Virus record (IMG/VR): IMGVR_UViG_2869924733_000010
Source: a virus
Taxonomy: Duplodnaviria; Heunggongvirae; Uroviricota; Caudoviricetes
Length of the DNA stretch: 34,465 nt
Direction: 5' to 3' (one strand)
In this document: positions 1 to 34,465 of the stretch, piece after piece
Layout of the letters: the number at the start of each line of letters is the position of its first letter
How positions within the stretch are numbered: the first letter of the stretch is position 1
Position numbers and translations under genes: made by a program
The notes under the pieces: model-generated
The model's input: only the letters and a program-made list of their open reading frames with translations
Database searches by the model: none
What the model was told of the DNA's origin: nothing

Positions 1-1362
1 ATGTTTAAACCGGAACTCCTTTCCCCGGCGGGAACGCTGAAAAATATGCGTTACGCTTTCGCTTATGGCGCAGATGCTGTTTATGCGGGCCAGCCGCGTT
101 ACTCCCTACGTGTGCGCAACAACGAATTCAACCACGAAAATCTTCAGCTCGGCATCAATGAAGCCCACGCGCTGGGGAAAAAGTTTTATGTCGTGGTCAA
201 CATTGCACCGCACAACGCCAAGCTGAAAACCTTTATCCGTGACCTGAAACCGGTGGTGGAAATGGGGCCGGATGCGCTGATTATGTCCGATCCAGGGCTG
301 ATTATGCTGGTGCGTGAGCACTTCCCTGAAATGCCGATCCACCTCTCGGTGCAGGCTAACGCCGTAAACTGGGCGACGGTGAAATTCTGGCAGCAAATGG
401 GCCTGACCCGCGTGATCCTCTCTCGCGAGCTGTCGCTTGAAGAGATTGAAGAGATCCGCAATCAGGTGCCGGATATGGAGATCGAGATCTTCGTTCACGG
501 CGCACTGTGCATGGCCTACTCCGGTCGCTGCCTGCTCTCTGGCTATATCAACAAGCGCGATCCGAACCAGGGTACCTGCACCAACGCCTGCCGCTGGGAG
601 TACAACGTCCAGGAAGGGAAAGAAGATGACGTTGGCAACATCGTACACAAGTACGAGCCGATTCCGGTGCAAAATGTTGAGCCGACGCTGGGTATCGGCG
701 CGCCAACCGACAAAGTGTTTATGATCGAAGAGGCCCAGCGTCCGGGCGAGTATATGACCGCGTTTGAAGATGAGCACGGCACTTACATCATGAACTCGAA
801 AGATCTGCGCGCCATCGCCCATGTAGAACGCCTGACCAAAATGGGCGTGCATTCGCTGAAAATCGAAGGTCGTACCAAATCTTTCTACTATTGCGCACGC
901 ACCGCACAGGTTTACCGCAAAGCTATCGATGACGCCGCTGCGGGAAAACCGTTCGATACCAGCCTGCTGGAAACTCTGGAAGGTCTGGCGCATCGTGGCT
1001 ATACCGAAGGTTTCCTGCGTCGTCATACTCACGACGATTATCAGAACTACGAATACGGTTATTCAGTTTCTGACCGCCAGCAGTTTGTTGGTGAGTTTAC
1101 CGGTGAGCGCAAGGGGGACCTCGCAGCGGTAGCGGTGAAAAATAAATTCTCCGTTGGCGACAGTCTTGAGCTGATGACGCCGCAAGGCAACATTAACTTT
1201 ACCCTTGAGCACATGGAAAACGCCAAAGGCGAAGCTATGCCGGTCGCACCAGGCGATGGTTATACTGTGTGGCTCCCGGTCCCGCAGGATCTTGAGCTAA
1301 ATTACGCGCTGCTAATGCGTAATTTCTCCGGGGAAACCACGCGTAACCCCCACGGTAAGTGA
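1..1362 (+). CDS. yegQ: U32-family peptidase YegQ (TrhP), host gene
   Basis: 453 aa ORF; sequence recognised as E. coli YegQ. In K-12 yegQ-cyaR is followed by a P2 remnant (ogrK). Confidence 0.85.
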   Translation: MFKPELLSPAGTLKNMRYAFAYGADAVYAGQPRYSLRVRNNEFNHENLQLGINEAHALGKKFYVVVNIAPHNAKLKTFIRDLKPVVEMGPDALIMSDPGLIMLVREHFPEMPIHLSVQANAVNWATVKFWQQMGLTRVILSRELSLEEIEEIRNQVPDMEIEIFVHGALCMAYSGRCLLSGYINKRDPNQGTCTNACRWEYNVQEGKEDDVGNIVHKYEPIPVQNVEPTLGIGAPTDKVFMIEEAQRPGEYMTAFEDEHGTYIMNSKDLRAIAHVERLTKMGVHSLKIEGRTKSFYYCARTAQVYRKAIDDAAAGKPFDTSLLETLEGLAHRGYTEGFLRRHTHDDYQNYEYGYSVSDRQQFVGEFTGERKGDLAAVAVKNKFSVGDSLELMTPQGNINFTLEHMENAKGEAMPVAPGDGYTVWLPVPQDLELNYALLMRNFSGETTRNPHGK

Positions 1363-1446
1363 TTAATTTCGATTATTTTTCCCGGATGGAAAATTCTTAG
1401 AAACCGATCACATACAGCTGCATTTATTAAGGTTATCATCCGTTTC

Positions 1447-1533
1447 GCTGAAAAACATAACCCATAAAATGCTAGCTGTACCAGGAACCACCTCCTTAGC
1501 CTGTGTAATCTCCCTTACACGGGCTTATTTTTT
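1447..1533 (+). ncRNA. cyaR: CyaR (RyeE) Hfq-binding sRNA
   Basis: Sequence gctgaaaaacataacccataaaatgctagctgtaccaggaaccacctccttagcctgtgtaatctcccttacacgggcttatttttt matches remembered CyaR, with terminator hairpin and T-run; TATCAT -10 box 7 nt upstream. Confidence 0.8.
1507..1533. other. Probable P2 attachment core (attR) overlapping the cyaR 3' end
   Basis: aatctcccttacacgggcttatttttt is the reverse complement of the 27 nt P2 att core as I recall it; lies between host cyaR and phage ogr. Confidence 0.5.
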
Positions 1534-1595
1534 ACGTACAATAAATTGAAATAAAAGGATTTATTTCTGGTCACGTCCACACATTGACCACATCG

Positions 1596-1630
1596 ACAAA
1601 AAAGCCCCTCGACTGAGGGGCTTTCTGTTT
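1596..1630. terminator. Bidirectional intrinsic terminator downstream of ogr
   Basis: Hairpin gcccctcgactgaggggc flanked by an A-run and a T-run. Confidence 0.6.
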
Positions 1631-1634
1631 GTAA

Positions 1635-1853
1635 TTACATCCACATAATTTGCTGCCCTGATGGCAACGGGTGCGGCCTTACGGCGTGGACTTCTCCCGG
1701 CTTCACGATGTATCGCTGTACCGACTCATAAGTGATGAACGTGGCACTGCAATTCACGTTCTGACACTGGTGATAACGCTCTTTTGTCGTGTCAGTGATA
1801 TAGCGGCTTGTACGCGCATGTGCGGCATGCTGGCATAAAGGACAATGAAACAT
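1635..1853 (-). CDS. ogr: Ogr late-gene activator (zinc finger)
   Basis: 72 aa from internal Met MFHCPLCQHAAHARTSRYITD..CQNVNC, Cys4 motif; ORF track start at 1916 is probably too long. Confidence 0.85.
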   Translation of the reverse strand: MFHCPLCQHAAHARTSRYITDTTKERYHQCQNVNCSATFITYESVQRYIVKPGEVHAVRPHPLPSGQQIMWM

Positions 1854-1934
1854 CGCGAGCACCTCTTCCGGTTTTGTTGATGGTGCCATTTTAGTTAATT
1901 TACCCTTATAAAACAAACAGATAAAAACAAAACA

Positions 1935-3098
1935 TTACTCATCACCTTCTGTTTCGTACTCCACATCAGAAAGCCTGACCTCAAGCTCTAAGGACGTCGT
2001 GAAGCCGCTATTATTCAGAAAGTGTGTCACCTTAGTGATTGTCCAGTCCTGCTCGTCTATGACGCGCTTAAAACCTGACACTTTGACCGGCGTTTCCGTG
2101 TAAATATCTGCCCGACCAGTAGCCAGACTGATGGAGAACTCCGCCACGCCCCGTTGCAGCTTATCCCACTTCGCCTGAGCGGCGCGCATGGCCTGCGCTT
2201 TTGTGGCATATACCGTAGTCAGGGCAAAAACGTTATCAGCCTCACCGGCCATGTATTCACCTTCGCGCGCTTCCGGTACTTTAGGCGCTTTCTTCTGCCT
2301 GACCGGTTTCGCTTTCGGGTGCTCCGGTGCGCGCAGGTGTTTCTCTTTCTTTTTGCGTTTCAGTTTTATCTTCTGCTTTTGTGGCTTCGGGTCTTTGGTG
2401 TGTAACCACTTTGCCATTACGCCGGTGTAGGCTCCACGGTCAGCAATCGCAAAATGATGACGGTCGCCGTCGCTGCGGGTGATGGTAATCTGCGGGATTT
2501 TTTTACCGCTGGCCGTCACCCCCTGCCCCGCTTTGAGAAACAGCAGTTTTCCCATTTTTACCGACACCTCACCGCCGTTGCGTTCAGCAAGGCGGGTCAG
2601 GAATTTCGCATCAGACTCCTGCGACTGGTCGATGTGCGGAATTTTAATTCCGGCCAGTGACGGAGCGACACTGGCTTCCAGCCTGTTCCGGGAGGCTATC
2701 GCCTCAACAATCGCACCGAGCGTGGTGTCATGCCATGAGCCTTCCCGGCGGGAATTGAGCGTCCCGCGAAAATCTGCACTCCGGGCGCGGATGGTGACCA
2801 CATCCGGTGCGCCCCGGTGTTCAACCTCATCAACGGTAAATTTCCCTTTGCATACCAGGGCAAAACCTTTCCAGCCGATATACACCGTCAGGACAGCGCC
2901 ACGAACCGGCAGCCCGACCTGCCCGTCGGCATCGTTCAGTTCAATATCAAGCTGGTCAGCCTCAAAGCCCCGGTTATCCGTCAGGGTCATGCTCATCAGA
3001 CGGTCGCTGATATTGCCGGTAATATCCCTGCTGTCGAGCATCAGCATGTAATCCGGCGTCAGCGTACTGCCTGCATCAAATGTCAGCGCATCCAGCAT
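1935..3098 (-). CDS. D: P2 gpD tail protein
   Basis: 387 aa, sequence and length match P2 gpD. Confidence 0.85.
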   Translation of the reverse strand: MLDALTFDAGSTLTPDYMLMLDSRDITGNISDRLMSMTLTDNRGFEADQLDIELNDADGQVGLPVRGAVLTVYIGWKGFALVCKGKFTVDEVEHRGAPDVVTIRARSADFRGTLNSRREGSWHDTTLGAIVEAIASRNRLEASVAPSLAGIKIPHIDQSQESDAKFLTRLAERNGGEVSVKMGKLLFLKAGQGVTASGKKIPQITITRSDGDRHHFAIADRGAYTGVMAKWLHTKDPKPQKQKIKLKRKKKEKHLRAPEHPKAKPVRQKKAPKVPEAREGEYMAGEADNVFALTTVYATKAQAMRAAQAKWDKLQRGVAEFSISLATGRADIYTETPVKVSGFKRVIDEQDWTITKVTHFLNNSGFTTSLELEVRLSDVEYETEGDE

Positions 3099-3577
3099 TA
3101 TCCCGCCCCCGTCATACCCGTGAATTTAGTCGCCATACTGCCAGCCTTACCGATGAGCGATTCCGCCTGTTTACCGATATCGCCATAAAGCGCGGCCAGT
3201 GACTCATCAACGCGGGTGAGCGACAGCGTAAAATCAATTTTCCGGGGTGTGCCGTCTGCAAAGAAAATACTCCCTGTTTCACTCACCTTGCTGATGACAT
3301 ACATGTCGTAAATCATGCCGGTGCCATCCAGCAACGGCCACGCCCGGCCTTCCTCTGCCATCAGTCTGAGCGTGGTCATCGTCAGCTTTCCGCCAGTCAG
3401 TTCGGGATAAAGCACACCGGCAAGTGTGATGTTCTCCTCACCTACACCGAGAAACTGATAGGCATCCCGTTTACCGATACGGGAATTTGACGGCCAGCGA
3501 TAATCTGATTCACGCTGCATGGTCTGATGTGGCAGCGTCTGGCGCATAAAAACAAACATACCTAACGCGAGCATCAT
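3098..3577 (-). CDS. U: P2 gpU tail protein
   Basis: 159 aa, matches P2 gpU. Confidence 0.85.
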   Translation of the reverse strand: MMLALGMFVFMRQTLPHQTMQRESDYRWPSNSRIGKRDAYQFLGVGEENITLAGVLYPELTGGKLTMTTLRLMAEEGRAWPLLDGTGMIYDMYVISKVSETGSIFFADGTPRKIDFTLSLTRVDESLAALYGDIGKQAESLIGKAGSMATKFTGMTGAG

Positions 3578-3591
3578 TTTTCGTCACCTCC

Positions 3592-6038
3592 TTAACCGTC
3601 ATGCATCATGCTGGCACGGGCGCGCGCTCGTTTATCCCGCTCGTATTTTTCGAGCGCATCCTGTAACTGGCGGTCAAGCTGTGTCCCCGGCGCAGTACCA
3701 CCGGTCAGGCTGATGTGATATTCGTTTTTACTCTGGTCCACATAAGAGCGGCCAGCCGGTGCCGTGACCGGCTGATAAGCCTGATAGCCTGCATAAGAGC
3801 TGGTCGCCGGAATATAACCACCGGTGCCATACGTGGCGGCATGAGTTCTGGCGGCGGTCTGGTCAAGTGTGTCTGACTCTTTGTTGATGACGCCGAGTTT
3901 TTCCAGTACCCAGTCAATACCGCTGCGCAGTTTGTTGAACGCATTAAGCGGCAGCATCAGCGCGTCAGCCAGTGCCTGCCCGAACATGACGCCCGTGTCA
4001 CGGCAACGGTTCAGGGTGTCCTGGGTGGCTTTGACCGGTGCAATCAGGTTTTTAAACCACTGCCACGCGGCCTGTAACTTTTCACCCAGCCAGTCAAACA
4101 CCGGCTTAAGTGGCGTGAACAGTTCCCCCACCGGCGCAAATGCCGCTTTCAGCCCTTCAACCACACCGCCGAAGAATACGCTGACAGGCTCCCAGTATTT
4201 ACGGATAAGCAACGCCCCGGCGACAATGGCGGCCACCACGGCCACAACCGGCCAGCTAATCGCCCCGATGGCCGTCATAACAGCACTGCCAACCGTCGTG
4301 AAGATTGCCCCCATTGCGCCTGCTGCCGCGATAATGGCATTGATGCCGGTGATAACCGGCCAGGCTACAAGACCAATGGCACCGATGATGCCAGTCAGCA
4401 CCAGTGCGCCACCGGCAATGAGGCCGATAGTTGACGCCAGTGATTTGTTTTTCTGTATCCAGCCGTCGAGTTTTAACACATACTTTGTGGCCGTCTGCGT
4501 GAGCTTACGCAGCGCGCCTTCCTGCTGGTCAAACAGGTCAGTCCCTACCGCCTCATAAGCGGACTGAAACTCCTTAAAGTCACCGCCGAGGTTGTCCTGC
4601 ATGATATTTACCAGCTCCGCGGTCTTCCCGTCTGAGGCTTTAAACGCAGCGGTCAGTTTGTCCAGCCTTCCGGTTGAGGCGGCAGTCATCAGCACAGCAG
4701 CGGCTGAGCTGGCCTCCTCCCCGAAAATGGTTTTCATGTATTCAGCCTGCTGGGCAGTACCGAGCCGGTTTTTATCAAAACTGGCCTGCATTTCTTTCAG
4801 AATGGTAAATACTGGCCGGGTGTTTCCCTTGCTGTCTGAGGTTTTCACACCAAGCTCTTTCAGTGCATCCCATGCTTTTCCCGTCGGTGCCTGCAGGCGG
4901 CTTAACACGGCACGGCTTCCCGTCCCCGCCATTGAACCGGTAATTTTTGCATCATGCAGTGCCCCGACCATTGCGGCGGTTTCTTCAATGCTGACACCGG
5001 CATTTTTTGCCACAGGTGCGGCATAGGTCAGCGCATCGCTCATGCCGTCAAAATCGGCGGCGGTTTTGTTCATCGTCATGGAGAGAACATCCCCGATATG
5101 AGCAACCTTATCGTTTGAAAGCTGAAAGGCGGATTTCATCCCCATCAGCAGGGCGGCGTTTTCTTCCATCGTGCGGCGGTTCGCCAGCGCCATATTCAGC
5201 GTGACCGGCGTTGCCGCCTGAATGGCATCAACATCTCCACCCGCTTTCGCAATGATAATCTGCGCACCGGCCGCATCATCCGCTGAGGCGGCGGTATTGT
5301 CACCGAGCTGGCGCGCCTGCTTGCGTAGCGCGGCCATTTCGGCGGAGTCTTTTGCCACTCCTAGCACGGCCTGCAATTCTGAGTTTTTCTGCGCAAACTC
5401 ATAACCGGGCATCAGCAACTTAACTCCGGCCATCGTTCCCGCCGCCGCAATCCCCACACCGGCAGCGCCTACTGAGGCCATATTTCCGGCCAGTTCCTTT
5501 CCGGCCTGATAACGCTGTTTTACTGCGTTAAGTTTTGCCTGTTGCGCACTGACACGCGCCAGCGCGTCGCGCTGACGGTTAAGTTGTGCGGTGGTTTCAC
5601 TGATACGGTTTTTCAGTCCCTGCTCATCATGTGCAAGATTGCGGGTATTAATTCCCACAGCGGCCAGTTCCCGCTGCTGGCGTTTAACGGAATCCGTCAG
5701 GCGGTTATATTTCGCCTGTAAGTCCTCCGCCGCACGCTTTGCGGATTCCAGCACTTTCGCCTGAGCACGGGTGGGACGTTCGGTGTTTTTAAACTGTGTG
5801 GCAAGGGCTTCGGCCTCCTGCCGTGCCTTTTCAAGTGCATGACCAGTCACGGCGAGCTGTGCACTGGTCTTGCGAAATCCCTCAATACGGGATGCGTGAC
5901 CGTTCAGCTCGCGCAGTGATTTTTGTGTTTCCCGGATATCCCCGACAGCGACTTGCTCGCTGTGCGGATGGATTTAAACGGGCGGGATGCCTGGTCAACA
6001 GCCCTGAGCAATACCTGTAATTTTACATTGTTACTCAT
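3592..6038 (-). pseudogene. T: Tail tape measure gpT with a 1-nt frameshift near the 5' end (or sequencing error)
   Basis: ATG at 6038 encodes MSNNVKLQVLLRAVDQASRPFKSIRTASKSLSG then leaves frame at a C4 run (5940..5943, plus strand); the 752 aa ORF 3592..5850 continues in another frame. Span is 2447 nt, one short of 2448 for an 815 aa protein. Confidence 0.7.
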
Positions 6039-6182
6039 TCGTGTTTCCGCTTCGCCGGAGCGCCTTTTCGCGCCATGTGATGAGTTCGGTCAGACTCATG
6101 GGATACAGTTCTGATGGCGGCCAGTGAAATATCACTGCCACATCCGCCATCAGCTCATCGACCGACAGATTTTTCGGGAACG

Positions 6183-6458
6183 TTACTGCACCGAGTTCGG
6201 CGACAAAAAACCGACCACCTTACCGGCCAGCGCCACAAGGTCAGGCAGTTCCAGCGCGGCGACTTCCTGCTCGGTCAGCATCGGTGCCGTCATGCGCGGC
6301 AGCACCTTAATCAGTGCATCGACTTCGGAGTTTGCGACCGCAGCCAGACTGACACCGCGCAGCGTCCCGGCATTGGGTTTCATCAGCGTGACCTGTTCGA
6401 TAACCTGCTCACCACGCTTGACCGGATTGTCCAGGGTAATCACATTTTCTTTGTTCAT
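6183..6458 (-). CDS. E: P2 gpE tail chaperone; E+E' made by -1 frameshift, extending to about 6031
   Basis: 91 aa ORF ending VVGFLSPNSVQ; the -1 frame from the slippery site stays open to a TAA overlapping the T start codon. Confidence 0.8.
   Translation of the reverse strand: MNKENVITLDNPVKRGEQVIEQVTLMKPNAGTLRGVSLAAVANSEVDALIKVLPRMTAPMLTEQEVAALELPDLVALAGKVVGFLSPNSVQ
6204..6210 (-). other. Programmed -1 ribosomal frameshift slippery heptamer TTTTTTG (E to E')
   Basis: Minus-strand GGTTTTTTGTCG inside the 3' end of E; E+E' 6031..6458 is 428 nt, i.e. 143 codons after the -1 shift. Confidence 0.7.
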
Positions 6459-6514
6459 GGTTTTCTCACTTCTGAATCAGGGTTAACCGGTCAGCCTGGC
6501 TGACCGGATGAAAA

Positions 6515-7032
6515 TCACAGGCCGATATTGCGGCGGTGTTGCTCCAGCCGGTCGACACCGTTCACCTTCTCAATCATGTTGATGGTGTCGATTTCGACCA
6601 GCTCCTTACCGTCCATCGTCAGCCGGAAATAGGTGCAGACCACGGAGATTTTCGACTCGGTGTCTTCTCCCTGTTTCCCCTCGCCGGTGTCGATTTCTTT
6701 CTGACGGCCACGCATGACCACCTCGACGGCCACCGTTTCGCCGGTATCGTCGCGCTGGTAAGAGCCAGCAAAACGAATCGGTACGGCATCCACGCCGGTT
6801 GCGGCGTAGAGCTCCCAGATAACCGAATCCGGGAAGCCCCGAGCGACCACTCCATTGACAGCGCATCGTCATCAAGGCCGAGGTCTACCGGTGCGCTTCC
6901 GTTCATCCCCGCACCGCGATAGTTTTCGAGTTTACGGGTCAGTTTTGGCAGCGTGACGGACTTTGCAACGCCCTGATAGCTGTAGCCGTTCAGAAAGACG
7001 TTCATTAACTTGAGTTTGCGCGGCATTGCCAT
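6515..7032 (-). pseudogene. FII: Tail tube gpFII with a 1-nt frameshift (or sequencing error)
   Basis: ORFs 6619..7032 and 6515..6850 carry the N- and C-terminal halves in different frames; break at MEWSLG/GFPDS, a C4 run at 6837..6840; span is 518 nt against 519 expected for 172 aa. Confidence 0.7.
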
Positions 7033-7044
7033 CGGTCAGGCTCC

Positions 7045-8235
7045 TTAATTGCTGTTAACCGAGGTGACCAGATTTGCCTGGTATTTATCGGTAATACGCT
7101 GGCGCAGGGTCAGGTTTTCGAGAGGAGGCACCGGTGTATAGTCGTAGTCGATATACAGTTTTCCGGCCTTGAGGGTTTCCGCATCGTTGGATTCTTCGCT
7201 GAACCAGCAGGTCGCATCCACGATATAGCCGTTTGTTTTCAGCTCACGGAATTTGGCATTGATGCCGTCAACGATGTCGCGAATCAGCGTTGCGGTGATG
7301 GGCTTGTCCACCGCCCACATGTGCGCCTCAGCCATCGTGTCGGCCAGCACCTGCGCGGTGCGGGTGTAGTTTTCAAAGAGGAACAGCGGGTCATCAGAGC
7401 AGGTACGGTTACCCCAGAAGCGGAAACCGTCACGGCGAATCAGCGTTGTGACGCCTGACTCGTTAAGCAGGTCAGCATCGGTGCCGGACTCCTGCAAATC
7501 CCAGAATACGGACGCGCTGATGCCGGTAACACCGTTCACCCCGACGTTGGACAGCGTTTTATGCCAGCCCTGCTCCTGGTCGATTTTAGCGCGCAGCCCC
7601 AGCGCACGGGCGGTGGCATACGCGGTGGAGGTGGTACTGGTGACCGTATCCCATGCGAGGAAATCCGGCCAGATGACCATCAGCTCACGCTGGCTGAAAT
7701 TCTGGCGGTAGGCTTTCACCTCGGAAATGGTTTTACAGCCCCATGCGCTGATATACCCGAAAGCGCGCAGCTTCTGACAGACTGATGCCAGTGCAACAGC
7801 CACCTCTTTGGTATCCAGTCCCGGCACACCGAGAATGCGCGGTTTAACACCGGTTACCGACTCCGCCGCCAGCAGGGCTTTCAGTCCGGTGTACTGACCG
7901 TTTTCGTCGGTGGTGCCGATGATATTGGAAACGGTCTGCGCGAGCTTCGTTTCTTCGTCGTCGCCGGTGCCGTCTTCCACGCGCACAACAACGGTGACCG
8001 GTTTTGACTGGTCAGCGATGGCCTGTAACGACGCCGCCAGCGTGCCTTTTTTACCGGCCTTTGCAATTGCGCTCTGCACATTGGTAATCAGCACCGGTTT
8101 ATTGAGGGGGAAGGTTTCCGCATCTGCATCGCTGGCCGTGCAGACCATGCCGACAATGGCCGTGGATACGGTGGAAATGACGCGGGTGCCGTCGTTAATC
8201 TCCAGCACCTGCACGCCGTGATGATAGTCACTCAT
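7045..8235 (-). CDS. FI: P2 gpFI tail sheath
   Basis: 396 aa, matches P2 FI. Confidence 0.9.
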   Translation of the reverse strand: MSDYHHGVQVLEINDGTRVISTVSTAIVGMVCTASDADAETFPLNKPVLITNVQSAIAKAGKKGTLAASLQAIADQSKPVTVVVRVEDGTGDDEETKLAQTVSNIIGTTDENGQYTGLKALLAAESVTGVKPRILGVPGLDTKEVAVALASVCQKLRAFGYISAWGCKTISEVKAYRQNFSQRELMVIWPDFLAWDTVTSTTSTAYATARALGLRAKIDQEQGWHKTLSNVGVNGVTGISASVFWDLQESGTDADLLNESGVTTLIRRDGFRFWGNRTCSDDPLFLFENYTRTAQVLADTMAEAHMWAVDKPITATLIRDIVDGINAKFRELKTNGYIVDATCWFSEESNDAETLKAGKLYIDYDYTPVPPLENLTLRQRITDKYQANLVTSVNSN

Positions 8236-8327
8236 CCGTTTAACTCCGTGGTTAATGGGTGCAACTATTTTCTGTTGTGCAGAGCATGAGACGCTATTTG
8301 ACCTGGCTGGTCAGGGGATGAAACAAC

Positions 8328-8357
8328 AGATAAAGAAAATGCGGGCAATTCGCCCGC
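8328..8357 (-). terminator. Intrinsic terminator between the hotspot and the FI promoter region
   Basis: Hairpin gcgggcgaattgcccgc followed by a T-rich tract on the minus strand. Confidence 0.55.
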
Positions 8358-8427
8358 CTGTCCTGATTTGTACTCACTCATTTTCCGCCTGACAATTTAC
8401 ATAGCCCAAATGCTATCAAATCTGACA

Positions 8428-8458
8428 GTCTGCTTTGAGCGAGGAGCGGACATTGAGC
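8428..8458 (+). repeat. Copy Z of a ~30 bp conserved motif (core TGA-N11-ACA)
   Basis: gtctgctttgagcgaggagcggacattgagc resembles the minus-strand copies at 14100..14135 and 18095..18130. Confidence 0.5.
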
Positions 8459-8531
8459 TTGGTCTCAAGTATGCTGATTTTTTTTAGCTAATATCTTGGT
8501 TTTTTGATCAATAGGTTGCTGGTCAGACCTA

Positions 8532-9684
8532 AATAGCTGCGCGGAATAGTAGATCATTTTGAGGGAACTTAGCCCGGATTGTGCGATCTGATCAATCGCC
8601 AAATCAAAACAAATCACCAACCGGACTGAGCAATGCCGATCATAGCACCAATTTCCCGTGACGAACGACGCCTGATGCAGAAAGCCATCCATAAAACACA
8701 CGATAAAAATTATGCCCGCAGACTGACTGCCATGCTGATGCTGCACCGGGGCGACCGTGTCAGCGACGTTGCCAGAACGCTCTGCTGCGCCCGTTCCTCT
8801 GTTGGACGCTGGATTAACTGGTTCACGCAGTCGGGTGTTGAGGGACTGAAATCATTACCTGCCGGGCGTGCCCGTCGCTGGCCGTTTGAGCATATCTGCA
8901 CACTGTTACGTGAGCTGGTAAAACATTCTCCCGGCGACTTTGGCTACCAGCGTTCACGCTGGAGTACAGAACTGCTGGCAATAAAAATCAATGAGATAAC
9001 CGGTTGCCAGTTAAATGCCGGAACCGTTCGCCGCTGGTTGCCGTCTGCGGGGATTGTGTGGCGAAGGGCTGCGCCAACTCTGCGTATCCGTGACCCGCAT
9101 AAAGATGAAAAGATGGCAGCAATCCATAAAGCACTGGACGAATGCAGCGCAGAGCATCCGGTCTTTTATGAAGATGAAGTGGATATCCATCTTCATCCCA
9201 AAATCGGTGCGGACTGGCAACTGCGCGGACAGCAAAAACGGGTGGTCACGCCGGGACAGAATGAAAAATATTATCTGGCCGGAGCGCTGCACAGCGGGAC
9301 AGGTAAAGTCAGCTATGTGGGCGGCAACAGCAAAAGTTCGGCGCTGTTCATCAGCCTGCTGAAGCGGCTTAAAGCGACATACCGTCGGGCGAAAACCATC
9401 ACGCTGATCGTGGACAACTACATTATCCACAAAAGCCGGGAAACACAGAGCTGGCTGAAGGAGAACCCGAAGTTCAGGGTCATTTATCAGCCGGTTTACT
9501 CGCCATGGGTGAATCATGTTGAACGGCTATGGCAGGCACTTCACGACACAATAACGCGTAATCATCAGTGCCGCTCAATGTGGCAACTGTTGAAAAAAGT
9601 TCGCCATTTTATGGAAACCGTCAGCCCATTCCCCGGAGGCAAACATGGACTGGCAAAAGTGTAGCGGTATTAAGCGCAGCTATT
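8532..9684 (+). mobile_element. IS630, complete (1153 bp), TA target duplication in a CTAG context
   Basis: Terminal inverted repeats aatagctgcgc / gcgcagctatt; TA at 8530..8531 and 9685..9686; reconstructed target gaccTAggat. Confidence 0.85.
8633..9664 (+). CDS. IS630 transposase (DDE, Tc1/IS630 family)
   Basis: 343 aa ORF recognised as IS630-family transposase. Confidence 0.85.
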   Translation: MPIIAPISRDERRLMQKAIHKTHDKNYARRLTAMLMLHRGDRVSDVARTLCCARSSVGRWINWFTQSGVEGLKSLPAGRARRWPFEHICTLLRELVKHSPGDFGYQRSRWSTELLAIKINEITGCQLNAGTVRRWLPSAGIVWRRAAPTLRIRDPHKDEKMAAIHKALDECSAEHPVFYEDEVDIHLHPKIGADWQLRGQQKRVVTPGQNEKYYLAGALHSGTGKVSYVGGNSKSSALFISLLKRLKATYRRAKTITLIVDNYIIHKSRETQSWLKENPKFRVIYQPVYSPWVNHVERLWQALHDTITRNHQCRSMWQLLKKVRHFMETVSPFPGGKHGLAKV

Positions 9685-9755
9685 TAGGATCAGATATAAA
9701 AAGTATGATTTTATTCTCCCCACATAGATGAAAAAAACAAAGAAGCATAACTTTT

Positions 9756-10332
9756 ATGACCAAGACAAATAGGCACAACTTTCCTCCAAGCGTTGTAGGT
9801 AAGGTAGCAGAGCGCGCTACATATATTTGTAGCAATCCCTCTTGTCATAGGGTAACAATCGGCCCGGATCAATTGGCGGAAAATCTTTCTATCAAGACGG
9901 GTGAGGCGGCGCATATCTGCGCGGCGAGCCCTGGCGGACCGCGCTATGACATGTCTCAGTCAGAAACAGAGCGGAAGAGCATAAAAAATGCTATATGGTT
10001 GTGCGGAGCTTGTGCTGATTTAGTTGATAAGAATGGCGGTATGGGCTACCCCGCCGAGTATTTGCGAAAATGGAAACGTGACCACGAATCACTAATGAAG
10101 GAGTGCTTGGAGGGAGGAAAGAGGCTAATGTTTCAATTTCTATCGCATCGCCCAGACGAGAAAATTGCTCTGCGGTTGATCCATTTATTGGAAGACAAGA
10201 GTTCTCTTTATCTGCCATATGCTCAAGAGGATCCAGCACGAGTCTCGGATTCTTTGAAGGAGCTCCGACTCTCTCTTACGGCGATTCGCTCCGAGATTGC
10301 ACCTGAGTCTCCGCTATCGTTGATCGTCGAGT
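9756..10332 (+). pseudogene. 5' part (codons 1..192) of an HNH-like zinc-finger protein gene, interrupted by IS911
   Basis: CSNPSCH ... AAHICAASPGGPRYD ... NAIWLCGACADLVDKN matches the HNH pattern CxxC..H..N..CxxC with the last His replaced by Ala; the ORF tail after residue 192 is IS911 sequence. Confidence 0.6.
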
Positions 10333-10667
10333 TGAAGTGGCACACTGAATTTGGCCACCTGAACAGAGGTGATATGCTCACCTCAGAACAACACAGGTGC
10401 TCCAATGAAAAAAAGAAATTTTAGCGCAGAGTTTAAACGCGAATCCGCTCAACTGGTTGTTGACCAGAAATACACGGTGGCAGATGCCGCCAAAGCTATG
10501 GATGTTGGCCTTTCCACAATGACAAGATGGGTCAAACAACTGCGTGATGAGCGTCAGGGCAAAACACCAAAAGCCTCTCCGATAACACCAGAACAAATCG
10601 AAATACGTAAGCTGAGGAAAAAGCTACAACGCATTGAAATGGAGAATGAAATATTAAAAAAGGCTAC

Positions 10668-12796
<2,129 letters not shown>

Positions 12797-12804
12797 CCAC
12801 TTCA

Positions 12805-12983
12805 AGTCAATTGTCCGTGCGTGCCGACACTATATGAATTCAACGCCAGATCGGCCGGGCATTGAGGAGCTTAACTTCTCCCTCGGCGCAGTTCGTAAGG
12901 TAGTAGGAATTAACATCGGAGAACTATTGAAACACTATGAAATCCAGGTGAGTCACGAATTGCATTCTATTATTCCTAAATGA
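12805..12983 (+). pseudogene. 3' part of the IS911-interrupted HNH-like gene
   Basis: Removing IS911 and one AGT copy joins ...IVE to SIVRACRHYMNSTPDRPGIEELNF...IIPK in frame, giving a ~250 aa protein. Confidence 0.6.
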
Positions 12984-13144
12984 ATTTTAACCAATAACTC
13001 AAGTTGGCGAAGCCTGAAAAAGATGAGCTTCGCCATTTTTCTCGGACCTTGAGTAATTAGTGCAGACACAATAAGCATATTGTTTTCGAGTGCACGACGA
13101 ACGTAGTTTTCGATACTTTGAGTATTATAGCTTCAACTTTTTAC

Positions 13145-13930
13145 TTACATCAAAAATAACTTACAATATTTGTAAGTTGCTTTGTGTACGAAAATGCTTG
13201 CGTCAACTCTTGACATCGGATTTTTTAATATCCCTCCGGAACTTCCCTTTCCATGTCTCGCAAGATACCCTAACAGTTCAAAGCTATTAGCAGTGCCCGT
13301 GAATCTGCTGATTTCCTTTTCATCAATATTAAAAGCCATGCTAATTACTTTATCTCTCTGATATTTCTTGCCTTTATAAGCGTCGGGGAAATTTAGTATA
13401 CCTTTCACATATTTATCATATACATATTCTCTAATTGTTTCCCACAAACGATAAAGATTAACCCAATCATAACCTAAGGCACACATACCTAAAACAACAC
13501 GTAAGGATTCATGTTTAGATGATAAATTAATTAATCGTGAAAAATTATCAGCGCGAGGGTGTGGTTGCTGTATGTCATGGAAATTAAAGGGGTTTACCTG
13601 AGTTACATCCATTGATTTAAAGCCGCATATTTCCGAGTAATTAATGCCTTCACTTCCAGAAATAGAAAGAGGACCAAAAGATTGATATCTTTCAAAACCA
13701 TAAAGAACGCTAAGTGCGCCGTTCATGAGCATCAACAAACCTTTTAACTTGGAAGCCAATTCATTTGGGTCGGATATGATATTCAAATGAGGAGATGAAA
13801 GTAAATGAATATCTGTTTGCCCTAAATCAGAGTCAGAATCATCATTTATAGAGAAATCATTCGACCAAACTCCACATAATCCTTTAACAAATCCTGTAGA
13901 TGGAGTAAGTAAAAAACTATAATCGTACAT
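13145..13930 (-). CDS. Hypothetical protein, 261 aa, AT-rich orphan cargo gene
   Basis: Long ORF in low-GC DNA convergent with the HNH-like gene; no family recognised. Confidence 0.6.
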   Translation of the reverse strand: MYDYSFLLTPSTGFVKGLCGVWSNDFSINDDSDSDLGQTDIHLLSSPHLNIISDPNELASKLKGLLMLMNGALSVLYGFERYQSFGPLSISGSEGINYSEICGFKSMDVTQVNPFNFHDIQQPHPRADNFSRLINLSSKHESLRVVLGMCALGYDWVNLYRLWETIREYVYDKYVKGILNFPDAYKGKKYQRDKVISMAFNIDEKEISRFTGTANSFELLGYLARHGKGSSGGILKNPMSRVDASIFVHKATYKYCKLFLM

Positions 13931-14099
13931 AACTCAAATCCCTCTTTTTTATATCCTAAATGGAATACAAAAATTATTGTTTATTTGTTATGTTCAATAT
14001 ACTCACATAACCGAAAACTTTAACACGCTCATTCTAAGTGAACTAAATCTAAAGATATACCTTTGAAAACTGAAAACTCAATGCTGGCAACGTCCGCTC

Positions 14100-14135
14100 C
14101 TGGCACAAAGCGAACATTCCTTGACGTCCTGTCAG
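14100..14135 (-). repeat. Copy X of the ~30 bp conserved motif (core TGT-N11-ACG), ~190 nt upstream of the 261 aa ORF
   Basis: 28 of 35 positions identical to the copy at 18095..18130. Confidence 0.55.
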
Positions 14136-14200
14136 GGAAACCCACCTGGACGTTCAGGTGATTCTGTCGATTATAGTCATAAAAAAGCCGCCCCGGAGGG

Positions 14201-15501
14201 CTGAGGAATTCCCAGAAAACGAGACAGACATAGCATTATGTGATCTACTGATTTGTGCCAACAATTCAATGAGATCACTGCTATGCCTGTTCATAAAGTA
14301 TGTCAGAATTTCTTCCGGGATGCCTTAGCACCATTTCATCAGTACCGACAAAATGCCCTGATGGATGCCACAGTGGCGTTAATCAACGGAGCATCTCTGA
14401 CGCTGACCAGTATCGGACGTTTTTTCCCGGGTAATGCACAAGTTAAGAATAAGAGCAAACGTATTGATCGCCTCATGGGTAATGAGGCGCTCCATCGCGA
14501 TATTCCAATGATTTTCAGGAATATCACTTCAATGCTGACACGGCAGTTATCTTTATGTGTAATAGCCGTAGACTGGAGTGGCTATCCCTCCCAGGAGCAT
14601 CATGTTCTTCGTGCCAGCCTTCTGTGTGACGGGCGTTCCATTCCGTTATTGAGTAAGGTTGTTCCTTCTGAAAAACAAAATAATCCATTGATACAACATG
14701 ATTTCCTTGATTCCCTTGCTCAATCCCTGCCCCCCGATGCCAGGGTTATTATTGTCACGGATGCTGGATTTCAGAGCGCATGGTTTCACCATATTACTTC
14801 TCTGGGCTGGGATTTTATTGGTCGGATCAGAAATAACGTTCAGTATTGCCTCGATAACGCGCCTGAAAGATGGTTAAAAGTGTCGGATAGCCCTGAATGT
14901 AAAACACCGGAATATATGGGGGCTGGAAGGCTGGTTAAAGAAAGGAAAAAAAGCATCCGGGGGCATTTTTACACCTATAAGAAATCGGCAAAAGGGCGAA
15001 AAAAGAAACGTTCGAAAGGTCAGAGTGGTTTAAACAAAACAGACAAAGAACAGAGCAAATCAGCAAAAGAAGCCTGGTTGATCTTCAGCAGTACAAATGA
15101 CTTCAGAGCGCGAGAAATCATCAAGTTATACAGTCGGCGAATGCAGATAGAGCAAAACTTTCGTGATGAAAAGAACGGGCGCTTCGGATTTGGTCTTCGG
15201 GCCAGCAAAAGTCGTTCAACAGGAAGAATTCTGGTTCTGAGTCTGCTGGCAACGTTGAGCACTATCGTAATGTGGTTACTCGGTTATCACGCTGAAAATA
15301 AAGGGTTACACCTGAAATATCAGGCTAACAGCATTAAATCCCGGCGGGTTATCTCATATCTGACGTTAGCGAAGAATGTTCTTCGACACTCGCCACTTAT
15401 TTTAAGACGAACAGTACTGAGCACAGTTCTAAACCATCTGTCCAGAACCTACCGAAATATGGTGCTGGTTTATTAGCAGTAATTTTGTGGGGATCCCTCA
15501 G
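14201..15501 (+). mobile_element. IS10-like element (IS4 family), 9 bp duplication CCCGGAGGG
   Basis: Ends CTGAGGAATTCCCA / CTGAGGGATCCCCA (inverted); duplication at 14192..14200 and 15502..15510. Confidence 0.8.
14253..15476 (+). CDS. IS10-like transposase
   Basis: 407 aa; KRIDRLMGN, VTDAGFQSAWF and YSRRMQIEQNFRDEK align with IS10 transposase. Confidence 0.8.
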   Translation: MCQQFNEITAMPVHKVCQNFFRDALAPFHQYRQNALMDATVALINGASLTLTSIGRFFPGNAQVKNKSKRIDRLMGNEALHRDIPMIFRNITSMLTRQLSLCVIAVDWSGYPSQEHHVLRASLLCDGRSIPLLSKVVPSEKQNNPLIQHDFLDSLAQSLPPDARVIIVTDAGFQSAWFHHITSLGWDFIGRIRNNVQYCLDNAPERWLKVSDSPECKTPEYMGAGRLVKERKKSIRGHFYTYKKSAKGRKKKRSKGQSGLNKTDKEQSKSAKEAWLIFSSTNDFRAREIIKLYSRRMQIEQNFRDEKNGRFGFGLRASKSRSTGRILVLSLLATLSTIVMWLLGYHAENKGLHLKYQANSIKSRRVISYLTLAKNVLRHSPLILRRTVLSTVLNHLSRTYRNMVLVY

Positions 15502-15659
15502 CCCGGAGGGACGGCTATAAACTCGCCAGTTAACAAGCTGATTTTACCGCTTACGCGGTTCTGTCGTTGCGGTGTTCGCTGACCCACTGCGCCTTTACAG
15601 TTTATCGCTTATGAATCCATGAGCCTTAAATGTCCTGACAAAATCCTCATAGCGCGCAA

Positions 15660-16277
15660 TCATCCCCCCGATGTTTCACGCACATTTTGCTGATGAAAGC
15701 GGAAGTTTGCCTCCGATTCAACACTCTTACTCTTCCAGTCATGGGGAAGGCTTAGCATCACTGGCTTTCTGTTCGGGTAATCAACACTCATAAATGGTAG
15801 CGTACTATCTACGTATGCGGTCATAGCGTCCAAAAAAGCGTCTTTCGCACCATTCACTTCAGTATTGAATAACCGATACTTTTCACCGCTAAATTTTTCA
15901 GCTTTTTCAATGTTTAAGCAAACATCTTGCCGTATACCGCTCAGGTAGCTCTGCTCAACCCATTGAGTAGTATCCTCATAAGGCAGCAATTCAAGGATCT
16001 GGTCGATTATCTTCAGATCATGTTCATCTTGCTTTTTTTTTACAGGGTCCTCAGTAGATTCATTGGATGTGTGGTAAACGTTGGTGGTCTGATTAATATC
16101 CCGCCCGGCCTGGTTCACATCACCCTCGGTTTTCTTTGCCTTCTGTTTTATGTTGTTTTGCTGTCTGATTCTATATGTAACACCGCCCCCAATACCAAAC
16201 AGTGCCAGTACGCCGACTAATAAGCTAAGATAGGTAGCTGCGTCTGCACCAAAATGTGCATTAAGCCATTCAGTCAT
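15660..16277 (-). CDS. Hypothetical membrane-anchored protein, 205 aa (N-terminal TM helix), cargo gene
   Basis: Hydrophobic segment YLSLLVGVLALFGIGGGV then a polar ~170 aa domain; stop codon sits directly on a G6 run, so the 3' end is uncertain. Confidence 0.55.
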   Translation of the reverse strand: MTEWLNAHFGADAATYLSLLVGVLALFGIGGGVTYRIRQQNNIKQKAKKTEGDVNQAGRDINQTTNVYHTSNESTEDPVKKKQDEHDLKIIDQILELLPYEDTTQWVEQSYLSGIRQDVCLNIEKAEKFSGEKYRLFNTEVNGAKDAFLDAMTAYVDSTLPFMSVDYPNRKPVMLSLPHDWKSKSVESEANFRFHQQNVRETSGG

Positions 16278-16363
16278 TTGAACTATGTCCTTACAGTGTG
16301 AGTAAGGATTATAATAACAGAGCTAACTTGCGCAGAAACGAAAAAAGGCAGGTGGATTTGCCC

Positions 16364-17269
16364 CTATATTTCCAGACATCTGTTATCACTTAACCCATTA
16401 CAAGCCCGCTGCCGCAGATATTCCCGTGGCGAGCGATAACCCAGCGCACTATGCGGATGCCATTCGTTATAATGCTCGAACGCCTCTGCAAGGTTCTTTG
16501 CTGCCGTTAACCCGTCTGGTTTGGGCATGATACTGATGTAGTCACGCTTTATCGTTTTCACGAAGCTCTCTGCTATTCCGTTACTCTCCGGACTCCGCAC
16601 CGCCGTGTTCTTCGGTTCAAGTCCCAACATCCGGGCGAACTGGCGTGTTTCATTAGCCCGGTAGCATGAACCATTATCCGTCAGCCACTCCACTGGAGAC
16701 GACGGAAGATCGTTGCCGAAGCGGCGTTCCACCGCTCCCAGCATGACGTCCTGTACTGTTTCACTGTTGAAGCCGCCGGTAGTCACCGCCCAGTGCAGTG
16801 CCTCACGATCACAGCAGTCCAGCGCGAACGTGACACGCAGTCTCTCTCCGTTATCACAGCAGAACTCGAACCCGTCAGAGCACCATCGCTGATTGCTTTC
16901 TTTCACGGCCACTCTGCCTGTATGTGCCCGTTTCGATGGCGGTACAGCAGGTTTTCGCTCAAGCAACAGCGCATTCTGGCGCATGATCCGGTAAACACGT
17001 TTGGCATTGTTCGCAGGCATACCATCAAGTTCTGCCTGTCTGCGAAGCAGCGCCCATACCCGACGATAACCATACGTGGGCAGCTCTCCGATAACATGGT
17101 GTATACGGAGAAGCACATCCGTATCATCAGTGTGACGACTGCGGCGGCCATCCATCCAGTCATCGGTTCGTCTGAGAATGACGTGCAACTGCGCACGCGA
17201 CACCCGGAGACAACGGCTGACTAAGCTTACTCCCCATCCCCGGGCAATAAGGGCGCGTGCGCTATCCAC
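16364..17269 (-). CDS. insD: IS2 transposase InsD
   Basis: 301 aa, recognised as IS2 InsD. Confidence 0.9.
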
Positions 17270-17592
17270 TTTTTTGCCCGTCCATATTCAACGGCTTCTT
17301 TGAGGAGTTCATTTTCCATCGTTTTCTTGCCGAGCAGGCGCTGGAGTTCTTTAATCTGCTTCATGGCGGCAGCAAGTTCAGAGGCAGGAACAACCTGTTC
17401 TCCGGCGGCCACAGCAGTAAGACTTCCTTCCTGGTATTGCTTACGCCAGAGAAATAACTGGCTGGCTGCTACACCATGTTGCCGGGCAACGAGGGAGACC
17501 GTCATCCCCGGTTCAAAGCTCTGCTGAACAATTGCGATCTTTTCCTGTGTGGTACGCCGTCTGCGTTTCTCCGGCCCTAAGACATCAATCAT
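17227..17592 (-). CDS. insC: IS2 InsC
   Basis: 121 aa from internal Met [13 protein letters not shown]. Confidence 0.85.
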
Positions 17593-18094
17593 CTGTACTC
17601 CAATGACTAGTCTAAAAACTAGTATTAAGACTATCACTTATTTAAGTGATACTGGTTGTCTGGAGATTCAGGGGGCCAGTCTAGCAGGGGAGGTAACCCC
17701 CCTGCCTTTAATCAAGTTCCTCCATCCCTTACGGGCGTCCGGTCAGTTGCTTGATGACAACCAGACCAGCTAGCATTATTTGCATCACCAGTAAGACTGT
17801 TGTTAGCGTTATCACTTCGACGTCTCCTCTTCCAGGAGAGCGCCACACGTAGTAAGTGCTTTTGGTTCTACCCGCCCCCCTCACTCCGCATACCATTAGT
17901 TAGCAGGTACAAGCAGCACTCTTTCGTGTGGTAAGCAAACAGGACAGCACTGGACTGACGCCTTGAGCTTTAATATTTCCTTCCGATCCATACAACTAGG
18001 TCTGTTAAAAGCCCCTAGGACGAATTCTACAGAGATGGCTATGGTGCAGGTTTCGGCTATAGGGCTCTTTGATGTAATCGAGGGTCATAACGTT

Positions 18095-18130
18095 GGCAAT
18101 GTCTGCTCCTGGCACAGAGCGGACTATCAG
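18095..18130 (-). repeat. Copy Y of the ~30 bp conserved motif (core TGT-N11-ACA), just downstream of the G stop
   Basis: ggcaatgtctgctcctggcacagagcggac; overlaps a 9 bp stem hairpin ggcacagag..ctctgtgcc. Confidence 0.55.
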
Positions 18131-18173
18131 ATTAGGCTTTACTCTGTGCCATAGATATGTAAGCTAATACAAC

Positions 18174-18701
18174 TTATTGCGGCATTTCCGGCCATTCAGG
18201 ATTTGCAGGATCCACACGACTGACCAGAACGCTGTAGCGTTCCCATGATTCCAGTCGGCTACGCTCCTCATCTGTTGCCATGTTCAGTCTGACCGCGCGC
18301 TCCAGCGGCAAAATCACGGATTCAGCATCTGCAAGAAGTCTGGCTTTCCGAATTTCTGCCTGCTGCTGTAATTCCTCTGCCGTATAAACGCGTTTAATCA
18401 CTTTGCCGTCCTTAAACATCCAGTTCCCTGAAATGTCCGCCCGTCGGTTAGCAGTAATATCCGCCACTTCAACAACACTTAATCCATCCGGTCTGATAGC
18501 TGTCACATCCTTTTCCACATAGTGGATGATATTATCTTTGTCGTACGCTATTTTTATCGTGTCATCAGCAAAATACTTTTGTTCTTCGTACCAGTTCTTA
18601 CCATCTTCTGAAAAAAACCAGACAACATCAAAGTCCTTTGTCAATTGATATTGTTCAACCGTTTTTGGATTACCCGCCGTAATATTTTTTAAATGCTGCA
18701 T
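18174..18701 (-). CDS. G: P2 gpG tail fibre assembly protein
   Basis: 175 aa, matches P2 G. Confidence 0.85.
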
Positions 18702-18704
18702 AAA

Positions 18705-20810
18705 TTATACCTGCACCACGTTATACCATGTCCCGTTAATGTATTTCTGCACCGGTCTGTAATATACGCCACCAATGTTATCGGCAGAGTTTGAGCCGGT
18801 ATCCTGAACAATAATGCCGGTATATACGCAACCTGACGGAGCCTGATGCGTCCATGTAGTACCATTATTTGCTGGTTTATATGTAGATGCACCGCCCAGC
18901 CGCATGTCTCTCACATAACGTGAATCTGACTCAGTTTTGGTGTATGCACCAACATCTCCCGCTGAGGGTTTATGAGCAGTTGTATATAGTTGCGCCCATC
19001 CAGACCAGTTAGCATCTGTGGTATCTCGTCGGGAACGAATATATGCCGGAGCATGAGCACCGCTGGTTCCACTCCAACCAATAAGTAACTCACCCTCTCC
19101 TACTGCGGTTACGCCAGTGAGATGAAGCACATTACCATAGGCTGTTGGGTAGCCATTGTTGTATGCCTCATACATCTGAATACCTGGTGTCCCCTTTACG
19201 CTCCCACCTAATGCAGTAACACGGTTTCTGGATACCAGTGTATTAATATTTATATCGGCAGAGCCATCAAATCTGACACCATTAATATTTCTTGCGTTCG
19301 CTAACTTCGTTGCTGTTGCAGCATTTCCTGAAAGGCTGGAAATAAATGGATGTGAACAGTAATAACCACGTCCATTTTTAAAATCCAGAATAGCCTGTGC
19401 GTTCGTGCTTTCTGTAGCGGGATTAGTTGCCCCCCACTTATATGTCGTTTGACCGACGACATAATCCTCTGTCGGAACAATAACCGTTAGCCCTTCCTCT
19501 GCAAGAATTTGTACAGGGAAAGCTCTGGCTTCAACATAAAAAACACTACATACATCATCATCTTTCAGGCTTGTAACAATGGAATGGATTGAACGCTCAT
19601 TAGTCTGATACGTCCAGTAATAACCTGCCGCATATGAACCACGATCAGTCCAGCCTCCGGGCATAACCATGCCATTAAACTCGCAGTTATTCATTACATA
19701 ATCGCCGTTATAACAACCAGTGGAAATAACAACGCGGGATGCCATTTCTCCTGAAAGGCTGGCAGCACGGCGAAAGATAACGGGGTACCACTTCCCGGCA
19801 ACGACATTTGCAGGGGCTGCAAACGAATACTTTCGCATTCCCTTTTTCTTATCCACTTCACCTTTGCTGTAAACATTAATGTTACTCAGGAAGCGTTCTT
19901 TATCAGGGATATCCGCACCGTTCTGATCTTTCTGAAGACGTTTTTCAGCATTGTCATAGGCAGACTTCACCGCCTTTGGCGTTGCAGCCTGCGTTTCAGA
20001 ATCACTGTTGGTGGCGCTACTGAGCTGAACAAGGCCTTTTCGCGCTGTTGTGGCATCCTGTGCAGTGTATTTCCCGTTAGCAAGGTCATATGCTTTCGGC
20101 GTTGCGGCGAGCGTTTCAGACGTGCTGTTAGTCGCACTACTGAGCTGAACAAGGCCTTTTCGCGCGGTGGTGGCATCCTGCGCGGTATATTTCCCGTTAG
20201 CAAGGTCATAGGCGGTCTTTACCGCTCTCGGCGTTGCAGCCAGTGTTTCAGACATGCTGTTGGTCGCACTGCTTAACTGAGTAAAACCTTTTGCGGTCAG
20301 CGAGGCGTCCGGGTGACGTCGTGACTGTTCGTGCTCTGCAATTTTGTCATCAACGTAATCCTGCGTCGCCATCACCGTTGTGGTGTCAATGGTCAGCTCC
20401 ACTGAGGCCACACTGCTGACGATGATGACCATACGGCAGGTCTGCGAACGCCCTGAGCCTTCGGCAAGAGCTGGCTTATAACTTTCGGCCATGTTCGCCA
20501 CGGCAATTAACGTTCCCGCATCATCGTACAGGCCAAGCTCACGCATCCAGAAACCGCCCACCTCCGGCGGAATAACCAGCTCTGCGATAATATAATTACT
20601 GTTTCGTTTGTCTTGGCTGATTTTGTTCAGCGCATGTCGCCAGACTTCATGGATAAGCCCGGTCTGTCCGGCATCCGGGACAGGCAATTTACCACCGCCA
20701 TCCCCGACGGCCATCGTGGTAATGTTGACCTTCCGCCCTCCCGGTGCGGTTGCCGCTGCCAGCTTTGCTGCACCGGCAGTGGTGATAACGGTTCTGAATT
20801 TTGTGCTCAT
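18705..20810 (-). CDS. H: P2 gpH tail fibre
   Basis: 701 aa; conserved N-terminal region and internal repeats. Confidence 0.85.
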   Translation of the reverse strand: MSTKFRTVITTAGAAKLAAATAPGGRKVNITTMAVGDGGGKLPVPDAGQTGLIHEVWRHALNKISQDKRNSNYIIAELVIPPEVGGFWMRELGLYDDAGTLIAVANMAESYKPALAEGSGRSQTCRMVIIVSSVASVELTIDTTTVMATQDYVDDKIAEHEQSRRHPDASLTAKGFTQLSSATNSMSETLAATPRAVKTAYDLANGKYTAQDATTARKGLVQLSSATNSTSETLAATPKAYDLANGKYTAQDATTARKGLVQLSSATNSDSETQAATPKAVKSAYDNAEKRLQKDQNGADIPDKERFLSNINVYSKGEVDKKKGMRKYSFAAPANVVAGKWYPVIFRRAASLSGEMASRVVISTGCYNGDYVMNNCEFNGMVMPGGWTDRGSYAAGYYWTYQTNERSIHSIVTSLKDDDVCSVFYVEARAFPVQILAEEGLTVIVPTEDYVVGQTTYKWGATNPATESTNAQAILDFKNGRGYYCSHPFISSLSGNAATATKLANARNINGVRFDGSADININTLVSRNRVTALGGSVKGTPGIQMYEAYNNGYPTAYGNVLHLTGVTAVGEGELLIGWSGTSGAHAPAYIRSRRDTTDANWSGWAQLYTTAHKPSAGDVGAYTKTESDSRYVRDMRLGGASTYKPANNGTTWTHQAPSGCVYTGIIVQDTGSNSADNIGGVYYRPVQKYINGTWYNVVQV
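19946..20297. repeat. Tandem ~120 nt coding repeats inside tail fibre gene H
   Basis: Protein segment YDLANGKYTAQDATTARKGLVQLSSATNS occurs twice in full with partial flanking copies. Confidence 0.7.
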
Positions 20811-20820
20811 TATTCCTCAC

Positions 20821-21351
20821 TTATCCGGGGTAAACCGTAATTACATCGCCGTCATAAGCCACACCACCGGCGAACAGGTAGCCGGGAATGTCCCGGGTAA
20901 TGTTCAGGCCAATAAGGTGGCGGCTTGCAGGTTTGGCATCAGCAATCAGCCGTTCCATTTCCTGATACATTGCCTCTGTGATGCCACTTTCCAGTACACC
21001 AATATCAAGCCGGAAGGTGCCCGGCGGGTCACTGGTTTCCCACCACTCCGTCACGTTGATGAGATAGCCTAGCGGCTCCACCACACGCCGGATTGCACCT
21101 ATAGTGCCTTTATGACAGTGGATGAAATAGGCATCGCGAATAACGGCGCGTTTGGTCGCTTCCGGCCACTTTTCATCCCACCTGTCGACCGAAAACGCCC
21201 ACGCCAGCCACGGCAGCAGATTTGCCGGGCAGGTGTCCGGGTTCCACAGCTCACGAATACTGACCGGTGTTTTTTCAATTTCCGCACAGGCTTTTGCGGC
21301 GGCGACTTCAAGCGGTGATGAGCCGGTCGGCAGCAGTCGCGAATCACTCAT
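20821..21351 (-). CDS. I: P2 gpI baseplate protein
   Basis: 176 aa. Confidence 0.85.
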   Translation of the reverse strand: MSDSRLLPTGSSPLEVAAAKACAEIEKTPVSIRELWNPDTCPANLLPWLAWAFSVDRWDEKWPEATKRAVIRDAYFIHCHKGTIGAIRRVVEPLGYLINVTEWWETSDPPGTFRLDIGVLESGITEAMYQEMERLIADAKPASRHLIGLNITRDIPGYLFAGGVAYDGDVITVYPG

Positions 21352-22252
21352 CCGAGCCTCCGGTCACGACGCGGTATTCAGTACAGAAAGACGCCTGCGT
21401 ACTGTTGAGCACGATGTCAGCCAGCGGTGCAGTCAGTTCGACACGCTGCACGCCTTCCACATGCAAAGCGGCATAAATGGCAGACAGACGGATGTCGCGC
21501 CCCAGCCGGTGCTGTGCCGTGATGTACGCTTCCAGTTTTTTCACGGCAGCAGCGCGGATGGGTTCGCTTTCGGGACCTGGGTAAAGGTAAAGTGTGGCGT
21601 TTATCTGATATTCAACAATGGCGGCAGACTGCACGGTCACGCGGTCGGCCACCGGCCTGACGTCCTCGCCATTAAGGGCGTTACGCACCACGGCCAGCAG
21701 GTCTTCGGATGCGACGCCGTTATTTTCACGTGACAGCACGGAGATAGTGACGCAGGCCGGAGACGGACTGGTGACAGAGATATCCGCGACACGCCCGTCA
21801 GCACTGCGACCATGATACTGATAGGCTCCCACCGACCCGGCGACGCTTAAGCCTTCAAACGCCTGCTGAATACGCAGACGATAATCCGTGTCAGACTCCA
21901 TCACTGCCGGTGTCGGCGGGATAGTCGAATCATCTGCCGGGGTGATAGTCAGACGCGTGGTGTTGTAATTGGCACCAATCACATCAAGGTCATTACCGGC
22001 GGCACAGGCCAGCATCACCGCCCGTGCGGCCTCATTCACACGCTGACGCCAGATAAGCTCACGATAAGCATTTTCCTCCAGCAGTTTGACGAGAGGCTCA
22101 GATTCCAGCGTCAGGGGACGGGCGACCGCCTCCTGCTGGTCTTCCGGGTAAAGGGAAATCAGTGTCGCCTTGCGTTCGGCGAGAATGGTTTCAAAGTCCA
22201 GCTCCTCGACCACATCCGGTGCGGGTAGCTGGTTCAGGTCGATAATCGGCAT
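21344..22252 (-). CDS. J: P2 gpJ baseplate protein
   Basis: 302 aa. Confidence 0.85.
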   Translation of the reverse strand: MPIIDLNQLPAPDVVEELDFETILAERKATLISLYPEDQQEAVARPLTLESEPLVKLLEENAYRELIWRQRVNEAARAVMLACAAGNDLDVIGANYNTTRLTITPADDSTIPPTPAVMESDTDYRLRIQQAFEGLSVAGSVGAYQYHGRSADGRVADISVTSPSPACVTISVLSRENNGVASEDLLAVVRNALNGEDVRPVADRVTVQSAAIVEYQINATLYLYPGPESEPIRAAAVKKLEAYITAQHRLGRDIRLSAIYAALHVEGVQRVELTAPLADIVLNSTQASFCTEYRVVTGGSDE

Positions 22253-22256
22253 GGTT

Positions 22257-22604
22257 TCAACTCACAGGGATGGTTAACGAAAGTGGCTGGCCGGTGTCGT
22301 TGTGCTGGCCGGTTAACGTGACCGTCATTCGCCCATCAAAGCTGCGCGCCGTGGTGACGGATGACAGGGTGACGCGGGGTTCCCATTTCAGCACCGCCAT
22401 GTAACAGGCGACCTTAATCTGCAACTCAAGCGCCGGGGTCTGCGGCTGGTCAATCATTGACGCCAGCAACGAGCCGTAATCACGACGCATCACCCGTGAG
22501 CCGACCGGTGTGCGCAGGATATCGCCGATACTCTGGCTGATATGCTCAAGGTCAGTGACCGTCAGGCCATCACTGCGATTCATTCCAAGATAACGCGCTG
22601 TCAT
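22257..22604 (-). CDS. W: P2 gpW baseplate protein
   Basis: 115 aa. Confidence 0.85.
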   Translation of the reverse strand: MTARYLGMNRSDGLTVTDLEHISQSIGDILRTPVGSRVMRRDYGSLLASMIDQPQTPALELQIKVACYMAVLKWEPRVTLSSVTTARSFDGRMTVTLTGQHNDTGQPLSLTIPVS

Positions 22605-23230
22605 AGAGGACTCCCGGTTGTGCCGCCGCTGTCGCCGGGGTGTTTATGGGTATGCAGTACCTTACCGTTTGATGAGAGTTCACCGCCGGTATGTTTAATG
22701 TTGCCGCGCATCGTCCCGCCCTTCTGCACTTCCAGCGTGCCGGTAATCAGTCTGTTGGTGCAGACCACCTCCGGGGTGTCCAGGGTGATGCGGGTTGACG
22801 CTTTCACCATGACCACCGGCACCGTGGCAGTAACAGAATCAGAAGCCGTCACGCTGGCCGTTTTAATTCCGCTTACCGTGAGTGCACTGGTTTCGGGTTC
22901 ATACTCAATCACCGCCCCGTCAGGGAAACGGATATGCAGGGCATCCGCCGACGCAGACGGCGCGGGGTTATCGCAGGAATAAATCCCCGGCAGAACGAAC
23001 GCCGTGTCGAGTTCACCGCCCACGGCCAGAATCAGCACCTGTTCCCCCACGGAAGGTGCCCACCATGTGCGCGAACGTCCGGCGCGATGGGTCAGCCACT
23101 GAAGCCAGTCGGTGCACATGCCGCCGGTCTGCACACGGCAGCGACCGGCATTAAGGTCGGTTTCGACAATAATGCCAGTGCGAATCATATTGCGTATAAA
23201 GCGAAGAATTTCATTGTATTGTGCATTCAT
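22601..23230 (-). CDS. V: P2 gpV baseplate spike
   Basis: 209 aa from internal Met MNAQYNEILRFIRNMIRTGIIVETD; ORF track start at 23308 is too long. Confidence 0.8.
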   Translation of the reverse strand: MNAQYNEILRFIRNMIRTGIIVETDLNAGRCRVQTGGMCTDWLQWLTHRAGRSRTWWAPSVGEQVLILAVGGELDTAFVLPGIYSCDNPAPSASADALHIRFPDGAVIEYEPETSALTVSGIKTASVTASDSVTATVPVVMVKASTRITLDTPEVVCTNRLITGTLEVQKGGTMRGNIKHTGGELSSNGKVLHTHKHPGDSGGTTGSPL

Positions 23231-23316
23231 TCGATAATAATGATTCTGTACAATCTCGAAGTAAATCACACCACGATTTCTGGTGCACAGAACAACAAGG
23301 GACAACAAAATCCATT

Positions 23317-23883
23317 ATGAGTACTTACTTTTTCTCGTCAGAAACAATGAAAGAATTGTTCAAAGATTATCTGGTCTTTTTGAACACGCTGACTCCCGGC
23401 ACAAACTTTGAATCAAACAGAAACAAAATAATTGCTCAAGCAATAAACTTCATTTCCGAAAACCCTGAAGATTGGGACAAAAAATCCCAGCACAACATTG
23501 CTATGATTGGCGACACCTTTAAAAGTTTCTTAAGAAAAAAGGGAGAAGATAACAACAGCATCAACCTTATATTCACTTGCTTTTTTAGCTTTATCATTGA
23601 ACCAAGCATTCTCTCTCCGGAAATAGAGTCTCACTTTTCACCACTAAGAACCATCAAGGATTTTGCTCTGTATAACTATAATGAATTCGATGAGCGGAGC
23701 AGAGCACAGATAGACTTTTCTCTTAGAGAACTGCCATTAGCAATGGTTAAAGAAGTTTTAAGCTCCAGCAATGTTGACACATATAAAAAATACATTGATA
23801 GTTTAAACGAAGGGCGTCAATTTTTCGAAAAGTGCGACTCCTTCTTAAAGGAGCAACATGCCAAAATAGAGTCAATCAAATAG
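23317..23883 (+). CDS. Hypothetical soluble protein, 189 aa; first gene of the S-V insert
   Basis: ATG at 23317 (MSTYFFSSETMKELFK...) in low-GC DNA, divergent from V; no family recognised. Confidence 0.6.
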   Translation: MSTYFFSSETMKELFKDYLVFLNTLTPGTNFESNRNKIIAQAINFISENPEDWDKKSQHNIAMIGDTFKSFLRKKGEDNNSINLIFTCFFSFIIEPSILSPEIESHFSPLRTIKDFALYNYNEFDERSRAQIDFSLRELPLAMVKEVLSSSNVDTYKKYIDSLNEGRQFFEKCDSFLKEQHAKIESIK

Positions 23884-23969
23884 TCATTAAAAGGGTATGA
23901 GGTCGCATTTAATTTTGTTGGATTGTTTGAAGGCTTTAATTCACTTGGCAAAAAAAAGAAAGTGCAATC

Positions 23970-24389
23970 ATGCTATCAAGAATAATTCTTATCATCTTGG
24001 CTATAATCATTCCCTCCCAGCTGATATACTATGGAATGCATAAATTACCAGCTCTCGAAACGACAAATGCTGCCACATATTTTATGTCAGCACTACCTTT
24101 TGCATCAGTTACATTGATTTTCATGTATTACTTTAGAGTTGTACTGCTAAATCATATATCGTTACGAACTCAGATTATGCAAATAGAACTCAGAAAGAGC
24201 CTTTGTCAGTTCATTCAGAGTTATAGCGACTATTCCTCAGAGATAAGGAAAAACAATCCGGAAGCGCTTTCAAAATTCGAAGACGTAGTATTTTCAAACA
24301 TCATGCTATCCGATGATAAGATACCATCTACATTTGATGGCATTGAGCAAATAGCATCGTTAATCAATTCATTAAAAAATGGAAAGTAA
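23970..24389 (+). CDS. Hypothetical small membrane protein, 139 aa, two N-terminal TM helices; second gene of the S-V insert
   Basis: Hydrophobic segments IILIILAIIIPSQLIYY and ATYFMSALPFASVTLIFMYYF; followed by a terminator. Confidence 0.6.
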   Translation: MLSRIILIILAIIIPSQLIYYGMHKLPALETTNAATYFMSALPFASVTLIFMYYFRVVLLNHISLRTQIMQIELRKSLCQFIQSYSDYSSEIRKNNPEALSKFEDVVFSNIMLSDDKIPSTFDGIEQIASLINSLKNGK

Positions 24390-24393
24390 TGAT

Positions 24394-24420
24394 AAAAGGC
24401 CAATAACTGGCCTTTTATTT
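24394..24420. terminator. Palindromic bidirectional terminator between the insert and S
   Basis: aaaaggccaataactggcctttt with T-runs on both strands. Confidence 0.6.
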
Positions 24421-24491
24421 ATTAACATGAAAATTCAAAATAAATTATGCTAATCAATTGATTTCTATCTTATATTCTCAGATGATTAAAG

Positions 24492-24944
24492 CTAACGATT
24501 CAGGTGAGCCAGGATAATCTCTTCAATCATCTGCACATCCTCACCGGTAAAGCCGAGCAGAGGACGCGCCGGATAATCAATTTTCTTACCGTCTTTCCGG
24601 TTTTCTTCCGACAGACCGAACTGATGCACACTGGCGATTTTCGGTGACTTCCCGCCGTAAAACTCCATTGATGCCTGTTCCGGGCTGGCGCGGATATGCA
24701 AAAAACGACTGGTGATAAGTTTCGCAAACATTTTTCGCTTAACGCGACCGGTCTTTTTTCTGGCGCTCTGCTGCTGACGTGGCGCGTAGGGTGTGCCGTC
24801 CGGGGCTTTCTGTGCCATCACCCGACGCTGCTGACTCTGACGCAGACGTTTCGCCAGTTCGGCGCTCAGTCGCCGACGCCCTGACGGTGACAGCGATTCA
24901 GTCAGTCCGGCCAGCCGGTCTTCAAAACGCTTAAACTCATTCAT
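24492..24944 (-). CDS. S: P2 gpS tail completion protein
   Basis: 150 aa. Confidence 0.85.
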   Translation of the reverse strand: MNEFKRFEDRLAGLTESLSPSGRRRLSAELAKRLRQSQQRRVMAQKAPDGTPYAPRQQQSARKKTGRVKRKMFAKLITSRFLHIRASPEQASMEFYGGKSPKIASVHQFGLSEENRKDGKKIDYPARPLLGFTGEDVQMIEEIILAHLNR

Positions 24945-25404
24945 CCCACTTGCTCACCAGTTCGCCATTGATATAAAGCTCCACCGGGCGGGTAACCGGC
25001 TCCGGCGGCGGAGGTTCAGGGATATTCTTCACATGCAGCGCGCCGTCCACCTCACTGACCAGCGTGCGCTCGGTCAGCATCAGGCTGATGCTTATATCAA
25101 AGCTGCTGTCATTGTTGATGTCTGCATAAAACGTGAAGCCCTTTTTCTGGCCTTCGTCGGTGGTCATGATGTCGGGCTGATTTTCCCGCAGCCACGCCAG
25201 CACCGGCACGATGAGCAGGTCAAAATCACCGGTAAAGTCGGTCACAATCACATTGAGCGTGTAACGCTTTTCGAACGACAGCGACGTCGCCAGTGTGGAG
25301 GCAATACTCCCGTTATCCACGAATATCCGCAGCATATCGGGGTTAGTTTTCAGCACCGTGACGGCATCAGTCAACGCCCTGCGCAGGCTGTCGGGTTTGA
25401 GCAT
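24937..25404 (-). CDS. R: P2 gpR tail completion protein
   Basis: 155 aa. Confidence 0.85.
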   Translation of the reverse strand: MLKPDSLRRALTDAVTVLKTNPDMLRIFVDNGSIASTLATSLSFEKRYTLNVIVTDFTGDFDLLIVPVLAWLRENQPDIMTTDEGQKKGFTFYADINNDSSFDISISLMLTERTLVSEVDGALHVKNIPEPPPPEPVTRPVELYINGELVSKWDE

Positions 25405-25657
25405 CGTTTTCGTCCTGACAGTGTTTAATCATTTTTACCTGGCTGGCACAGCGTGCCAGCGCGTTCTCAAGCTGCCTGATATCAGCACTTAAATCGCCGT
25501 TCGTCTGCGGGTCACTGCCCGGCATCGGGCAAAGACTCACTTTCGGGCAGGCGTTGGCGACAATCACTGGCGTCGGTGCAGGCCGGACGCTGGTGCAACC
25601 GGCGCACAGCATCAGGCAGGTCAGCACCGTACCAGCGGCGAAAATCTTCGTTTTCAT
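25367..25657 (-). CDS. lysC: LysC (Rz1-like outer-membrane lipoprotein spanin) embedded in lysB
   Basis: 96 aa from internal Met MKTKIFAAGTVLTCLMLCAGC, lipobox-like LCAGC; alternate frame inside lysB. Confidence 0.65.
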   Translation of the reverse strand: MKTKIFAAGTVLTCLMLCAGCTSVRPAPTPVIVANACPKVSLCPMPGSDPQTNGDLSADIRQLENALARCASQVKMIKHCQDENDAQTRQPAQGVD

Positions 25658-25937
25658 TGAGTAACCTCGTGATGGTTTTCTCGCGCTGTGCTTCACGCTT
25701 CGCGGCGTTTTCCAGTTCCTGACGCAGTGCCACCTGCGCCAGCTCGTTTTTTTCTGCCCTGGTGAGCGCAACATGAAGCTGATTTTTCAGCATGGTGATG
25801 GTCGTCTGCTGCCCGCTGGCGACGCTGTTCGCCCTGTCCAGCGAAGCGCGCAGGCTGGCATTTTTGTGTTTCACCAGAAACAGACCCGCCACCGCCAGCG
25901 ATAACAACACAATCAGTACAATCATCAGCCTTGACAT
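25512..25937 (-). CDS. lysB: LysB (Rz-like inner-membrane spanin)
   Basis: 141 aa, N-terminal TM then coiled-coil-like region. Confidence 0.8.
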   Translation of the reverse strand: MSRLMIVLIVLLSLAVAGLFLVKHKNASLRASLDRANSVASGQQTTITMLKNQLHVALTRAEKNELAQVALRQELENAAKREAQREKTITRLLNENEDFRRWYGADLPDAVRRLHQRPACTDASDCRQRLPESESLPDAGQ

Positions 25938-26350
25938 GGTTCCCGCCCCTCAAGACGCTGACGGCAGGCCGTGCGTATCAGCCGGAAAAACAGCGACGCT
26001 ACGAGATAAATCAGCGCGGTAAAAATCCACCCGGCAGCGACCAGCGAGATAAATGTCGCCACCATCACAACCAGAGCCGCCGCCCGTCTGCGCCACGGCA
26101 CCGGCTGCAAAAACAGCGACGTGACAATCTTCACGGCCAGCGATTCCGGCGGCAGCTCCCGCCCGTAGAGTTCCAGTACATACTCAGTGGCATACACGCC
26201 AATACCACCGGCAACCACACAGATAACCGTCGCCAGAATCGCCCAGGCGGCGACAAAATTGACGGCCACGCTCTGCGGGTAAATCAGGGACAGTGCCAGC
26301 ATCAGCGCCAGCGACACGTTCAGCATCAGTGAAAGGGATAATTTCTTCAT
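25925..26350 (-). CDS. lysA: LysA lysis-timing membrane protein
   Basis: 141 aa multi-TM protein in the P2 lysA position. Confidence 0.75.
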   Translation of the reverse strand: MKKLSLSLMLNVSLALMLALSLIYPQSVAVNFVAAWAILATVICVVAGGIGVYATEYVLELYGRELPPESLAVKIVTSLFLQPVPWRRRAAALVVMVATFISLVAAGWIFTALIYLVASLFFRLIRTACRQRLEGREPCQG

Positions 26351-26364
26351 GGTGTTTACTCCGT

Positions 26365-26862
26365 TTAAGCAGGTACGCCGCCAGCGGTACGCCAGACGGT
26401 GACCAGTTTTTCCAGTGAATGCTCACGCTGACCGTAACCGGCACCCGGCAGGGACGCCCAGATATTGCGACAGCGTGAAATGGCGCGCTCAATGCGTCCC
26501 GCCCGGATGTCATCCAGTGCACCGCGTTCACGGATCAACTGAATGGCAAGTCTGTCCTGTGACAACGGACTGAAATCCGGCAGGGCAAGCTGTTTGCGGT
26601 AGTGCGGCCAGAACAGGTAAAGCTGCTGATAGCGACCGGAGGCCGTGGATTTTTCACCGCGACGGTTAAACACCTTCGCCGGTCGGCCATGCGCGAACGG
26701 GTGGTCACTGTAGTCGGTGAAAATTTCCGGCTTTCCGTCCAGTCCGGTGACTATCACGTCATAGCCCCGTTTTTTCGTCAGCGGATGATTCGCCGTCCCT
26801 TCGGACACGGCCAGCATGTCGAGAAAGGCGGCGATATTCTGATGCGTGTTAATAACCGGCAT
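26365..26862 (-). CDS. K: P2 gpK endolysin
   Basis: 165 aa. Confidence 0.85.
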   Translation of the reverse strand: MPVINTHQNIAAFLDMLAVSEGTANHPLTKKRGYDVIVTGLDGKPEIFTDYSDHPFAHGRPAKVFNRRGEKSTASGRYQQLYLFWPHYRKQLALPDFSPLSQDRLAIQLIRERGALDDIRAGRIERAISRCRNIWASLPGAGYGQREHSLEKLVTVWRTAGGVPA

Positions 26863-27143
26863 TACGGTTTCCCCCTGCCCTTAAAGCGGCGCTGAATGGC
26901 AATCTCAATCACCTGATAACCGGCGATACCCAGCATGGAGCCAATGCCGCACACCGCAGGCAGTGACAGGTCAGGAAACTGCACCAGAACAACACCGGCA
27001 ACCATCGAGACAAAACCACCGAGCAACATGCGCCCGATAAACAGACGCGGGGTGATGGGTTCACCACCGGCAAGCACCTTGCCGACAACAATCAGCACCC
27101 CAATCATGAAAAGCGACAGAACGCTTTTTTCTTCTGCTGTCAT
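26862..27143 (-). CDS. Y: P2 gpY holin
   Basis: 93 aa, membrane protein. Confidence 0.85.
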   Translation of the reverse strand: MTAEEKSVLSLFMIGVLIVVGKVLAGGEPITPRLFIGRMLLGGFVSMVAGVVLVQFPDLSLPAVCGIGSMLGIAGYQVIEIAIQRRFKGRGKP

Positions 27144-27146
27144 GCG

Positions 27147-27440
27147 TTACTCCCACAGATTGACAGTTTCAGCCACGGGCGCGGTCTGAACGTCGGGCAG
27201 TTCGACGGCGGTGCCGTGCGGCAGCACGCCATTCACCCACGGCAACCAGAACGGCAGCAGTTCGCGTTTTTTCGCGGCCTTCAGCTCTTTTGAATAAATT
27301 GCTTTCAGTGTGCGCTGGTCTACGGCGAGCTTAACCAGCATCTGCTCATAGACAGTTGCATGTCGCAGCGGGGCTGCTTCCCGCTGCGCGGTCATCGCTG
27401 CCGAGACCCGCATCATGTGGCGCTGTGCGGGACTCGTCAT
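27147..27440 (-). pseudogene. M'-'X deletion fusion: first ~73 codons of terminase small subunit M joined to the last ~24 codons of tail protein X; gene L absent
   Basis: N-terminus MTSPAQRHMMRVSAAMTAQ... is gpM; C-terminus ...PHGTAVELPDVQTAPVAETVNLWE is the gpX end; junction near 27221; the ORF sits between N and Y where M, L and X belong. Confidence 0.7.
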
Positions 27441-27443
27441 CGG

Positions 27444-28515
27444 TTACGCTCCCGGCTCTGCGGTCGCTTTAGCCGGTGTGGAGAAATCACCGACCTTAAT
27501 TTTCTCCACCAGACAACCGGCTGCATAGTCTTCCACCACGTAATCAATGTTCATTGACTCGTAGTTCTCCACGCGGTCGAGTTTCGGGTTTTCCACAATC
27601 ACGCGGCGATGGCTGTCATCCATGTAGTAGATGGACAGGTTTTCCAGCTTCGTGATGAGCATCGCATCCGCCGGGAAGTACGGGACGCGTACCGCCGGCA
27701 GGTTACCGATGCGTTTCTGGCTGATGATGACATCAGCGGCCAGCATTTCGCTGTTGTCCTGCTCTTTGTTGACGATGGGGAAATACTTGTCCGCCAGTAG
27801 CTGACGTCCCACAATCACCACAAGGTCAGGGTCTTCCTGATACCACGGTTCAATCAGGTTGTTGGTCGCATCCATCACCAGTGCATCAAGGCTGGCATAA
27901 TCGCCGCCCTTACCCACGCGGATAACCTCAGAGGTGGTGCGCCCTTCCTCGTCAGTGACCTTGCTCATCACGCGCGCCGGGGCTTCATTGCGGTATTTCT
28001 GCAACCAGCCGACCGCCACATCCTGCAACATCGGATTGCTGCTGCGGTCAGAAGTTTCGGCACGCTTCACGCCGTTAAAACCGGCCATGATGAAATCAAG
28101 GGACTGGCGTTTGATAATGGCGTTACGGACACGGAGCTGGAAATCCTGATAACGCGCCCACAGGTCAAGCGTTTTGTAGCGGATATAAAAATCGAAGTTA
28201 ATCTGGTCGCATTCGTACTTGTTAGACGCCAGCTTCGAGAAGTCCTTCGGCTGACGCTCAGTGCCACCGGCGGTGTCGGTGGTGCTGGCGATGGAGCCGG
28301 TGACACCGATGCCAATTTTTTCCCCTTTCATTTCGCTGACCGGCACAATGTTGATGCGGGTCAGAAAGTCAGAGGACTCCTGCATGGTGTTCATCAGGGT
28401 CTGGGTGACCGACGGTTCAACGGTGAATTTTTTCGACACATCACCGGCGTCGATGCCGTTCAGTTCGGCAACACGGGACAGGTAGGCATTAAATTTAAAG
28501 CGGGTTTCCTGGCGC
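27444..28515 (-). pseudogene. N: Major capsid gene N, 3' portion, cut off from its start codon by IS4
   Basis: Matches P2 gpN from codon 2 on; ATG plus codons 2..5 sit at 29941..29955 on the far side of IS4; in-frame TAG at the junction. Confidence 0.85.
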
Positions 28516-29940
28516 TAATGCCAGTCAGTTAAGCAACTGACTGGCTCTTTTTCGGGGCTGTGGGGTATTTCCAGGGCCTCTCCTTTACCACTCTCGGGAA
28601 GGCCCTTTCCCTTCTCGTCGGTAATTTCACAAGTTGTCCCATACTTGCAAGATCGCGCATCAGCTCCGGTATACGTCCCGGTGAAGCGCCCTGCAATGTC
28701 ATCAGCATTCTCATCACCATTCCGCATGATTCTGAGAAACTCAGTTGATTCGGCCAGTAACCTTTCAGATGTTCCGCCATTTTAATCATCTGATATCTCA
28801 CCAGATTATAAGCCAGTAAGACACCCCACAGCTCTTGCTCCACAAGCTCCGGCTTTTTACTTCTCAGCGTCAGCCTGCTCAGTTGCATCGTCTGTTTTAT
28901 CTCCCTGTATCCCAGTTCGATTTCCCAGCGATGACTGTACAGATCCGCCATTTCTCCTCCGGGGAAGCGCATGGCGTCCGTCATCGACGTCAGCAGATGG
29001 CAGACTTTTCCTTTGCGCGTCACGGTCAGCAGGCGGGCTGTCACTTCATTTCCCAGTCCCGGCCACTTTTTTCGTGCCTGCGAGCTGGTTTTCAGCTTCA
29101 CCAGATGATCGCCTTTACCCAGTTTTCTGAACTCTTCATATTGCGCTCCCTTTCTGAGAGGTATCATCCAGTGGCGGTGTTCTCCCGCCAGGCTCCAGGC
29201 ATTTAACAGTCCCAGTGAGTAATAACCTTTATCCATTAACGTCAGAGTGTTATCGCCGGTTTGTTCTATAAGTTGCTCAGCAAGCTCATTTTCGCTGTTC
29301 TTCATCGTGCCGAAGGCTGCAGCCGTCAGCAGATGGCTGGTCAGTTCCATCTGGCAGACCATTTTGACCTGCGGGTAGAGCGCCGGGTTCCCGGCATGTG
29401 TCTGGCGGGGGAAGGCTGCATCGTTCTCTGGTGTATCCGGTGTGCGCCAGAACACACCATCGATGGCCAGCAGGGTCAGGCCGCACCAGTGCGGATGCGG
29501 CGTGGCGTTATGCCAGAGCTGCGCTGTTTTCGTGAACACGCGGCGGACAGCCTCACTTCCCAGGCGCTGGCGGGCCTGAATAACGGCACTGGGGGCAACG
29601 AAGGGGCGATTGCCCGGCAGCATGATGTCCAGGCGATTCACAATCTGGTGAAGAGGTTCTTTACGCTCAAGCGCCATGCCAACAATACACCAGACCATCA
29701 TTTCGAGGGGAAGACGGCGCTTGCGTAGCGTTACAGTACCTGATTCGGCAAGGCAACGAGAGATGAGTTCGGGGTCGAGGTAATCCCCCAGAGAAGTCAG
29801 TGGGTTACGCAGAGAATCGTAACGGGATACCAGATCAAGAGCCTGTCCAATGTGCATAAAAAATCCGGAAACAAGTGAGCGTTTCCGGATTCTTACACAG
29901 CCACTGGATCGGTCAACTGATCCTTAACTGATCGGCATTA
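28516..29940 (-). mobile_element. IS4 with a 13 bp duplication GGTTTCCTGGCGC
   Basis: Ends taatgcc... / ...ggcatta; duplication at 28503..28515 and 29941..29953; boundaries accurate to about 1 bp. Confidence 0.85.
28529..29857 (-). CDS. IS4 transposase
   Basis: 442 aa, recognised as IS4 transposase. Confidence 0.9.
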
Positions 29941-30013
29941 GGTTTCCTGGCGCATAGTTTTTCCTGAAATTAAGGGTTAATCGTGAAGGTTTTCCCGGAC
30001 TGACTGACGCCGG

Positions 30014-30868
30014 TCAGCAGTTCGTCATCAGGGCGTCACCGCCACCGCCGGTGGCTTTGCTGCGGCGCTGCTGGGTCAGACTTTCGGTGCTGTCGAGACT
30101 GTTTTTCAGGCGGGTGAATGCCTGGCCGGTTTCATCCGCCCTGTCAGTCACATCCTGCTTAAGTGCGGAAAAGGCGGTTTCCATCTCAGCGAGGCGCTGC
30201 TCAGTGGCGCTCAGTTTTTCCTGCACATGTTCAGCAACAGCGGTCACCGCTTCATGCACGTCATTCAGGCGGGCGTCATCGCTGGCCTGTTTGCGGCCAA
30301 AAATGGACTTCACCTTTTCGGTCAGGGCGGTGAACACGGTTTCAGGCAGGTCTTCAAATTCCAGCTCAACGGGCGTTGCCACTGAAATAAGGTTCTCAGG
30401 GCTTAATTTGAAGCGGTTCAGAGGGTTGTGTTTTGCCGTGCGGCAGAACTCCAGAGATTCCGTGCCGAGGCTTGCCGGGTCATCGGTGACGGCCAGCCCC
30501 ACCAGATAACATTTGCCGGTGTTGGCAAAGTTCGGCTGAATTTCCATTGAGGTGTAGACCTTCTGCGCGGCCTTGTTCATCGCGATAAGGTCATCGGTCG
30601 GGGTGATTTTCGCAAACAGCGCCCATTTGCCTTTCAGCGCCGAATCGTCATCAATCTTTTCGGCCTTCAGTTCGACCACATCGCCATAACGTTTAAAAAT
30701 ACCGTCAGGCAGGATGCCGCGCAGATGTTCCAGGTTAATGCGGCAACCATAGACACGCGGGTCAAAGGTTTCGGCCATTTCCTGAATATCCTGCGCACTG
30801 ATGACACGCCCGTCACAGGTGTCACCCTCAACGCCGATACGAAAGAATTTTGAGACTTTTTTTGCCAT
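30014..30868 (-). CDS. O: P2 gpO capsid scaffold
   Basis: 284 aa from internal Met MAKKVSKFFRIGVEGD. Confidence 0.85.
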   Translation of the reverse strand: MAKKVSKFFRIGVEGDTCDGRVISAQDIQEMAETFDPRVYGCRINLEHLRGILPDGIFKRYGDVVELKAEKIDDDSALKGKWALFAKITPTDDLIAMNKAAQKVYTSMEIQPNFANTGKCYLVGLAVTDDPASLGTESLEFCRTAKHNPLNRFKLSPENLISVATPVELEFEDLPETVFTALTEKVKSIFGRKQASDDARLNDVHEAVTAVAEHVQEKLSATEQRLAEMETAFSALKQDVTDRADETGQAFTRLKNSLDSTESLTQQRRSKATGGGGDALMTNC

Positions 30869-31041
30869 TGTCAGGAGTCCTGAATAGTGATTAGAGGAGT
30901 CACATGTCGGCATCAGTTTCCCGACGATGCGCATCCTCCGCCATCAGTCCCGGATGGCTTATCACTGACACAACAGCACCTTAGCGAATCGCGGGGCGCG
31001 ACTCAGTAGCCTTGCCGTGTATTCATCACGGCGAGGTATTC

Positions 31042-32813
31042 ATGACCATCACCACAGACACCACTCTTTTGCACGACCCGCGTCGTCAGGCGGCGCTGCT
31101 GTACTGGCAGGGGTTTTCCGTGCCGCAGATTGCCGCCATGTTGCAGATGAAACGCCCGACGGTGCAGAGCTGGAAACAGCGCGACGGCTGGGACAGCGTT
31201 GCCCCCATCAGCCGTGTCGAAATGAGTCTGGAAGCGCGGCTGACCCAGCTCATTATCAAACCGCAGAAAACCGGCGGTGACTTCAAGGAAATTGACCTGC
31301 TGGGACGCCAGATTGAACGACTGGCGCGGGTCAACCGCTACAGTCAGACCGGCAACGAGGCAGACCTTAATCCGAACGTCGCTAACCGCAACAAAGGCGG
31401 GCGTCGCAAACCGAAAAAGAATTTTTTCAGTGACGAAGCCATCGAAAAGCTGGAGCAGATTTTCTTTGAGCAGTCTTTCGAATATCAGTTGCACTGGTAT
31501 CGCGCCGGGCTTGAGCACCGCATCCGCGATATCCTGAAATCCCGCCAGATTGGCGCGACGTTTTATTTTTCCCGCGAGGCGCTGCTGCGCGCCCTGAAAA
31601 CCGGTCATAACCAGATTTTTCTGTCGGCCAGTAAAACACAGGCGTATGTGTTCCGCGAATACATCATCGCCTTTGCCCGGCTGGTTGACGTTGACCTGAC
31701 CGGTGACCCGATTGTCCTGGGCAATAACGGCGCAAAACTGATTTTTCTCGGCACCAACTCCAACACCGCGCAGAGCCATAACGGCGACCTGTACGTCGAC
31801 GAGATGTTCTGGATCCCGAATTTTCAGGTACTGCGTAAGATGGCATCAGGTATGGCCTCACAGAGTCACCTGCGCTCGACCTATTTCTCCACCCCGTCCA
31901 CGCTGGCGCACGACGCCTACCCGTTCTGGTCGGGTGAACTGTTTAACCGGGGACGCGCCAGCGCCGCCGAACGCGTGGAAATCGACATCAGTCATAACGC
32001 CCTTGCCGGTGGGCTTCTCTGTGCGGACGGCCAGTGGCGGCAGATTGTCACCATTGAGGACGCCCTGAAAGGTGGCTGCACGCTGTTCGACATTGAGCCG
32101 CTTAAACGCGAAAACAGCGCCGACGATTTTAAAAACCTGTTCATGTGTGAATTTGTTGACGACAAGGCATCGGTATTCCCGTTCGAGGAGCTGCAACGCT
32201 GCATGGTCGACACGCTGGAAGAATGGGAAGACTATGCGCCGTTTGCCGCCAATCCGTTCGGCTCCCGACCGGTATGGATTGGTTACGACCCGTCACACCG
32301 TGGCGACAGCGCCGGATGCGTGGTACTGGCACCGCCGGTGGTGGCCGGTGGCAAATTCAGAATACTTGAGCGTCACCAGTGGAAAGGTATGGACTTTGCC
32401 ACCCAGGCGGAATCCATCCGCAAACTCACCGAAAAATACAACGTCGAATACATCGGTATTGATGCCACCGGCCTCGGTGTCGGCGTGTTCCAGCTTGTGC
32501 GCTCGTTCTATCCCGCCGCGCGCGACATCCGCTACACGCCGGAAATGAAAACCGCAATGGTGCTCAAGGCAAAAGACGTTATCCGCCGTGGCTGTCTGGA
32601 ATATGACGTCAGCGCCACCGACATCACCAGCTCGTTCATGGCTATCCGCAAGACCATGACCAGCAGCGGACGCAGGCCACCTATGAGGCCAGCCGCAGCG
32701 AGGAAGCCAGCCACGCCGACCTCGCCTGGGCGACCATGCACGCCCTGTTAAATGAGCCACTCACCGCCGGTATCAGCACTCCGCTGACATCCACCATTCT
32801 GGAGTTTTACTGA
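31042..32813 (+). pseudogene. P: Terminase large subunit gpP with a 1-nt frameshift near the 3' end (or sequencing error)
   Basis: From MTITTDTTLLHDPRRQAALLYW; after ...SSGRR the frame is lost at 32674..32678. The alternate frame TYEASRSEEASHADLAWATMHALLNEPLTAGISTPLTSTILEFY runs to a TGA overlapping the Q ATG at 32813. Confidence 0.7.
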
Positions 32814-33847
32814 TGAGCAAGAAAAAAGGGAAAACACCGCAACCTGCGGCAAAAACAATGACCGCCAGCGCCCCGAAAATGGAGGTATTCACCTTTGGTG
32901 AGCCGGTGCCGGTACTCGACCGCCGTGACATTCTGGATTACGTCGAATGCATCAGTAACAGCAGATGGTATGAGCCACCAATCAGCTTTACCGGTCTGGC
33001 AAAAAGCCTGCGTGCTGCCGTGCATCACAGCTCACCGATTTACGTCAAACGTAATATTCTGGCTTCAACGTTTATCCCGCACCCGTGGCTGTCCCAGCAG
33101 GATTTCAGCCGCTTTGTGCTGGATTTTCTGGTGTTCGGTAATGCGTTTCTGGAAAAGCGTTACAGCACCACCGGTAAGGTCATCAGACTGGAAACCTCAC
33201 CGGCAAAATATACCCGCCGTGGCGTGGAGGAGGATGTTTACTGGTGGGTGCCGTCCTTTAACGAGCCGACAGCCTTCGCGCCCGGATCCGTGTTTCACCT
33301 GCTGGAGCCGGATATTAATCAGGAGCTGTACGGTCTGCCGGAATATCTCAGCGCCCTTAATTCTGCCTGGCTGAATGAGTCGGCCACGCTGTTCCGCCGC
33401 AAGTATTACGAAAACGGCGCTCATGCCGGATATATCATGTACGTCACTGATGCCGTGCAGGATCGCAACGATATCGAAACGCTTCGCGAAAACATGGTGA
33501 AGTCGAAAGGCCGCAACAACTTTAAAAACCTGTTTCTCTATGCCCCACAGGGAAAAGCCGACGGCATTAAAATTATCCCGCTCAGTGAAGTGGCAACGAA
33601 GGACGATTTTTTTAATATCAAAAAAGCCAGCGCCGCTGACCTGCTTGACGCGCACCGCATCCCCTTTCAGTTGATGGGCGGCAAGCCGGAGAACGTCGGG
33701 TCGCTGGGTGATATTGAGAAAGTGGCAAAGGTCTTTGTCCGCAATGAGCTTATCCCGTTACAGGACAGGATCCGCGAGATAAACGGCTGGCTCGGTCAGG
33801 AGGTCATCCGCTTTAAAAACTACTCACTGGACACTGACAACGGCTGA
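32813..33847 (+). CDS. Q: P2 gpQ portal protein
   Basis: 344 aa. Confidence 0.85.
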   Translation: MSKKKGKTPQPAAKTMTASAPKMEVFTFGEPVPVLDRRDILDYVECISNSRWYEPPISFTGLAKSLRAAVHHSSPIYVKRNILASTFIPHPWLSQQDFSRFVLDFLVFGNAFLEKRYSTTGKVIRLETSPAKYTRRGVEEDVYWWVPSFNEPTAFAPGSVFHLLEPDINQELYGLPEYLSALNSAWLNESATLFRRKYYENGAHAGYIMYVTDAVQDRNDIETLRENMVKSKGRNNFKNLFLYAPQGKADGIKIIPLSEVATKDDFFNIKKASAADLLDAHRIPFQLMGGKPENVGSLGDIEKVAKVFVRNELIPLQDRIREINGWLGQEVIRFKNYSLDTDNG

Positions 33848-33852
33848 ACATC

Positions 33853-33875
33853 GCCGCCTGCGGGCGGCTTTTTTA
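33853..33875 (+). terminator. Intrinsic terminator after Q
   Basis: gccgcctgcgggcggc followed by tttttt. Confidence 0.65.
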
Positions 33876-34016
33876 CATCCCGTCATCACGCCCTCACACG
33901 CTCACCACAGCACAAAACAGCCCGCAGACACACCAACACCCCAACGGGCAGACTAAGCGCCGTCACGACGCGCTGAGACGCTGAAAAAATAAAATCAGCA
34001 CCACCGCCAGCGCGCA

Positions 34017-34035
34017 GTGCTTTCCCCGCCTCGCC
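34017..34035. other. P2 cos cohesive-end sequence
   Basis: gtgctttccccgcctcgcc is the reverse complement of GGCGAGGCGGGGAAAGCAC, the P2 19 nt cohesive end as I recall it. Confidence 0.65.
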
Positions 34036-34425
34036 CGCCCGCTTCATGGGTCGGTTTGAATGCAGTTGAATTACAACTACCAAACCAAGCAATCCCTACT
34101 ATTACGCAGAAAATGCATACTGAAATACCTCGTGCAAATTGATGCAGCTAAGTATGCATAGGTTTTATGCCTCAACGTATACGTTATCAAACAGAGCCCT
34201 GTTCAAAAACAGTATCAAAATATGGTAGGAGAGGATAAGCACACAGAAAGAAAATCAGGATGCATGCATATGTCGTTGTTTCATCGTAACAAGCATTAGT
34301 ATATAAATTACCATGTGCTAATTTATGTCTTAAGGTTGCCCCACTCTTTCTGTTAAAAAGAACATCGATAGTCAAAACAAGATTTTTAGAAAAGATACTT
34401 TCCAAATCATCTCTGCATTTATCTA

Positions 34426-34465
34426 AATAGCTGCGCTTAATACCGCTACACTTTTGCCAGTCCAT
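34426..34465 (-). mobile_element. Second IS630 copy, terminal 40 bp only (continues past the window), inverted relative to the first
   Basis: aatagctgcgcttaataccgctacacttttgccagtccat equals the reverse complement of 9646..9684; TA at 34424..34425 after a C. Confidence 0.8.

Follow-up and report, generated by a model that had tools for sequence, protein, structure and literature searches.

Two lineage frameshifts and one probable consensus error in a grounded P2-like prophage of Shigella dysenteriae

Late genes T, FII and P of a P2-like prophage on the Shigella dysenteriae chromosome CP027027.1 each carry a one-base loss, and the alleles found in independent assemblies argue that a single common cause for the three lesions is not correct. 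We consider it very likely that two of the losses are genuine, those in FII and P being mutations of the prophage lineage, and that the third, in T, is a homopolymer undercall.

Results

The window, i.e. the whole stretch of 34,465 nucleotides that was analysed, matched CP027027.1 at 100% identity and without gaps over positions 1–18235 and 21042–34465. Proteins that matched those of the window exactly carried the names Shigella dysenteriae or Shigella. In the chromosome, the grounded (defective) P2-like prophage of the window lies between yegQ/trhP and yegR. The arrangement of yegQ/trhP followed by ogr was covered in 5,422 of 5,426 complete E. coli genomes. No exact match to the window was present among the 5,426 complete E. 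coli RefSeq genomes; the best match reached 98.6% and had both the T and the FII sites intact.

The late-gene cluster is colinear with that of P2 (NC_001895, Peduovirus), and 27 P2 late proteins were recovered in P2 order, which places the prophage among the P2-like phages (Peduovirus). The shared order is ogr-D-U-T-E/E'-FII-FI ... G-H-I-J-W-V ... S-R-lys-K-Y ... N-O / P-Q-cos. Nucleotide identity to P2 was 96.5–97.6% over ~24 kb and most proteins were 94–100% identical, the exceptions being the diverged tail-fibre genes (G at 75%, and also the C-terminus of H). The E/E' slippery site, the programmed -1 frameshift signal of Peduovirus between the tube and tape-measure genes, is identical in the window. 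Apart from the one-base deletions in T, FII and P, the window differs from P2 by an IS4 insertion in N, a 1256-bp deletion spanning M, L and X, and an IS-rich replacement of the Z/fun region (Table 1). Homology to P2 ends 63 bp beyond cos and is followed in the source chromosome by an IS630-family transposase and then yegR; this element and yegR stand in place of int, C, cox, B, A, old and tin. A search for early-region homology (int, C, cox, A and B) found none in the window, so that it does not hold a complete, inducible genome. With an IS4 interrupting N, M/L/X deleted and no early region left, particles can no longer be made; the frameshifts in FII and P come in addition, and the prophage is a defective remnant rather than a functional phage.

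Table 1. Positions of the prophage features in the window
Feature	Position	Strand	Description
Host flank yegQ/trhP up to att core	1..1506	+	Prophage start ~1507, equal to P2 attP position 24382
Gene T	3592..6038	-	2447 nt; reads as 33 aa + 783 aa in two frames; longest ORF 3592-5850, 752 aa, GTG start
T frameshift site	5940..5943	-	C4 run (coding strand G4); C5 in P2 and all relatives; probable assembly undercall
E/E+E' programmed -1 slippery heptamer	6204..6210	-	TTTTTTG, intact, separate from the three lesions; P2 annotation site 19685; 30-nt context identical
Gene FII	6515..7032	-	518 nt; judged a true pseudogene; frame change after codon ~65
FII frameshift site	6837..6840	-	CCCC; CCACC in P2, CCCCC in closest relatives; judged real and inherited within the lineage
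IS-rich replacement of P2 Z/fun region	8451..18097		IS630-, IS30-, IS3- and IS4-family transposases, cargo-gene fragments
Deletion junction	27222..27227		1256 bp (P2 5376-6631); most of M, all of L and 5' half of X gone
IS4 insertion	28516..29940	-	After codon 5 of capsid gene N; 442-aa transposase (Pfam Nterm_IS4, DDE_Tnp_1); 13-bp duplication of P2 4082-4094
Gene P	31042..32813	+	1772 nt; judged a true pseudogene; pre-shift frame stops at TAA 32749-32751, 569 aa
P frameshift site	32674..32678	+	AGGCC; C between two G's lost (CAGCGCC to CAGGCC); not a homopolymer; judged real

The sequence-only reading had placed a one-base loss in each of the three genes, and comparison with P2 confirmed all three. 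The gene spans (T 2447, FII 518 and P 1772 nt) each leave a remainder of 2 on division by 3, and the corresponding P2 genes are 2448, 519 and 1773 nt. When the window was aligned to P2 by blastn, one-base gaps in the window were found at 5940 in T (TAT-CCCCGAC versus TATCCCCCGAC), at 6839 in FII (GCC-CCG versus GCCACCG) and at 32676 in P (GCAG-GCC versus GCAGCGCC). Besides these three, the alignment contained no indels in P2-homologous coding sequence. In tblastn searches with the P2 proteins each gene split into two frames exactly at the lesion, with flanks 98–100% identical (T residues 1–33 and 33–815, FII 1–66 and 66–172, P 1–544 and 546–590). The natural C-terminal 45 residues of P lie in the other frame, which runs, as had also been proposed, to a TGA (32811–32813) overlapping the Q start (ATG at 32813). 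The three lesions had further been described as losses of an identical type in G/C runs. This description fits T, where C5 to C4 is an unambiguous homopolymer contraction; it is ambiguous for FII, given CCACC in P2 and CCCCC in the closest relatives, and it fails for P, where the lost C (or T) sits between G's and the longest run is 2.

The T gene encodes the tail tape measure protein. An exact search for the truncated 752-aa product returned a single contig, CP027027.1 itself, versus 97 contigs and 168 index blocks for the exact 815-aa sequence obtained when one C is restored. The T site was C5 in eight other assemblies of the same lineage (AAMJ02, AMJQ01, AKNA01, UYIS01, DAJVRE01, ACBCCG01, Logan ERR5982220 and IMG/VR L056) and in 96 of 96 P2-like loci from IMG/VR. 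In six of them, compared with the window over T–FI (up to 4.6 kb), the alignment had exactly one gap and 99.89–99.98% identity, and ERR5982220 showed one gap and no mismatches over 8,555 bp. Isolates of both S. dysenteriae and S. boydii carry this prophage, e.g. those behind AAMJ02, AKNA01, UYIS01 and the ERR598xxxx/ERR600xxxx runs. The T lesion is a homopolymer contraction and is private to one assembly (1 contig versus 97), with no sharing among independent isolates. This distribution of alleles across independent assemblies was read directly. By inference we take the T allele for an error and not for a private mutation, and the platforms on which the assemblies were sequenced are likewise inferred. 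The contraction from C5 to C4 is most likely a one-base undercall in the consensus of CP027027.1 and not biological, in which case the true T gene of the strain would probably be an intact ORF of 815 codons.

The tail tube gene FII behaved differently from T. C4 was found at the FII site in every same-lineage assembly examined, i.e. eight besides CP027027.1, comprising draft, short-contig and large-contig assemblies; the closest relatives outside the lineage have C5. Among 120 IMG/VR loci the alleles were C5 (64), CCACC (53), CCGCC (2) and C4 (1), the sole C4 locus being 99.9% identical to the window. This lesion is probably also a homopolymer contraction, and it is common to the eight other same-lineage assemblies rather than private to one. 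An exact look-up of the 137-aa N-terminal FII ORF gave no match, because the ORF recorded by gene callers is the 111-aa C-terminal one, which is the only FII ORF called in the other lineage assemblies. Counts of the 111-aa ORF (162 blocks, 135 contigs) were rejected as lineage support, as unrelated C4 prophages yield the same ORF, and the repaired 172-aa FII was rejected as a lineage marker, being identical to P2 gpFII and present on at least 1000 contigs. Support for the lineage was instead taken from DNA-level checks of same-lineage loci, and on these checks we judge the FII loss to be a real, inherited pseudogene mutation. The change from G5 to G4 on the coding strand would truncate the tail tube protein after ~65 residues.

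The exact 569-aa product of P, the large terminase gene, was found in 41 index blocks and on 35 contigs. Of these blocks, 38 correspond to contigs of 2–5 kb broken off at the flanking IS elements, as short-read assemblies would be. CAGGCC was read in 10 of 10 loci fetched from the 569-aa look-up and in one further IMG/VR contig; the repaired 590-aa allele was absent from a collection of 15 billion proteins. The base at this site was C in 107, T in 12 and deleted in one of 120 IMG/VR loci, and the locus with the deletion was 100% identical to window positions 31293–34465. The context CAG[C/T]GCC, with runs of at most 2, is not a homopolymer, and the lesion is not private to one assembly. With its 569-aa product recurring as above and the repaired allele missing, we judge the P loss to be a real inherited pseudogene mutation. 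Loss of the single C from CAGCGCC would swap the last 45 terminase residues for 24 out-of-frame ones. We take both the FII and the P loss to have been fixed in the prophage lineage and inherited vertically, as ordinary neutral decay of a prophage already unable to make particles.

Two more private homopolymer contractions occur in CP027027.1, C7 to C6 and A7 to A6. The C6 run lies at 15664–15669 in the Z/fun replacement and is C7 in two same-lineage assemblies; the A6 run lies at 29858–29863 inside IS4 and is A7 in canonical IS4 and in a sister assembly. The C7 to C6 change was rejected as clean evidence of assembly error, as unrelated metagenome scaffolds and Logan contigs naturally have the resulting 205-aa form too, which makes the change weak evidence of error. 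The same prophage in CP026824.1 has eight one-base deletions in 21.7 kb, seven of them in G/C runs, versus only five substitutions. A literature search on CP027027, CP026824, CP026872 and the GCA numbers found no publication.

Discussion

Undercalling at all three sites had been proposed for the window, with real decay of an already defective prophage as the fallback. Each proposal holds in part. Undercalling survives at T, where C4 is seen only in CP027027.1, and it does not extend to FII or P; real decay applies to FII and P, as documented by draft, short-contig and large-contig assemblies and IMG/VR contigs, and not to T. Data from outside CP027027.1 back the present run lengths at FII and P and do not do so at T. 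That all three losses are undercalls, the strain having intact T, FII and P, is therefore very improbable. Such a reading draws on three one-base losses at G/C-rich spots within protein flanks 98–100% identical to P2; however, both FII C4 and P CAGGCC turn up again in numerous independent assemblies that differ in type and contiguity, the P site has no homopolymer, and the intact form of the lineage's P allele is in no assembly. It is unlikely, if less so, that all three lesions are real and that T represents a recent private G5 to G4 frameshift in the sequenced isolate, a further step of decay. The prophage is already non-functional, so that T is under no selection, G/C runs are natural -1 frameshift hotspots, as the real FII lesion illustrates, and CP027027.1 is far cleaner than CP026824.1. 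Against this stand the one contig with the T allele versus 97 with the intact form, and the nearest short-contig assembly, which has no substitutions in 8.5 kb, such that the sole difference would be an indel. Moreover, all private differences in the window between CP027027.1 and its nearest assemblies are one-base contractions of runs of at least 5 (T, C7 to C6 and A7 to A6), and relative to the nearest assembly, where one exists, there are no private substitutions. Contractions without substitutions correspond to an error spectrum, not a mutation spectrum.

P2 itself uses a nearby programmed -1 frameshift (E/E+E'), and one or more of the shifts could in principle be functional recoding, with programmed ribosomal frameshifting or slippage in transcription giving back the full protein. 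We regard this as extremely unlikely. A -1 slip would be required after a one-base deletion, yet all three sites lack a slippery heptamer, P2-like phages predominantly carry the intact alleles (119/120, 119/120 and 96/96), and the prophage is missing the functions of N, M and L anyway. The genuine E/E' signal is at a different place and has not changed. Programmed frameshifting was rejected as the cause of the lesions.

Homopolymer indel errors that fragment genes have been described in long-read bacterial assemblies (PMC12007338, PMC8011154). The T lesion is like them in being a one-base contraction of a 5-nt run in one complete-chromosome assembly that is not seen in the lineage's draft and short-contig assemblies; the FII and P losses resemble such errors but occur in more than one assembly. 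Decay of grounded or cryptic prophages by IS insertion, deletion and frameshift has been reviewed (PMC6379469), and the window prophage shows the same modes. It shares its chromosomal site with cryptic Shigella and E. coli prophages, e.g. the ogrK remnant by yegQ in most E. coli. The classical remnant is generally described as retaining only ogrK and a D fragment. The Shigella lineage differs from that remnant in keeping ~24 kb of the late region.

FII C4 was also found in several P2-like prophages unrelated to this one, e.g. those of CP044188.1, BNFN01000001.1 and the DSOU22-1 metagenome scaffolds; some of the assemblies are visibly noisy, and errors or mutations clearly arise easily at this site. 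At least five unrelated P2-like prophages, 94–97.5% identical to the window and with different cargo contexts, share the G5 to G4 change. It is conceivable, though doubtful, that the G5 tract is a hotspot at which P2-like prophages are repeatedly inactivated and thereby grounded. If the C4 events were real and independent, losing the tail tube here would be a favoured first step of domestication.

The finding is ordinary and of a kind already known: a cryptic Shigella prophage decaying, as expected, through IS elements and frameshifts, together with one probable assembly artefact. Its value is mainly practical, and open questions are unaffected. Look-alike one-base frameshifts within one prophage can differ in cause, and comparing independent assemblies of one lineage makes it possible to tell the true pseudogenes, FII and P, from the probable consensus error in T without need of the reads. 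For the annotation of CP027027.1, FII and P count as pseudogenes and T probably should not.

Identity and structural decay of the prophage

A blastn comparison of the window with P2 (NC_001895) showed that the two late regions are colinear over ~24 kb (96.5–97.6% identity), with yegQ/trhP as the left flank of the prophage. Two stretches of the Shigella dysenteriae source chromosome, CP027027.1 (GCA_002943855.1), match the window at 100% without gaps, and the source names on exact-match proteins are Shigella dysenteriae or Shigella. We classify the element as a P2-like (Peduovirus) late region and not as a complete phage.

The prophage is plainly defective, being interrupted by an insertion sequence, a deletion and a large replacement, and no early genes were found when P2 proteins were compared with the window by tblastn. 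P2 homology ends 63 bp beyond cos at 34079, after which a 92-aa gene fragment fills the rest of the window; beyond it, the source chromosome has an IS630-family transposase followed by yegR.

Positions of the features considered in this analysis
Feature	Window position	Strand	Details
Left end of P2 homology (attP core)	1507		P2 24382; blastn
Gene order			ogr, D, U, T, E, FII, FI; G, H, I, J, W, V; S, R, lysC/B/A, K, Y; N, O, P, Q to cos; blastn vs P2
Gene T	3592–6038	−	2447 nt (P2, 2448 nt)
Gene FII	6515–7032	−	518 nt (P2, 519 nt)
Replacement of Z/fun region and H C-terminus			~9.6 kb; rich in IS630-, IS30-, IS3- and IS4-family transposases
C7 to C6 run	15664–15669	−	ORF 15660–16277; vs AAMJ02 and AMJQ01
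Deletion of P2 5376–6631	junction 27222–27227		most of M, all of L and half of X gone
IS4	28516–29940		cuts capsid gene N off from its start codon; 13-bp target duplication
A7 to A6 run	29858–29863		IS4 leader, directly upstream of transposase ATG; vs canonical E. coli IS4 copies and CP026824.1
Gene P	31042–32813	+	1772 nt (P2, 1773 nt)
cos	34035		P2 position 1; blastn

The segment at 34187–34465 (minus strand) is a C-terminal fragment of a DUF4209/PADLOC PDC-S39-like protein, annotated as DUF7380 in E. coli prophages; its position immediately beyond cos is the old/tin hotspot, and the IS630-family element truncates it in the source chromosome. Cargo remnants at the P2 Z/fun hotspot lie at 9756–10424 (plus strand) and 13145–13930 (minus strand). 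A 222-aa ORF at this hotspot is a shortened version of a 250-aa DUF6650 protein, and both the PADLOC candidate PDC-M68A model and HNH-type effector nuclease models match it. Elsewhere it belongs to a three-gene cluster with the 261-aa and 227-aa ORFs, which IS elements split in the window.

The element lies at the yegQ-ogr site and belongs with the grounded prophages that PMC6379469 reviews. Nearly all complete E. coli genomes have an ogr-containing P2 remnant there, as yegQ/trhP, att and ogr (window 1–1900) are covered by at least 80% in 5,422 of 5,426 of them, where the gene is annotated ogrK. The present Shigella lineage differs in retaining a much larger piece of P2.

One-base losses in T, FII and P

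The sequence-only reading had attributed one-base losses in G/C runs of T (tail tape measure), FII (tail tube) and P (large terminase) to homopolymer undercalling, with real decay as the fallback. The losses are where it placed them: each gene is one base shorter than in P2, single-base gaps open in the window at precisely 5940, 6839 and 32676 when it is aligned with P2, and tblastn splits each gene into two frames at these points with 98–100% identity on either side. The natural frame of P does reach the TGA overlapping the Q ATG at 32813, while the pre-shift frame ends at a TAA (32749–32751) to yield 569 aa. The window–P2 alignment contained no further indels within P2-homologous coding sequence, the remaining ones falling in non-coding DNA (promoters or the vicinity of cos) or in G and H, which have diverged. 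However, the lesions are not all alike. At T a homopolymer has indeed contracted (C5 to C4), the FII site reads CCCC compared to CCACC in P2 and CCCCC in fiAA91-ss, and P involves no homopolymer, since the C lost there stood between two Gs (CAGCGCC to CAGGCC).

Programmed recoding was also considered and is excluded for practical purposes. A slippery heptamer was found at none of the three sites, the genuine E/E' heptamer is unchanged (6204–6210), and intact alleles are near-universal at these positions among P2-like phages.

FII and P lesions in independent assemblies

The decisive evidence is the sequence at the three sites in independently assembled genomes that carry this prophage lineage. 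The exact 569-aa P product occurs in 41 index blocks and on 35 contigs, and 38 of these blocks hold 2–5 kb contigs with IS4 at one end and an IS630-family element at the other, as short-read assemblies would be expected to give. It was recovered from many different runs (ERR5982232, ERR5982187, ERR592282, ERR5984627, ERR6005877 and others), as well as from draft genome QWSB01 and the second complete chromosome, CP026824.1. All ten loci fetched from this look-up read CAGGCC, and a repaired version of this P allele, with the missing C put back, was absent from the whole 15-billion-protein collection. Of 120 P2-like loci in IMG/VR, 107 have C at this position, 12 have T and one lacks the base, the last being 100% identical to window 31293–34465. 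The mutation in P is fixed and inherited.

CCCC was likewise present at the FII site in every same-lineage assembly examined (n = 8): AAMJ02000002 (which we take to be a Sanger-era draft of S. dysenteriae 1012), AMJQ01000267, AKNA01000058, UYIS01000021, DAJVRE010000073, ACBCCG010000069, Logan contig ERR5982220 (standing for ~20 similar contigs) and IMG/VR locus L056. Six of the eight, compared over the T–FI interval, are 99.89–99.98% identical to the window. The 120 IMG/VR loci carry CCCCC (64), CCACC (53), CCGCC (2) or CCCC (1), the single CCCC locus belonging to the same lineage. Since the nearest relatives outside the lineage have CCCCC, a run of five Cs probably did contract to four in this event. 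The FII lesion itself is real and inherited, not specific to the source assembly.

The same C4 allele (6837–6840) is found in several unrelated P2-like prophages (loci L019, L020 and L024–L028), which are 94–97.5% identical to the window and have other cargo contexts. This tract may be a recurrent hotspot of mutation or of sequencing error. As the assemblies behind some of these prophages are visibly noisy and none of the 119 IMG/VR loci outside the Shigella lineage has the allele, we give a meaningful mutational hotspot a low probability.

The T lesion and the error profile of the assemblies

The T site reverses the picture obtained for FII and P, its lesion being private to one assembly. The truncated 752-aa ORF occurs on a single contig, CP027027.1 itself; the window T plus one C is found exactly on 97 contigs, named Shigella tape-measure protein, and in 168 index blocks. 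C5 was read in 8 of 8 other same-lineage assemblies and in 96 of 96 IMG/VR loci containing the site. Over the 4.6-kb T–FI interval, each of the six assemblies compared has exactly one gap relative to the window, and a single gap, with no mismatch, is the only difference of the ERR5982220 contig across 8,555 bp. From these data it is very likely that T is intact in the organism and that its frameshift is an assembly artefact; a real mutation private to this assembly's source would be an unlikely explanation. Undercalling thus most probably accounts for T and fails for FII and P, which are inherited across independent assemblies; real decay fits the latter two and most probably does not apply to T.

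Two more private one-base contractions besides T were found within the ~43 kb of CP027027.1 that is comparable. The C6 run cuts a hypothetical protein to 205 aa, compared to 227 aa with C7 in AAMJ02 and AMJQ01. Because unrelated metagenome scaffolds and Logan contigs encode the 205-aa form too, beside an IS200-type transposase, this run is naturally length-polymorphic and constitutes weak evidence of assembly error. The A6 run, as a result of which IS4 is 1425 nt in the window, is probably another undercall; the RefSeq transposase start lies upstream of it.

Comparison of CP026824.1, which carries the same prophage, with CP027027.1 over 21.7 kb (window 21042–34465 and ~8 kb beyond) identified eight one-base deletions in CP026824.1 and only five substitutions. 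Seven of the eight deletions are in G/C runs of 4–5, and they are derived wherever P2 or canonical IS4 serves as outgroup; the genes fragmented are Y, the M' remnant, the IS4 transposase, an IS630 transposase and gatZ. Such a profile, which has the signature of homopolymer undercalling in long-read assemblies (PMC12007338, PMC8011154), suggests that the consensus came from long reads and was left unpolished. Our literature search found no paper citing either accession. Beyond the window, gatD (~18079 of source-chromosome locus L005) has TT in CP027027.1, giving 159-aa and 193-aa products, and T in CP026824.1, giving an intact 346-aa product; the split may reflect either genuine gene loss or an erroneously inserted base.

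Consequences for the prophage

FII and P are true pseudogenes: each lost a single base spontaneously, in a prophage no longer under selection. FII is truncated after ~65 residues and therefore no tail tube can form; P loses its last 45 residues. By tblastn, the frames downstream of both shifts are 100% identical to P2, and this near-perfect conservation shows that the events are recent compared with the split from P2. Decay of Shigella prophages by frameshifts and IS elements is well known, as are homopolymer indel errors in assemblies, and a prophage with these lesions is nothing new in kind; its only mildly unusual point is that unrelated P2-like prophages share the FII C4 allele.

Follow-up and report, generated by a model that had tools for sequence, protein, structure and literature searches.

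The locus between G and FI

We analysed a P2-like prophage on a stretch of viral DNA of 34,465 nt, here called the window. In it a slot filled with accessory genes lies between the backbone genes FI (tail sheath; 7045–8235, minus strand) and G (tail fibre assembly; 18174–18701, minus strand). The slot holds two cargo units; units, flanks and palindromes are given without a strand. Unit A (8452–14091) contains an HNH-like gene (9756–10424, plus strand; 250 aa in its intact form) and an ORF of 261 aa (13145–13930, minus strand). It is interrupted by an IS630-family element (8528–9688) and by an IS3-family element (10329–12808) that carries a nested IS30 (10668–11888), and is found without interruptions at IMG/VR locus L118 (6975–8984). 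Unit B (14116–18100) contains a membrane-protein gene (15660–16277, minus strand; 227 aa in L118) and its own terminator, now in two parts on either side of a DDE_Tnp_1 insertion sequence (about 14186–15516). An IS2-like element (16361–17674) lies in the non-coding leader of this unit.

Next to FI, sequence comparison places a homologue of the annotated pF activator (Ogr) binding site of P2 (8303–8330, minus strand). It is followed by a conserved hairpin with a T-run (ggcgggcgaattgcccgc attttcttt; 8332–8360, minus strand) that we read from the sequence. As this hairpin directly follows the G stop codon in phages with an empty slot, and here lies downstream of the whole cargo module, it is probably the terminator of the V–G operon. 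From the terminator to the first palindrome runs an FI-side outer flank (8362–8427), and from the last palindrome to the G stop codon a G-side outer flank (18125–18173). Both were delimited by comparing empty with occupied sites, and both are missing in empty-slot P2-like phages. The FI-side flank is single-copy in E. coli genomes (940/5426). The G-side flank is an imperfect inverted repeat of it (TTGTAYT...TTACATA...AATCTGAYAG). Relative to empty-slot phages, the whole module, palindromes and outer flanks included, is an insertion with imperfect inverted ends of ~75 nt.

A palindrome family with two core types

The initial annotation described three related copies of a ~30 bp motif in this region. 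A repeat search recovered the second and third as a 36-nt direct pair (14080–14115 and 18089–18124, 83% identical) and found a 24-nt inverted match (88%) between 8432–8455 and 14088–14111. The consensus proposed earlier, ggcaaYgtcYgctcctggcacaRagcgRac, is exact in the second and third copies, where 0.00 matches were expected from 100 shuffles. The relatedness is thus real and beyond chance, but the first copy belongs to a second type of element, and two of the intervals needed correction. The second copy, placed at 14100–14135, extends about 20 nt further left, and the third, placed at 18095–18130, about 6 nt further left, giving the coordinates of the direct pair above. The core dyad TGT/TGA-N11-ACA/ACG is present as described, but sits within the larger dyad GTCYGCT-N10-AGCRGAC, and this dyad reaches AAY...RTT on the cargo side.

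Compared in this way, the three copies are members of one family of palindromes of 24–30 bp with the arms GTCCGCT/AGCGGAC and the canonical form AAYGTCCGCT-N10-AGCGGACRTT. Members have arms of 7–10 bp and a 7-nt invariant core inside a 10-nt spacer. The core is of two types, W (TGGCACA) and S (TGAGCGA), of which S approximates an inverted W. The S-type palindrome (first copy) lies at 8428–8451 on the FI-side edge of the slot and reads GTCTGCT ttgagcgagg AGCGGAC; it shares the arms but has another loop (ttgagcgagg versus the inverted, cctgtgccag-type loop), with the backbone-side flank aatctgaca (8419–8427) and the cargo-side extension attg (8452–8455). The W-type palindrome at 18101–18124 (GTCTGCT cctggcacag AGCGGAC) forms the G-side edge. 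A further, internal W at 14092–14115 (GTCCGCT cctggcacaa AGCGAAC) divides the two cargo units; it carries canonical AAC/ATT extensions on both sides and occurs with the same flanks in IMG/VR loci L062, L072 and L118. The arms are conserved as sequence, with only 9 compensated pairs among 488 non-consensus pairs.

The palindromes mark the edges of an accessory-gene slot in P2-like phages

Homology to P2-like phages stops at 8450–8462 on the S side and resumes at 18086–18102 on the W side. Judged by these breaks, S and the outer W mark the exact edges of a swappable accessory-gene slot between the tail-fibre and the tail-sheath genes. In P2 itself both elements flank fun(Z), at 15335–15358 and about 17432–17455 of the P2 record. 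According to a review summary (PMC8987985), fun has inverted repeats on both sides that allow site-specific recombination (Nilsson et al., 2004), and from their position the palindromes described here are most likely those repeats. The P2 Z/fun repeats (Nilsson, Karlsson and Haggard-Ljungquist, 2004, Mol Biol Evol 21:1), as that review presents them, agree with ours in forming an inverted pair at the G–FI locus. The 2004 proposal, in the same summary, is also our reading: the enclosed gene would be exchanged by site-specific recombination. Unlike P2 fun(Z), this window has a third, internal copy, two cargo units and many insertion sequences. Relative to what PMC8987985 summarizes, we add the anatomy of S and W, the linkage of half-elements, the slots in lambdoid phages and beside gpA and umuC, and the relatives of REP-like kind, which may overlap with the content of the 2004 paper itself.

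In a sample of phages selected by FI, S was found 192–197 nt before FI in 29 of 77, and a W-like element followed the G stop at a distance of 49 or 61 nt in 36 of 54. Not all phages have the element: in this sample the slot is empty in 7 phages, and a serine invertase gene takes its place in 32 of the 77. P2-like phages with an invertase before FI have neither S nor W. Several element copies are degenerate, P2's own S among them.

Occurrence in other phages and linkage of half-elements

The initial annotation suggested searching other prophages for the motif next to cargo genes, and it is indeed present at hotspots of P2-like, lambdoid and other phages. In an IMG/VR scan the W motif adjoined G of P2, lygF/DUF977 and replication genes of mEp460/Rac-like phages, gpA and umuC. 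At every such locus conservation on one side runs as far as the element, and the sequence past it is unrelated. The most frequent arrangement is S...W (47 loci), and the S...cargo...W bracket also delimits hotspots of lambdoid (mEp460/Rac-like) and other phages. Tandem units are joined by W-15 to 18 nt-S (L021, L046, L099, L153, L155, L221, L230).

Different backbones were found to carry identical cargoes. The 5′ arm of W and its loop nucleotides 1–2 go with the cargo, and its loop nucleotide 10 and 3′ arm with the backbone. For S, the 5′ arm is specific to the backbone (GTCTGCT in 30/30 P2-like versus GTCCGCT in 29/29 lambdoid copies), and loop nucleotides 9–10 together with the 3′ arm go with the cargo. 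The same asymmetry is seen in per-position identity profiles and in the unbiased FI-selected sample, and locus L248 retains the backbone-side half of S alone. Thus the cargo-side half moves together with the cargo, the other half remains in the backbone, and the junction therefore lies inside the element.

In 68 distinct cassettes the cargo genes occupy both strands, at a ratio of about 2:1. The copies do lie upstream of each cargo unit by position in this window, as first described, but for this reason the arrangement does not hold generally. We found 0 inverted cassettes among 88 distinct cargo ends, of which 38 recur in the same orientation.

Hairpins related to the palindromes occur as REP-like intergenic repeats between ordinary operons in Erwinia and Alphaproteobacteria. 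[Erwinia] mediterraneensis has W-S doublets, and Xanthobacteraceae and Pseudolabrys MAGs have sets of W, G and D hairpins. Copies are numerous in Erwinia and in the alphaproteobacterial MAGs, where up to 17 hairpins lie in 8 kb, on many contigs per MAG. In E. coli the element is low-copy, with a median of 1 place per genome and a maximum of 4, and in the cases examined is confined to prophage slots.

Possible functions of the palindromes

The initial annotation offered two interpretations, that the copies are Ogr/Delta-dependent late promoters coupling cargo expression to late induction or that they are cassette recombination sites. The former has some appeal: the prophage encodes Ogr (1635–1916, PF04606), the motif contains the TGT-N11-ACA/ACG sub-dyad, it lies like the activator sites of P2 and P4 in a P2-like late region, and in this window a cargo unit follows each copy. 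When we compared the copies with the annotated P2 activator sites of pO/pP, pV and pF (3057–3087, 10239–10266 and 17555–17583), however, the half-sites differed, as did the N11 spacing and the location. The P2 sites are GTTGT...ACAAC-like, of the TGT-N12-ACA kind, and centred 55–58 nt before start sites, whereas no mapped start has one of the palindromes at its −55 position. The loose pattern TG[TA]-N11-AC[AG] occurs 89 times in the window, and a consensus scan of 13900–14200 and 17675–18180 found no sigma-70-like −10/−35 pair, and no −10-like element, after the second or third copy. The first copy is ~110 nt further from FI than the pF site homologue; by sequence comparison, this homologue is the actual late-promoter element of the region and is separate from the palindromes. 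The motif also reaches well outside P2/P4-type elements, into lambdoid and other backbones unrelated to P2 (judged by backbone rather than by Ogr/Delta gene content) and, as chromosomal intergenic repeats, as far away as Alphaproteobacteria, and the orientation of the cargo is not fixed. Since the whole module has the conserved terminator downstream of it, read-through from pV accounts more simply for co-oriented cargo being expressed late. A late-promoter function is therefore highly improbable.

Two further explanations do not invoke exchange as the function. The palindromes could be REP-like structural or insulator elements acting at the RNA or DNA level, by protecting mRNA 3′ ends, by blocking read-through between late operons that are silent and cargo that the lysogen expresses, or, in the manner of E. 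coli REP/BIME elements, by being bound by gyrase, IHF or another host protein. Being conserved, the elements would supply short shared homology, and cargo would turn over at their position as a side effect. The relatives between ordinary operons fit such a role, as do the position of W just after the last gene of the upstream operon (G; lygF), the hairpin that each copy can form on one or both strands (−11 to −17 kcal/mol), and the excess of G.T-compatible variants favouring one strand (194 vs 87). The best-folding strand nevertheless varies among the three copies, z-scores are mostly weak, and there is essentially no compensatory change, with arms and loop cores kept as sequence. The low copy number and the restriction to prophage slots in E. 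coli also speak against it, and it leaves unexplained why polymorphism is limited to the cargo-side half. We regard this role as rather unlikely. Less probable still, and in our view very unlikely, is that the palindromes are an inert relic of an old transposon- or MITE-like insertion between G and the terminator, representing the inner ends of its long inverted terminal repeats. The insertion of the module relative to empty-slot phages and its inverted ends are what such an event would leave, but the hairpin recurs without the P2-specific outer flank in slots of unrelated phages and at tandem junctions, arms and cores stay conserved where the sequence beyond is unrelated, and the outer flank is single-copy in E. 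coli. Intrinsic terminators were also considered; a terminator scan found no T-run after any copy, so the palindromes are not intrinsic terminators, and the terminator-like hairpin is the one at 8332–8360.

Taken together, the breaks in homology at the elements, the shared cargoes joined inside an element and the W-18 nt-S tandems favour the recombination-site interpretation of the initial annotation. The most likely function of the palindromes is that of cassette-exchange junctions with two non-interchangeable cores, which we consider probable. The G–FI slot is bracketed by an S and a W whose relative orientation is fixed, and incoming DNA from a phage, prophage or chromosome with the same pair would recombine once in S and once in W, so that the double exchange swaps the segment between them. 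S would not recombine with W, as their cores differ and face each other, and the cassette would therefore be neither inverted nor deleted. The addition of a second unit would leave behind an extra W or a W-18 nt-S junction, and the internal copy at 14092 would be an example. Recombination probably takes place within the 7-nt core, although with only about five or six informative cargo transfers between backbone types a crossover there is not statistically separable from one anywhere in the ~24 bp of shared sequence. The exchange may be catalysed by a recombinase reading the sequence-conserved arms, or may proceed by annealing or homologous recombination on ~24–30 bp of identity; for E. coli we lean slightly towards the latter.

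Some observations count against exchange. Of possible recombination enzymes this slot encodes IS transposases only, with no integrase or invertase gene, and no recombinase candidate is obvious in common between P2-like and lambdoid phages. The incomplete distribution of the element, the degenerate copies and a 10-nt spacer longer than that of classical tyrosine-recombinase sites point the same way. As the relatives behave as ordinary REP-like repeats elsewhere, the primary function may also be unrelated to exchange.

Comparison with known systems

Heterospecific site pairs such as loxP/lox2272 and FRT/F3, which serve in recombinase-mediated cassette exchange, resemble the palindromes in having inverted conserved arms and an asymmetric invariant core. 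By analogy with these pairs, two cores that do not cross would allow a cassette to be replaced without inversion or loss. The analogy is functional only, since the spacer here is 10 nt with a 7-nt invariant part versus 6–8 nt classically. The invertase sites of Gin, Hin and Pin can be set aside: the slot has no invertase, cassettes are not inverted, and invertase-carrying P2-like phages are without S and W. The palindromes are presumably also unlike the 26-bp gix and hix sites in sequence.

Like integron attC sites, the palindromes are imperfect, lie at cassette boundaries and occur in arrays of unrelated promoterless or self-expressed cassettes, and the cargo is likewise rich in defence genes. 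They are not attC sites: the arms are GTCCGCT/AGCGGAC, with no GTTRRRY/RYYYAAC boxes and no intI. Unlike with attC, there are two inverted elements per cassette instead of one, and the boundary runs through the middle of the palindrome rather than its foot. In lambdoid phages, 'boundary sequences' or moron flanks are short conserved sequences at module junctions that serve as recombination sites between otherwise unrelated genomes. The palindromes are similar in forming short conserved edges of exchangeable modules, but differ in that one family with a defined polarity and two core types spans unrelated phage types.

With REP, BIME and REPIN elements the palindromes share the form of short intergenic palindromes whose variant types alternate, as do the Y and Z REPs of BIMEs. 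A motif search of all ORFs of the examined loci found no RAYT (Y1 HUH transposase) gene. The palindromes are unrelated in sequence to E. coli REP and occur at about one copy per E. coli genome, in prophages. Their loop is conserved besides the stem, and members here are kilobases of cargo apart, not adjacent as in REP/BIME. Inverted doublets with a short spacer (W-18 nt-S), a further likeness to these repeats, are found in Erwinia, Phytobacter, Enterobacter and Klebsiella.

Two Types of Palindrome Border the Cargo Slot

The accessory-gene slot between FI (7045–8235) and G (18174–18701) was initially annotated as holding three copies of a ~30 bp motif. The three copies exist, but the second had been placed ~20 nt too far to the right, its true position being 14080–14115. 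A repeat search of the window returned 14080–14115 and 18089–18124 (copies 2 and 3) as a direct pair of 36 nt with 83% identity, and 8432–8455 (copy 1) as an inverted match to 14088–14111 (24 nt, 88%). The consensus first proposed matches copies 2 and 3 only, with 0.00 matches expected in shuffles. The core common to all three is a 24-nt dyad, GTCYGCT-N10-AGCRGAC, located at 8428–8451, 14092–14115 and 18101–18124. The TGT-N11-ACA dyad that had been taken for the core is present, but as the inner part of this longer dyad, and its loose form occurs 89 times in the window. On the plus strand, copies 2 and 3 have the loop yyTGGCACAr, which we call type W, and copy 1 has the loop tTGAGCGArr, type S. 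S resembles W inverted, with a core differing at two positions.

The arms are kept as sequence and not as structure. Among 488 unique elements, 9 of 488 non-consensus arm pairs were compensated, and a structure-only element is unsupported by this covariation. The idea of an RNA hairpin formed by one particular transcript strand was likewise discarded, as the best-folding strand varies among the three copies and the z-scores are mostly weak. No Rfam family was found at the copies; an E-value scan of 8000–18400 gave chance-level matches only. The W core may resemble the R64 shufflon spacer, GTGCCAA. A conserved CTGTGCCA is seen ~20 nt from W on the side of the backbone (the fixed phage genome around the slot), at 18144–18151 in the window and at the equivalent place in the lambdoid-type flank. 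It is the inverse of the W core without recognizable arms and may be a relic of the partner element of a former doublet.

Homology to Other Phages Ends at the Palindromes

A BLAST search of phage genomes with the G side yielded 115 records, whose alignments all end at 18086–18102, the far edge of copy 3. With the FI side, 250 records were obtained, and the best alignments end at 8450–8462, the far edge of copy 1. The FI–G interval spans ~10 kb in the window, and fun(Z) occupies the same position in P2, where both elements flank it: one copy follows G, and the other, which is degenerate, precedes FI. P2-like phages with an empty slot have 129–165 nt between the G stop and the FI start; in these (L250, L284, L279, L310, L312, L318, L322) the G stop is followed directly by a terminator-like hairpin and pF. 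Compared with the empty slots, the window has a whole module inserted between the G stop codon and the terminator-like hairpin, in the order outer flank (18125–18173), W, cargo, S, outer flank (8362–8427). Compared with each other, the outer flanks form an imperfect inverted repeat. A relation to ERIC/IRU elements, an idea that came from a 10-nt match to the ERIC1R primer, was dropped, the outer flank being single-copy in E. coli.

To this we add a sample of loci chosen by the FI protein alone and hence unbiased for the motif. S was found 192–197 nt before FI in 29 of 77 loci, and W 49 or 61 nt past the G stop in 36 of 54. Seven loci have an empty slot, several S and W copies are degenerate, and 32 loci have a serine invertase gene before FI and are without S and W. 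This shows that the S/W module is common but not universal. In the invertase subgroup (L245, L246, L266, L288 and ~28 others) the gene, which combines PF00239 and HTH_7, ends just before FI, and G is often unrecognizable; these phages presumably carry an invertible tail-fiber segment.

The Cassette Junction Falls Within the Palindromes

Identical cargo ends are found in different backbones, which allows the two halves of each element to be assigned. For W, the cargo is accompanied by the 4 nt next to the element, its 5′ arm and loop nucleotides 1–2; loop nucleotide 10 (G in the P2 type, A in the lambdoid type), the 3′ arm and the flank go with the backbone. For S, each backbone type has its own 5′ arm without exception (30/30 and 29/29), and loop nucleotides 9–10 and the 3′ arm differ from cargo to cargo. 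When distinct cargoes are compared position by position, each of the four data sets shows polymorphism in the cargo-side half only. A junction profile of the FI-selected loci, anchored on the outer flank, agrees: the backbone-side arm of S is AGCAGAC in 16 of 22 loci and that of W is GTCCGCT in 18 of 28, and the cargo-side arms comprise 11 and 13 variants, respectively. The locus L248 has only half an element ~215 nt before FI, namely the backbone-side part of S (CTCGCTCAA AGCAGGC tgtcag), and its foreign DNA begins within the S loop.

None of 88 cargo ends was found inverted beside the other element type, and 38 of the 88 recur in the same orientation. An invertase acting on the cassettes was therefore rejected as an explanation. 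Taken together, the linkage of the half elements, the L248 locus and the lack of inverted cargo ends indicate that both ends of the exchanged unit lie inside the palindromes and that S and W are not interchangeable. Transfers between backbone types that are informative for the crossover position (the 7-nt core or wider) are few.

The initial annotation had offered two readings, Ogr/Delta-activated late promoters or cassette recombination sites. The activator sites annotated in P2 are different sequences, located at −55 of mapped start sites, and comparison of the copies with them led us to reject the Ogr-site reading; a homologue of the pF activator site does exist in the window, at ~8303–8330. 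A promoter scan found no −10/−35 pair after copies 2 and 3, and a terminator scan found no terminators beside them. As the motif occurs outside P2/P4-type elements and the cargo is of mixed orientation, the Ogr-promoter reading is further disfavored, and the promoter interpretation is rejected. Given the conserved terminator-like hairpin downstream of the module, late read-through from pV is possible, and we infer that co-oriented cargo can be transcribed late in this way. The recombination-site reading is supported by the split of the palindromes into cargo and backbone halves and by the end of homology at the copies.

The Same Elements Occur in Other Phages and Genomes

Scanning IMG/VR with the W pattern returned at least 120 loci. 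Among the matches listed, the P2 G gene adjoins the motif in just 47; the remaining W neighbors are DUF977/lygF with replication genes (mEp460/Rac-like lambdoid phages), a P2-type gpA, or umuC, and in every class the conserved backbone side continues up to the element with unrelated sequence beyond. In the prevailing layout, seen in at least 47 loci, S and W stand on opposite sides of the cargo and keep the same orientation relative to each other. Tandem cargo units joined as W, 15 to 18 nt, S also occur among the matches listed, and the cargo genes there lie on both strands at ~2:1.

In 10 of 68 distinct cargoes among these matches, W is followed at 29–30 nt by a shared stretch, RTTGyTrAyAT...TTAATyr...GGGGAGCAGGTCA, and ~10 further cargoes show it more loosely, by eye. 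It falls within the 45 nt cargo-side of W (L098, L100, L106, L049, L004 and others) and is absent at all three window copies. The stretch may represent a leader or ribosome-binding region that is portable, or else another structured element.

The element is low-copy in E. coli, where 2247 of the 5426 complete genomes have a match and the median is one place per genome; further copies in P4 and in the P2 tin/old hotspot were not found in the reference genomes. A copy pair brackets flxA–ydfV in the K-12 Qin prophage (L244), where a degenerate S-like element (4018–4041) and a W-like element (5009–5032) directly adjoin relBE-hokD, the W-like copy lying inside the annotated ydfV ORF. On a GC-rich IMG/VR contig (L076), a 6.6-kb segment is flanked by five hairpins that belong to this family and have longer arms (CAATGTCCGCT...AGCGGACATTG). 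In contrast to the phage slots, its terminal W copies are in opposite orientation. The last ORF of this segment (5251–6861, 536 aa) looks like a serine recombinase, judged by its N-terminal residues only.

A scan for the 24-mer in one genome per species detected it in Enterobacterales (Pantoea, Erwinia, Mixta, Klebsiella, Enterobacter, Citrobacter, Leclercia, Phytobacter, and Rahnella) and, abundantly, in Alphaproteobacterial MAGs (Xanthobacteraceae, Pseudolabrys, and Methyloceanibacter). The MAG hairpins have the same arms (GTCCGCT/AGCGGAC) with loops GGCAC, GGGGGTAA or GACCCAA, and occur in twos and threes between ordinary genes in most intergenic regions. In L144, L225, L233, L137 and ~80 other MAG loci, the full loops read attGGCACaa, ttcGGGGGtaa and tttGACCCaa at a spacing of ~21 nt, with up to 17 hairpins in 8 kb. 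These hairpins appear to be a REP-like family that has the exact 24-mer in common with enterobacterial phages. In [Erwinia] mediterraneensis, ordinary operons are separated by W-S doublets. The intergenic sets and doublets in Alphaproteobacteria and Erwinia therefore indicate that the relatives behave like REP/BIME/REPIN elements. A motif regex over the loci examined found no RAYT gene.

Relation to Known Elements and Proposed Role

According to a sentence in a review (PMC8987985), Nilsson et al. (2004) found fun flanked by inverted repeats enabling site-specific recombination. The window elements are those flanking fun(Z) in P2; thus, the feature in its basic form and the idea that it serves recombination have been published before, and the window adds one more case, riddled with ISs, of a known kind of element. 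Beyond that sentence, keyword literature searches returned no description of the elements. The motif sequence was not found in print in the open literature, and the literature searched describes neither the anatomy with two cores nor the linkage of half elements to cargo and backbone; nor does it mention W-S junctions between tandem units, the sharing of the elements with lambdoid and other phages, or relatives of the REP type. Rousset et al. (2022; PMC9122126) call the mechanism of gene exchange at P2/P4 hotspots unknown and speculate on cos ends only.

We raise the possibility, which we consider rather unlikely, that S and W are targets of a putative site-specific (or hairpin-specific) recombination activity. 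They would form a natural cassette exchange with identical arms and at least two mutually incompatible cores (four in Alphaproteobacteria), by which accessory and defense genes would pass among temperate phages of unrelated types (P2-like, lambdoid, and others) and bacterial chromosomes with REP elements across Proteobacteria. P2-like prophages rank among the main reservoirs of anti-phage systems, and such a cassette-exchange system would, if real, explain the fast turnover of defense hotspots at fixed positions. As defined sequences that can be mutated, the palindromes offer a concrete way into the exchange mechanism at the G–FI slot, fix the exchanged unit to the nucleotide and serve as a simple search key for cargo cassettes. 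They also predict which slots could trade cargo, such as the lygF-side slot of mEp460/Rac-like phages and flxA–ydfV in K-12 Qin. A dedicated enzyme, if one exists, would represent a new cassette-mobilization system; otherwise, the palindromes would be natural short portable homology arms.

Gene Setting and Content of the Window Slot

The window carries a P2-like prophage. Its late genes D, U, T, FII and FI (1935–8235), G (18174–18701) and H (18705–20810) are on the minus strand. A host U32-family peptidase gene occupies 1–1362 and adjoins ogr (1635–1916), just beyond which the prophage ends; this places the attachment junction in 1363–1634. The integrase gene must lie at the opposite end of the prophage, outside the window. 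Between the V and S genes, two plus-strand ORFs of 220 and 139 aa (23221–24389) run in the opposite direction to the late genes and gave no convincing Pfam family. They lie where P2 has orf30 and mark a second accessory slot, which lacks the palindromes.

Within the slot, five insertion sequences (8528–17674) were identified: IS630-family, IS3-family with a nested IS30, DDE_Tnp_1-type, and IS2-like. IS DNA makes up more than half of the 10-kb slot, and the HNH-like gene, which matches PADLOC candidate-defense models, is truncated at its 3′ end. An uninterrupted version of the slot is seen in the IMG/VR locus L118. Read along the plus strand, L118 has S and then the HNH-like gene, which converges with a gene of 261 aa; the internal W and an intrinsic terminator come next, and a membrane-protein gene of 227 aa and a leader of 486 nt lead up to the outer W and G. 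In the window, the DDE_Tnp_1 element (14180–15520) sits in the terminator loop of the 227-aa gene and splits the stem (AGCCGCCCCGGAGGG / CCCGGAGGGACGGCT); the terminator is intact in L118. This insertion looks like a hairpin-targeting event.

Follow-up and report, generated by a model that had tools for sequence, protein, structure and literature searches.

The window examined here, a stretch of 34,465 nucleotides, is a P2-like prophage adjoining the CyaR sRNA gene (Table 1). CyaR, the only hit when the window was scanned against Rfam, lies outside the DS-29 locus that concerns us and just outside the prophage end, where it fits integration at a P2-type site next to cyaR. Cargo ("moron") genes of P2 are carried at Z/fun, between G and FI, and at tin and old. 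Since the tail-fibre assembly gene gpG and the tail sheath gene gpFI flank the DS-29 locus, the gene is situated in the gpG-gpFI cargo region, which we take to be the Z/fun site of P2. The two resemble one another in position and in the low-GC, anti-phage nature of the cargo found here, but the cargo genes are different ones, and the site is filled by two cassettes and four IS elements.

Mapped by BLAST onto intact copies from E. coli, this region forms one contiguous cargo block broken by four IS insertions, with block segments at 8428-8531, 9685-10332, 12802-14200, 15502-16356 and 17684-18107. Two of the three cargo genes have been inactivated, and the 261-aa DS-29 gene is the sole intact one. 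The IS4-family insertion separates the DS-29 upstream region from the 227-aa gene.

Table 1. Genes, repeats and insertion elements in and around the cargo region of the prophage
Feature	Position	Strand	Remarks
CyaR sRNA gene	1445-1530	+	Rfam, 100.7 bits
gpD	1935-3098	-	Pfam
Tail sheath gpFI	7045-8235	-	Pfam; one flank of cargo hotspot
Palindrome copy	8428-8451	+	GTCTGCT-N10-AGCGGAC; left edge of cargo block, upstream of HNH-DUF6650 gene
IS630	8532-9684		Gap in BLAST map
HNH-DUF6650 gene, 5′ part	9756-10332	+	Codons 1-192; cut by IS3 insertion
IS3-family element carrying IS30	10333-12801	+	orfA from 10369, orfB 11957-12796
IS30 nested in IS3	10675-11826 (transposase)	-	Inverted repeats at 10668/11888
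HNH-DUF6650 gene, 3′ part	12802-12983	+	Last 58 codons; BLAST map
GC-rich hairpin and T-run	13006-13034	+	8-bp stem GGCGAAGC/GCTTCGCC, 13-nt loop
DS-29 gene	13145-13930	-	Intact, 261 aa, ATG start; ORF listing
Shine-Dalgarno-like GAGGG	13940-13944	-	9 nt upstream of ATG; read from sequence
~30-bp motif	14085-14115	+	Core 14092-14115, palindrome GTCCGCT-N10-AGCGAAC
IS4-family insertion	14201-15501	+	DDE_Tnp_1 transposase 14253-15476
227-aa island gene	15595-16278	-	Frameshifted near codon 205; open frame 15660-16277
IS2	16357-17683		Gap in BLAST map
Palindrome copy	18101-18124	+	P2 backbone, ~50 nt downstream of gpG
Tail-fibre assembly gpG	18174-18701	-	Pfam; other flank of cargo hotspot
Tail fibre gpH	18705-20810	-	Pfam
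Spike gpV	22601-23308	-	Pfam

The 10-kb cargo locus and its immediate surroundings contain five IS copies, at the positions given in Table 1 and at 34423-34465: two of IS630, an IS3 with the IS30 nested in it, one of the IS4 family and an IS2; such an IS load is typical of Shigella or of some E. coli lineages. Elsewhere in the prophage, within the P2 tail/baseplate block and adjoining gpV, a second low-GC island (~0.34) occupies 23221-24389 on the plus strand. It holds two ORFs, of 220 and 139 aa, which are oriented against the phage genes and have no match in Pfam or PADLOC, and the island is possibly another cargo hotspot.

Identity and distribution of the intact cargo gene

The sequence-only reading had proposed an AT-rich ORF of 261 codons with an AT-rich upstream region of its own, and on both counts it was right. 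The frame is exact at both ends and opens with ATG; its GC content is 0.349 (GC3 0.28) compared with 0.514 for the window, and falls to 27% in the 150 nt directly upstream. A consensus promoter/terminator scan found no consensus sigma-70 promoter upstream of the gene. Orthologues from Klebsiella, Citrobacter and Proteus, which share 93%, 89% and 83% of nucleotides with the gene, give dN/dS values of 0.30, 0.22 and 0.36, respectively. The frame is therefore under purifying selection. The gene can be considered a single-gene transcription unit: it converges with its 3′ neighbour, is set apart from the 227-aa gene upstream by an intergenic gap of ~355 nt, to which an IS is added here, and has homologues that stand alone elsewhere.

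BLASTP aligned the window protein without gaps to WP_061089765.1, with 260 of 261 residues identical. The sole mismatch, at residue 246 (I in the window, N in DS-29), falls at a position that varies freely within the family alignment. WP_061089765.1 has the working name HEP3 and the system name DS-29 in the DefensePredictor study (DeWeirdt et al., bioRxiv 2025 / Science 2026; PMC13092281), which gives it in Table S6 as a single CDS with defensive=TRUE and assayed it in E. coli MG1655, cloned by itself on a low-copy plasmid. The −log EOP values in Table S7 are 6.34 for Bas60, 5.0 for T4, 3.70 for Candy and 1.26 for RB69, corresponding to drops in plating of ~10^6-fold, 10^5-fold, ~10^3.7-fold and ~18-fold (PMC13092281). 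All of these results belong to the N246 allele, WP_061089765.1, which blocks phages of the T-even type as well as Bas60 (PMC13092281). Clustered with it in Table S10 (PMC13092281) is WP_001375234.1, the E. coli allele from the same cassette in strain F41.

From the near-identity of the two proteins and the published plating data, it follows that the identity and role of the gene have already been reported. The window gene is a known one, DS-29, validated in 2025-26 as a single-gene anti-phage defence in E. coli, and on the strength of the alignment its ORF can be said to encode this stand-alone defence protein. It matches the published gene in being a single-gene unit of the same length, and differs in carrying I246 and in its location, which is chromosomal, as cargo of a P2-like prophage amid IS elements. 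A "hypothetical protein" of the prophage can now be named as a validated defence protein. What is added here is the prophage-cargo context, the finding that HNH-DUF6650 is facultative and inactivated, the R-H-G signature, and the palindrome-delimited cassettes.

The gene had also been called an orphan, a label that did not survive database searches. An indexed search returned 32 clusters related to the window protein at 45-90% identity, plus one at 24%, with every named match among those 32 falling in the Enterobacterales, and an exhaustive profile search with a cut-off of E≤1e-3 extended the family to at least 1,167 representative clusters, almost every one of them 230-290 aa long. The family spans phyla, with genome loci that include Pseudoalteromonas, Alteromonas, Sphingomonas and several Bacteroidota, and its homologues reach the archaeal Halobacteria (PMC13092281). 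Integrases, a KAP NTPase, Schlafen/AlbA_2 and a DarT-domain protein are found beside distant homologues, bearing out across phyla the mobile or defence context that had been anticipated.

Searches of Pfam, NCBIfam, PADLOC, PHROGs and PDB sequences gave no match for the window protein and nothing useful for 56 relatives; at E≤0.01 none of the 57 family members matched Pfam, and none of them matched a PADLOC model, PDC-M68 included. A PHROG match at E 0.008 in one family member was disregarded. Among BFVD viral structures, the DS-29 model had no match at E≤0.001.

The HNH-DUF6650 neighbour and the question of pairing

The gene had been described as convergent with an HNH-like gene. The layout is indeed convergent, but the neighbour is not intact: it is split after codon 192 by IS3::IS30, with its first 192 codons at 9756-10331 and its last 58 at 12808-12983. 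An intact copy, at 11427-12179 of locus L001, encodes 250 aa. The 161-bp spacer between the two convergent genes contains the hairpin listed in Table 1, which is likely to be the terminator of the HNH-DUF6650 gene and which the consensus terminator scan missed because its loop exceeds 8 nt.

The HNH (His-Me finger) domain of the neighbour matches PADLOC PDC-M68A (E 2e-24, residues 9-119) as well as CBASS/SAVED-type HNH effectors. The DUF6650 label rests on the RefSeq name and on precomputed PF20355 hits; hmmscan against local Pfam did not reproduce the DUF6650 hit and returned nothing at E≤1. DUF6650 was recently defined as ThsG, the 2′cADPR-activated effector of type VI Thoeris, where it is paired with a TIR protein (bioRxiv 10.64898/2025.12.03.692087). 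By its annotation the neighbour would share this domain with type VI Thoeris, but it departs from that system in two respects. Its DUF6650 follows an N-terminal HNH domain, whereas the Thoeris effector has TM helices or no extra domain, and the adjacent TIR gene of Thoeris has no consistent counterpart here: of the six contexts, L031 alone has a TIR gene in the vicinity, and domain searches found no TIR or cyclase signature in DS-29. The resemblance to the PADLOC candidate PDC-M68 likewise stops at the HNH match to PDC-M68A, as DS-29, which matches no PADLOC model, is not a recognised component of that system. DS-29 is recurrently paired with an HNH protein that is annotated with a type VI Thoeris effector domain, with TIR absent.

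How tight this pairing is depends on the evolutionary distance considered. In those relatives at or above ~90% identity that were examined, covering at least six contexts, DS-29 and HNH-DUF6650 are always convergent neighbours. The contexts comprise the e14/icd site and a CP4-type island in E. coli, an smpB-adjacent island, a umuDC locus, an ArdA/SSB leading region in Klebsiella, and the P2 hotspot of the window. Homologues of DS-29 that stand without the HNH gene come from Citrobacter (85% identity, with KAP NTPase and SMC-like genes as neighbours), a Proteus prophage end (76%), a prophage (66%), a Pantoea ICE (62%), K. aerogenes (45%, beside DUF2971 and SIR2) and Pseudoalteromonas (30%), and no HNH-DUF6650 homologue was found within 4 kb at any of 11 distant DS-29 loci, a set drawn from a narrower alignment. 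HNH-DUF6650, for its part, forms a family of at least 398 clusters from several phyla and is found alone in a lambdoid Q-holin moron site of E. coli, between Aeromonas core genes and in a metagenomic lineage.

The sequence-only reading had left two options, an independent single-gene module or a partner of the HNH-like gene, and had suggested an examination of co-occurrence to choose between them. That examination gave a divided answer, in that the pair is linked in a narrow Enterobacterales clade but each gene is also found by itself in other settings. Taken with the single-gene validation, this pattern leads us to regard the two genes as independent modules and not as an obligate pair; the evidence supports their sharing one cassette in a narrow Enterobacterales lineage. 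HNH-DUF6650 is a second, separately transcribed candidate defence gene that DS-29 does not need, and it looks like an "orphan effector", possibly a single-gene defence.

Three other accounts of the locus were weighed against this one. In a two-gene system, DS-29 would sense infection or make a signal, and the DUF6650 domain, by sensing 2′cADPR, would switch on the HNH nuclease. The unfailing adjacency and convergence of the two genes in close relatives would fit such a system, as would the palindrome copies that stand on each side of the pair in E. coli F41 and hence define one cassette, the signal-activated character of DUF6650 in type VI Thoeris, and the HNH matches to CBASS-type effectors and to PDC-M68A, a candidate multi-gene system. 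We nonetheless consider it improbable, since DS-29 by itself protects MG1655 10^5-10^6-fold, homologues at or below 85% identity do without the HNH gene, HNH-DUF6650 is solitary at the lambdoid and Aeromonas sites, convergent genes give separate transcripts, DS-29 has neither a PADLOC model nor a TIR/cyclase signature, and in the window the HNH gene has been destroyed while DS-29 is intact. Several of these facts also tell against the idea that the ORF is an immunity or antitoxin protein that neutralises the HNH nuclease. It adjoins the nuclease gene, equals its partner in size and matches no library entry for a recognised enzymatic domain, but co-occurrence is conserved in neither direction, DS-29 confers defence alone and has been kept after inactivation of the nuclease gene, and a convergent layout is atypical of toxin-antitoxin pairs; this very improbable reading is already largely refuted. 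Finally, the abundance of IS elements and the damage to two of the three cargo genes might suggest that the frame is open by chance, or that a pseudogene is decaying there, in AT-rich junk flanked by insertion sequences. A run of 261 stop-free codons at the composition of the ORF has a chance of ~2e-9, however, and together with the dN/dS values and a full-length product 99.6% identical to a functional protein it leaves this last account with next to no credibility.

Predicted fold and a candidate catalytic loop

A first structure model of DS-29, built from a 23-sequence alignment, reached pLDDT 83, and a second, from 145 sequences, pLDDT 94 and pTM 0.91. The predicted protein has a small N-terminal alpha/beta domain (strands 5-9, 27-30, 42-45 and 89-94) and a bundle of helices at 55-85, 129-150, 156-175, 192-223 and 241-260. 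Across the 145 sequences, at ~25% identity, R225 and H226 are the sole invariant residues, and S46, G71, L159, Y160, F210, N215, G221 and G227 are nearly so; the family signature reads FTGTANxFxxLGxxARHG. The view that the protein has no recognisable catalytic motif accordingly stands only in part: no library motif matches, but the family does possess the invariant R225-H226(-G227) and the near-invariant S46, N215 and G221.

In the model, R225-H226(-G227) sits in a loop ~14 residues ahead of helix 241-260. Metal-independent HEPN RNases use an invariant Arg-His pair in the stretch that immediately precedes the last helix (Anantharaman et al. 2013). Both independent models show a clear excess of HEPN proteins among their top fold matches, and the DefensePredictor authors, whose HHpred match of DS-29 to PF18867 has a probability of 0.57-0.59, also grouped it with HEPN nucleases (PMC13092281). 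The canonical motif is not present: the DS-29 family alignment has no conserved His 4-6 residues past the Arg, as Rx4-6H would demand, and hhalign of DS-29 against a canonical HEPN nuclease gave a probability of 1%. Compared with RNases of the HEPN superfamily (MNT-HEPN toxins, for example HI0074 and SO_3166, AbiD/F, Cas13 and Csm6), DS-29 has an adjacent R-H-G instead of Rx4-6H, is enlarged by an alpha/beta domain at the N-terminus and by a long insert at residues 95-128, and has no partner antitoxin or MNT gene beside it.

Guided by the models, we propose that the C-terminal helical bundle (approximately residues 129-260) is a divergent HEPN-like domain. The R225-H226-G227 loop and N215, perhaps with S46/H48 of the N-terminal alpha/beta part, would make up the active site of a metal-independent ribonuclease. 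Until infection this enzyme would stay inactive; once active, it would cleave host and/or phage RNA, aborting the infection. To this picture of DS-29 as an infection-activated, abortive RNase of divergent HEPN type we give slightly less than an even chance. Its serious rival is a defence that works without RNA cleavage, in which the bundle would act as scaffold or sensor, and binding of a nucleotide or phage protein would fall to the R-H-G loop, unless the loop catalysed another reaction, such as NAD+/nucleotide depletion or modification of protein or nucleic acid. We think a mechanism of this kind unlikely, given the prominence of HEPN proteins in the fold matches of both models, the placement of the invariant Arg-His before the last helix as in metal-independent HEPN RNases, and the agreement of the DefensePredictor authors on the class. 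The non-canonical R-H-G signature offers clear targets for mutagenesis. When DS-29 identity, the prophage-cargo setting, the HEPN-like mechanism and HNH-DUF6650 as a separate gene are considered as a whole, they probably constitute the best explanation of the locus.

Palindromes at cassette boundaries

Upstream of the DS-29 gene, a copy of a conserved ~30-bp motif had been reported at about 190 nt. The motif is real, but it lies slightly closer, at 155-185 nt from the ATG. A second copy is found at 18094-18124, with 0 expected in shuffles. The core of the motif is a 24-nt imperfect palindrome, GTCYGCT-N10-AGCGRAC, with a 7-bp stem and a 10-nt loop, which occurs three times in the window as compared with a mean of 0.01 matches in window shuffles. 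Two cassettes, that of HNH/DS-29 and that of the 227-aa gene, are bracketed by the three copies, with the copy at 14092-14115 marking the boundary between the two, and the backbone sequence around the 18101 copy is common to many Peduovirus genomes.

The same arrangement recurs elsewhere. In E. coli F41 (L002), palindromes at 11212, 11254, 13288 and 14651 separate a DS-38-like HEPN gene, the DS-29 pair, the 227-aa gene and the island backbone, and in E. coli SE11 they bracket different cargo, including the PADLOC candidate PDC-S31. In the P2-like Escherichia phage 899, one palindrome lies shortly downstream of gpG, and another two stand between the pair of cargo genes. Copies are located at 4225 and 6001 of locus L003 and at 3260, 3302 and 5006 of locus L052. 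The palindrome turns up where cargo or defence cassettes begin and end in the P2 gpG-gpFI hotspot, on CP4-type islands of E. coli and in a free P2-like phage. Its role could be in exchange, as a signal for processing or as a binding site for a protein; the hix/gix/pix crossover sites of phage invertases were set aside, the AAACCAAGGTTT core of what we take to be their consensus being absent. By delimiting cargo cassettes in phage and island hotspots, the palindromes may explain how such genes move. A more specific scheme is speculative and, to our mind, rather doubtful: the palindromes would be exchange signals that swap defence cassettes between the P2-like gpG-gpFI hotspot and the variable region of CP4-type islands, in an integron-like manner with no recognised integrase, and DS-29 and HNH-DUF6650 would be kept together through functional complementation.

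The 227-aa gene beyond the central palindrome is a conserved backbone gene of CP4-type islands, where it adjoins a YeeP-like GTPase gene; a hydrophobic helix is predicted at the N-terminus of its product, which has no family match. It was considered as a third member of the module and rejected, being an island backbone gene with different cargo in SE11 and separated from DS-29 by a palindrome. Truncation of the gene by the IS4-family element was rejected too: by the BLAST map and the translation, the element is simply inserted and the frameshift is separate from it. Among the DefensePredictor table rows listed, Table S10 has the cluster of this gene (WP_000141344.1) as a predicted novel defence gene, and an experimental test of it was not found in those rows (PMC13092281).

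Directly upstream of the DS-29 pair in F41, a further cassette (L002 10069-11169) encodes a 366-aa protein that matches PADLOC HEC-08 (E 4e-174) and agrees in length and layout with DS-38, or HEP2, a HEPN plus Zn-finger protein (PMC13092281). With this DS-38-like gene beside the DS-29 pair, validated or candidate defence genes are stacked cassette by cassette.

Follow-up and report, generated by a model that had tools for sequence, protein, structure and literature searches.

The locus described here raises a two-part question: why does a prophage cargo gene for a 205-amino-acid (aa) protein stop on a run of six G residues, and what would an intact copy of that gene do? The stretch of DNA analyzed, referred to throughout as the window, comprises 34,465 nucleotides of a viral record (IMGVR_UViG_2869924733_000010), and all positions are those of the window unless a locus identifier is given. 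The best reading of the evidence presented below is that the window holds an inactivated copy of a candidate stand-alone defense gene of the abortive-infection type. For the window itself, the odd stop reflects a genuine frameshift that affects one of the three cargo genes, and the local copy probably does nothing.

The truncated ORF lies at 15660..16277 on the minus strand, as determined by ORF reading and alignment. It begins with ATG, encodes 205 aa and ends ACA TCG GGG GGA TGA, with the stop codon at 15660..15662. The G6 homopolymer (15664..15669, minus strand) is the site of a −1 frameshift, intact alleles having G7 at this position. The initial annotation had noted the stop on a six-G run and had calculated that one extra G would add 22 codons. 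Both statements hold exactly: with one more G the frame runs 22 codons further (MIARYEDFVRTFKAHGFISDKL) to a TAA at 15595..15597, giving a product of 227 aa. These 22 conserved residues and the original stop persist in the window as an out-of-frame remnant (15595..15663, minus strand). Beyond the remnant is the 3′ untranslated region (15502..15594, minus strand), which ends in the left arm of the gene’s own terminator hairpin, severed at that point by an IS4-family element. On the 5′ side, the native upstream region (16278..16352, minus strand) is retained with a TGTTATTATAAT element, which includes a perfect TATAAT (16308..16313, minus strand), and with an AAGGA ribosome-binding site. This region carries a putative promoter, for which the element was picked by eye; a consensus promoter scan made no call at 16278..16352. 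Only five runs of six or more G or C bases are present in the whole window. Its longest homopolymer is an A9 run at 16033..16041 (minus strand), which codes for KKK in the linker of the protein and is a second frameshift hot spot among relatives.

The length of the protein encoded by intact alleles was derived from close relatives. Using megablast, the 855-bp unique segment at 15502..16356 was found at ≥99.5% identity in 32 complete E. coli genomes. The annotation of strain AH65 gives the gene 684 nt and, as its product, a 227-aa hypothetical protein (WP_000141343.1). A three-way alignment of the window, AH65 and elppa5 copies revealed that the sole difference between the window and AH65 over the coding region is G6 versus G7, and that the elppa5 copy is broken at the other tract (A10 versus A9). 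When an 81-nt probe centered on the G run was used (matches span 82 nt), G7 was present in 33 of 33 carrier complete E. coli genomes. The A run is identical in 27 complete E. coli carriers, has a substitution in four and contains an extra A in one. Full-length homologues (n = 14) are 219–234 aa long and share 36–100% identity, and their last 22 residues are conserved. Among them Y210, F222, I223 and D225 are invariant, and F213, V214, K218 and K226 are nearly so. In a broader alignment, the last-helix motif YxxFIxxxK is still found at 15–20% identity. Because G7 is present in 33/33 E. coli carriers and 14/14 homologues keep the last 22 residues, comparison of sequences identifies the window ORF as a −1 frameshift allele (G7 to G6) of the 227-aa protein. 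The earlier caution that the true C-terminus may differ was thus justified: it lies 22 codons on in all close complete-E. coli relatives, and homologues do not end where the window product ends, the extra residues being conserved even in relatives with 15–20% identity.

An AlphaFold (AF2) model was built on the broad alignment (mean pLDDT 83 overall and 91–98 across the domain). In this model the last helix spans residues 186–219, and residue 205 is located inside it, such that truncation cuts the helix roughly in half. The complete last helix and tail (YxxFVxxxK...FI[ST]DK) that characterize the family are absent from the window product. Since the second half of this helix and the conserved C-terminal tail are lost, the window copy is most likely non-functional.

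The surroundings of the gene show the same kind of damage. The window opens with yegQ/trhP and continues into a P2-like prophage that shares ~97% identity with prophages of E. coli; the match is confined to the backbone, and the cargo varies between strains. Approximately 10 kb of cargo is inserted between the P2-type tail sheath gene (FI; 7045..8235, minus strand) and the P2-type tail fiber assembly gene (G; 18174..18701, minus strand), which form the two edges of the slot. The cargo comprises three genes: the 205-aa gene, a 261-aa neighbor that is an orthologue of the defense system DS-29 (13145..13930, minus strand), and a 250-aa DUF6650/HNH-like gene (WP_059356353.1; 9756..12983, plus strand). 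This three-gene cargo has been carved up by five insertion sequences. An IS630-like insertion is located at the sheath-proximal cargo edge (8532..9684, plus strand). An IS3-family element that carries an IS30-family element (10333..12801; transposase ORF of the IS30-family element at 10675..11826) splits the DUF6650/HNH gene at 10332/12802, and this gene would be intact without its insertion. An IS4-family insertion with IS10-like ends and a 9-bp target duplication (14201..15501, plus strand) parts the 205-aa gene from its 261-aa neighbor. Finally, a 1331-bp IS2 with a 5-bp target duplication (16353..17683, minus strand) resides inside the terminator hairpin upstream of the gene, and the displaced left arm of this hairpin (AAAGGCAGGGGGGTTACCTCCCCTGC) is at 17684..17709 (minus strand). 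Of the two hairpins that bracket the gene, one was hit by IS2 and the other by the IS4-family element. Mapping of a 3.4-kb block from AH65 (L001 7545..10989) showed that it is wholly present in the window, cut by four insertion events. The IS-free, undamaged form is found in two IMG/VR prophages (L046 and L047) in the order tail fiber H, G, 227-aa gene, 261-aa gene, DUF6650, sheath. In E. coli ECE218, the same sheath-to-tail-fiber slot is occupied by gapS4a/gapS4b. This slot was considered as the published P2 defense hotspot and was rejected, as the hotspot of Rousset et al. is another locus, situated between gpA and gpQ (PMC9122126).

A G6 run that differs from its relatives by a single base might also originate in the assembly, and the initial annotation had voiced this suspicion after observing 1-nt losses in three other genes. 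These losses were found on comparison with ECE218: C5 to C4 at ~5940 (tape measure), C5 to C4 at ~6837 (tail tube) and a 1-nt deletion at ~32676 (terminase), the last being outside any homopolymer. If G6 were a homopolymer consensus error, the organism would have G7 and an intact gene. It is consistent with such an error that all four single-base differences between the window and its relatives are G or C deletions (three in runs), that P0133, an incomplete S. dysenteriae protein from a 561-bp contig, has G7 and continues past the run, that locus L049, which is of the same lineage as the window, has G7, and that locus L048 is indel-rich and hence no high-quality independent witness. However, many independent assemblies encode exactly this 205-aa product, metagenomes and Logan assemblies of read sets among them. 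It is recorded as WP_284525847.1 (S. dysenteriae) and in E. coli metagenome-assembled genomes (MAGs). At least 24 contigs from NCBI, ENA metagenomes and Logan assemblies carry it, and they fall into four contexts. These are a CP4-like island with an IS200-type element upstream; the window’s own arrangement in L022 (= CP027027.1, the source genome, probably Shigella dysenteriae), which agrees with the window at 100% identity over 6618 bp; a context with an integrase; and a stretch free of insertion sequences in the order 205, 261, DUF6650, sheath (L029). Both alleles of an upstream SNP co-occur with G6. Moreover, the shortened terminase (569 aa) is present on 35 contigs, several S. dysenteriae assemblies among them, and the tail-tube fragment on 135. 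Recurrence of these two products indicates that the frameshifts of the prophage are inherited and are not assembly noise; the prophage, a defective P2-like element at yegQ/trhP, is decaying rather than merely poorly polished. We consider an assembly error quite unlikely. G6 is probably a real allele, and as it recurs in nature, the suspicion of an artefact is for the most part not supported.

Loci on the window’s own backbone (99.8–99.9% identity) form a series in which insertion sequences accumulate. L049 contains the IS4-family and IS630-like elements and has G7 but A8. L048 contains IS2 and the IS3-family element in addition and has G6. The window contains the nested IS30-family element in addition to the L048 set and likewise has G6. 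On a different P2-like backbone (~97.7% identity), L029 has G6 and L046 has G7. As G6 is found on two backbones, each of which also occurs with G7, the change from G7 to G6 took place at least twice independently. We had also considered that G6 predates the IS insertions, given the IS-free L029 with G6; this was dropped because L049 of the window lineage has G7 and L029 is on a different backbone. Recurrent slippage fits the data better.

Tract lengths are polymorphic across assemblies (G6/G7 and A8/A9/A10), and broken copies are frequent. The Serratia montpellierensis copy has a deletion next to the A run, a Salmonella plasmid copy is broken at an A8 run, and a second Salmonella plasmid match is also in two pieces. 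Many 131-aa fragments corresponding to the second half of the protein were found in E. coli, Morganella and Serratia. Most family members have a run of A6 to A9 in the Lys-rich linker, and the G7 run is found in the E. coli-type allele alone. A contingency (phase-variable) locus, in which the A9 and G7 tracts act as reversible on/off switches for a costly gene, would account for the many recurring variants: G6 on no fewer than two or three backgrounds; A10, A8 and breaks beside the A run in E. coli, Serratia and Salmonella; the second-half fragments in Morganella and Serratia; and the location of the longest homopolymer of the window within this gene. Against such switching, complete E. coli genomes have G7 in 33/33 cases and an altered A-tract length in only 1/32, and the G7 run is missing in other members of the family and broken up in Serratia. 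A permutation of synonymous codons, with the protein and codon pool held fixed, gave a chance of only P = 0.015 for both long tracts together. We regard phase variation as highly improbable. The broken copies fit a costly gene that is often lost, or plain mutational hot spots, and are too little to establish phase variation.

The intact protein is predicted to have a short N-terminus outside the cell, one membrane helix, a disordered linker and a four-helix cytoplasmic domain. The truncated ORF follows the same layout, with the four-helix domain severed in its last helix. In the N-terminal module (residues 1–60), the conserved motif WLNxxxGxDxATY precedes a hydrophobic helix of ~18 residues, which is followed by a basic stretch; over residues 1–45 the window ORF matches the E. 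coli protein exactly and can be aligned with each of the 14 family members. A single N-terminal transmembrane helix followed by a polar part, as described in the initial annotation, was recovered here (hydrophobic helix at ~17–34, mean Kyte-Doolittle 2.07, polar linker thereafter). The flank N-terminal to the helix contains no K or R and one to three acidic residues in all proteins checked except P0063 (one R), and the 15 residues after the helix include 4–7 K/R in enterobacterial members. Under the positive-inside rule, this charge bias predicts that the N-terminus is outside and that the remainder, including the large domain (~190 of 227 residues), is likely to be cytoplasmic. The linker is modeled with low confidence and contains repeats of the type GDxxQAGRDIN, three copies of which are present in P0008. 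A weak PHROG match of P0008 to an Rz-like spanin (E = 1.4e-4; membrane helix plus repetitive linker) was set aside as compositional. Two motifs of the C-terminal domain, HDxKIxxxILxxLPYExT at residues 86–103 and PPxxWK at residues 178–182, are both present in the window ORF.

The four-helix domain gave no informative fold or family match, and the protein contains no enzymatic motif. Neither the 205-aa nor the 227-aa form matched Pfam, PADLOC, NCBIfam or PHROGs, and nothing was obtained in a profile search against PDB sequences. The 227-aa protein hit no defense HMM of PADLOC-DB v2.0.0 at E values up to 1, and the BFVD search returned no match. A profile search of 1.84 billion representatives produced 60 matches. 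Carriers comprise 4 of 185,579 species-representative genomes, five viral contigs and eight plasmids, and tblastn detected no relative in 50,697 isolated phage genomes, a collection expected to include P2. The family is very small, and it is modular: the two halves of the protein also occur apart, each with other partners. The N-terminal module is fused to an LPO_1073/Vpar_1526 domain in three proteins. The C-terminal domain is preceded in some proteins by hydrophobic N-termini of various kinds, multi-TM-like as judged by eye, and by TIR_2 in P0058 and P0180 (PF13676; 32.7 bits versus a cutoff of 28). P0058 adjoins a DUF6088/AbiEii pair on a conjugative element. Stand-alone N-terminal mini-proteins of 58–87 aa were also returned by the profile search; they are probably not real genes, several of them ending at the poly-A/KKK frameshift position.

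The gene is a self-contained, single-gene mobile unit. In AH65 it is bracketed by strong terminator hairpins (L001 7983-8012 and 8841-8861). In Vibrio alginolyticus the homologue (L003 8001-8690) is a single-gene integron cassette between attC-type repeats (L003 7814-7970 and 8688-8844; 874-nt spacing) in an array of at least 10 repeats; integron cassettes have been reported to encode phage defense systems (10.1101/2024.07.02.601719). A homologue in a Marinobacterium MAG is adjacent to an integron-type integrase, and the second gene downstream encodes a TIR_2 protein. In Serratia proteamaculans the gene, at 98% nucleotide identity, is located between a thymidylate-kinase-like gene and a DEAD-box helicase. 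Other copies lie after the tail fibers of a lambda-like prophage, on Yersinia conjugative plasmids, with a KAP NTPase together with Abi_2 and ParE, with putAbiC next to a Tn7-like CRISPR transposon, and in an island with DarTG and a type I restriction-modification (RM) system. Variable cargo slots and defense islands are recurrent locations, counting the P2 slot, the DarTG/RM island, the KAP/Abi_2 and putAbiC contexts, the integron arrays and the proximity of DS-29.

DS-29 is the immediate neighbor in nearly every E. coli-type context (L023 and L028 excepted) and belongs to the same cargo block. The 261-aa protein of the window differs from the tested DS-29 protein (WP_061089765.1) by one substitution, N246I. 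WP_061089765.1 was cloned alone as ‘HEP3’ and validated as the single-gene defense system DS-29, which protects against Bas60, T4, Candy and RB69; its annotation as HEPN-like is weak (HHpred probability 0.59) (DefensePredictor, PMC13092281). The 261-aa protein forms its own family, with members in Klebsiella, Dickeya, Citrobacter, Proteus and Pantoea. In Klebsiella its gene is convergent with DUF6650 both in a P4-like satellite and, separately, in a NACHT island, with no 227-like gene nearby. Conversely, Serratia, Vibrio and others carry the 227-aa gene without the 261-aa neighbor. A two-gene system formed with the 261-aa neighbor was therefore rejected: the 261-aa gene pairs with DUF6650, is found without the 227-aa gene in Klebsiella and other genera, and was validated alone. 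The two proteins are unrelated, and a terminator separates their genes. Because the 261-aa/DUF6650 pair occurs without a 227-like gene and DS-29 works alone, the cargo is best divided into two modules, one being the 227-aa gene and the other DS-29 with DUF6650.

The intact 227-aa gene is rare and has been flagged computationally as a defense candidate, next to a neighbor that is already known as validated. In Table S5 of DefensePredictor (Science 2026), WP_000141343.1 has a mean log-odds of 5.34 (sd 1.56, range 2.48–7.08; the strict cutoff is 4), is placed in its own operon without a defense homologue, and is listed as ‘Predicted novel defense gene’ (PMC13092281). This is a computational prediction alone, the accession being absent from the table of cloned units, of which 45% overall were validated and 55% gave no protection (PMC13092281). 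Literature searches of main texts returned neither LPO_1073 nor WP_000141343, the accession appearing in supplementary tables only. WP_000141343.1 is identical to the window product except for the effect of the missing G, and its gene shares the upstream region and the 261-aa and DUF6650 neighbors with the window copy, which differs in that it stops at residue 205 and is flanked by IS2 and the IS4-family element. Support for a role in defense comes from genomic context and from this published machine-learning prediction. The family searches turned up no homology to a known superinfection-exclusion (Sie), Abi or defense family.

The function proposed in the initial annotation, superinfection exclusion or abortive infection, is plausible. 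As the large domain is predicted from charge to be cytoplasmic, a sensor/effector of the Abi type fits better than a periplasmic entry blocker. Judging from sequence and context, we assign roughly even chances to the intact protein being the product of a stand-alone anti-phage gene that moves horizontally and works in the manner of abortive infection. How it might act is more tentative. The short acidic N-terminus would face outward and one helix would span the inner membrane, with a disordered Lys-rich linker carrying the cytoplasmic four-helix domain. This domain may sense a cytoplasmic cue of infection, and sensing would drive self-association of the membrane helices, compromising the membrane and stopping phage growth. 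Membrane damage is proposed because TIR, a known immune effector domain, swaps position with the membrane helix and because no enzymatic motif is present; the scheme as a whole is possible, although the chances are against it. P0058 and P0180 share the four-helix C-terminal domain with TIR replacing the membrane helix, whereas the 227-aa protein has no TIR domain. The swap suggests that the membrane helix holds an effector position. A more ambitious extension, to which we give little credence, is that the 227-aa protein founds a new single-gene immune family in which the C-terminal domain is a new kind of cytoplasmic sensor that couples to a membrane helix or to TIR, the A9 and G7 tracts serve as mutational on/off switches by which hosts silence a costly suicide gene, and the window represents the off state. 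Should the intact gene prove to protect against phage, the known defense repertoire would gain a very compact protein of 227 aa that is non-enzymatic and travels by itself among prophages, plasmids, integrons and islands, together with a new sensor-like domain that TIR proteins also possess. Intact and naturally truncated alleles both exist, alongside a neighbor, DS-29, that is already validated.

Other functions were weighed against an abortive-infection role. P22 SieA, T4 Imm and P2 Z/fun are prophage-encoded superinfection-exclusion or moron membrane proteins, and P2’s own Z/fun presumably occupies the same sheath-to-tail-fiber slot. The 227-aa protein might similarly be a membrane-anchored factor that blocks entry of an incoming phage genome (or of conjugative DNA) at the inner membrane. 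Like those proteins, it is small and anchored in the membrane, and it is encoded by an insulated promoter-gene-terminator unit within a cargo slot of a prophage. It crosses the membrane once, and its gene is located after tail fiber genes in both P2-like and lambda-like prophages. It is also carried by conjugative plasmids, and its N-terminal peptide (WLNxNxGxDxATY), predicted to face outward, is the most conserved stretch of the N-terminal module. However, the positive-inside rule places ~190 of 227 residues in the cytoplasm, the C-terminal domain is fused to the cytoplasmic effector domain TIR in other lineages, and the gene also exists as a chromosomal integron cassette. Furthermore, PHROG, Pfam, phage tblastn and BFVD searches revealed no similarity to a described Sie or phage protein family. 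We judge an entry block to be improbable. The same degree of doubt applies to a role as sensor, anchor or pore working with an adjacent HEPN-type RNase, in which the protein would be comparable to Csx28 with Cas13b or to an antitoxin-like regulator. On Yersinia plasmids the gene is followed after 11 nt by one for a HEPN_RiboL-PSP protein (30.4 bits versus 28.4), and on a Salmonella plasmid, after 15 nt, by one for a 196-aa protein containing LRLRDEIAHG (a putative Rx4H motif). An Abi_2 gene is convergent at L008 and L009, and DS-29, the neighbor in E. coli and Shigella, was scored as HEPN-like at 0.59 by HHpred. The arrangement of an N-terminal membrane helix, a cytoplasmic helical domain and frequent HEPN-type adjacency resembles Csx28 (PDB 8GI1), which is mentioned for DS-13 in DefensePredictor Table S8 (PMC13092281). 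Against a partnership, many contexts are without any such gene: adjacency to a HEPN nuclease was not obligate, and structural similarity to Csx28 was not found. The downstream neighbors of different 227-aa homologues are unrelated to one another, and BLASTP detected no homology between the 261-aa protein and the Yersinia HEPN neighbor.

Finally, the gene could serve no defensive purpose, its product being an accessory membrane protein of mobile elements (an addiction/toxin module, an envelope modification or a function of the element itself). Such a role accords with the lack of homology to any defense family, with the abundance of toxin-antitoxin pairs in the Vibrio array and in several other contexts, and with the 55% of cloned DefensePredictor candidates that conferred no protection. 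We find it unlikely, though less so than an entry block or a HEPN partnership, as the gene repeatedly adjoins validated or recognized defense genes in unrelated elements, and fusion of its C-terminal domain to TIR is typical of immune proteins.

The sheath-to-tail-fibre slot of the prophage in E. coli ECE218 (L030) is occupied by gapS4a/gapS4b (20513..22586), and the carrier is the same prophage, integrated at the same chromosomal site, as in the window. The slot is thus a position at which defence cargo is exchanged, although it differs from the published hotspot of P2-like phages (gpA-gpQ). In the window, the two IS elements flanking the gene for the 205-aa protein each interrupt the stem-loop of one of the two terminators by which this gene is bracketed in E. 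coli. The separated hairpin parts lie at 16344..16352 and 17684..17709 for one terminator and at 15502..15516 and 14192..14200 for the other.

The 261-aa gene (13145..13930, minus strand), downstream of an IS4-family insertion (14201..15501), is orthologous to DS-29, which was validated in 2026 as a defence system against phages that consists of one gene. It is intact and differs from the tested DS-29 protein by a single substitution, N246I. The DUF6650/HNH-like gene (plus strand) is present as two pieces (9756..10332 and 12802..12983) separated by an IS3-family element, within which an IS30-family element is nested. Removal of the IS sequences restores an intact reading frame of 250 aa. This gene matched PDC-M68A-like in PADLOC (E = 5e-24), and its DefensePredictor score, a computational prediction, is 5.48 (PMC13092281).

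In P0039, P0044 and P0063, proteins recovered by profile search with the 227-aa family, the N-terminal membrane module of the studied protein is fused to the LPO_1073/Vpar_1526 domain (NF045477, also phrog_19542), which is uncharacterised. These fusions suggest that the module serves as a common membrane-anchoring or effector cassette for at least two unrelated C-terminal domains. On the Yersinia conjugative plasmids L012 (4290..6493) and L013 (5001..7207), a 227-like gene is followed after 11 nt by a HEPN_RiboL-PSP gene, and together with a gene for a CAAX/Abi-type protease these form a trio that is conserved in both plasmids, adjoins a tyrosine recombinase and looks like an operon. The trio is the most suitable place to look for a possible HEPN partnership of the 227-like protein. 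In a Marinobacterium MAG (L045, 3649..7264), an integron-type integrase precedes three proteins: the homologue (229 aa), a membrane protein (115 aa) and a TIR_2 protein (285 aa). The cassettes at the start of this integron thus seem to be related to defence.

Single-base deletions shift the frames of the tape measure (~5940), tail tube (~6837) and terminase (~32676) genes. The shortened terminase is encoded on 35 contigs and the shortened tube protein on 135, so the frameshifts are inherited lesions of a defective prophage. The tail fibre protein (18705..20810; region of interest 19947..20295) is 701 aa in the window versus 749 aa in relatives, with an indel cluster at ~20091..20111. The gene contains an internal repeat (self-alignment ~79% identity). 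These features may stem from a contraction of repeats within the shaft of the fibre. Among the minus-strand tail and baseplate genes, two plus-strand ORFs of 220 and 139 aa (23221..24389) may mark a further small cargo slot; at this position ECE218 has one 261-aa hypothetical gene.

Follow-up and report, generated by a model that had tools for sequence, protein, structure and literature searches.

In the type I toxin-antitoxin system tisB/istR-1, the toxin TisB is 29 aa long and the antitoxin sRNA is encoded divergently, 5′ of the toxin gene, with ~21 nt of complementarity to the toxin mRNA upstream of a sequestered ribosome-binding site (RBS) (PMC4147584, PMC8594479). The zorO/orzO, shoB/ohsC and dinQ/agrB systems likewise use a divergent sRNA, which is complementary to the long 5′ UTR of the toxin mRNA as opposed to its RBS or ORF (PMC4147584, PMC8594479). 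A hotspot for cargo in P2-like phages, the Z/fun (G-FI) hotspot, has been described (PMC9122126), and the stretch of DNA analyzed here, 490 bp at positions 17684-18173, sits at the G-proximal edge of that hotspot. It belongs to a 34,465-nt viral sequence, which we refer to as the window. The original prediction described the 490 bp as non-coding, with long-range inverted repeats, and considered it either a structured ncRNA or a remnant of a lost cargo gene. We find that it is a mosaic of three parts that are unrelated to each other (Table 1). The last of these is the 3′ portion of a putative type I toxin gene, for which complete relatives on plasmids provide the comparison with tisB/istR-1.

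The prophage setting and the cassette

In the window, which is a P2-like prophage, the late genes run along the minus strand. Given the positions of G and FI, the 490 bp is therefore the edge of the G-FI cargo hotspot nearest to G. Its neighbors in the hotspot are G, an IS2 element, proteins of 227 aa and 261 aa without an assigned family, other transposases and a PDC-M68A-like gene, which is a candidate defense gene beside the cassette described below. When the 490 bp was used as a Megablast query against 5,426 complete E. coli genomes, 663 genomes were matched, only 32 of them at ≥80% query coverage, and among the matches listed none has an annotated feature beneath it. The matches fall into two groups. 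Approximately 630 E. coli genomes, together with 70 phage records that include P2, L-413C and pro147, match only query ~405/427 to 482/490, equivalent to window ~18088/18110 to 18165/18173, which is the region of the hairpin that follows G. In the other 32 E. coli genomes the match spans query 1 to 452/464, and most of these copies are not in P2 prophages. The non-P2 copies are located in CP4-like islands, flanked on one side by a 227-aa hypothetical gene and on the other by a gene for a yeeP-like GTPase, after which comes Ag43.

Table 1. Features of the window discussed in the text
Feature	Position	Strand	Details
J	21344-22252	minus	
I	20821-21351	minus	
H	18705-20810	minus	
G	18174-18701	minus	Caudo_TAP, 1.5e-33
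FI sheath gene	7045-8235		
Part 1 of the 490 bp	18098-18173		P2 backbone: hairpin after G and 23-nt junction motif
Part 2 of the 490 bp	17951-18097	minus	cassette-specific spacer
Part 3 of the 490 bp	17684-17950		3′ ~270 nt of type I toxin gene
G-distal hairpin	18110-18151	minus	perfect 10-bp stem TGGCACAGAG/CTCTGTGCCA, 22-nt loop
23-nt junction motif	18098-18120	plus	AATGTCTGCTCCTGGCACAGAGC
Second 23-nt motif copy	14089-14111	plus	direct copy, other end of the cassette
Third 23-nt motif copy	8432-8454	minus	
Retained 3′ part of toxin mRNA leader	17816-17950	minus	homology with plasmid loci begins at about -125, counted from the start codon
Former sRNA target site	17898-17919	minus	GUGCUGCUUGUACCUGCUAACU; sole copy in the window, the sRNA-gene copy is missing
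Predicted long-range helix	17925-17931 / 17843-17849	minus	CCACACG/CGTGTGG
SD-sequestering hairpin	17819-17844	minus	GGCG-C-UCUCCU-GGAAG-AGGAGA-CGUC
SD	17824-17828	minus	AGGAG
28-codon ORF	17729-17815	minus	GTG start, TAA stop; encodes MITLTTVLLVMQIMLAGLVVIKQLTGRP
Terminator stem-loop	17684-17709	minus	T-tract gone
IS2	16353-17683	minus	inside the terminator, splitting it
IS2 target duplication	16348-16352 and 17684-17688		5 bp, CCTGC
Displaced terminator remainder	16341-16352	minus	duplicated CCTGC and CTTTTTT, on the far side of IS2
Cassette partner gene	15660-16277	minus	intact copies encode 227 aa, including a hydrophobic segment at the N terminus; frameshifted here, 205 aa

The hairpin predicted just after the G stop, with a 9-bp stem, is present, and its stem proved to be a perfect 10 bp. 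This hairpin is P2 backbone and not cargo. In P2-EC45/EC46 it falls within a feature annotated as 'left inverted repeat', and across six P2-like phages 7-9 of 9 pairs are kept, with one compensatory change from G-C to A-U. The hairpin is not an intrinsic terminator because no T-tract follows it. At the hotspot junction, part of the hairpin is shared with a 23-nt motif, AAYGTCYGCTCCTGGCACARAGC, which has three copies in the window where none would be expected by chance. In strain 144, a copy of the motif has as its neighbor a 200-aa integrase fragment, a candidate recombinase. In P2-like phages with different cargo, homology ends exactly at the outer edge of this motif. Two direct copies bracket a 1.36-1.42-kb unit made of the 227-aa gene and the toxin fragment, and the same bracketing is found in an intact P2 prophage, CP4-like islands, two Serratia chromosomes and four P2-like contigs from IMG/VR. 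The cargo here differs from the Z/fun hotspot as described (PMC9122126) in being carried in cassettes bracketed by the motif, and the same cassette also occurs outside P2. The text of a further hotspot paper, PMC13586616, does not contain 'inverted repeat', 'recombination site' or, in this sense, 'cassette'.

The 227-aa protein that shares the cassette has no family in Pfam or PADLOC, and 16 of 16 homologue clusters are unnamed. We considered a functional linkage between this gene and the toxin fragment and rejected it, since divergent homologues occur without the toxin locus. These distant homologues (46-60% identity) are found in four other contexts, namely beside lambda-like tail-fiber genes, in an ICE-like setting, with KAP NTPase and Abi_2 genes, and on a plasmid, and none has a toxin locus upstream, so the association is specific to this cassette lineage. 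A 227-aa gene that lies beside the Pantoea piersonii plasmid locus is unrelated, its length being a coincidence. The second part of the mosaic is the spacer, in which we find neither a promoter-like site nor significant similarity to the promoter and sRNA region of the plasmid loci (z ≤ 1.5). Among the matches listed, the upstream ~150 nt have no homologue outside the cassette.

At its other end the stretch was predicted to run into a terminator split by IS2, and this is what we observe. In intact relatives, such as the IS-free copy of this prophage region in E. coli cM2a, a strong intrinsic terminator closes the stretch, AAAGGCAGGGGGGTACCTCCCCTGCCTTTTTT, with a 13-pair stem and T6. In the window, IS2 has inserted into the 3′ arm and has cut off the T-tract, leaving the stem separated from the T-tract at 16341-16347, so that no complete intrinsic terminator is present. 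As a consequence of this loss, our scan finds no terminator in 17600-18750.

A small toxin-like gene

The third part of the mosaic (query 1-267) has homologues that are 67-76% identical on Enterobacterales plasmids and chromosomes. A distant search recovered plasmid matches in Pantoea, Serratia, Erwinia, Mixta, Klebsiella, Providencia and Proteus, including plasmid Rts1, and a pattern scan of one genome per species yielded 9 further loci. What these loci have in common is a short gene, represented in the window by 28 codons, with a product that is a type-I-toxin-like hydrophobic peptide. The window peptide can be written V/M-ITLTTVLLVMQIMLAGLVVIKQLTGRP, and a typical plasmid version is MISLTTILVVLNIIHVTLQIIVAIKQLTGRP. 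As in type I toxin-antitoxin systems, the ORF is small (<60 aa) and encodes a hydrophobic peptide. It ends ~20 nt before the terminator, and the same is true of its homologues. The GTG start is kept, 7-10 nt after an AGGAG/GGAG SD, in every locus except the degenerate L009 and L024, the latter of which was handled by hand in this survey. Across ~16 loci the peptides are 24, 28 or 31 aa long, and every indel is therefore a multiple of three. Among thirteen 31-codon versions, the variable sites at codon positions 1, 2 and 3 number 23, 11 and 22. Position 2 is thus the most conserved, which is the pattern expected from the conserved second-position T of hydrophobic codons. In addition, pN is smaller than pS in 77 of 78 pairs (means 0.20 vs 0.35).

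The original prediction had stated that no ORF longer than ~30 codons exists on the strand transcribed from G. This was incorrect, as the ORF listing has ORFs of 55, 44 and 36 codons on that strand, and the conserved 28-codon gene is contained in the 55-codon frame. The 55-codon ATG ORF itself (17729-17896) was rejected as a real protein; a 1-nt indel breaks its frame in the intact cM2a relative, and it has only 3 database relatives, none of which is functionally named. An 84-aa ORF annotated in Rts1 was also rejected, since it is in another frame and meets stops in other homologues.

Searches of Pfam-A and NCBIfam at E ≤ 10 assigned the peptides to no family, apart from one chance S-layer match, and the TisB, ZorO, ShoB, DinQ, Hok, Ldr and Ibs protein profiles were not among the matches. 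Similarity to TisB, ZorO, DinQ and ShoB gave z of 1.9-3.0 over shuffles, a level that is consistent with nothing beyond shared composition and helical periodicity, and we do not claim homology to any of them.

Upstream of the gene, the SD lies within a local hairpin that is formed in 16 of 16 distinct homologue sequences, with variation in the lower stem. Partition-function folding pairs the SD with a probability of 0.76-1.0, and the RBS is accordingly predicted to be sequestered.

Complete loci on plasmids and the losses in the window copy

In every plasmid-type locus scanned, a 21-25-nt segment of the toxin leader is present in a second, direct copy. The leader segment, which we call the target, is ~97 nt upstream of the start codon, and the second copy is ~180-220 nt further upstream, at about -280 to -316. 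There are four seed/target types, and the two copies change together: type a is GTGCTGCTTGTACCTGCTAACT, type b is the Rts1 version, type c is AGGGTGCTGCATGTATCGACTCGTA, and the fourth, type d, is the Erwinia E602 version, with the fourth type seen in L024. The copies differ at 5 distinct mismatches, and in 4 of these an A in the sRNA-gene copy stands opposite a G in the target. With the upstream copy read from the opposite strand, these mismatches become G.U pairs at the RNA level. On that opposite strand, a promoter, TTGACN-17-TAANAT (TTGACC-17-TAATAT), fires into the upstream copy, and 3′ of the copy there is a covarying stem-loop, an A-rich linker and a hairpin with a U8 terminator. In one locus, L007, both the sRNA promoter and the sRNA terminator were found by scan. 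The predicted sRNA is 92-95 nt, divergent from the toxin gene, and has an unstructured seed at its 5′ end that is complementary to 21-25 nt of the toxin leader. Cognate seed-leader duplexes have predicted energies of -54 to -58 kcal/mol vs -27 to -37 kcal/mol for non-cognate ones. [quoted passage not shown]

These plasmid loci resemble tisB/istR-1 in encoding a ~30-aa hydrophobic peptide with a single helix, in the long 5′ UTR, in the divergent, non-overlapping sRNA gene on the 5′ side, and in a leader target far upstream of a sequestered RBS. The same 'non-traditional' arrangement of a divergent sRNA and a 5′ UTR target is shared with zorO/orzO, shoB/ohsC and dinQ/agrB, however, the toxin and sRNA sequences differ from those of these systems and no family model matches. 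Several features also separate the loci from tisB/istR-1. The peptide has no Pfam or NCBIfam match, the sRNA has no Rfam match, IstR included, and peptide similarity to TisB is marginal at z 2.4 over shuffles. No LexA box was seen by eye in the present loci, and these are plasmid-borne, with a window copy that has no sRNA, whereas tisB/istR-1 is chromosomal and SOS-linked. When six plasmid loci were compared with Rfam 15, which includes IstR, OrzO, OhsC, Sok, ptaRNA1 and retron msr, only sub-threshold chance matches were obtained.

A further comparison is with hok/sok, including flm of the F leading region, where a plasmid-borne small membrane toxin is likewise encoded by a highly structured mRNA ~300-400 nt long. 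In Rts1 the element directly adjoins psiA, the position in which the F plasmid carries flm. In contrast to hok/sok, the present loci have neither a Hok-like sequence nor an overlapping mok-type frame, and their antisense RNA is not encoded opposite the mRNA leader.

From this tisB/istR-1-like layout we classify the complete plasmid loci as putative type I toxin-antitoxin modules, and we infer the toxicity of the peptide and the mode of repression. The kind is a known one, type I with a divergent sRNA, but we did not find the family described, and literature searches with the peptide, seed, target and motif strings returned no match. The plasmid loci would seemingly constitute an undescribed tisB/istR-1-like family with a 31-aa toxin, a ~95-nt sRNA and at least four specificity types. 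We hypothesize that these loci would produce a long, structured toxin mRNA in which the SD is sequestered, and that the single-stranded 5′ end of the sRNA would pair with the 21-25 nt of leader ~97 nt upstream of the start codon. By analogy with standby-type control, this pairing would block ribosome access and/or trigger cleavage. We also considered a switch in which the sRNA frees an anti-SD to lock the SD. Since, in constrained partition-function folding, the SD stays paired (~1.0) with or without the target blocked, the switch model was dropped in favor of the standby-type analogy.

The window copy lacks much of this apparatus. The 22-mer that forms the target has a single occurrence in the 34-kb window, as it does in each of the cassette-type loci that were checked, and a type-a sRNA would still be predicted to pair with the window target at -49.7 kcal/mol. 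With filters off, a covariance model of the sRNA, which gives the sRNAs of relatives 27-105 bits, scores 19.3 bits in the window and does so only on the antisense of the target itself, an artefactual match that occurs opposite the target in complete loci as well (L007, 20.9 bits). BLAST found no homologue of the sRNA and its promoter in the 5,426 complete E. coli genomes, and neither this search, the 22-mer count nor the covariance model identified an antisense RNA antitoxin in the window. The scan of 17600-18750 found no promoter-like site on either strand. Upstream of about -125, cassette copies have no significant similarity to the plasmid loci (z ≤ 1.5). For the same reason we rejected the proposal that the upstream region of the cassette derives by divergence from the promoter of the plasmid toxin gene (TATACT to TTTAAC), as local alignment against shuffles again gave z ≤ 1.5. 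Missing from the window copy are thus the promoter of the toxin gene, the leader's first ~100 nt and the sRNA gene, and what it keeps is the rear part of the leader, where the target site lies, followed by the SD hairpin, the ORF and the stem-loop of the terminator. The idea of a remnant of a lost cargo gene comes near to our reading of the 3′ ~270 nt as the remnant of a type I toxin-antitoxin locus. It does not extend to the hairpin after G.

Readings of the window copy and their meaning

Judged from its sequence, the window copy is most likely not expressed on its own. G and the ORF are not separated by any terminator, so that late in P2 infection the G mRNA probably extends at its 3′ end through the ORF. 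The reading that we favor, with moderate confidence, is that the window copy is a silent, hitch-hiking toxin relic, which after loss of its promoter, the front of its leader and its sRNA gene would survive as a passenger of the cassette. In intact prophages, the one probable remaining role of the fragment would fall to its terminator, at which transcripts reading through from the late operon (V-G) would end short of the 227-aa gene. With the T-tract removed by IS2, this role too would be lost in the window.

There are observations on the cassette lineage that bear on selection. Every cassette copy seen, whether in E. coli P2 prophages, CP4-like islands, Serratia or IMG/VR contigs, has the ORF, the SD and the hairpin intact, and the lineage has two deletions, of 9 nt and 21 nt, both in frame. 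Against the relic, these could reflect selection on the peptide. The 21-nt deletion is bounded by CAGAT repeats and is in frame by construction, and the cassette copies are 98-99% identical to each other, so they hold little information on selection.

The alternative that draws on these observations is that the antitoxin-less copy works, with the 28-aa membrane peptide made from late-operon read-through or from a weak, unrecognised island promoter. Its proposed roles, exerted at the membrane, may include lysis timing, superinfection exclusion or abortive infection, possibly with the 227-aa protein. Such a copy would explain why no cassette copy has a damaged ORF, SD or start codon and why the deletions stay in frame. 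The absence of a terminator between G and the ORF would allow read-through, the cassette resides in a hotspot beside the PDC-M68A-like candidate defense gene, and the two genes of the cassette move as a unit among P2 prophages, islands and Serratia. However, the SD of this copy is predicted to be paired with a probability of ~1.0, the native 5′ leader and promoter are gone, divergent 227-aa homologues do without the toxin locus, and the cassette copies are too alike to show selection. In the window the cassette is also plainly decaying, with IS2 in its terminator and a frameshift in the 227-aa gene. On balance we consider a working copy unlikely.

A stronger form of this proposal is that the antitoxin-less copy of the P2 hotspot cassette is a domesticated effector rather than a relic, which we regard as quite unlikely. 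If it were true, the gene would have no transcript other than the 3′ extension of the late operon, or RNA processing would unlock it in the course of infection. Its membrane-active peptide would then appear at a defined point in time and, by itself or together with the 227-aa protein, serve to time lysis or to act against phages.

The proposal that the stretch encodes a structured ncRNA from the G strand, ending at the terminator, appeals to RNA folding. The intact 494-nt minus-strand transcript has a predicted energy of -167.8 kcal/mol (z -2.57), and 2 of 100 shuffles fold as well. The two long-range helices of the original prediction, the CCACACG/CGTGTGG and AGTGCT/AGCACT pairings, both exist and both appear in the minimum free energy fold of the intact transcript. 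Yet the plus strand folds almost equally well (z -2.12), and of the conservation expected for these helices only the pairing holds: 84.6% of positions are paired across 16 homologues with no covariation, as 303 of 500 shuffles are equal. A competing fold of the leader is the one that covaries, with 96.1% paired, 7 pairs changed on both sides and none of 500 shuffles as good, and slid controls for this conserved fold give 17-57% paired. Covariation could be counted in support of an ncRNA, but the conserved fold competes with the predicted helices, and the small ORF with its coding substitution pattern, along with the leader, explains the conserved part. The structure that is conserved forms part of the leader of an mRNA for a small protein, and an ncRNA is not supported. 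For the upstream ~150 nt, the matches listed have no homologue outside the cassette. With permissive E-values, a search of window 15400-18800 against Rfam, as originally suggested, gave no relevant match, the retron msr-msd models included, the best being an unrelated snoRNA model at 19 bits vs a gathering score of 60. There is no reverse transcriptase gene among the neighboring hotspot ORFs scanned, as would be needed for a retron. We therefore consider a structured ncRNA very unlikely.

A plus-strand cis-antisense RNA across 17897-17981 that replaces the lost sRNA as antitoxin is hardly credible, as the weak covariance-model match in its favor (E about 0.01) stems from the identity of the target's antisense with the sRNA seed, the same artefact is met in complete loci, and the plus strand has neither a promoter-like site upstream nor a terminator downstream.

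Under the relic reading, the window copy itself is probably dead, and the significance of the locus is in what surrounds and resembles it. An 'empty' 490 bp in a P2 defense hotspot now has a defined anatomy, and what looked like RNA structure in it is the leader of a gene for a small protein that had not been annotated. Small ORFs of this sort escape standard annotation pipelines, and in Rts1 the pipeline called the 84-aa ORF in the wrong frame. The motif-delimited cassette, common to P2 prophages, CP4-like islands and Serratia, offers a testable handle on how cargo is exchanged at the hotspot. Beyond the prophage, the relatives point to what seems to be an uncatalogued family of type I toxin-antitoxin systems on plasmids of Enterobacterales, among them Rts1, where the locus lies next to psiA, and their natural seed/target variants are a ready system for studying sRNA-toxin specificity and standby-type control.

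A 23-nt motif at the borders of hotspot cargo

In the P2 G-FI hotspot, which lies between tail gene G and sheath gene FI, the 23-nt motif AAYGTCYGCTCCTGGCACARAGC brackets the units of cargo, and the homology that P2-like phages share with one another stops precisely at its edge. The same motif-bracketed cassette, made up of a gene for a 227-aa protein and a toxin fragment, is present in CP4-like islands and on Serratia chromosomes. Together, this arrangement has the look of either a recombination site or an array of cassettes. E. coli strain 144 has, in its CP4-like island, a gene for a 200-aa "site-specific integrase" (L002 2910-3512) that directly adjoins a copy of the motif (2865-2887).

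Features of the hotspot in the window and their counterparts in the comparison loci (L-numbers)
Feature	Window coordinates	Comparison loci	Details
23-nt motif AAYGTCYGCTCCTGGCACARAGC	8432-8454(-), 14089-14111(+), 18098-18120(+)	L001-L004, L015, L017, L027-L030	
227-aa protein gene	15595-16278(-)	L031-L037	
PDC-M68A-like gene	9756-10424(+)	L003 3193-3945(+)	annotated DUF6650
Near-invariant region, toxin ORF and 3′ UTR	17729-17770 and 17710-17728		
IS-related insertions	8633-9664, 10668-11888, 11957-12796, 14201-15501, 16353-17683		DDE_3 transposase; 383-aa HTH_38/rve transposase with 26-bp inverted repeats on either side; rve ORF of IS3 type; DDE_Tnp_1 element with imperfect 34-nt terminal repeats and a 9-bp duplication; IS2

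Conservation and variation in the toxin loci

When the toxin loci were aligned (alignment A1), the toxin ORF over its 3′ third, together with the short 3′ UTR, ATCAAGCAACTGACCGGACGCCCGTAAGGG...GGAACTTGA (columns 210-270), proved to be nearly invariant at the nucleotide level, synonymous sites included, which suggests a constraint on this segment as RNA. The junction motif contains CCAGGAG (G-sense, 18106-18112), the reverse complement of the anti-SD sequence CUCCUGG (17833-17839) that lies ~270 nt downstream in the toxin leader; this match corresponds to inverted repeat I4 of the IS-free prophage copy from E. coli cM2a (L003). The match may be due to chance, or it may be a means for read-through transcripts to release the SD.

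Two plasmid relatives depart from the layout of one toxin gene with one divergent sRNA. The locus of Erwinia sp. HDF1-3R (L009 2640-2800) has a disrupted toxin ORF, and loss of the DNA between its two repeat copies has joined the body of the sRNA directly to the target site. In Erwinia sp. E602 one toxin gene is flanked by two sRNA-like genes (L024 1265-1344 and 1839-1931), with a fourth seed/target type.

Neighboring cargo genes and their decay

The 227-aa protein has a hydrophobic segment at its N-terminus, and a frameshift cuts the window copy to 205 aa. Its homologues, all unnamed, occupy moron or defence-like positions: 3′ of lambda-like tail-fibre genes, beside KAP NTPase and Abi_2 genes, and in ICE and plasmid contexts. 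A region of ~70 nt upstream, ending in AAGGACACAGTTCAAATG, is conserved among them. On one lambda-like metagenomic contig (L031 about 2785-2810), AAATCTGACAGACCGCTCTTGCCAG resembles the P2 G-distal loop plus motif; it lies downstream of tail-fibre genes and is followed by a 227-aa gene homologue.

The PDC-M68A-like gene, which belongs to the neighboring cassette, encodes an N-terminus similar to models for nuclease effectors and for Shedu SduA (E 5e-24). Its product is 222 aa in the window, where the gene sits beside IS insertions, compared with 250 aa in the intact prophage. With at least five IS-related insertions in the ~10-kb hotspot, degradation of its cargo is under way.

Follow-up and report, generated by a model that had tools for sequence, protein, structure and literature searches.

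The AT-rich block that separates the tail genes V and S in a P2-like prophage has been misread as a two-gene module; the real cargo is one pseudogenised membrane-protein gene, residing in a Shigella-type P2 prophage. The window analysed here is a stretch of 34,465 nucleotides (IMG/VR record IMGVR_UViG_2869924733_000010), and the two open reading frames of the block, ORF1 and ORF2, are the N-terminal and the C-terminal fragment of a single gene of 357 codons, which has been cut by a premature stop and a shift in frame. Taken together, the block very probably represents a single accessory gene in the orf30 slot, which is a pseudogene here and dead in this window.

The AT-rich cargo between V and S

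The block corresponds exactly to the intergenic region from the start of V to the stop of S (23231..24491; 1,261 nt) and has a GC content of 34.3%, compared to 57.9% across the phage genes of the flanking 4 kb. Both ORFs are located on the plus strand and thus opposite to V and S, which are both encoded on the minus strand. Two hydrophobic helices are present at the N-terminus of ORF2 and none in ORF1 (Kyte-Doolittle, 19-residue window, threshold 1.6). The AT-rich 1.26-kb block, its two opposite-strand ORFs, the two transmembrane helices of ORF2 and the palindrome had all been described in a sequence-only reading of this DNA, and all of them are real. The features of the region are as follows:

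22601..23230, minus strand: V (gpV, baseplate spike), left boundary of the slot (ORF; RefSeq relatives are named 'phage baseplate assembly protein V')
23171..23230, minus strand: 5' end of V (first ~12 codons), apparently travelling with the cassette (identity drop versus P2)
23231..24491, no strand: AT-rich cargo cassette of a P2-like prophage, in its S-V ('orf30') slot (composition and slot survey)
23231..23316, no strand: 86-nt spacer separating the divergently oriented V and cargo genes (conserved spacing)
23317..24389, plus strand: whole pseudogene, a disrupted 357-codon gene for a predicted two-helix (2-TM) inner-membrane protein of the PHROG 9373 family (99.4% identity to NZ_CP020835)
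23317..23883, plus strand: ORF1, 5' fragment, 188 aa plus stop, covering the all-helical N-terminal domain and a portion of the long helix (PHROG 9373 profile positions 8-197)
23881..23883, plus strand: premature stop TAG at codon 189, caused by G->T at 23881; GAG (Glu) in all intact alleles (base-level alignment)
23950..23957, plus strand: A8 run created by the loss of one G (~23954), AAAAAGAAAG -> AAAAAAAAG, -1 frameshift at codon 213 (base-level alignment)
23970..24389, plus strand: ORF2, 3' fragment, 139 aa plus stop, starting from the internal Met219 (PHROG 9373 positions 250-387)
24392..24418, no strand: palindromic hairpin with a 12-bp stem and a 3-nt loop, separating S from the convergent cargo gene (terminator scan)
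24492..24944, minus strand: S (gpS, tail completion), right boundary of the slot (ORF; RefSeq relatives are named 'phage virion morphogenesis protein')

The hairpin begins 3 nt past the ORF2 stop, ends 73 nt from the S stop and is also kept in intact relatives; it is likely a terminator between the cargo gene and S. On the other side of the block, the promoters of both V and the cargo gene presumably reside within 23231..23316, where a promoter scan detected no strong sigma-70 consensus. The late-promoter dyad TGT-N12-ACA upstream of V was not found in the window, but since P2 itself gave no match either, this pattern is too strict to be informative.

The exchanged DNA does not appear to end at the V start codon. 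The N-terminus of V reads MNAQYNEILRF in the window versus MNTLANIQELARAL in P2 and in phages with an empty site, and the DNA identity to P2 is only 62% over nucleotides 1-60 of V, before it rises to 95-98%. As judged from this alignment, the swapped cassette extends ~12 codons into the 5' end of V.

One gene interrupted by two lesions

Neither ORF had been assigned to a family in the sequence-only reading. This assessment holds for Pfam, NCBIfam and PADLOC, which provided no match, but not for the PHROG collection, where both ORFs match the same family of unknown function, PHROG 9373. On this 388-position profile, ORF1 covers positions 8-197 (E = 1.9e-48) and ORF2 positions 250-387 (E = 1.5e-63). 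The window copy thus displays collinear homology to PHROG 9373 but is not encoded by one continuous reading frame of about 350-400 aa; while the members of PHROG 9373 are single chains, the copy in the window is split and truncated.

A megablast search found the whole block in 60 complete E. coli genomes with 98.9-99.4% identity. These matches are 1,412 nt long versus 1,411 nt for the query, and between V and S they contain only one gene, annotated as 'hypothetical protein'. In NZ_CP020835 and NZ_CP023820, a single CDS is present at the same place (98.9-99.4% DNA identity), and the intact CDS at the equivalent position in NZ_CP020835 (approximately 3105248-3106350) corresponds to WP_000661081.1. 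The RefSeq annotation of 347 aa is 10 codons too short: the family alignment contains an invariant Phe at residue 6 (F6), and because this residue precedes the RefSeq start, the true start is at 23317, which results in a protein of 357 aa. The premature stop is evident from alignment to L001 and L002 and to seven distinct intact alleles. The two genes proposed earlier are therefore one, as both ORFs match PHROG 9373, the relatives contain a single 357-aa ORF, and a TAG codon and a 1-nt deletion account for the split. Likewise, the proposed pairing of a soluble protein with a small membrane protein is produced by the stop codon and the frameshift that interrupt one gene; since the two-protein layout is an artefact of these lesions, its analogy to abortive-infection modules loses its basis.

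Sequencing errors were considered as a source of the lesions and rejected, because the same two lesions are present in independent assemblies. Four independent contigs (L174-L177) and the IMG/VR contig L009 share both of them and differ from the window by only 0-2 additional SNPs. The ORF1 product is identical to WP_039072384.1, which is named from Shigella dysenteriae, and the exact 188-aa product has been recorded in dozens of contigs. The prophage belongs to a Shigella dysenteriae/boydii-type lineage in which the double-lesion allele is fixed.

The intact gene is under purifying selection, as deduced from a pN/pS of 0.16 among the seven distinct intact alleles. Seven changes are private to the window allele: Y59H, E74K, R91S, E189*, the frameshift at codon 213, E217A and P235Q. 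Three of the substitutions (Y59H, E74K and R91S) are located within ORF1 and P235Q within ORF2; R91, which is replaced by serine in the window allele, is nearly invariant across the family. The window copy can be considered non-functional with high confidence, as far as this can be judged from its sequence. Because the gene is broken, a clone of 23231..24491 would most likely be without a phenotype.

It is extremely unlikely that the two ORFs constitute a working module of a soluble 188-aa protein and a 139-aa membrane partner, for which gene fission could be the origin. In favour of such a module, the two ORFs are open, share one strand and have a hairpin behind them, and the broken allele has been retained undeleted in many isolates. 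ORF2 also keeps the conserved membrane module: it contains the intact membrane-helix hairpin and the C-terminal tail, including all of the C-terminal motifs FEDV[IV]FSNI, K[ITL]PSTFDG and [ED]LRK[ST]LCxFI, and its in-frame ATG is located behind a purine-rich stretch, so that some expression of the C-terminal fragment from ORF2 may occur. However, gene callers leave ORF2 uncalled in the sister contigs, every close relative contains a single ORF, and the family representatives are single chains among the matches listed. Two independent lesions would be needed, and 86 nt of former coding sequence between the fragments would be lost. All seven private changes alter the protein, compared to a pN/pS of 0.16 in the intact alleles. 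Splits into two ORFs are also found at four loci from three other species, but these occurred independently and at different positions, yielding fragments of 90+262, 91+259 and 229+134 aa. Nor do the relatives provide any sign of two separately conserved, co-occurring genes, because they are single genes without a conserved neighbour.

Decay of the prophage elsewhere also argues against a working two-gene module and supports the preferred reading of a single pseudogene. After residue 96, gpM breaks off and is joined to the C-terminal end of gpX, while gpL is missing. An IS4 transposase is inserted between the capsid gene N and the scaffold gene O, and the Z/fun slot (roughly 10 kb) contains transposases of the IS630, IS30, IS3 and IS4 families. 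From these IS insertions and the head-gene deletion, the surrounding P2-like prophage is recognised as defective. Such a picture is usual for prophage decay in Shigella.

Occupants of the orf30 slot and distribution of the family

The variable 'orf30 region' between S and V has long been known. It represents one of three sites of horizontally acquired genes in P2-like phages, together with the TO region and the Z region (PMC3091744), and yet another ORF occupies the S-V slot in phage R18C (PMC6823313). In P2 (NC_001895), S and V are separated by Orf30 (NP_046770.1), a nonessential protein of 261 aa that is encoded on the opposite strand; the P2 annotation also lists a putative terminator behind S, at the place equivalent to that of the hairpin, as well as the activator site of the V promoter on the other side. 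The earlier statement that S and V are adjacent in P2 is therefore incorrect for P2 itself, but it describes the majority of the close relatives sampled.

This is evident from the survey of the S-V junction that the sequence-only reading had proposed. Across 80 IMG/VR loci, gpS is 97-100% identical, and the survey covered 79 IMG/VR contigs with a gpS identity of at least 97% to that of the window. Their S-V slots are occupied as follows:

Empty (gap of 66-72 nt): 57 of 79 contigs
Window-type cargo (1,261-1,263 nt): 11 of 79 contigs
Orf30-type cargo (946-952 nt): 9 of 79 contigs
Third type of cargo (1,045 nt): 2 of 79 contigs

Ten of the eleven window-type cargos contain the intact 357-aa ORF, while the eleventh is identical to the window. 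The block was thus correctly recognised as optional prophage cargo: it has been acquired horizontally and shares with other cargo of the orf30 region the location between S and V, the opposite strand, a foreign composition and its absence from some relatives. The start of the cargo ORF is located 87-90 nt from V in both the window-type and the orf30-type cargo. It was also correct that neither ORF is a structural or lysis gene of P2, as they are absent from 68 of the 79 relatives and match no virion or lysis family in Pfam or NCBIfam.

P2 Orf30 and the window cargo resemble each other in several respects. Both are AT-rich, optional or nonessential, and encoded on the opposite strand in the same slot, and both proteins are predicted membrane proteins, with three hydrophobic segments in Orf30. 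In contrast to these similarities, the sizes differ (261 aa for Orf30 versus 357 aa for the window family) and the sequences are unrelated. Homology to P2 Orf30 was considered and rejected, based on an hhalign probability of 0.2%.

Searching a 90%-clustered database retrieved 345 homologues of the intact protein, almost all with a length of 353-358 aa; none of these is named and none contains a Pfam domain. An exhaustive profile search extended the family to 928 representatives at 50% identity, of which 667 matched with E <= 1e-30. Among the matches listed (150 of the 928 representatives), nearly all are 350-400 aa long and matched end to end. Since no chain exceeds 400 aa among these 150 matches, there are no fusions among the listed representatives. 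A literature search by accession number found nothing on the family protein. The family of approximately 930 clusters combines purifying selection, as seen in the intact alleles, with a high AT content, mobility across phyla and recurrent occurrence as a lone opposite-strand gene in P2-like prophages and phage-plasmids.

Several P2-like prophages carry the gene in the V-S slot, with protein identities of 50% in Citrobacter, 37% in Yersinia and 35-40% in Erwinia, Pectobacterium and Rouxiella. The gpS proteins of these phages are only 40-49% identical, which is comparable to the divergence of the cargo protein itself (35-50%). Because the divergence resembles that of the neighbouring gpS, the association of the gene with the V-S slot is old. 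The gene is also found outside this slot: a 388-aa relative, likewise a member of PHROG 9373, is encoded in Klebsiella phage-plasmids as a lone opposite-strand gene between replication genes.

The exact conservation of this slot across P2-like phages with such divergent gpS proteins could indicate that the intact gene serves the lytic cycle of the phage, for example in lysis timing, in holin modulation or as a morphogenesis helper, rather than the lysogen. Its product is a membrane protein encoded between lysis/tail-completion genes and baseplate genes, and the gene is intact in isolated, viable Yersinia Peduoviridae, whose proteins are members of PHROG 9373. Nevertheless, a role in the lytic cycle is improbable, because the slot is empty in most of the close relatives and filled by the unrelated, nonessential Orf30 in P2, because the gene is transcribed against the late operons, and because the great majority of its occurrences at the species level have no P2 genes nearby.

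This last point emerged from a scan of one genome per species, which resulted in 80 loci from Gamma-, Beta-, Epsilon- and Delta-proteobacteria, Nitrospirales and Bacteroidota. P2 prophages account for only 5-6 of these loci; in the ~74 non-phage loci, the gene stands alone. The function can therefore not depend on P2 partners. Clustering the neighbours of the 80 loci revealed no conserved partner gene, and the only recurrent neighbour 'families' are large superfamilies (two-component kinases, ABC transporters, integrases and the like). In all 56 evaluable loci, the gene exceeds its flanks in AT content, with a mean GC content of 34% versus 49%.

Putative function of the intact protein

The intact gene is predicted to encode a 357-aa inner-membrane protein with a helical N-terminal domain, a long helix, a 2-TM hairpin and a conserved tail. 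In the AlphaFold2 model, which was calculated from an alignment of 60 sequences, the protein is all-helical (mean pLDDT 81.9). It consists of a confidently modelled helical N-terminal domain (residues 1-150) and a very long helix (residues 153-231), which runs into the first membrane helix and is followed by the second membrane helix and C-terminal helices. Hydropathy places the membrane helices around residues 219-242 and 256-280 of the 357-aa protein. Clusters of lysine and arginine residues are present before the first and after the second membrane helix, and the N-terminal domain and the C-terminal tail are thus predicted to be cytoplasmic according to the positive-inside rule. Conservation is highest in the C-terminal region (residues 286-357), where the major-residue frequency reaches 0.73 versus 0.44 in the N-terminal domain; this region includes a loop with an invariant P-S-T-F-D-G motif that is modelled with low confidence. 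A profile search against PDB sequences retrieved no solved-structure homologue below E = 0.7, and the fold comparison produced no match to a known fold.

Pfam, NCBIfam and PADLOC searches with ORF1, ORF2 and the full-length protein as queries provided only sub-threshold noise, such as DUF3810 with E = 0.003-0.03. The PADLOC check that had been suggested in the sequence-only reading turned out negative for both ORFs and the intact protein, with no match even at E <= 10 (PADLOC-DB v2.0.0). When 60 diverse relatives were scanned singly, no PADLOC model was matched by more than two of them at E <= 0.1, and no Pfam family was found in more than two members. The intact protein resembles the lactococcal AbiZ and SLATT-type 2-TM proteins, which are single-protein abortive-infection effectors with two membrane helices; the likeness concerns only the layout, i.e. 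a cytoplasmic domain combined with a two-helix membrane hairpin and carriage on mobile elements. The Pfam and PADLOC libraries presumably include SLATT and AbiZ models, none of which matched at the thresholds used.

The gene neighbourhoods outside of P2-like prophages were also inspected. Among 111 immediate neighbours at the non-P2 loci, PADLOC gave scattered hits to mad3 (4), mad8 (4), PDC-S48 (2) and one each of HEC-06, PDC-S35, PDC-S20 and a type I specificity subunit, which are raw counts without a background set. The same neighbours also include integrases and IS200 elements, but are mostly housekeeping genes; putAbiC was found nearby in two loci.

The P2 morons old, tin and fun exclude other phages. 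Like the window block, old, tin, Z/fun and the defence systems of the P2 hotspots are AT-rich optional cargo in a fixed slot, with their own promoter and terminator, as presumed for the window block as well. In contrast to the hotspot systems, which reside in the GpA-GpQ or the Z/fun site, the window cargo is located in the S-V slot and matches no PADLOC v2 model. The published surveys of P2 hotspots (Rousset 2022, Vassallo 2022) concentrate on slots other than S-V; no report on the S-V slot as a defence hotspot was found in the literature, where Rousset 2022, Vassallo 2022, Egorov 2024 and a 2026 NAR survey name other slots.

The preferred explanation is as follows. An accessory ('moron') gene occupies the orf30 slot, transcribed opposite to the late operons and equipped with its own hairpin downstream. 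The intact protein would probably be expressed from the prophage and be located at the inner membrane of the lysogen, where it could exclude other phages either by abortive infection via membrane perturbation or by a block to DNA entry. In the window allele, the GAG->TAG change at codon 189 and the 1-nt deletion at codon 213 have cut this gene into two ORFs, and five further private missense changes are present. We consider it possible, at somewhat below an even chance, that the intact ancestral protein acts alone at the inner membrane in such a putative phage-exclusion function. More tentatively, the intact family may constitute a putative new anti-phage or exclusion system that works on its own and at the membrane.

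Alternatively, the intact gene could encode a mobile membrane protein with a role unrelated to phages, such as in stress, toxin/immunity or addiction, that hitch-hikes in prophages and AT-rich islets. This is unlikely, as nothing points to a specific alternative of this kind and as the repeated stand-alone carriage on the opposite strand by temperate phages and a phage-plasmid follows the pattern of a lysogen-expressed moron. Many lysogen-expressed morons have proved to be anti-phage (PMC9122126, PMC9519451).

The window locus itself is ordinary, a pseudogene in a defective, IS-ridden prophage. It illustrates that pseudogenisation can mimic the layout of a soluble partner combined with a small membrane protein, which is used as a heuristic for defence modules. 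A phage assay of the window copy would probably yield a false negative, and the intact 357-aa allele, which is available for example from E. coli CFSAN051542 or phage vB_YenM_31.17, is the proper object for such a test. The intact family provides a well-defined 2-TM target of fixed architecture, which occurs in temperate phages and, in many phyla, in AT-rich islets. If the putative exclusion function is true, the window copy would represent its dead remnant, and if the intact family defends, the S-V slot would become a third P2 cargo site to mine for defence genes, one that has been largely ignored so far.

Decay and insertions in the window prophage

The head module of the P2-like prophage (27129-29854) is broken. 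Its gpM reading frame stops at residue 96 and is fused into residues 42-67 of gpX, and gpL is missing; the loss of gpL implies a deletion of approx. 1.1-1.3 kb. The prophage cannot be viable. The Z/fun slot, located between the gene for the tail sheath FI and the tail-fibre genes G/H, is swollen to approx. 10 kb (8300-18100). Transposase genes of several families are present in this slot, and a further one separates the capsid gene N from the scaffold gene O.

Transposase genes in the Z/fun slot and the head module
8633..9661, IS630-like transposase, Z/fun slot
10675..11823, IS30 transposase, Z/fun slot
11957..12793, IS3-family transposase, Z/fun slot
14253..15473, IS4-family transposase, Z/fun slot
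16364..17266, IS3-family transposase, Z/fun slot
28529..29854, IS4 transposase, between N and O

Three additional ORFs of the Z/fun slot (9756..10421, 13145..13927 and 15660..16274) had no match in Pfam, and a class I SAM-dependent methyltransferase is named among E. coli matches.

Cargoes of the S-V slot and neighbouring regions

In phage P2, the slot between tail genes V and S is occupied by Orf30 (L003, 1140-1925), which is unrelated in sequence to the cargo family of the window. Orf30 contains three hydrophobic segments (residues 4-31, 106-132 and 219-241) and is predicted to be a membrane protein, as a result of which both of these two different S-V cargoes would be membrane proteins. A third cargo type is found in two IMG/VR records (L062 and L071), where a gap of 1,045 nt contains opposite-strand ORFs of 126 and 66 aa; this type may be degraded, too.

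A P2-like prophage of Yersinia enterocolitica (L007/L008) carries an extra insert between W and V (3532-4832), which comprises two small ORFs and a VapBC-like pair made up of a PIN-domain gene (4195..4599) and, upstream of it, a partner of 77 aa. This insert looks like a further cargo site within the baseplate operon. In Pectobacterium brasiliense (L091, 5275-12051), the cargo-family gene has its customary position beside V, whereas the gene on its far side is an ORF6N-domain gene rather than S, with an Arc-like repressor and then gpA further downstream; this arrangement indicates a rearranged P2-like genome.

Properties and recurrent splitting of the cargo-gene family

For the intact E. coli gene (L001, 1698-2741), the start annotated in RefSeq yields a protein of 347 aa (WP_000661081.1) and probably misses the first 10 codons, since Phe6 of the 357-aa form shows no variation among 60 diverse relatives.

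One family member, in a Proteobacteria MAG (L089/L094, 1-12144), resides in a non-P2 mobile element that carries a D5_N/P4-type primase and two resolvases. A DUF6338 gene is located directly upstream and a putAbiC gene two genes downstream, a layout reminiscent of a defence region in a satellite or island.

Regardless of host GC content, the cargo-family gene is AT-richer than its flanks in 56/56 evaluable loci of the one-genome-per-species scan (L092-L171), with a mean GC of 34% for the gene and 49% for the flanks (Wilcoxon p = 7.5e-11). Constant horizontal transfer is one possible cause of this bias, a requirement for xenogeneic silencing another.

Family members are also broken into two ORFs in Rouxiella (L098, 90+262 aa), Marinomonas (L137, 91+259 aa) and Perlucidibaca (L164/L165, 229+134 and 229+86 aa). 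Since these splits lie at positions that differ from the split in the window, pseudogenisation of the cargo gene is recurrent and independent.

Follow-up and report, generated by a model that had tools for sequence, protein, structure and literature searches.

The closest described relative of the locus reported here is bacteriophage P2, whose late genes lie in the order Q-P / O-N-M-L-X-Y-K and in which X is annotated as an essential tail gene. Strain K-12 of E. coli carries its own P2 remnant, the ogrK-yegZ segment between cyaR and yegR, which lies at the same chromosomal site (yegQ-cyaR ... yegR) as the one considered below. An infecting P2 can take up genes from a defective P2-related prophage; the one in E. 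coli B, for example, was the source of P2 Hy dis, itself a P2-related phage. The insertion sequence IS4 has a target preference with the symmetric consensus AAA-N20-TTT. Within Shigella, IS1, IS2, IS4, IS600 and IS911 are expanded in all species (PMC7373316), and the reference chromosomes bear 229-348 IS copies each (PMC7373316, Hawkey et al. 2020). Prophage decay driven by IS elements is an ordinary outcome of this expansion.

The window, meaning the whole stretch of 34,465 nucleotides that was analysed, very probably covers the late-gene half of an IS-riddled prophage of P2 type (Peduovirus), which sits at cyaR/yegQ in a lineage of Shigella dysenteriae and is being eroded by IS expansion and the accumulation of pseudogenes. 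It is 100% identical to Shigella dysenteriae CP027027.1 across the 12.3 kb compared, and it is collinear with P2 (NC_001895) in BLAST blocks of 96.5-97.6% nucleotide identity, with the same late gene order and the same attP core. A yegQ-like peptidase U32 gene (1-1362) adjoins attL. The 27-bp core is found at 1507-1533 and again beside yegR, and all of the lesions described here lie between these two intact attL and attR cores. The main landmarks are as follows.

1445-1530, plus strand: CyaR sRNA gene (Rfam RF00112, 100.7 bits), with its 3' end overlapping the attL core
1507-1533: left end of the prophage, with an attL core that matches the 27-bp attP core of P2 exactly, AATCTCCCTTACACGGGCTTATTTTTT
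30017-30868, minus strand: O (scaffold/protease), intact, 98% identical to P2
32813-33847, plus strand: Q (portal), intact

P2-like synteny and identity extend through the late genes, and all late proteins map by BLAST and tblastn. The Q/P/O/N-M side and the tail genes are recognisable, amounting to about 32 kb of prophage that includes most late genes, which is an earlier stage of loss than in the K-12 remnant or the cryptic remnants of Shigella. Full-length copies are present of ogr, D, U, E, FI, G, H, I, J, W, V, R, S, the lysis cassette, O and Q. The intact late genes share 94-100% protein identity with P2 (100% for Ogr), except for the diverged tail-fibre genes H, which departs from P2 in its C-terminal part, and G, at 75% identity. 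That so many late genes are intact could mean that the decay is recent, or that some genes are still useful. The fun(Z), orf30 and old/tin genes of P2 are replaced here by other cargo.

The major capsid gene N, uninterrupted in P2, is split in the window by a complete copy of IS4.

28516-29940, minus strand: IS4, 1,425 bp, in the same orientation as N and inserted after N codon 5
28516-28533 and 29923-29940: imperfect terminal inverted repeats of IS4, TAATGCC.../...GGCATTA
28529-29857, minus strand: IS4 transposase ORF, 442 aa, with Nterm_IS4 and DDE_Tnp_1 domains
28503-28515: target-site duplication, copy 1, GGTTTCCTGGCGC, 13 bp
29941-29953: target-site duplication, copy 2, GGTTTCCTGGCGC, 13 bp
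29941-29955, minus strand: N start stub, ATG and codons 2-5 (MRQET), then TAA
27444-28515, minus strand: remainder of N (major capsid), codons 2-357 and stop, without start codon or ribosome-binding site

P2 bases 4082-4094 are single-copy in P2 and are doubled in the window as a 13-bp exact repeat; such a repeat, lying precisely at both IS termini, is no chance feature. The P2 sequence resumes on either side of the element (P2 1-4094 corresponds to window 34035-29941 and P2 4082-5375 to window 28515-27222). The inverted-repeat arms measure 18-19 nt and are 89% complementary, and a single ORF encodes the DDE transposase, with Pfam matches to PF13006 (E 3e-33) and PF01609 (E 3e-31). Over 100% of its length the element is 99.8% identical to E. 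coli RefSeq copies named 'IS4-like element IS4 family transposase'. The target in the window reads AAA-GCG-[13 bp]-ATAG-TTT. At all five sites compared, a small sample made up of the window and four E. coli copies, the duplication of 11-13 bp is preceded by an A-run and followed by a T-run, each 2-4 nt away, a pattern compatible with the AAA-N20-TTT preference. In the window this site belongs to the translation-initiation region of N. The IS4 of E. coli K-12 and Shigella has the same 442-aa DDE transposase, TAATG... termini, 13-bp duplication and A-run/T-run target, while the window copy falls 1 bp short of the 1,426-bp copies, the run immediately before the transposase ATG being A6 and not A7, which may be a real difference or a homopolymer error. 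Termini, size, the 13-bp duplication and near-identity to the reference all agree with the IS4 subgroup, which is tabulated with -AATR- ends, a length of 1,400-1,650 bp and a duplication of 10-13 bp (PMC2266710, Table 1). Among the best matches is a copy on a pINV plasmid, in line with the IS4 pool described for Shigella/EIEC (PMC7373316).

Read on the minus strand, the native start of N runs ATG CGC CAG GAA ACC and then meets a TAA that comes from the IS4 terminus. At the other junction a TAG, formed by the terminal TA of IS4 and the G of the duplicated target, directly precedes N codons 2-357. The initial annotation, made from the letters of the window, had placed IS4 after codon 5 of N with a 13 bp duplication and had concluded that the native start yields no capsid protein. 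The P2 alignment and the repeat at both termini bear out the former, and the stub that stops after codon 5 the latter. The in-frame TAG that it reported does exist, but at the far junction; the five-codon stub itself ends with TAA. The interrupted remainder is 99.4% identical to P2 gpN. An internal GTG at N codon 27 opens a 331-aa ORF (27444-28439), and a restart product from it would still contain the mature capsid domain; this possibility was set aside, since packaging, completion, tube and early functions are lacking in any case.

Downstream of N a second lesion joins M to X.

27147-27440, minus strand: M'-'X fusion ORF of 97 codons, M residues 1-73 followed by X residues 44-67
27222-27227, minus strand: deletion junction with the 6-bp microhomology GTGCTG; 1,262 bp gone

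Base-by-base comparison puts the junction in GTGCTG, which P2 has both within M (5370-5375) and within X (6632-6637), and the N-M BLAST block overlaps the X-side block (P2 6632-9372, window 27227-24487) by 6 bases at the junction. Relative to P2, the deletion takes M beyond residue 73 (residues 74-247), the whole of L and X residues 1-43. By calculation, junction microhomology of at least 6 bp would be expected in about 1 of 750 random joins. Pfam recognises Phage_term_smal at residues 35-78 of the fusion and Phage_tail_X at residues 71-90, the latter at 21.2 bits, slightly below the 22-bit cut-off. A tblastn search with all P2 proteins found no second M or X segment and no L anywhere in the window. 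The earlier description of a 97-codon ORF joining the N-terminus of M to the C-terminus of X, with the rest of M, all of L and most of X removed, agrees with this comparison, the loss estimated at about 1.2 kb measuring 1,262 bp. The alignment to P2 that it had proposed places both endpoints, with GTGCTG at the junction, and the arrangement that would have spoken against it, M, L and X lying elsewhere, is absent from the window by tblastn, so the deletion reading stands. An IS4-mediated origin of the deletion was considered and rejected, because the junction is 1.29 kb away from IS4 and contains no IS sequence. RecA-independent illegitimate recombination or replication slippage probably produced it, and the in-frame state of M'-'X is probably a 1-in-3 accident and no new gene.

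Further damage was found in the tail, terminase and cargo genes.

6518-7032, minus strand: pseudogene of FII (tail tube), in which a 1-bp deletion at about 6839 turns CGGTGGC into CGGGGC and shifts the frame at codon 66
31042-32751, plus strand: pseudogene of P (large terminase), with one base deleted near 32675, leaving 544 native and 25 out-of-frame residues
3595-6038, minus strand: T (tape measure), G5 to G4, 1-bp deletion at about 5944, frame shifting at codon 33
8450-18100: FI-G cargo region, a 3.4-kb island with four blocks of IS sequence
8532-9684: IS630-family element in the cargo
10333-12801: IS30 and an IS3-family fragment in the cargo
14201-15501: IS4-family element in the cargo
16357-17683: IS2 in the cargo

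All three of these late genes are in frame in P2. The P and FII frameshifts are both confirmed in independent assemblies: the 569-aa product of P is recorded in 41 blocks, Illumina (Logan) contigs among them, and since the 111-aa product of FII is recorded in 162 blocks of assemblies, the latter is not an error of this assembly. The T frameshift was found in this assembly only and may be strain-specific, or a homopolymer or assembly error. The identical 1-bp FII deletion is seen in 8 aligned loci. The deletion allele lies on at least four local haplotypes, in P2-like prophages with differing chromosomal sites and cargo, and in none of 71 matching phage genome records. Its common haplotype has one exact match in 1,556 genomes (BLAST), a count that covers this haplotype only, deletion alleles on other haplotypes being uncounted; counting the allele by BLAST identity band with the window haplotype is confounded by a linked SNP. 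There is only a slim chance that the FII deletion marks a hotspot of mutation, or that it is a 'grounding' mutation, selected repeatedly, by which resident P2-type prophages are disarmed. The cargo island has three genes, at least one of them truncated and another probably frameshifted. E. coli AH65 has a 3.4-kb version without interruptions, and this aligns to five pieces of the window, with IS sequence between them.

Past the right end of the window, the sequence of CP027027.1 runs in the order Q/cos, a 92-aa ORF, an IS630-family transposase, a 243-bp P2 stretch, yegR, yegS and the gat genes. The 243-bp stretch is 100% identical to P2 24598-24356, that is, int residues 293-337 with the attP core. 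The P2 sequence breaks off shortly after cos and resumes only beyond int codon 292, with the IS630-family element at the junction, and this loss was probably IS630-mediated. Measured on P2, the missing span begins at the old/tin position and ends with int codon 292, leaving the last 45 int codons as the residue of the early region. Between Q/cos and yegR in CP027027.1 the 92-aa ORF and the IS630-family transposase are the only called genes, and that prophage has neither repressor nor cox, no gene for replication and no integrase that could be used. The intact int, C, cox, B and A of a functional prophage are accordingly not found there.

Both head-side lesions might in principle be products of mis-assembled repeats, either in the placement of IS4 or at the M-X junction. 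Sister long-read assemblies of the lineage do differ from the window at homopolymer runs, and the T frameshift is unique to one assembly. Yet the exact fusion is encoded on 50 contigs, among them three long-read assemblies as well as Illumina (Logan) contigs obtained independently, the short-read contigs stop at or shortly inside the IS4 boundary as a true repeat insertion predicts, and the 13-bp duplication and target-site pattern are those of a genuine transposition. An assembly artefact is extremely improbable on this evidence. Carriers were defined as assemblies with the lineage-specific 188-aa cargo protein or 701-aa H variant on a contig reaching far enough, and in every lineage assembly that reaches the region N::IS4 and the M-X deletion occur together: the N-to-Y spacing fits the deletion, and N is short or cut at its 5' end at the IS4 position. 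No intermediate, with IS4 alone or the deletion alone, was seen among carriers of the lineage-specific proteins. A less-decayed relative exists in Shigella boydii (AKNA01000058.1). The exact 97-aa protein is deposited as VDG88620.1, named from Shigella dysenteriae. Outside the lineage, the two lesions occur in none of 5,426 complete E. coli genomes, and the exact 48-base M-X junction had no match in one-genome-per-species GTDB contigs, where this lineage is not a species representative.

With both lesions real, the initial annotation had gone on to describe a prophage defective in head assembly whose cargo and tail genes persist, and a stronger form of this would have the tail and cargo selectively retained or domesticated, for instance as a tailocin-like or cargo-carrying element. 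Full-length FI, E, U, D, V, W, J, I, H, G, R and S and the lysis cassette are in keeping with that. The defect is, however, not specific to the head. The M-L-X deletion also hits the tail, X being an essential tail gene; the tube gene FII is frameshifted in all lineage members seen, and T in this assembly; the four IS blocks cut the cargo; and the early regulatory region is gone. A domesticated tail cluster (a tailocin or R-type bacteriocin-like element) would have the full complement of sheath, tube, tape-measure, baseplate and fibre genes along with lysis and regulatory genes, and would be expected to have lost its head genes, O and Q included, whereas here O and Q remain, as does most of N and P. 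Selective retention is thus a highly unlikely reading, and the picture of a head defect with persisting tail and cargo genes is not supported. As judged from its sequence, the element is a remnant with many separate hits, and no prophage from which the head alone has been lost. Another reading, to which we give very little credence, is that selection maintains a functional unit here, either the M'-'X fusion or the entire remnant with its ogr, lysis genes and tail parts, for example as a decoy small-terminase fragment that interferes with P2-like phages on entry, or as a stock of genes with which such phages could recombine. A host-beneficial role that preserves the in-frame stub or the late genes still standing is the only non-trivial reading of the N and M-L-X lesions. 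The fusion is in frame and called at 97 aa in most carrier assemblies, Ogr is unchanged from P2 and many late genes are intact. Against this, the lineage is clonal and conservation of the fusion therefore carries no weight; one join in three would be in frame; several assemblies do not call the fusion and one calls it at 64 aa, after a homopolymer indel; only 44 of 130 small-terminase domain positions and 20 of 60 Tail_X positions are left; and IS4, upstream in the same late operon, is probably polar on the ORF. The multi-hit remnant is better explained by neutral decay, with lesions that would have been fixed by drift in a clonal lineage, and no observation contradicts this reading.

The conclusion that the element cannot make particles holds, and on broader grounds than the N stub, the truncated M and X and the absent L. 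Within the essential morphogenesis set (Q P O N M L X FI FII E T U D V W J I H G R S), P and FII are frameshifted in addition to these four, as is T in this assembly. Lacking repressor, cox, integrase and replication genes, the prophage should be capable of neither excision nor replication, and without the small terminase, the head completion protein, X, the tube and a usable capsid gene neither heads nor tails would be assembled. With lesions this numerous, the induction test for particle release that had been suggested is moot. It is possible that another P2-like prophage elsewhere in the genome might complement in trans.

The IS insertions, IS-adjacent deletions and frameshifts seen here are the same process as the IS-driven decay described in Shigella (PMC7373316). 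A probable parallel is the defective P2-related prophage of E. coli B, a non-inducible P2-type element kept in a laboratory or clinical lineage, but that element retains an immunity and early region able to recombine into P2, and here the early region is absent. The exact pseudogene coordinates (N::IS4, the M'-'X fusion and the P, FII and T frameshifts) are of value mainly for annotation. They show that a prophage predictor would overstate the completeness of the region, and the lesions could serve as lineage markers. They place target-site-specific IS4 transposition and microhomology-mediated deletion, both textbook processes, cleanly side by side; no new question of phage or host biology is opened by the N and M-L-X lesions.

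The window is read from the left attachment site of a P2-type prophage and shares 96.5–97.6% nucleotide identity with P2 (NC_001895) in five collinear blocks. The late genes occupy the minus strand and keep the canonical order: ogr, D, U, T, E, FII, FI, cargo, G, H, I, J, W and V, followed by cargo, S, R, lysC/B/A, K, Y, an M'-'X fusion, N and O. The leftmost gene is, by its size and position, presumably E. coli yegQ. The attL core overlaps cyaR (window 1445–1533): the P2-type integration site lies within the 3' end of cyaR, which is regenerated by phage sequence. Landmarks of the layout are as follows.

1–1362, peptidase U32 protein, 453 aa
1445–1530, CyaR sRNA gene (Rfam, 100.7 bits)
1507–1533, 27-bp P2 att core (attL)
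after O, plus strand, P and Q
near 34017–34035, cos

The initial annotation placed an IS4 element after codon 5 of the major capsid gene N, with a 13 bp duplication, and the junction sequence bears out both points exactly. The P2 blocks flanking 28516–29940 overlap by P2 bases 4082–4094, so that 13 bases are duplicated; the duplication, GGTTTCCTGGCGC, is found at either end of IS4 (28503–28515 and 29941–29953). The insert is 1,425 bp long, is bounded by TAATGCC.../...GGCATTA with imperfect inverted repeats of 18–19 nt, and encodes a 442-aa transposase with Nterm_IS4 and DDE_Tnp_1 domains. Over its full length it is 99.8% identical to E. coli copies annotated as IS4, each of 1,426 bp. The absent base falls in a run of A residues immediately before the transposase ATG (29857–29863), where A6 replaces the A7 of the E. 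coli copies and of the sister assembly CP026824.1, which accounts for the difference in length. The 448-aa transposase start used in RefSeq annotation of other IS4 copies is probably out of frame in this one.

Read on the minus strand, N begins ATG CGC CAG GAA ACC and then meets TAA from the IS4 terminus. At the opposite junction the terminal TA of IS4 and the duplicated G form an in-frame TAG immediately ahead of N codons 2–357. The TAG reported earlier is therefore present, but the five-codon stub actually ends at TAA. The target reads AAA-GCG-(13 bp)-ATAG-TTT, or AAA-N20-TTT, and four other IS4 copies examined in E. coli likewise have an A-run and a T-run lying a few bases beyond a duplication of 11–13 bp. 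AAA-N20-TTT is the consensus of the IS4 target in the early IS4 literature, and the insertion site fits this preference. Duplications of 10–13 bp and strongly conserved target arms are described for the IS4 subgroup (PMC2266710, a review of the IS4 family).

Base-by-base comparison with P2 confirmed that the N-terminus of M is fused to the C-terminus of X in a 97-codon ORF (27147–27440), composed of M codons 1–73 and X codons 44–67. The window tracks M to ...AAT GGC GTG CTG and then continues in X with CCG CAC GGC ACC... Aligning the region to P2, the proposed means of locating endpoints and microhomology, places the hexamer GTGCTG at the junction and at both parental sites (P2 5370–5375 and 6632–6637). 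The rest of M, all of L and most of X are gone, the loss relative to P2 being 1,262 bp where about 1.2 kb had been claimed. Searches with all P2 proteins (tblastn) found no L and no additional M or X in the whole window, and hence no other arrangement of these genes within it. In P2 the reading frames of M and X differ by two, and the join happens to be in frame because 1,262 = 3n+2. Of the small-terminase domain Pfam detects the first 44 positions in the fusion, and of Tail_X the last 20, the latter scoring just under the gathering cut-off (21.2 vs 22 bits). Because the junction is 1.29 kb from IS4 and free of IS sequence, the deletion is an event separate from the IS4 insertion, and we infer that it was microhomology-mediated.

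The same P2 comparison revealed further lesions. In P (large terminase) a 1-bp deletion near 32675 (window 32670–32680, GGCGCTG to GGCCTG) shifts the frame at codon 545, giving a 569-aa product of 544 native and 25 foreign residues. The identical product occurs in 41 assembly blocks, and since Illumina-derived contigs are among them the mutation is real; it is fixed in the lineage. FII (tail tube) has lost one T at about 6839 (window 6835–6850, CGGTGGC to CGGGGC) and is split at codon 66. T (tape measure) has G4 for G5 at about 5944 (window 5940–5948) and a frameshift at codon 33. The frameshifted T product is found only in CP027027.1, T being full-length (815 aa) in an NCTC assembly of the same lineage, and all differences between a sister assembly and the window are at homopolymers or are two SNPs. 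The T lesion is treated as uncertain: it may be strain-specific or a homopolymer assembly error.

Cargo occupies two places. The FI-G region fills the moron slot that is occupied by fun(Z) in P2; at the position of P2 orf30 (window 23200–24487) unrelated cargo is found instead.

8450–18100, FI-G cargo region, an island of 3.4 kb with three hypothetical genes (one is DUF6650)
8532–9684, IS630-family element in the island
10333–12801, IS30 plus an IS3-family fragment in the island
14201–15501, IS4-family element in the island, where flanking alignment blocks overlap by 9 bp
16357–17683, IS2 in the island
23317–23883, plus strand, 188-aa ORF
23970–24389, plus strand, 139-aa ORF

The same island is uninterrupted in E. 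coli AH65, where its three hypothetical genes have a type I R-M system on one side and an Ag43 gene on the other. The AH65 island stands outside any P2 context. Compared with it, one FI-G cargo gene is truncated (222 vs 250 aa) and another, whose alignment contains two indels, is shorter (205 vs 227 aa). One extra IS630 copy lies near G in the NCTC sister assembly, so IS elements are still active. Neither the 188-aa nor the 139-aa ORF matched Pfam; NCBIfam was searched with the 188-aa ORF alone, again without a match. The 188-aa protein is almost confined to S. dysenteriae and S. boydii records.

The window ends 430 bp beyond cos. CP027027.1 matches it at 100% identity across the 12.3 kb compared, and its locus L012 extends past the right end. 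Following Q and cos, L012 contains a 92-aa ORF, an IS630-family transposase, and then 243 bp 100% identical to P2 24598–24356, comprising int residues 293–337, the P' arm and the att core; yegR, yegS and the gat genes lie beyond.

L012 13146–14780 (CP027027.1), early-region deletion zone, with the last 45 int codons and the attR core, adjoining yegR

Both att cores are still present. The lost segment begins at the old/tin position, takes in A, B, cox and C, and ends at int codon 292; the IS630-family element sits at the junction. The prophage cannot be induced, excised or replicated. The 92-aa ORF (34187–34465) starts exactly at the window end and abuts the IS630-family element, and for this reason is probably a truncated cargo gene. 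Outside the window, host genes that neighbour the remnant are split in one or other assembly (loci L012 17534–18575 and L011 20755–21710): a zinc alcohol dehydrogenase-family gene, which in L012 is in 159-aa and 193-aa parts, and a gatZ-like gene. These splits are consistent with general lineage pseudogenisation or assembly indels.

A protein identical to the fusion is on record as 'small terminase subunit [Shigella dysenteriae]' (VDG88620.1), and 50 contigs carry it. The comparison covered those carriers of the lineage-specific 188-aa cargo protein or of the 701-aa H variant whose contigs extend into the region; three of them are long-read assemblies (CP027027.1, CP026824.1 and UYIS01000021.1). 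All have the N-to-Y spacing of the M-X deletion together with a short or 5'-cut N; IS4 is called beside N in the long-read assemblies, and the 97-aa fusion is called in most. No intermediate with one lesion only was seen among these carriers, and neither junction was found in any of 5,426 complete E. coli genomes. IS1, IS2, IS4, IS600 and IS911 are expanded in all Shigella species, with 229–348 IS copies per reference chromosome (PMC7373316), and the absence from E. coli fits this expansion.

The remnant is very probably best explained by ordinary decay, in which a cryptic prophage took many hits in a clonal pathogen with expanded IS elements. The initial annotation's reading, a head defect with cargo and tail genes persisting, is only partly borne out: X is listed as an essential tail gene in the P2 record, so the M-L-X deletion affects the tail as well as the head, FII and P are frameshifted, and the cargo island is split. 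The lesions in FII and X, the broken island and the retention of head genes contradict a domesticated or selectively kept tail-and-cargo element. Assembly artefact is excluded, as independent assemblies carry the lesions. A functional M'-'X protein or a reservoir role has nothing in its favour except that the join is in frame and that many late genes survive. The components are all of known kinds, namely IS4, P2, microhomology-mediated deletion and IS-driven pseudogenisation in Shigella. At the same site E. coli K-12 carries a P2 remnant in a more advanced state of decay. We found no paper on this particular remnant, which is not new in kind.

The FII deletion extends further. It is identical in eight aligned loci (L018–L025, around 8001–8015), and the 111-aa downstream product occurs in 162 assembly blocks. 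The intact allele is the one present in each of the 71 matching phage genome records, and of the 1,556 complete E. coli genomes in which a P2-type FII is present, a single one matches the deletion allele exactly. The recurrence of the deletion may reflect a mutational hotspot, spread by recombination or selection, and this frameshift, though rare, is the one point that might deserve a further look. The same deletion lies on at least four local haplotypes, in P2-like prophages at different chromosomal sites and with different cargo.
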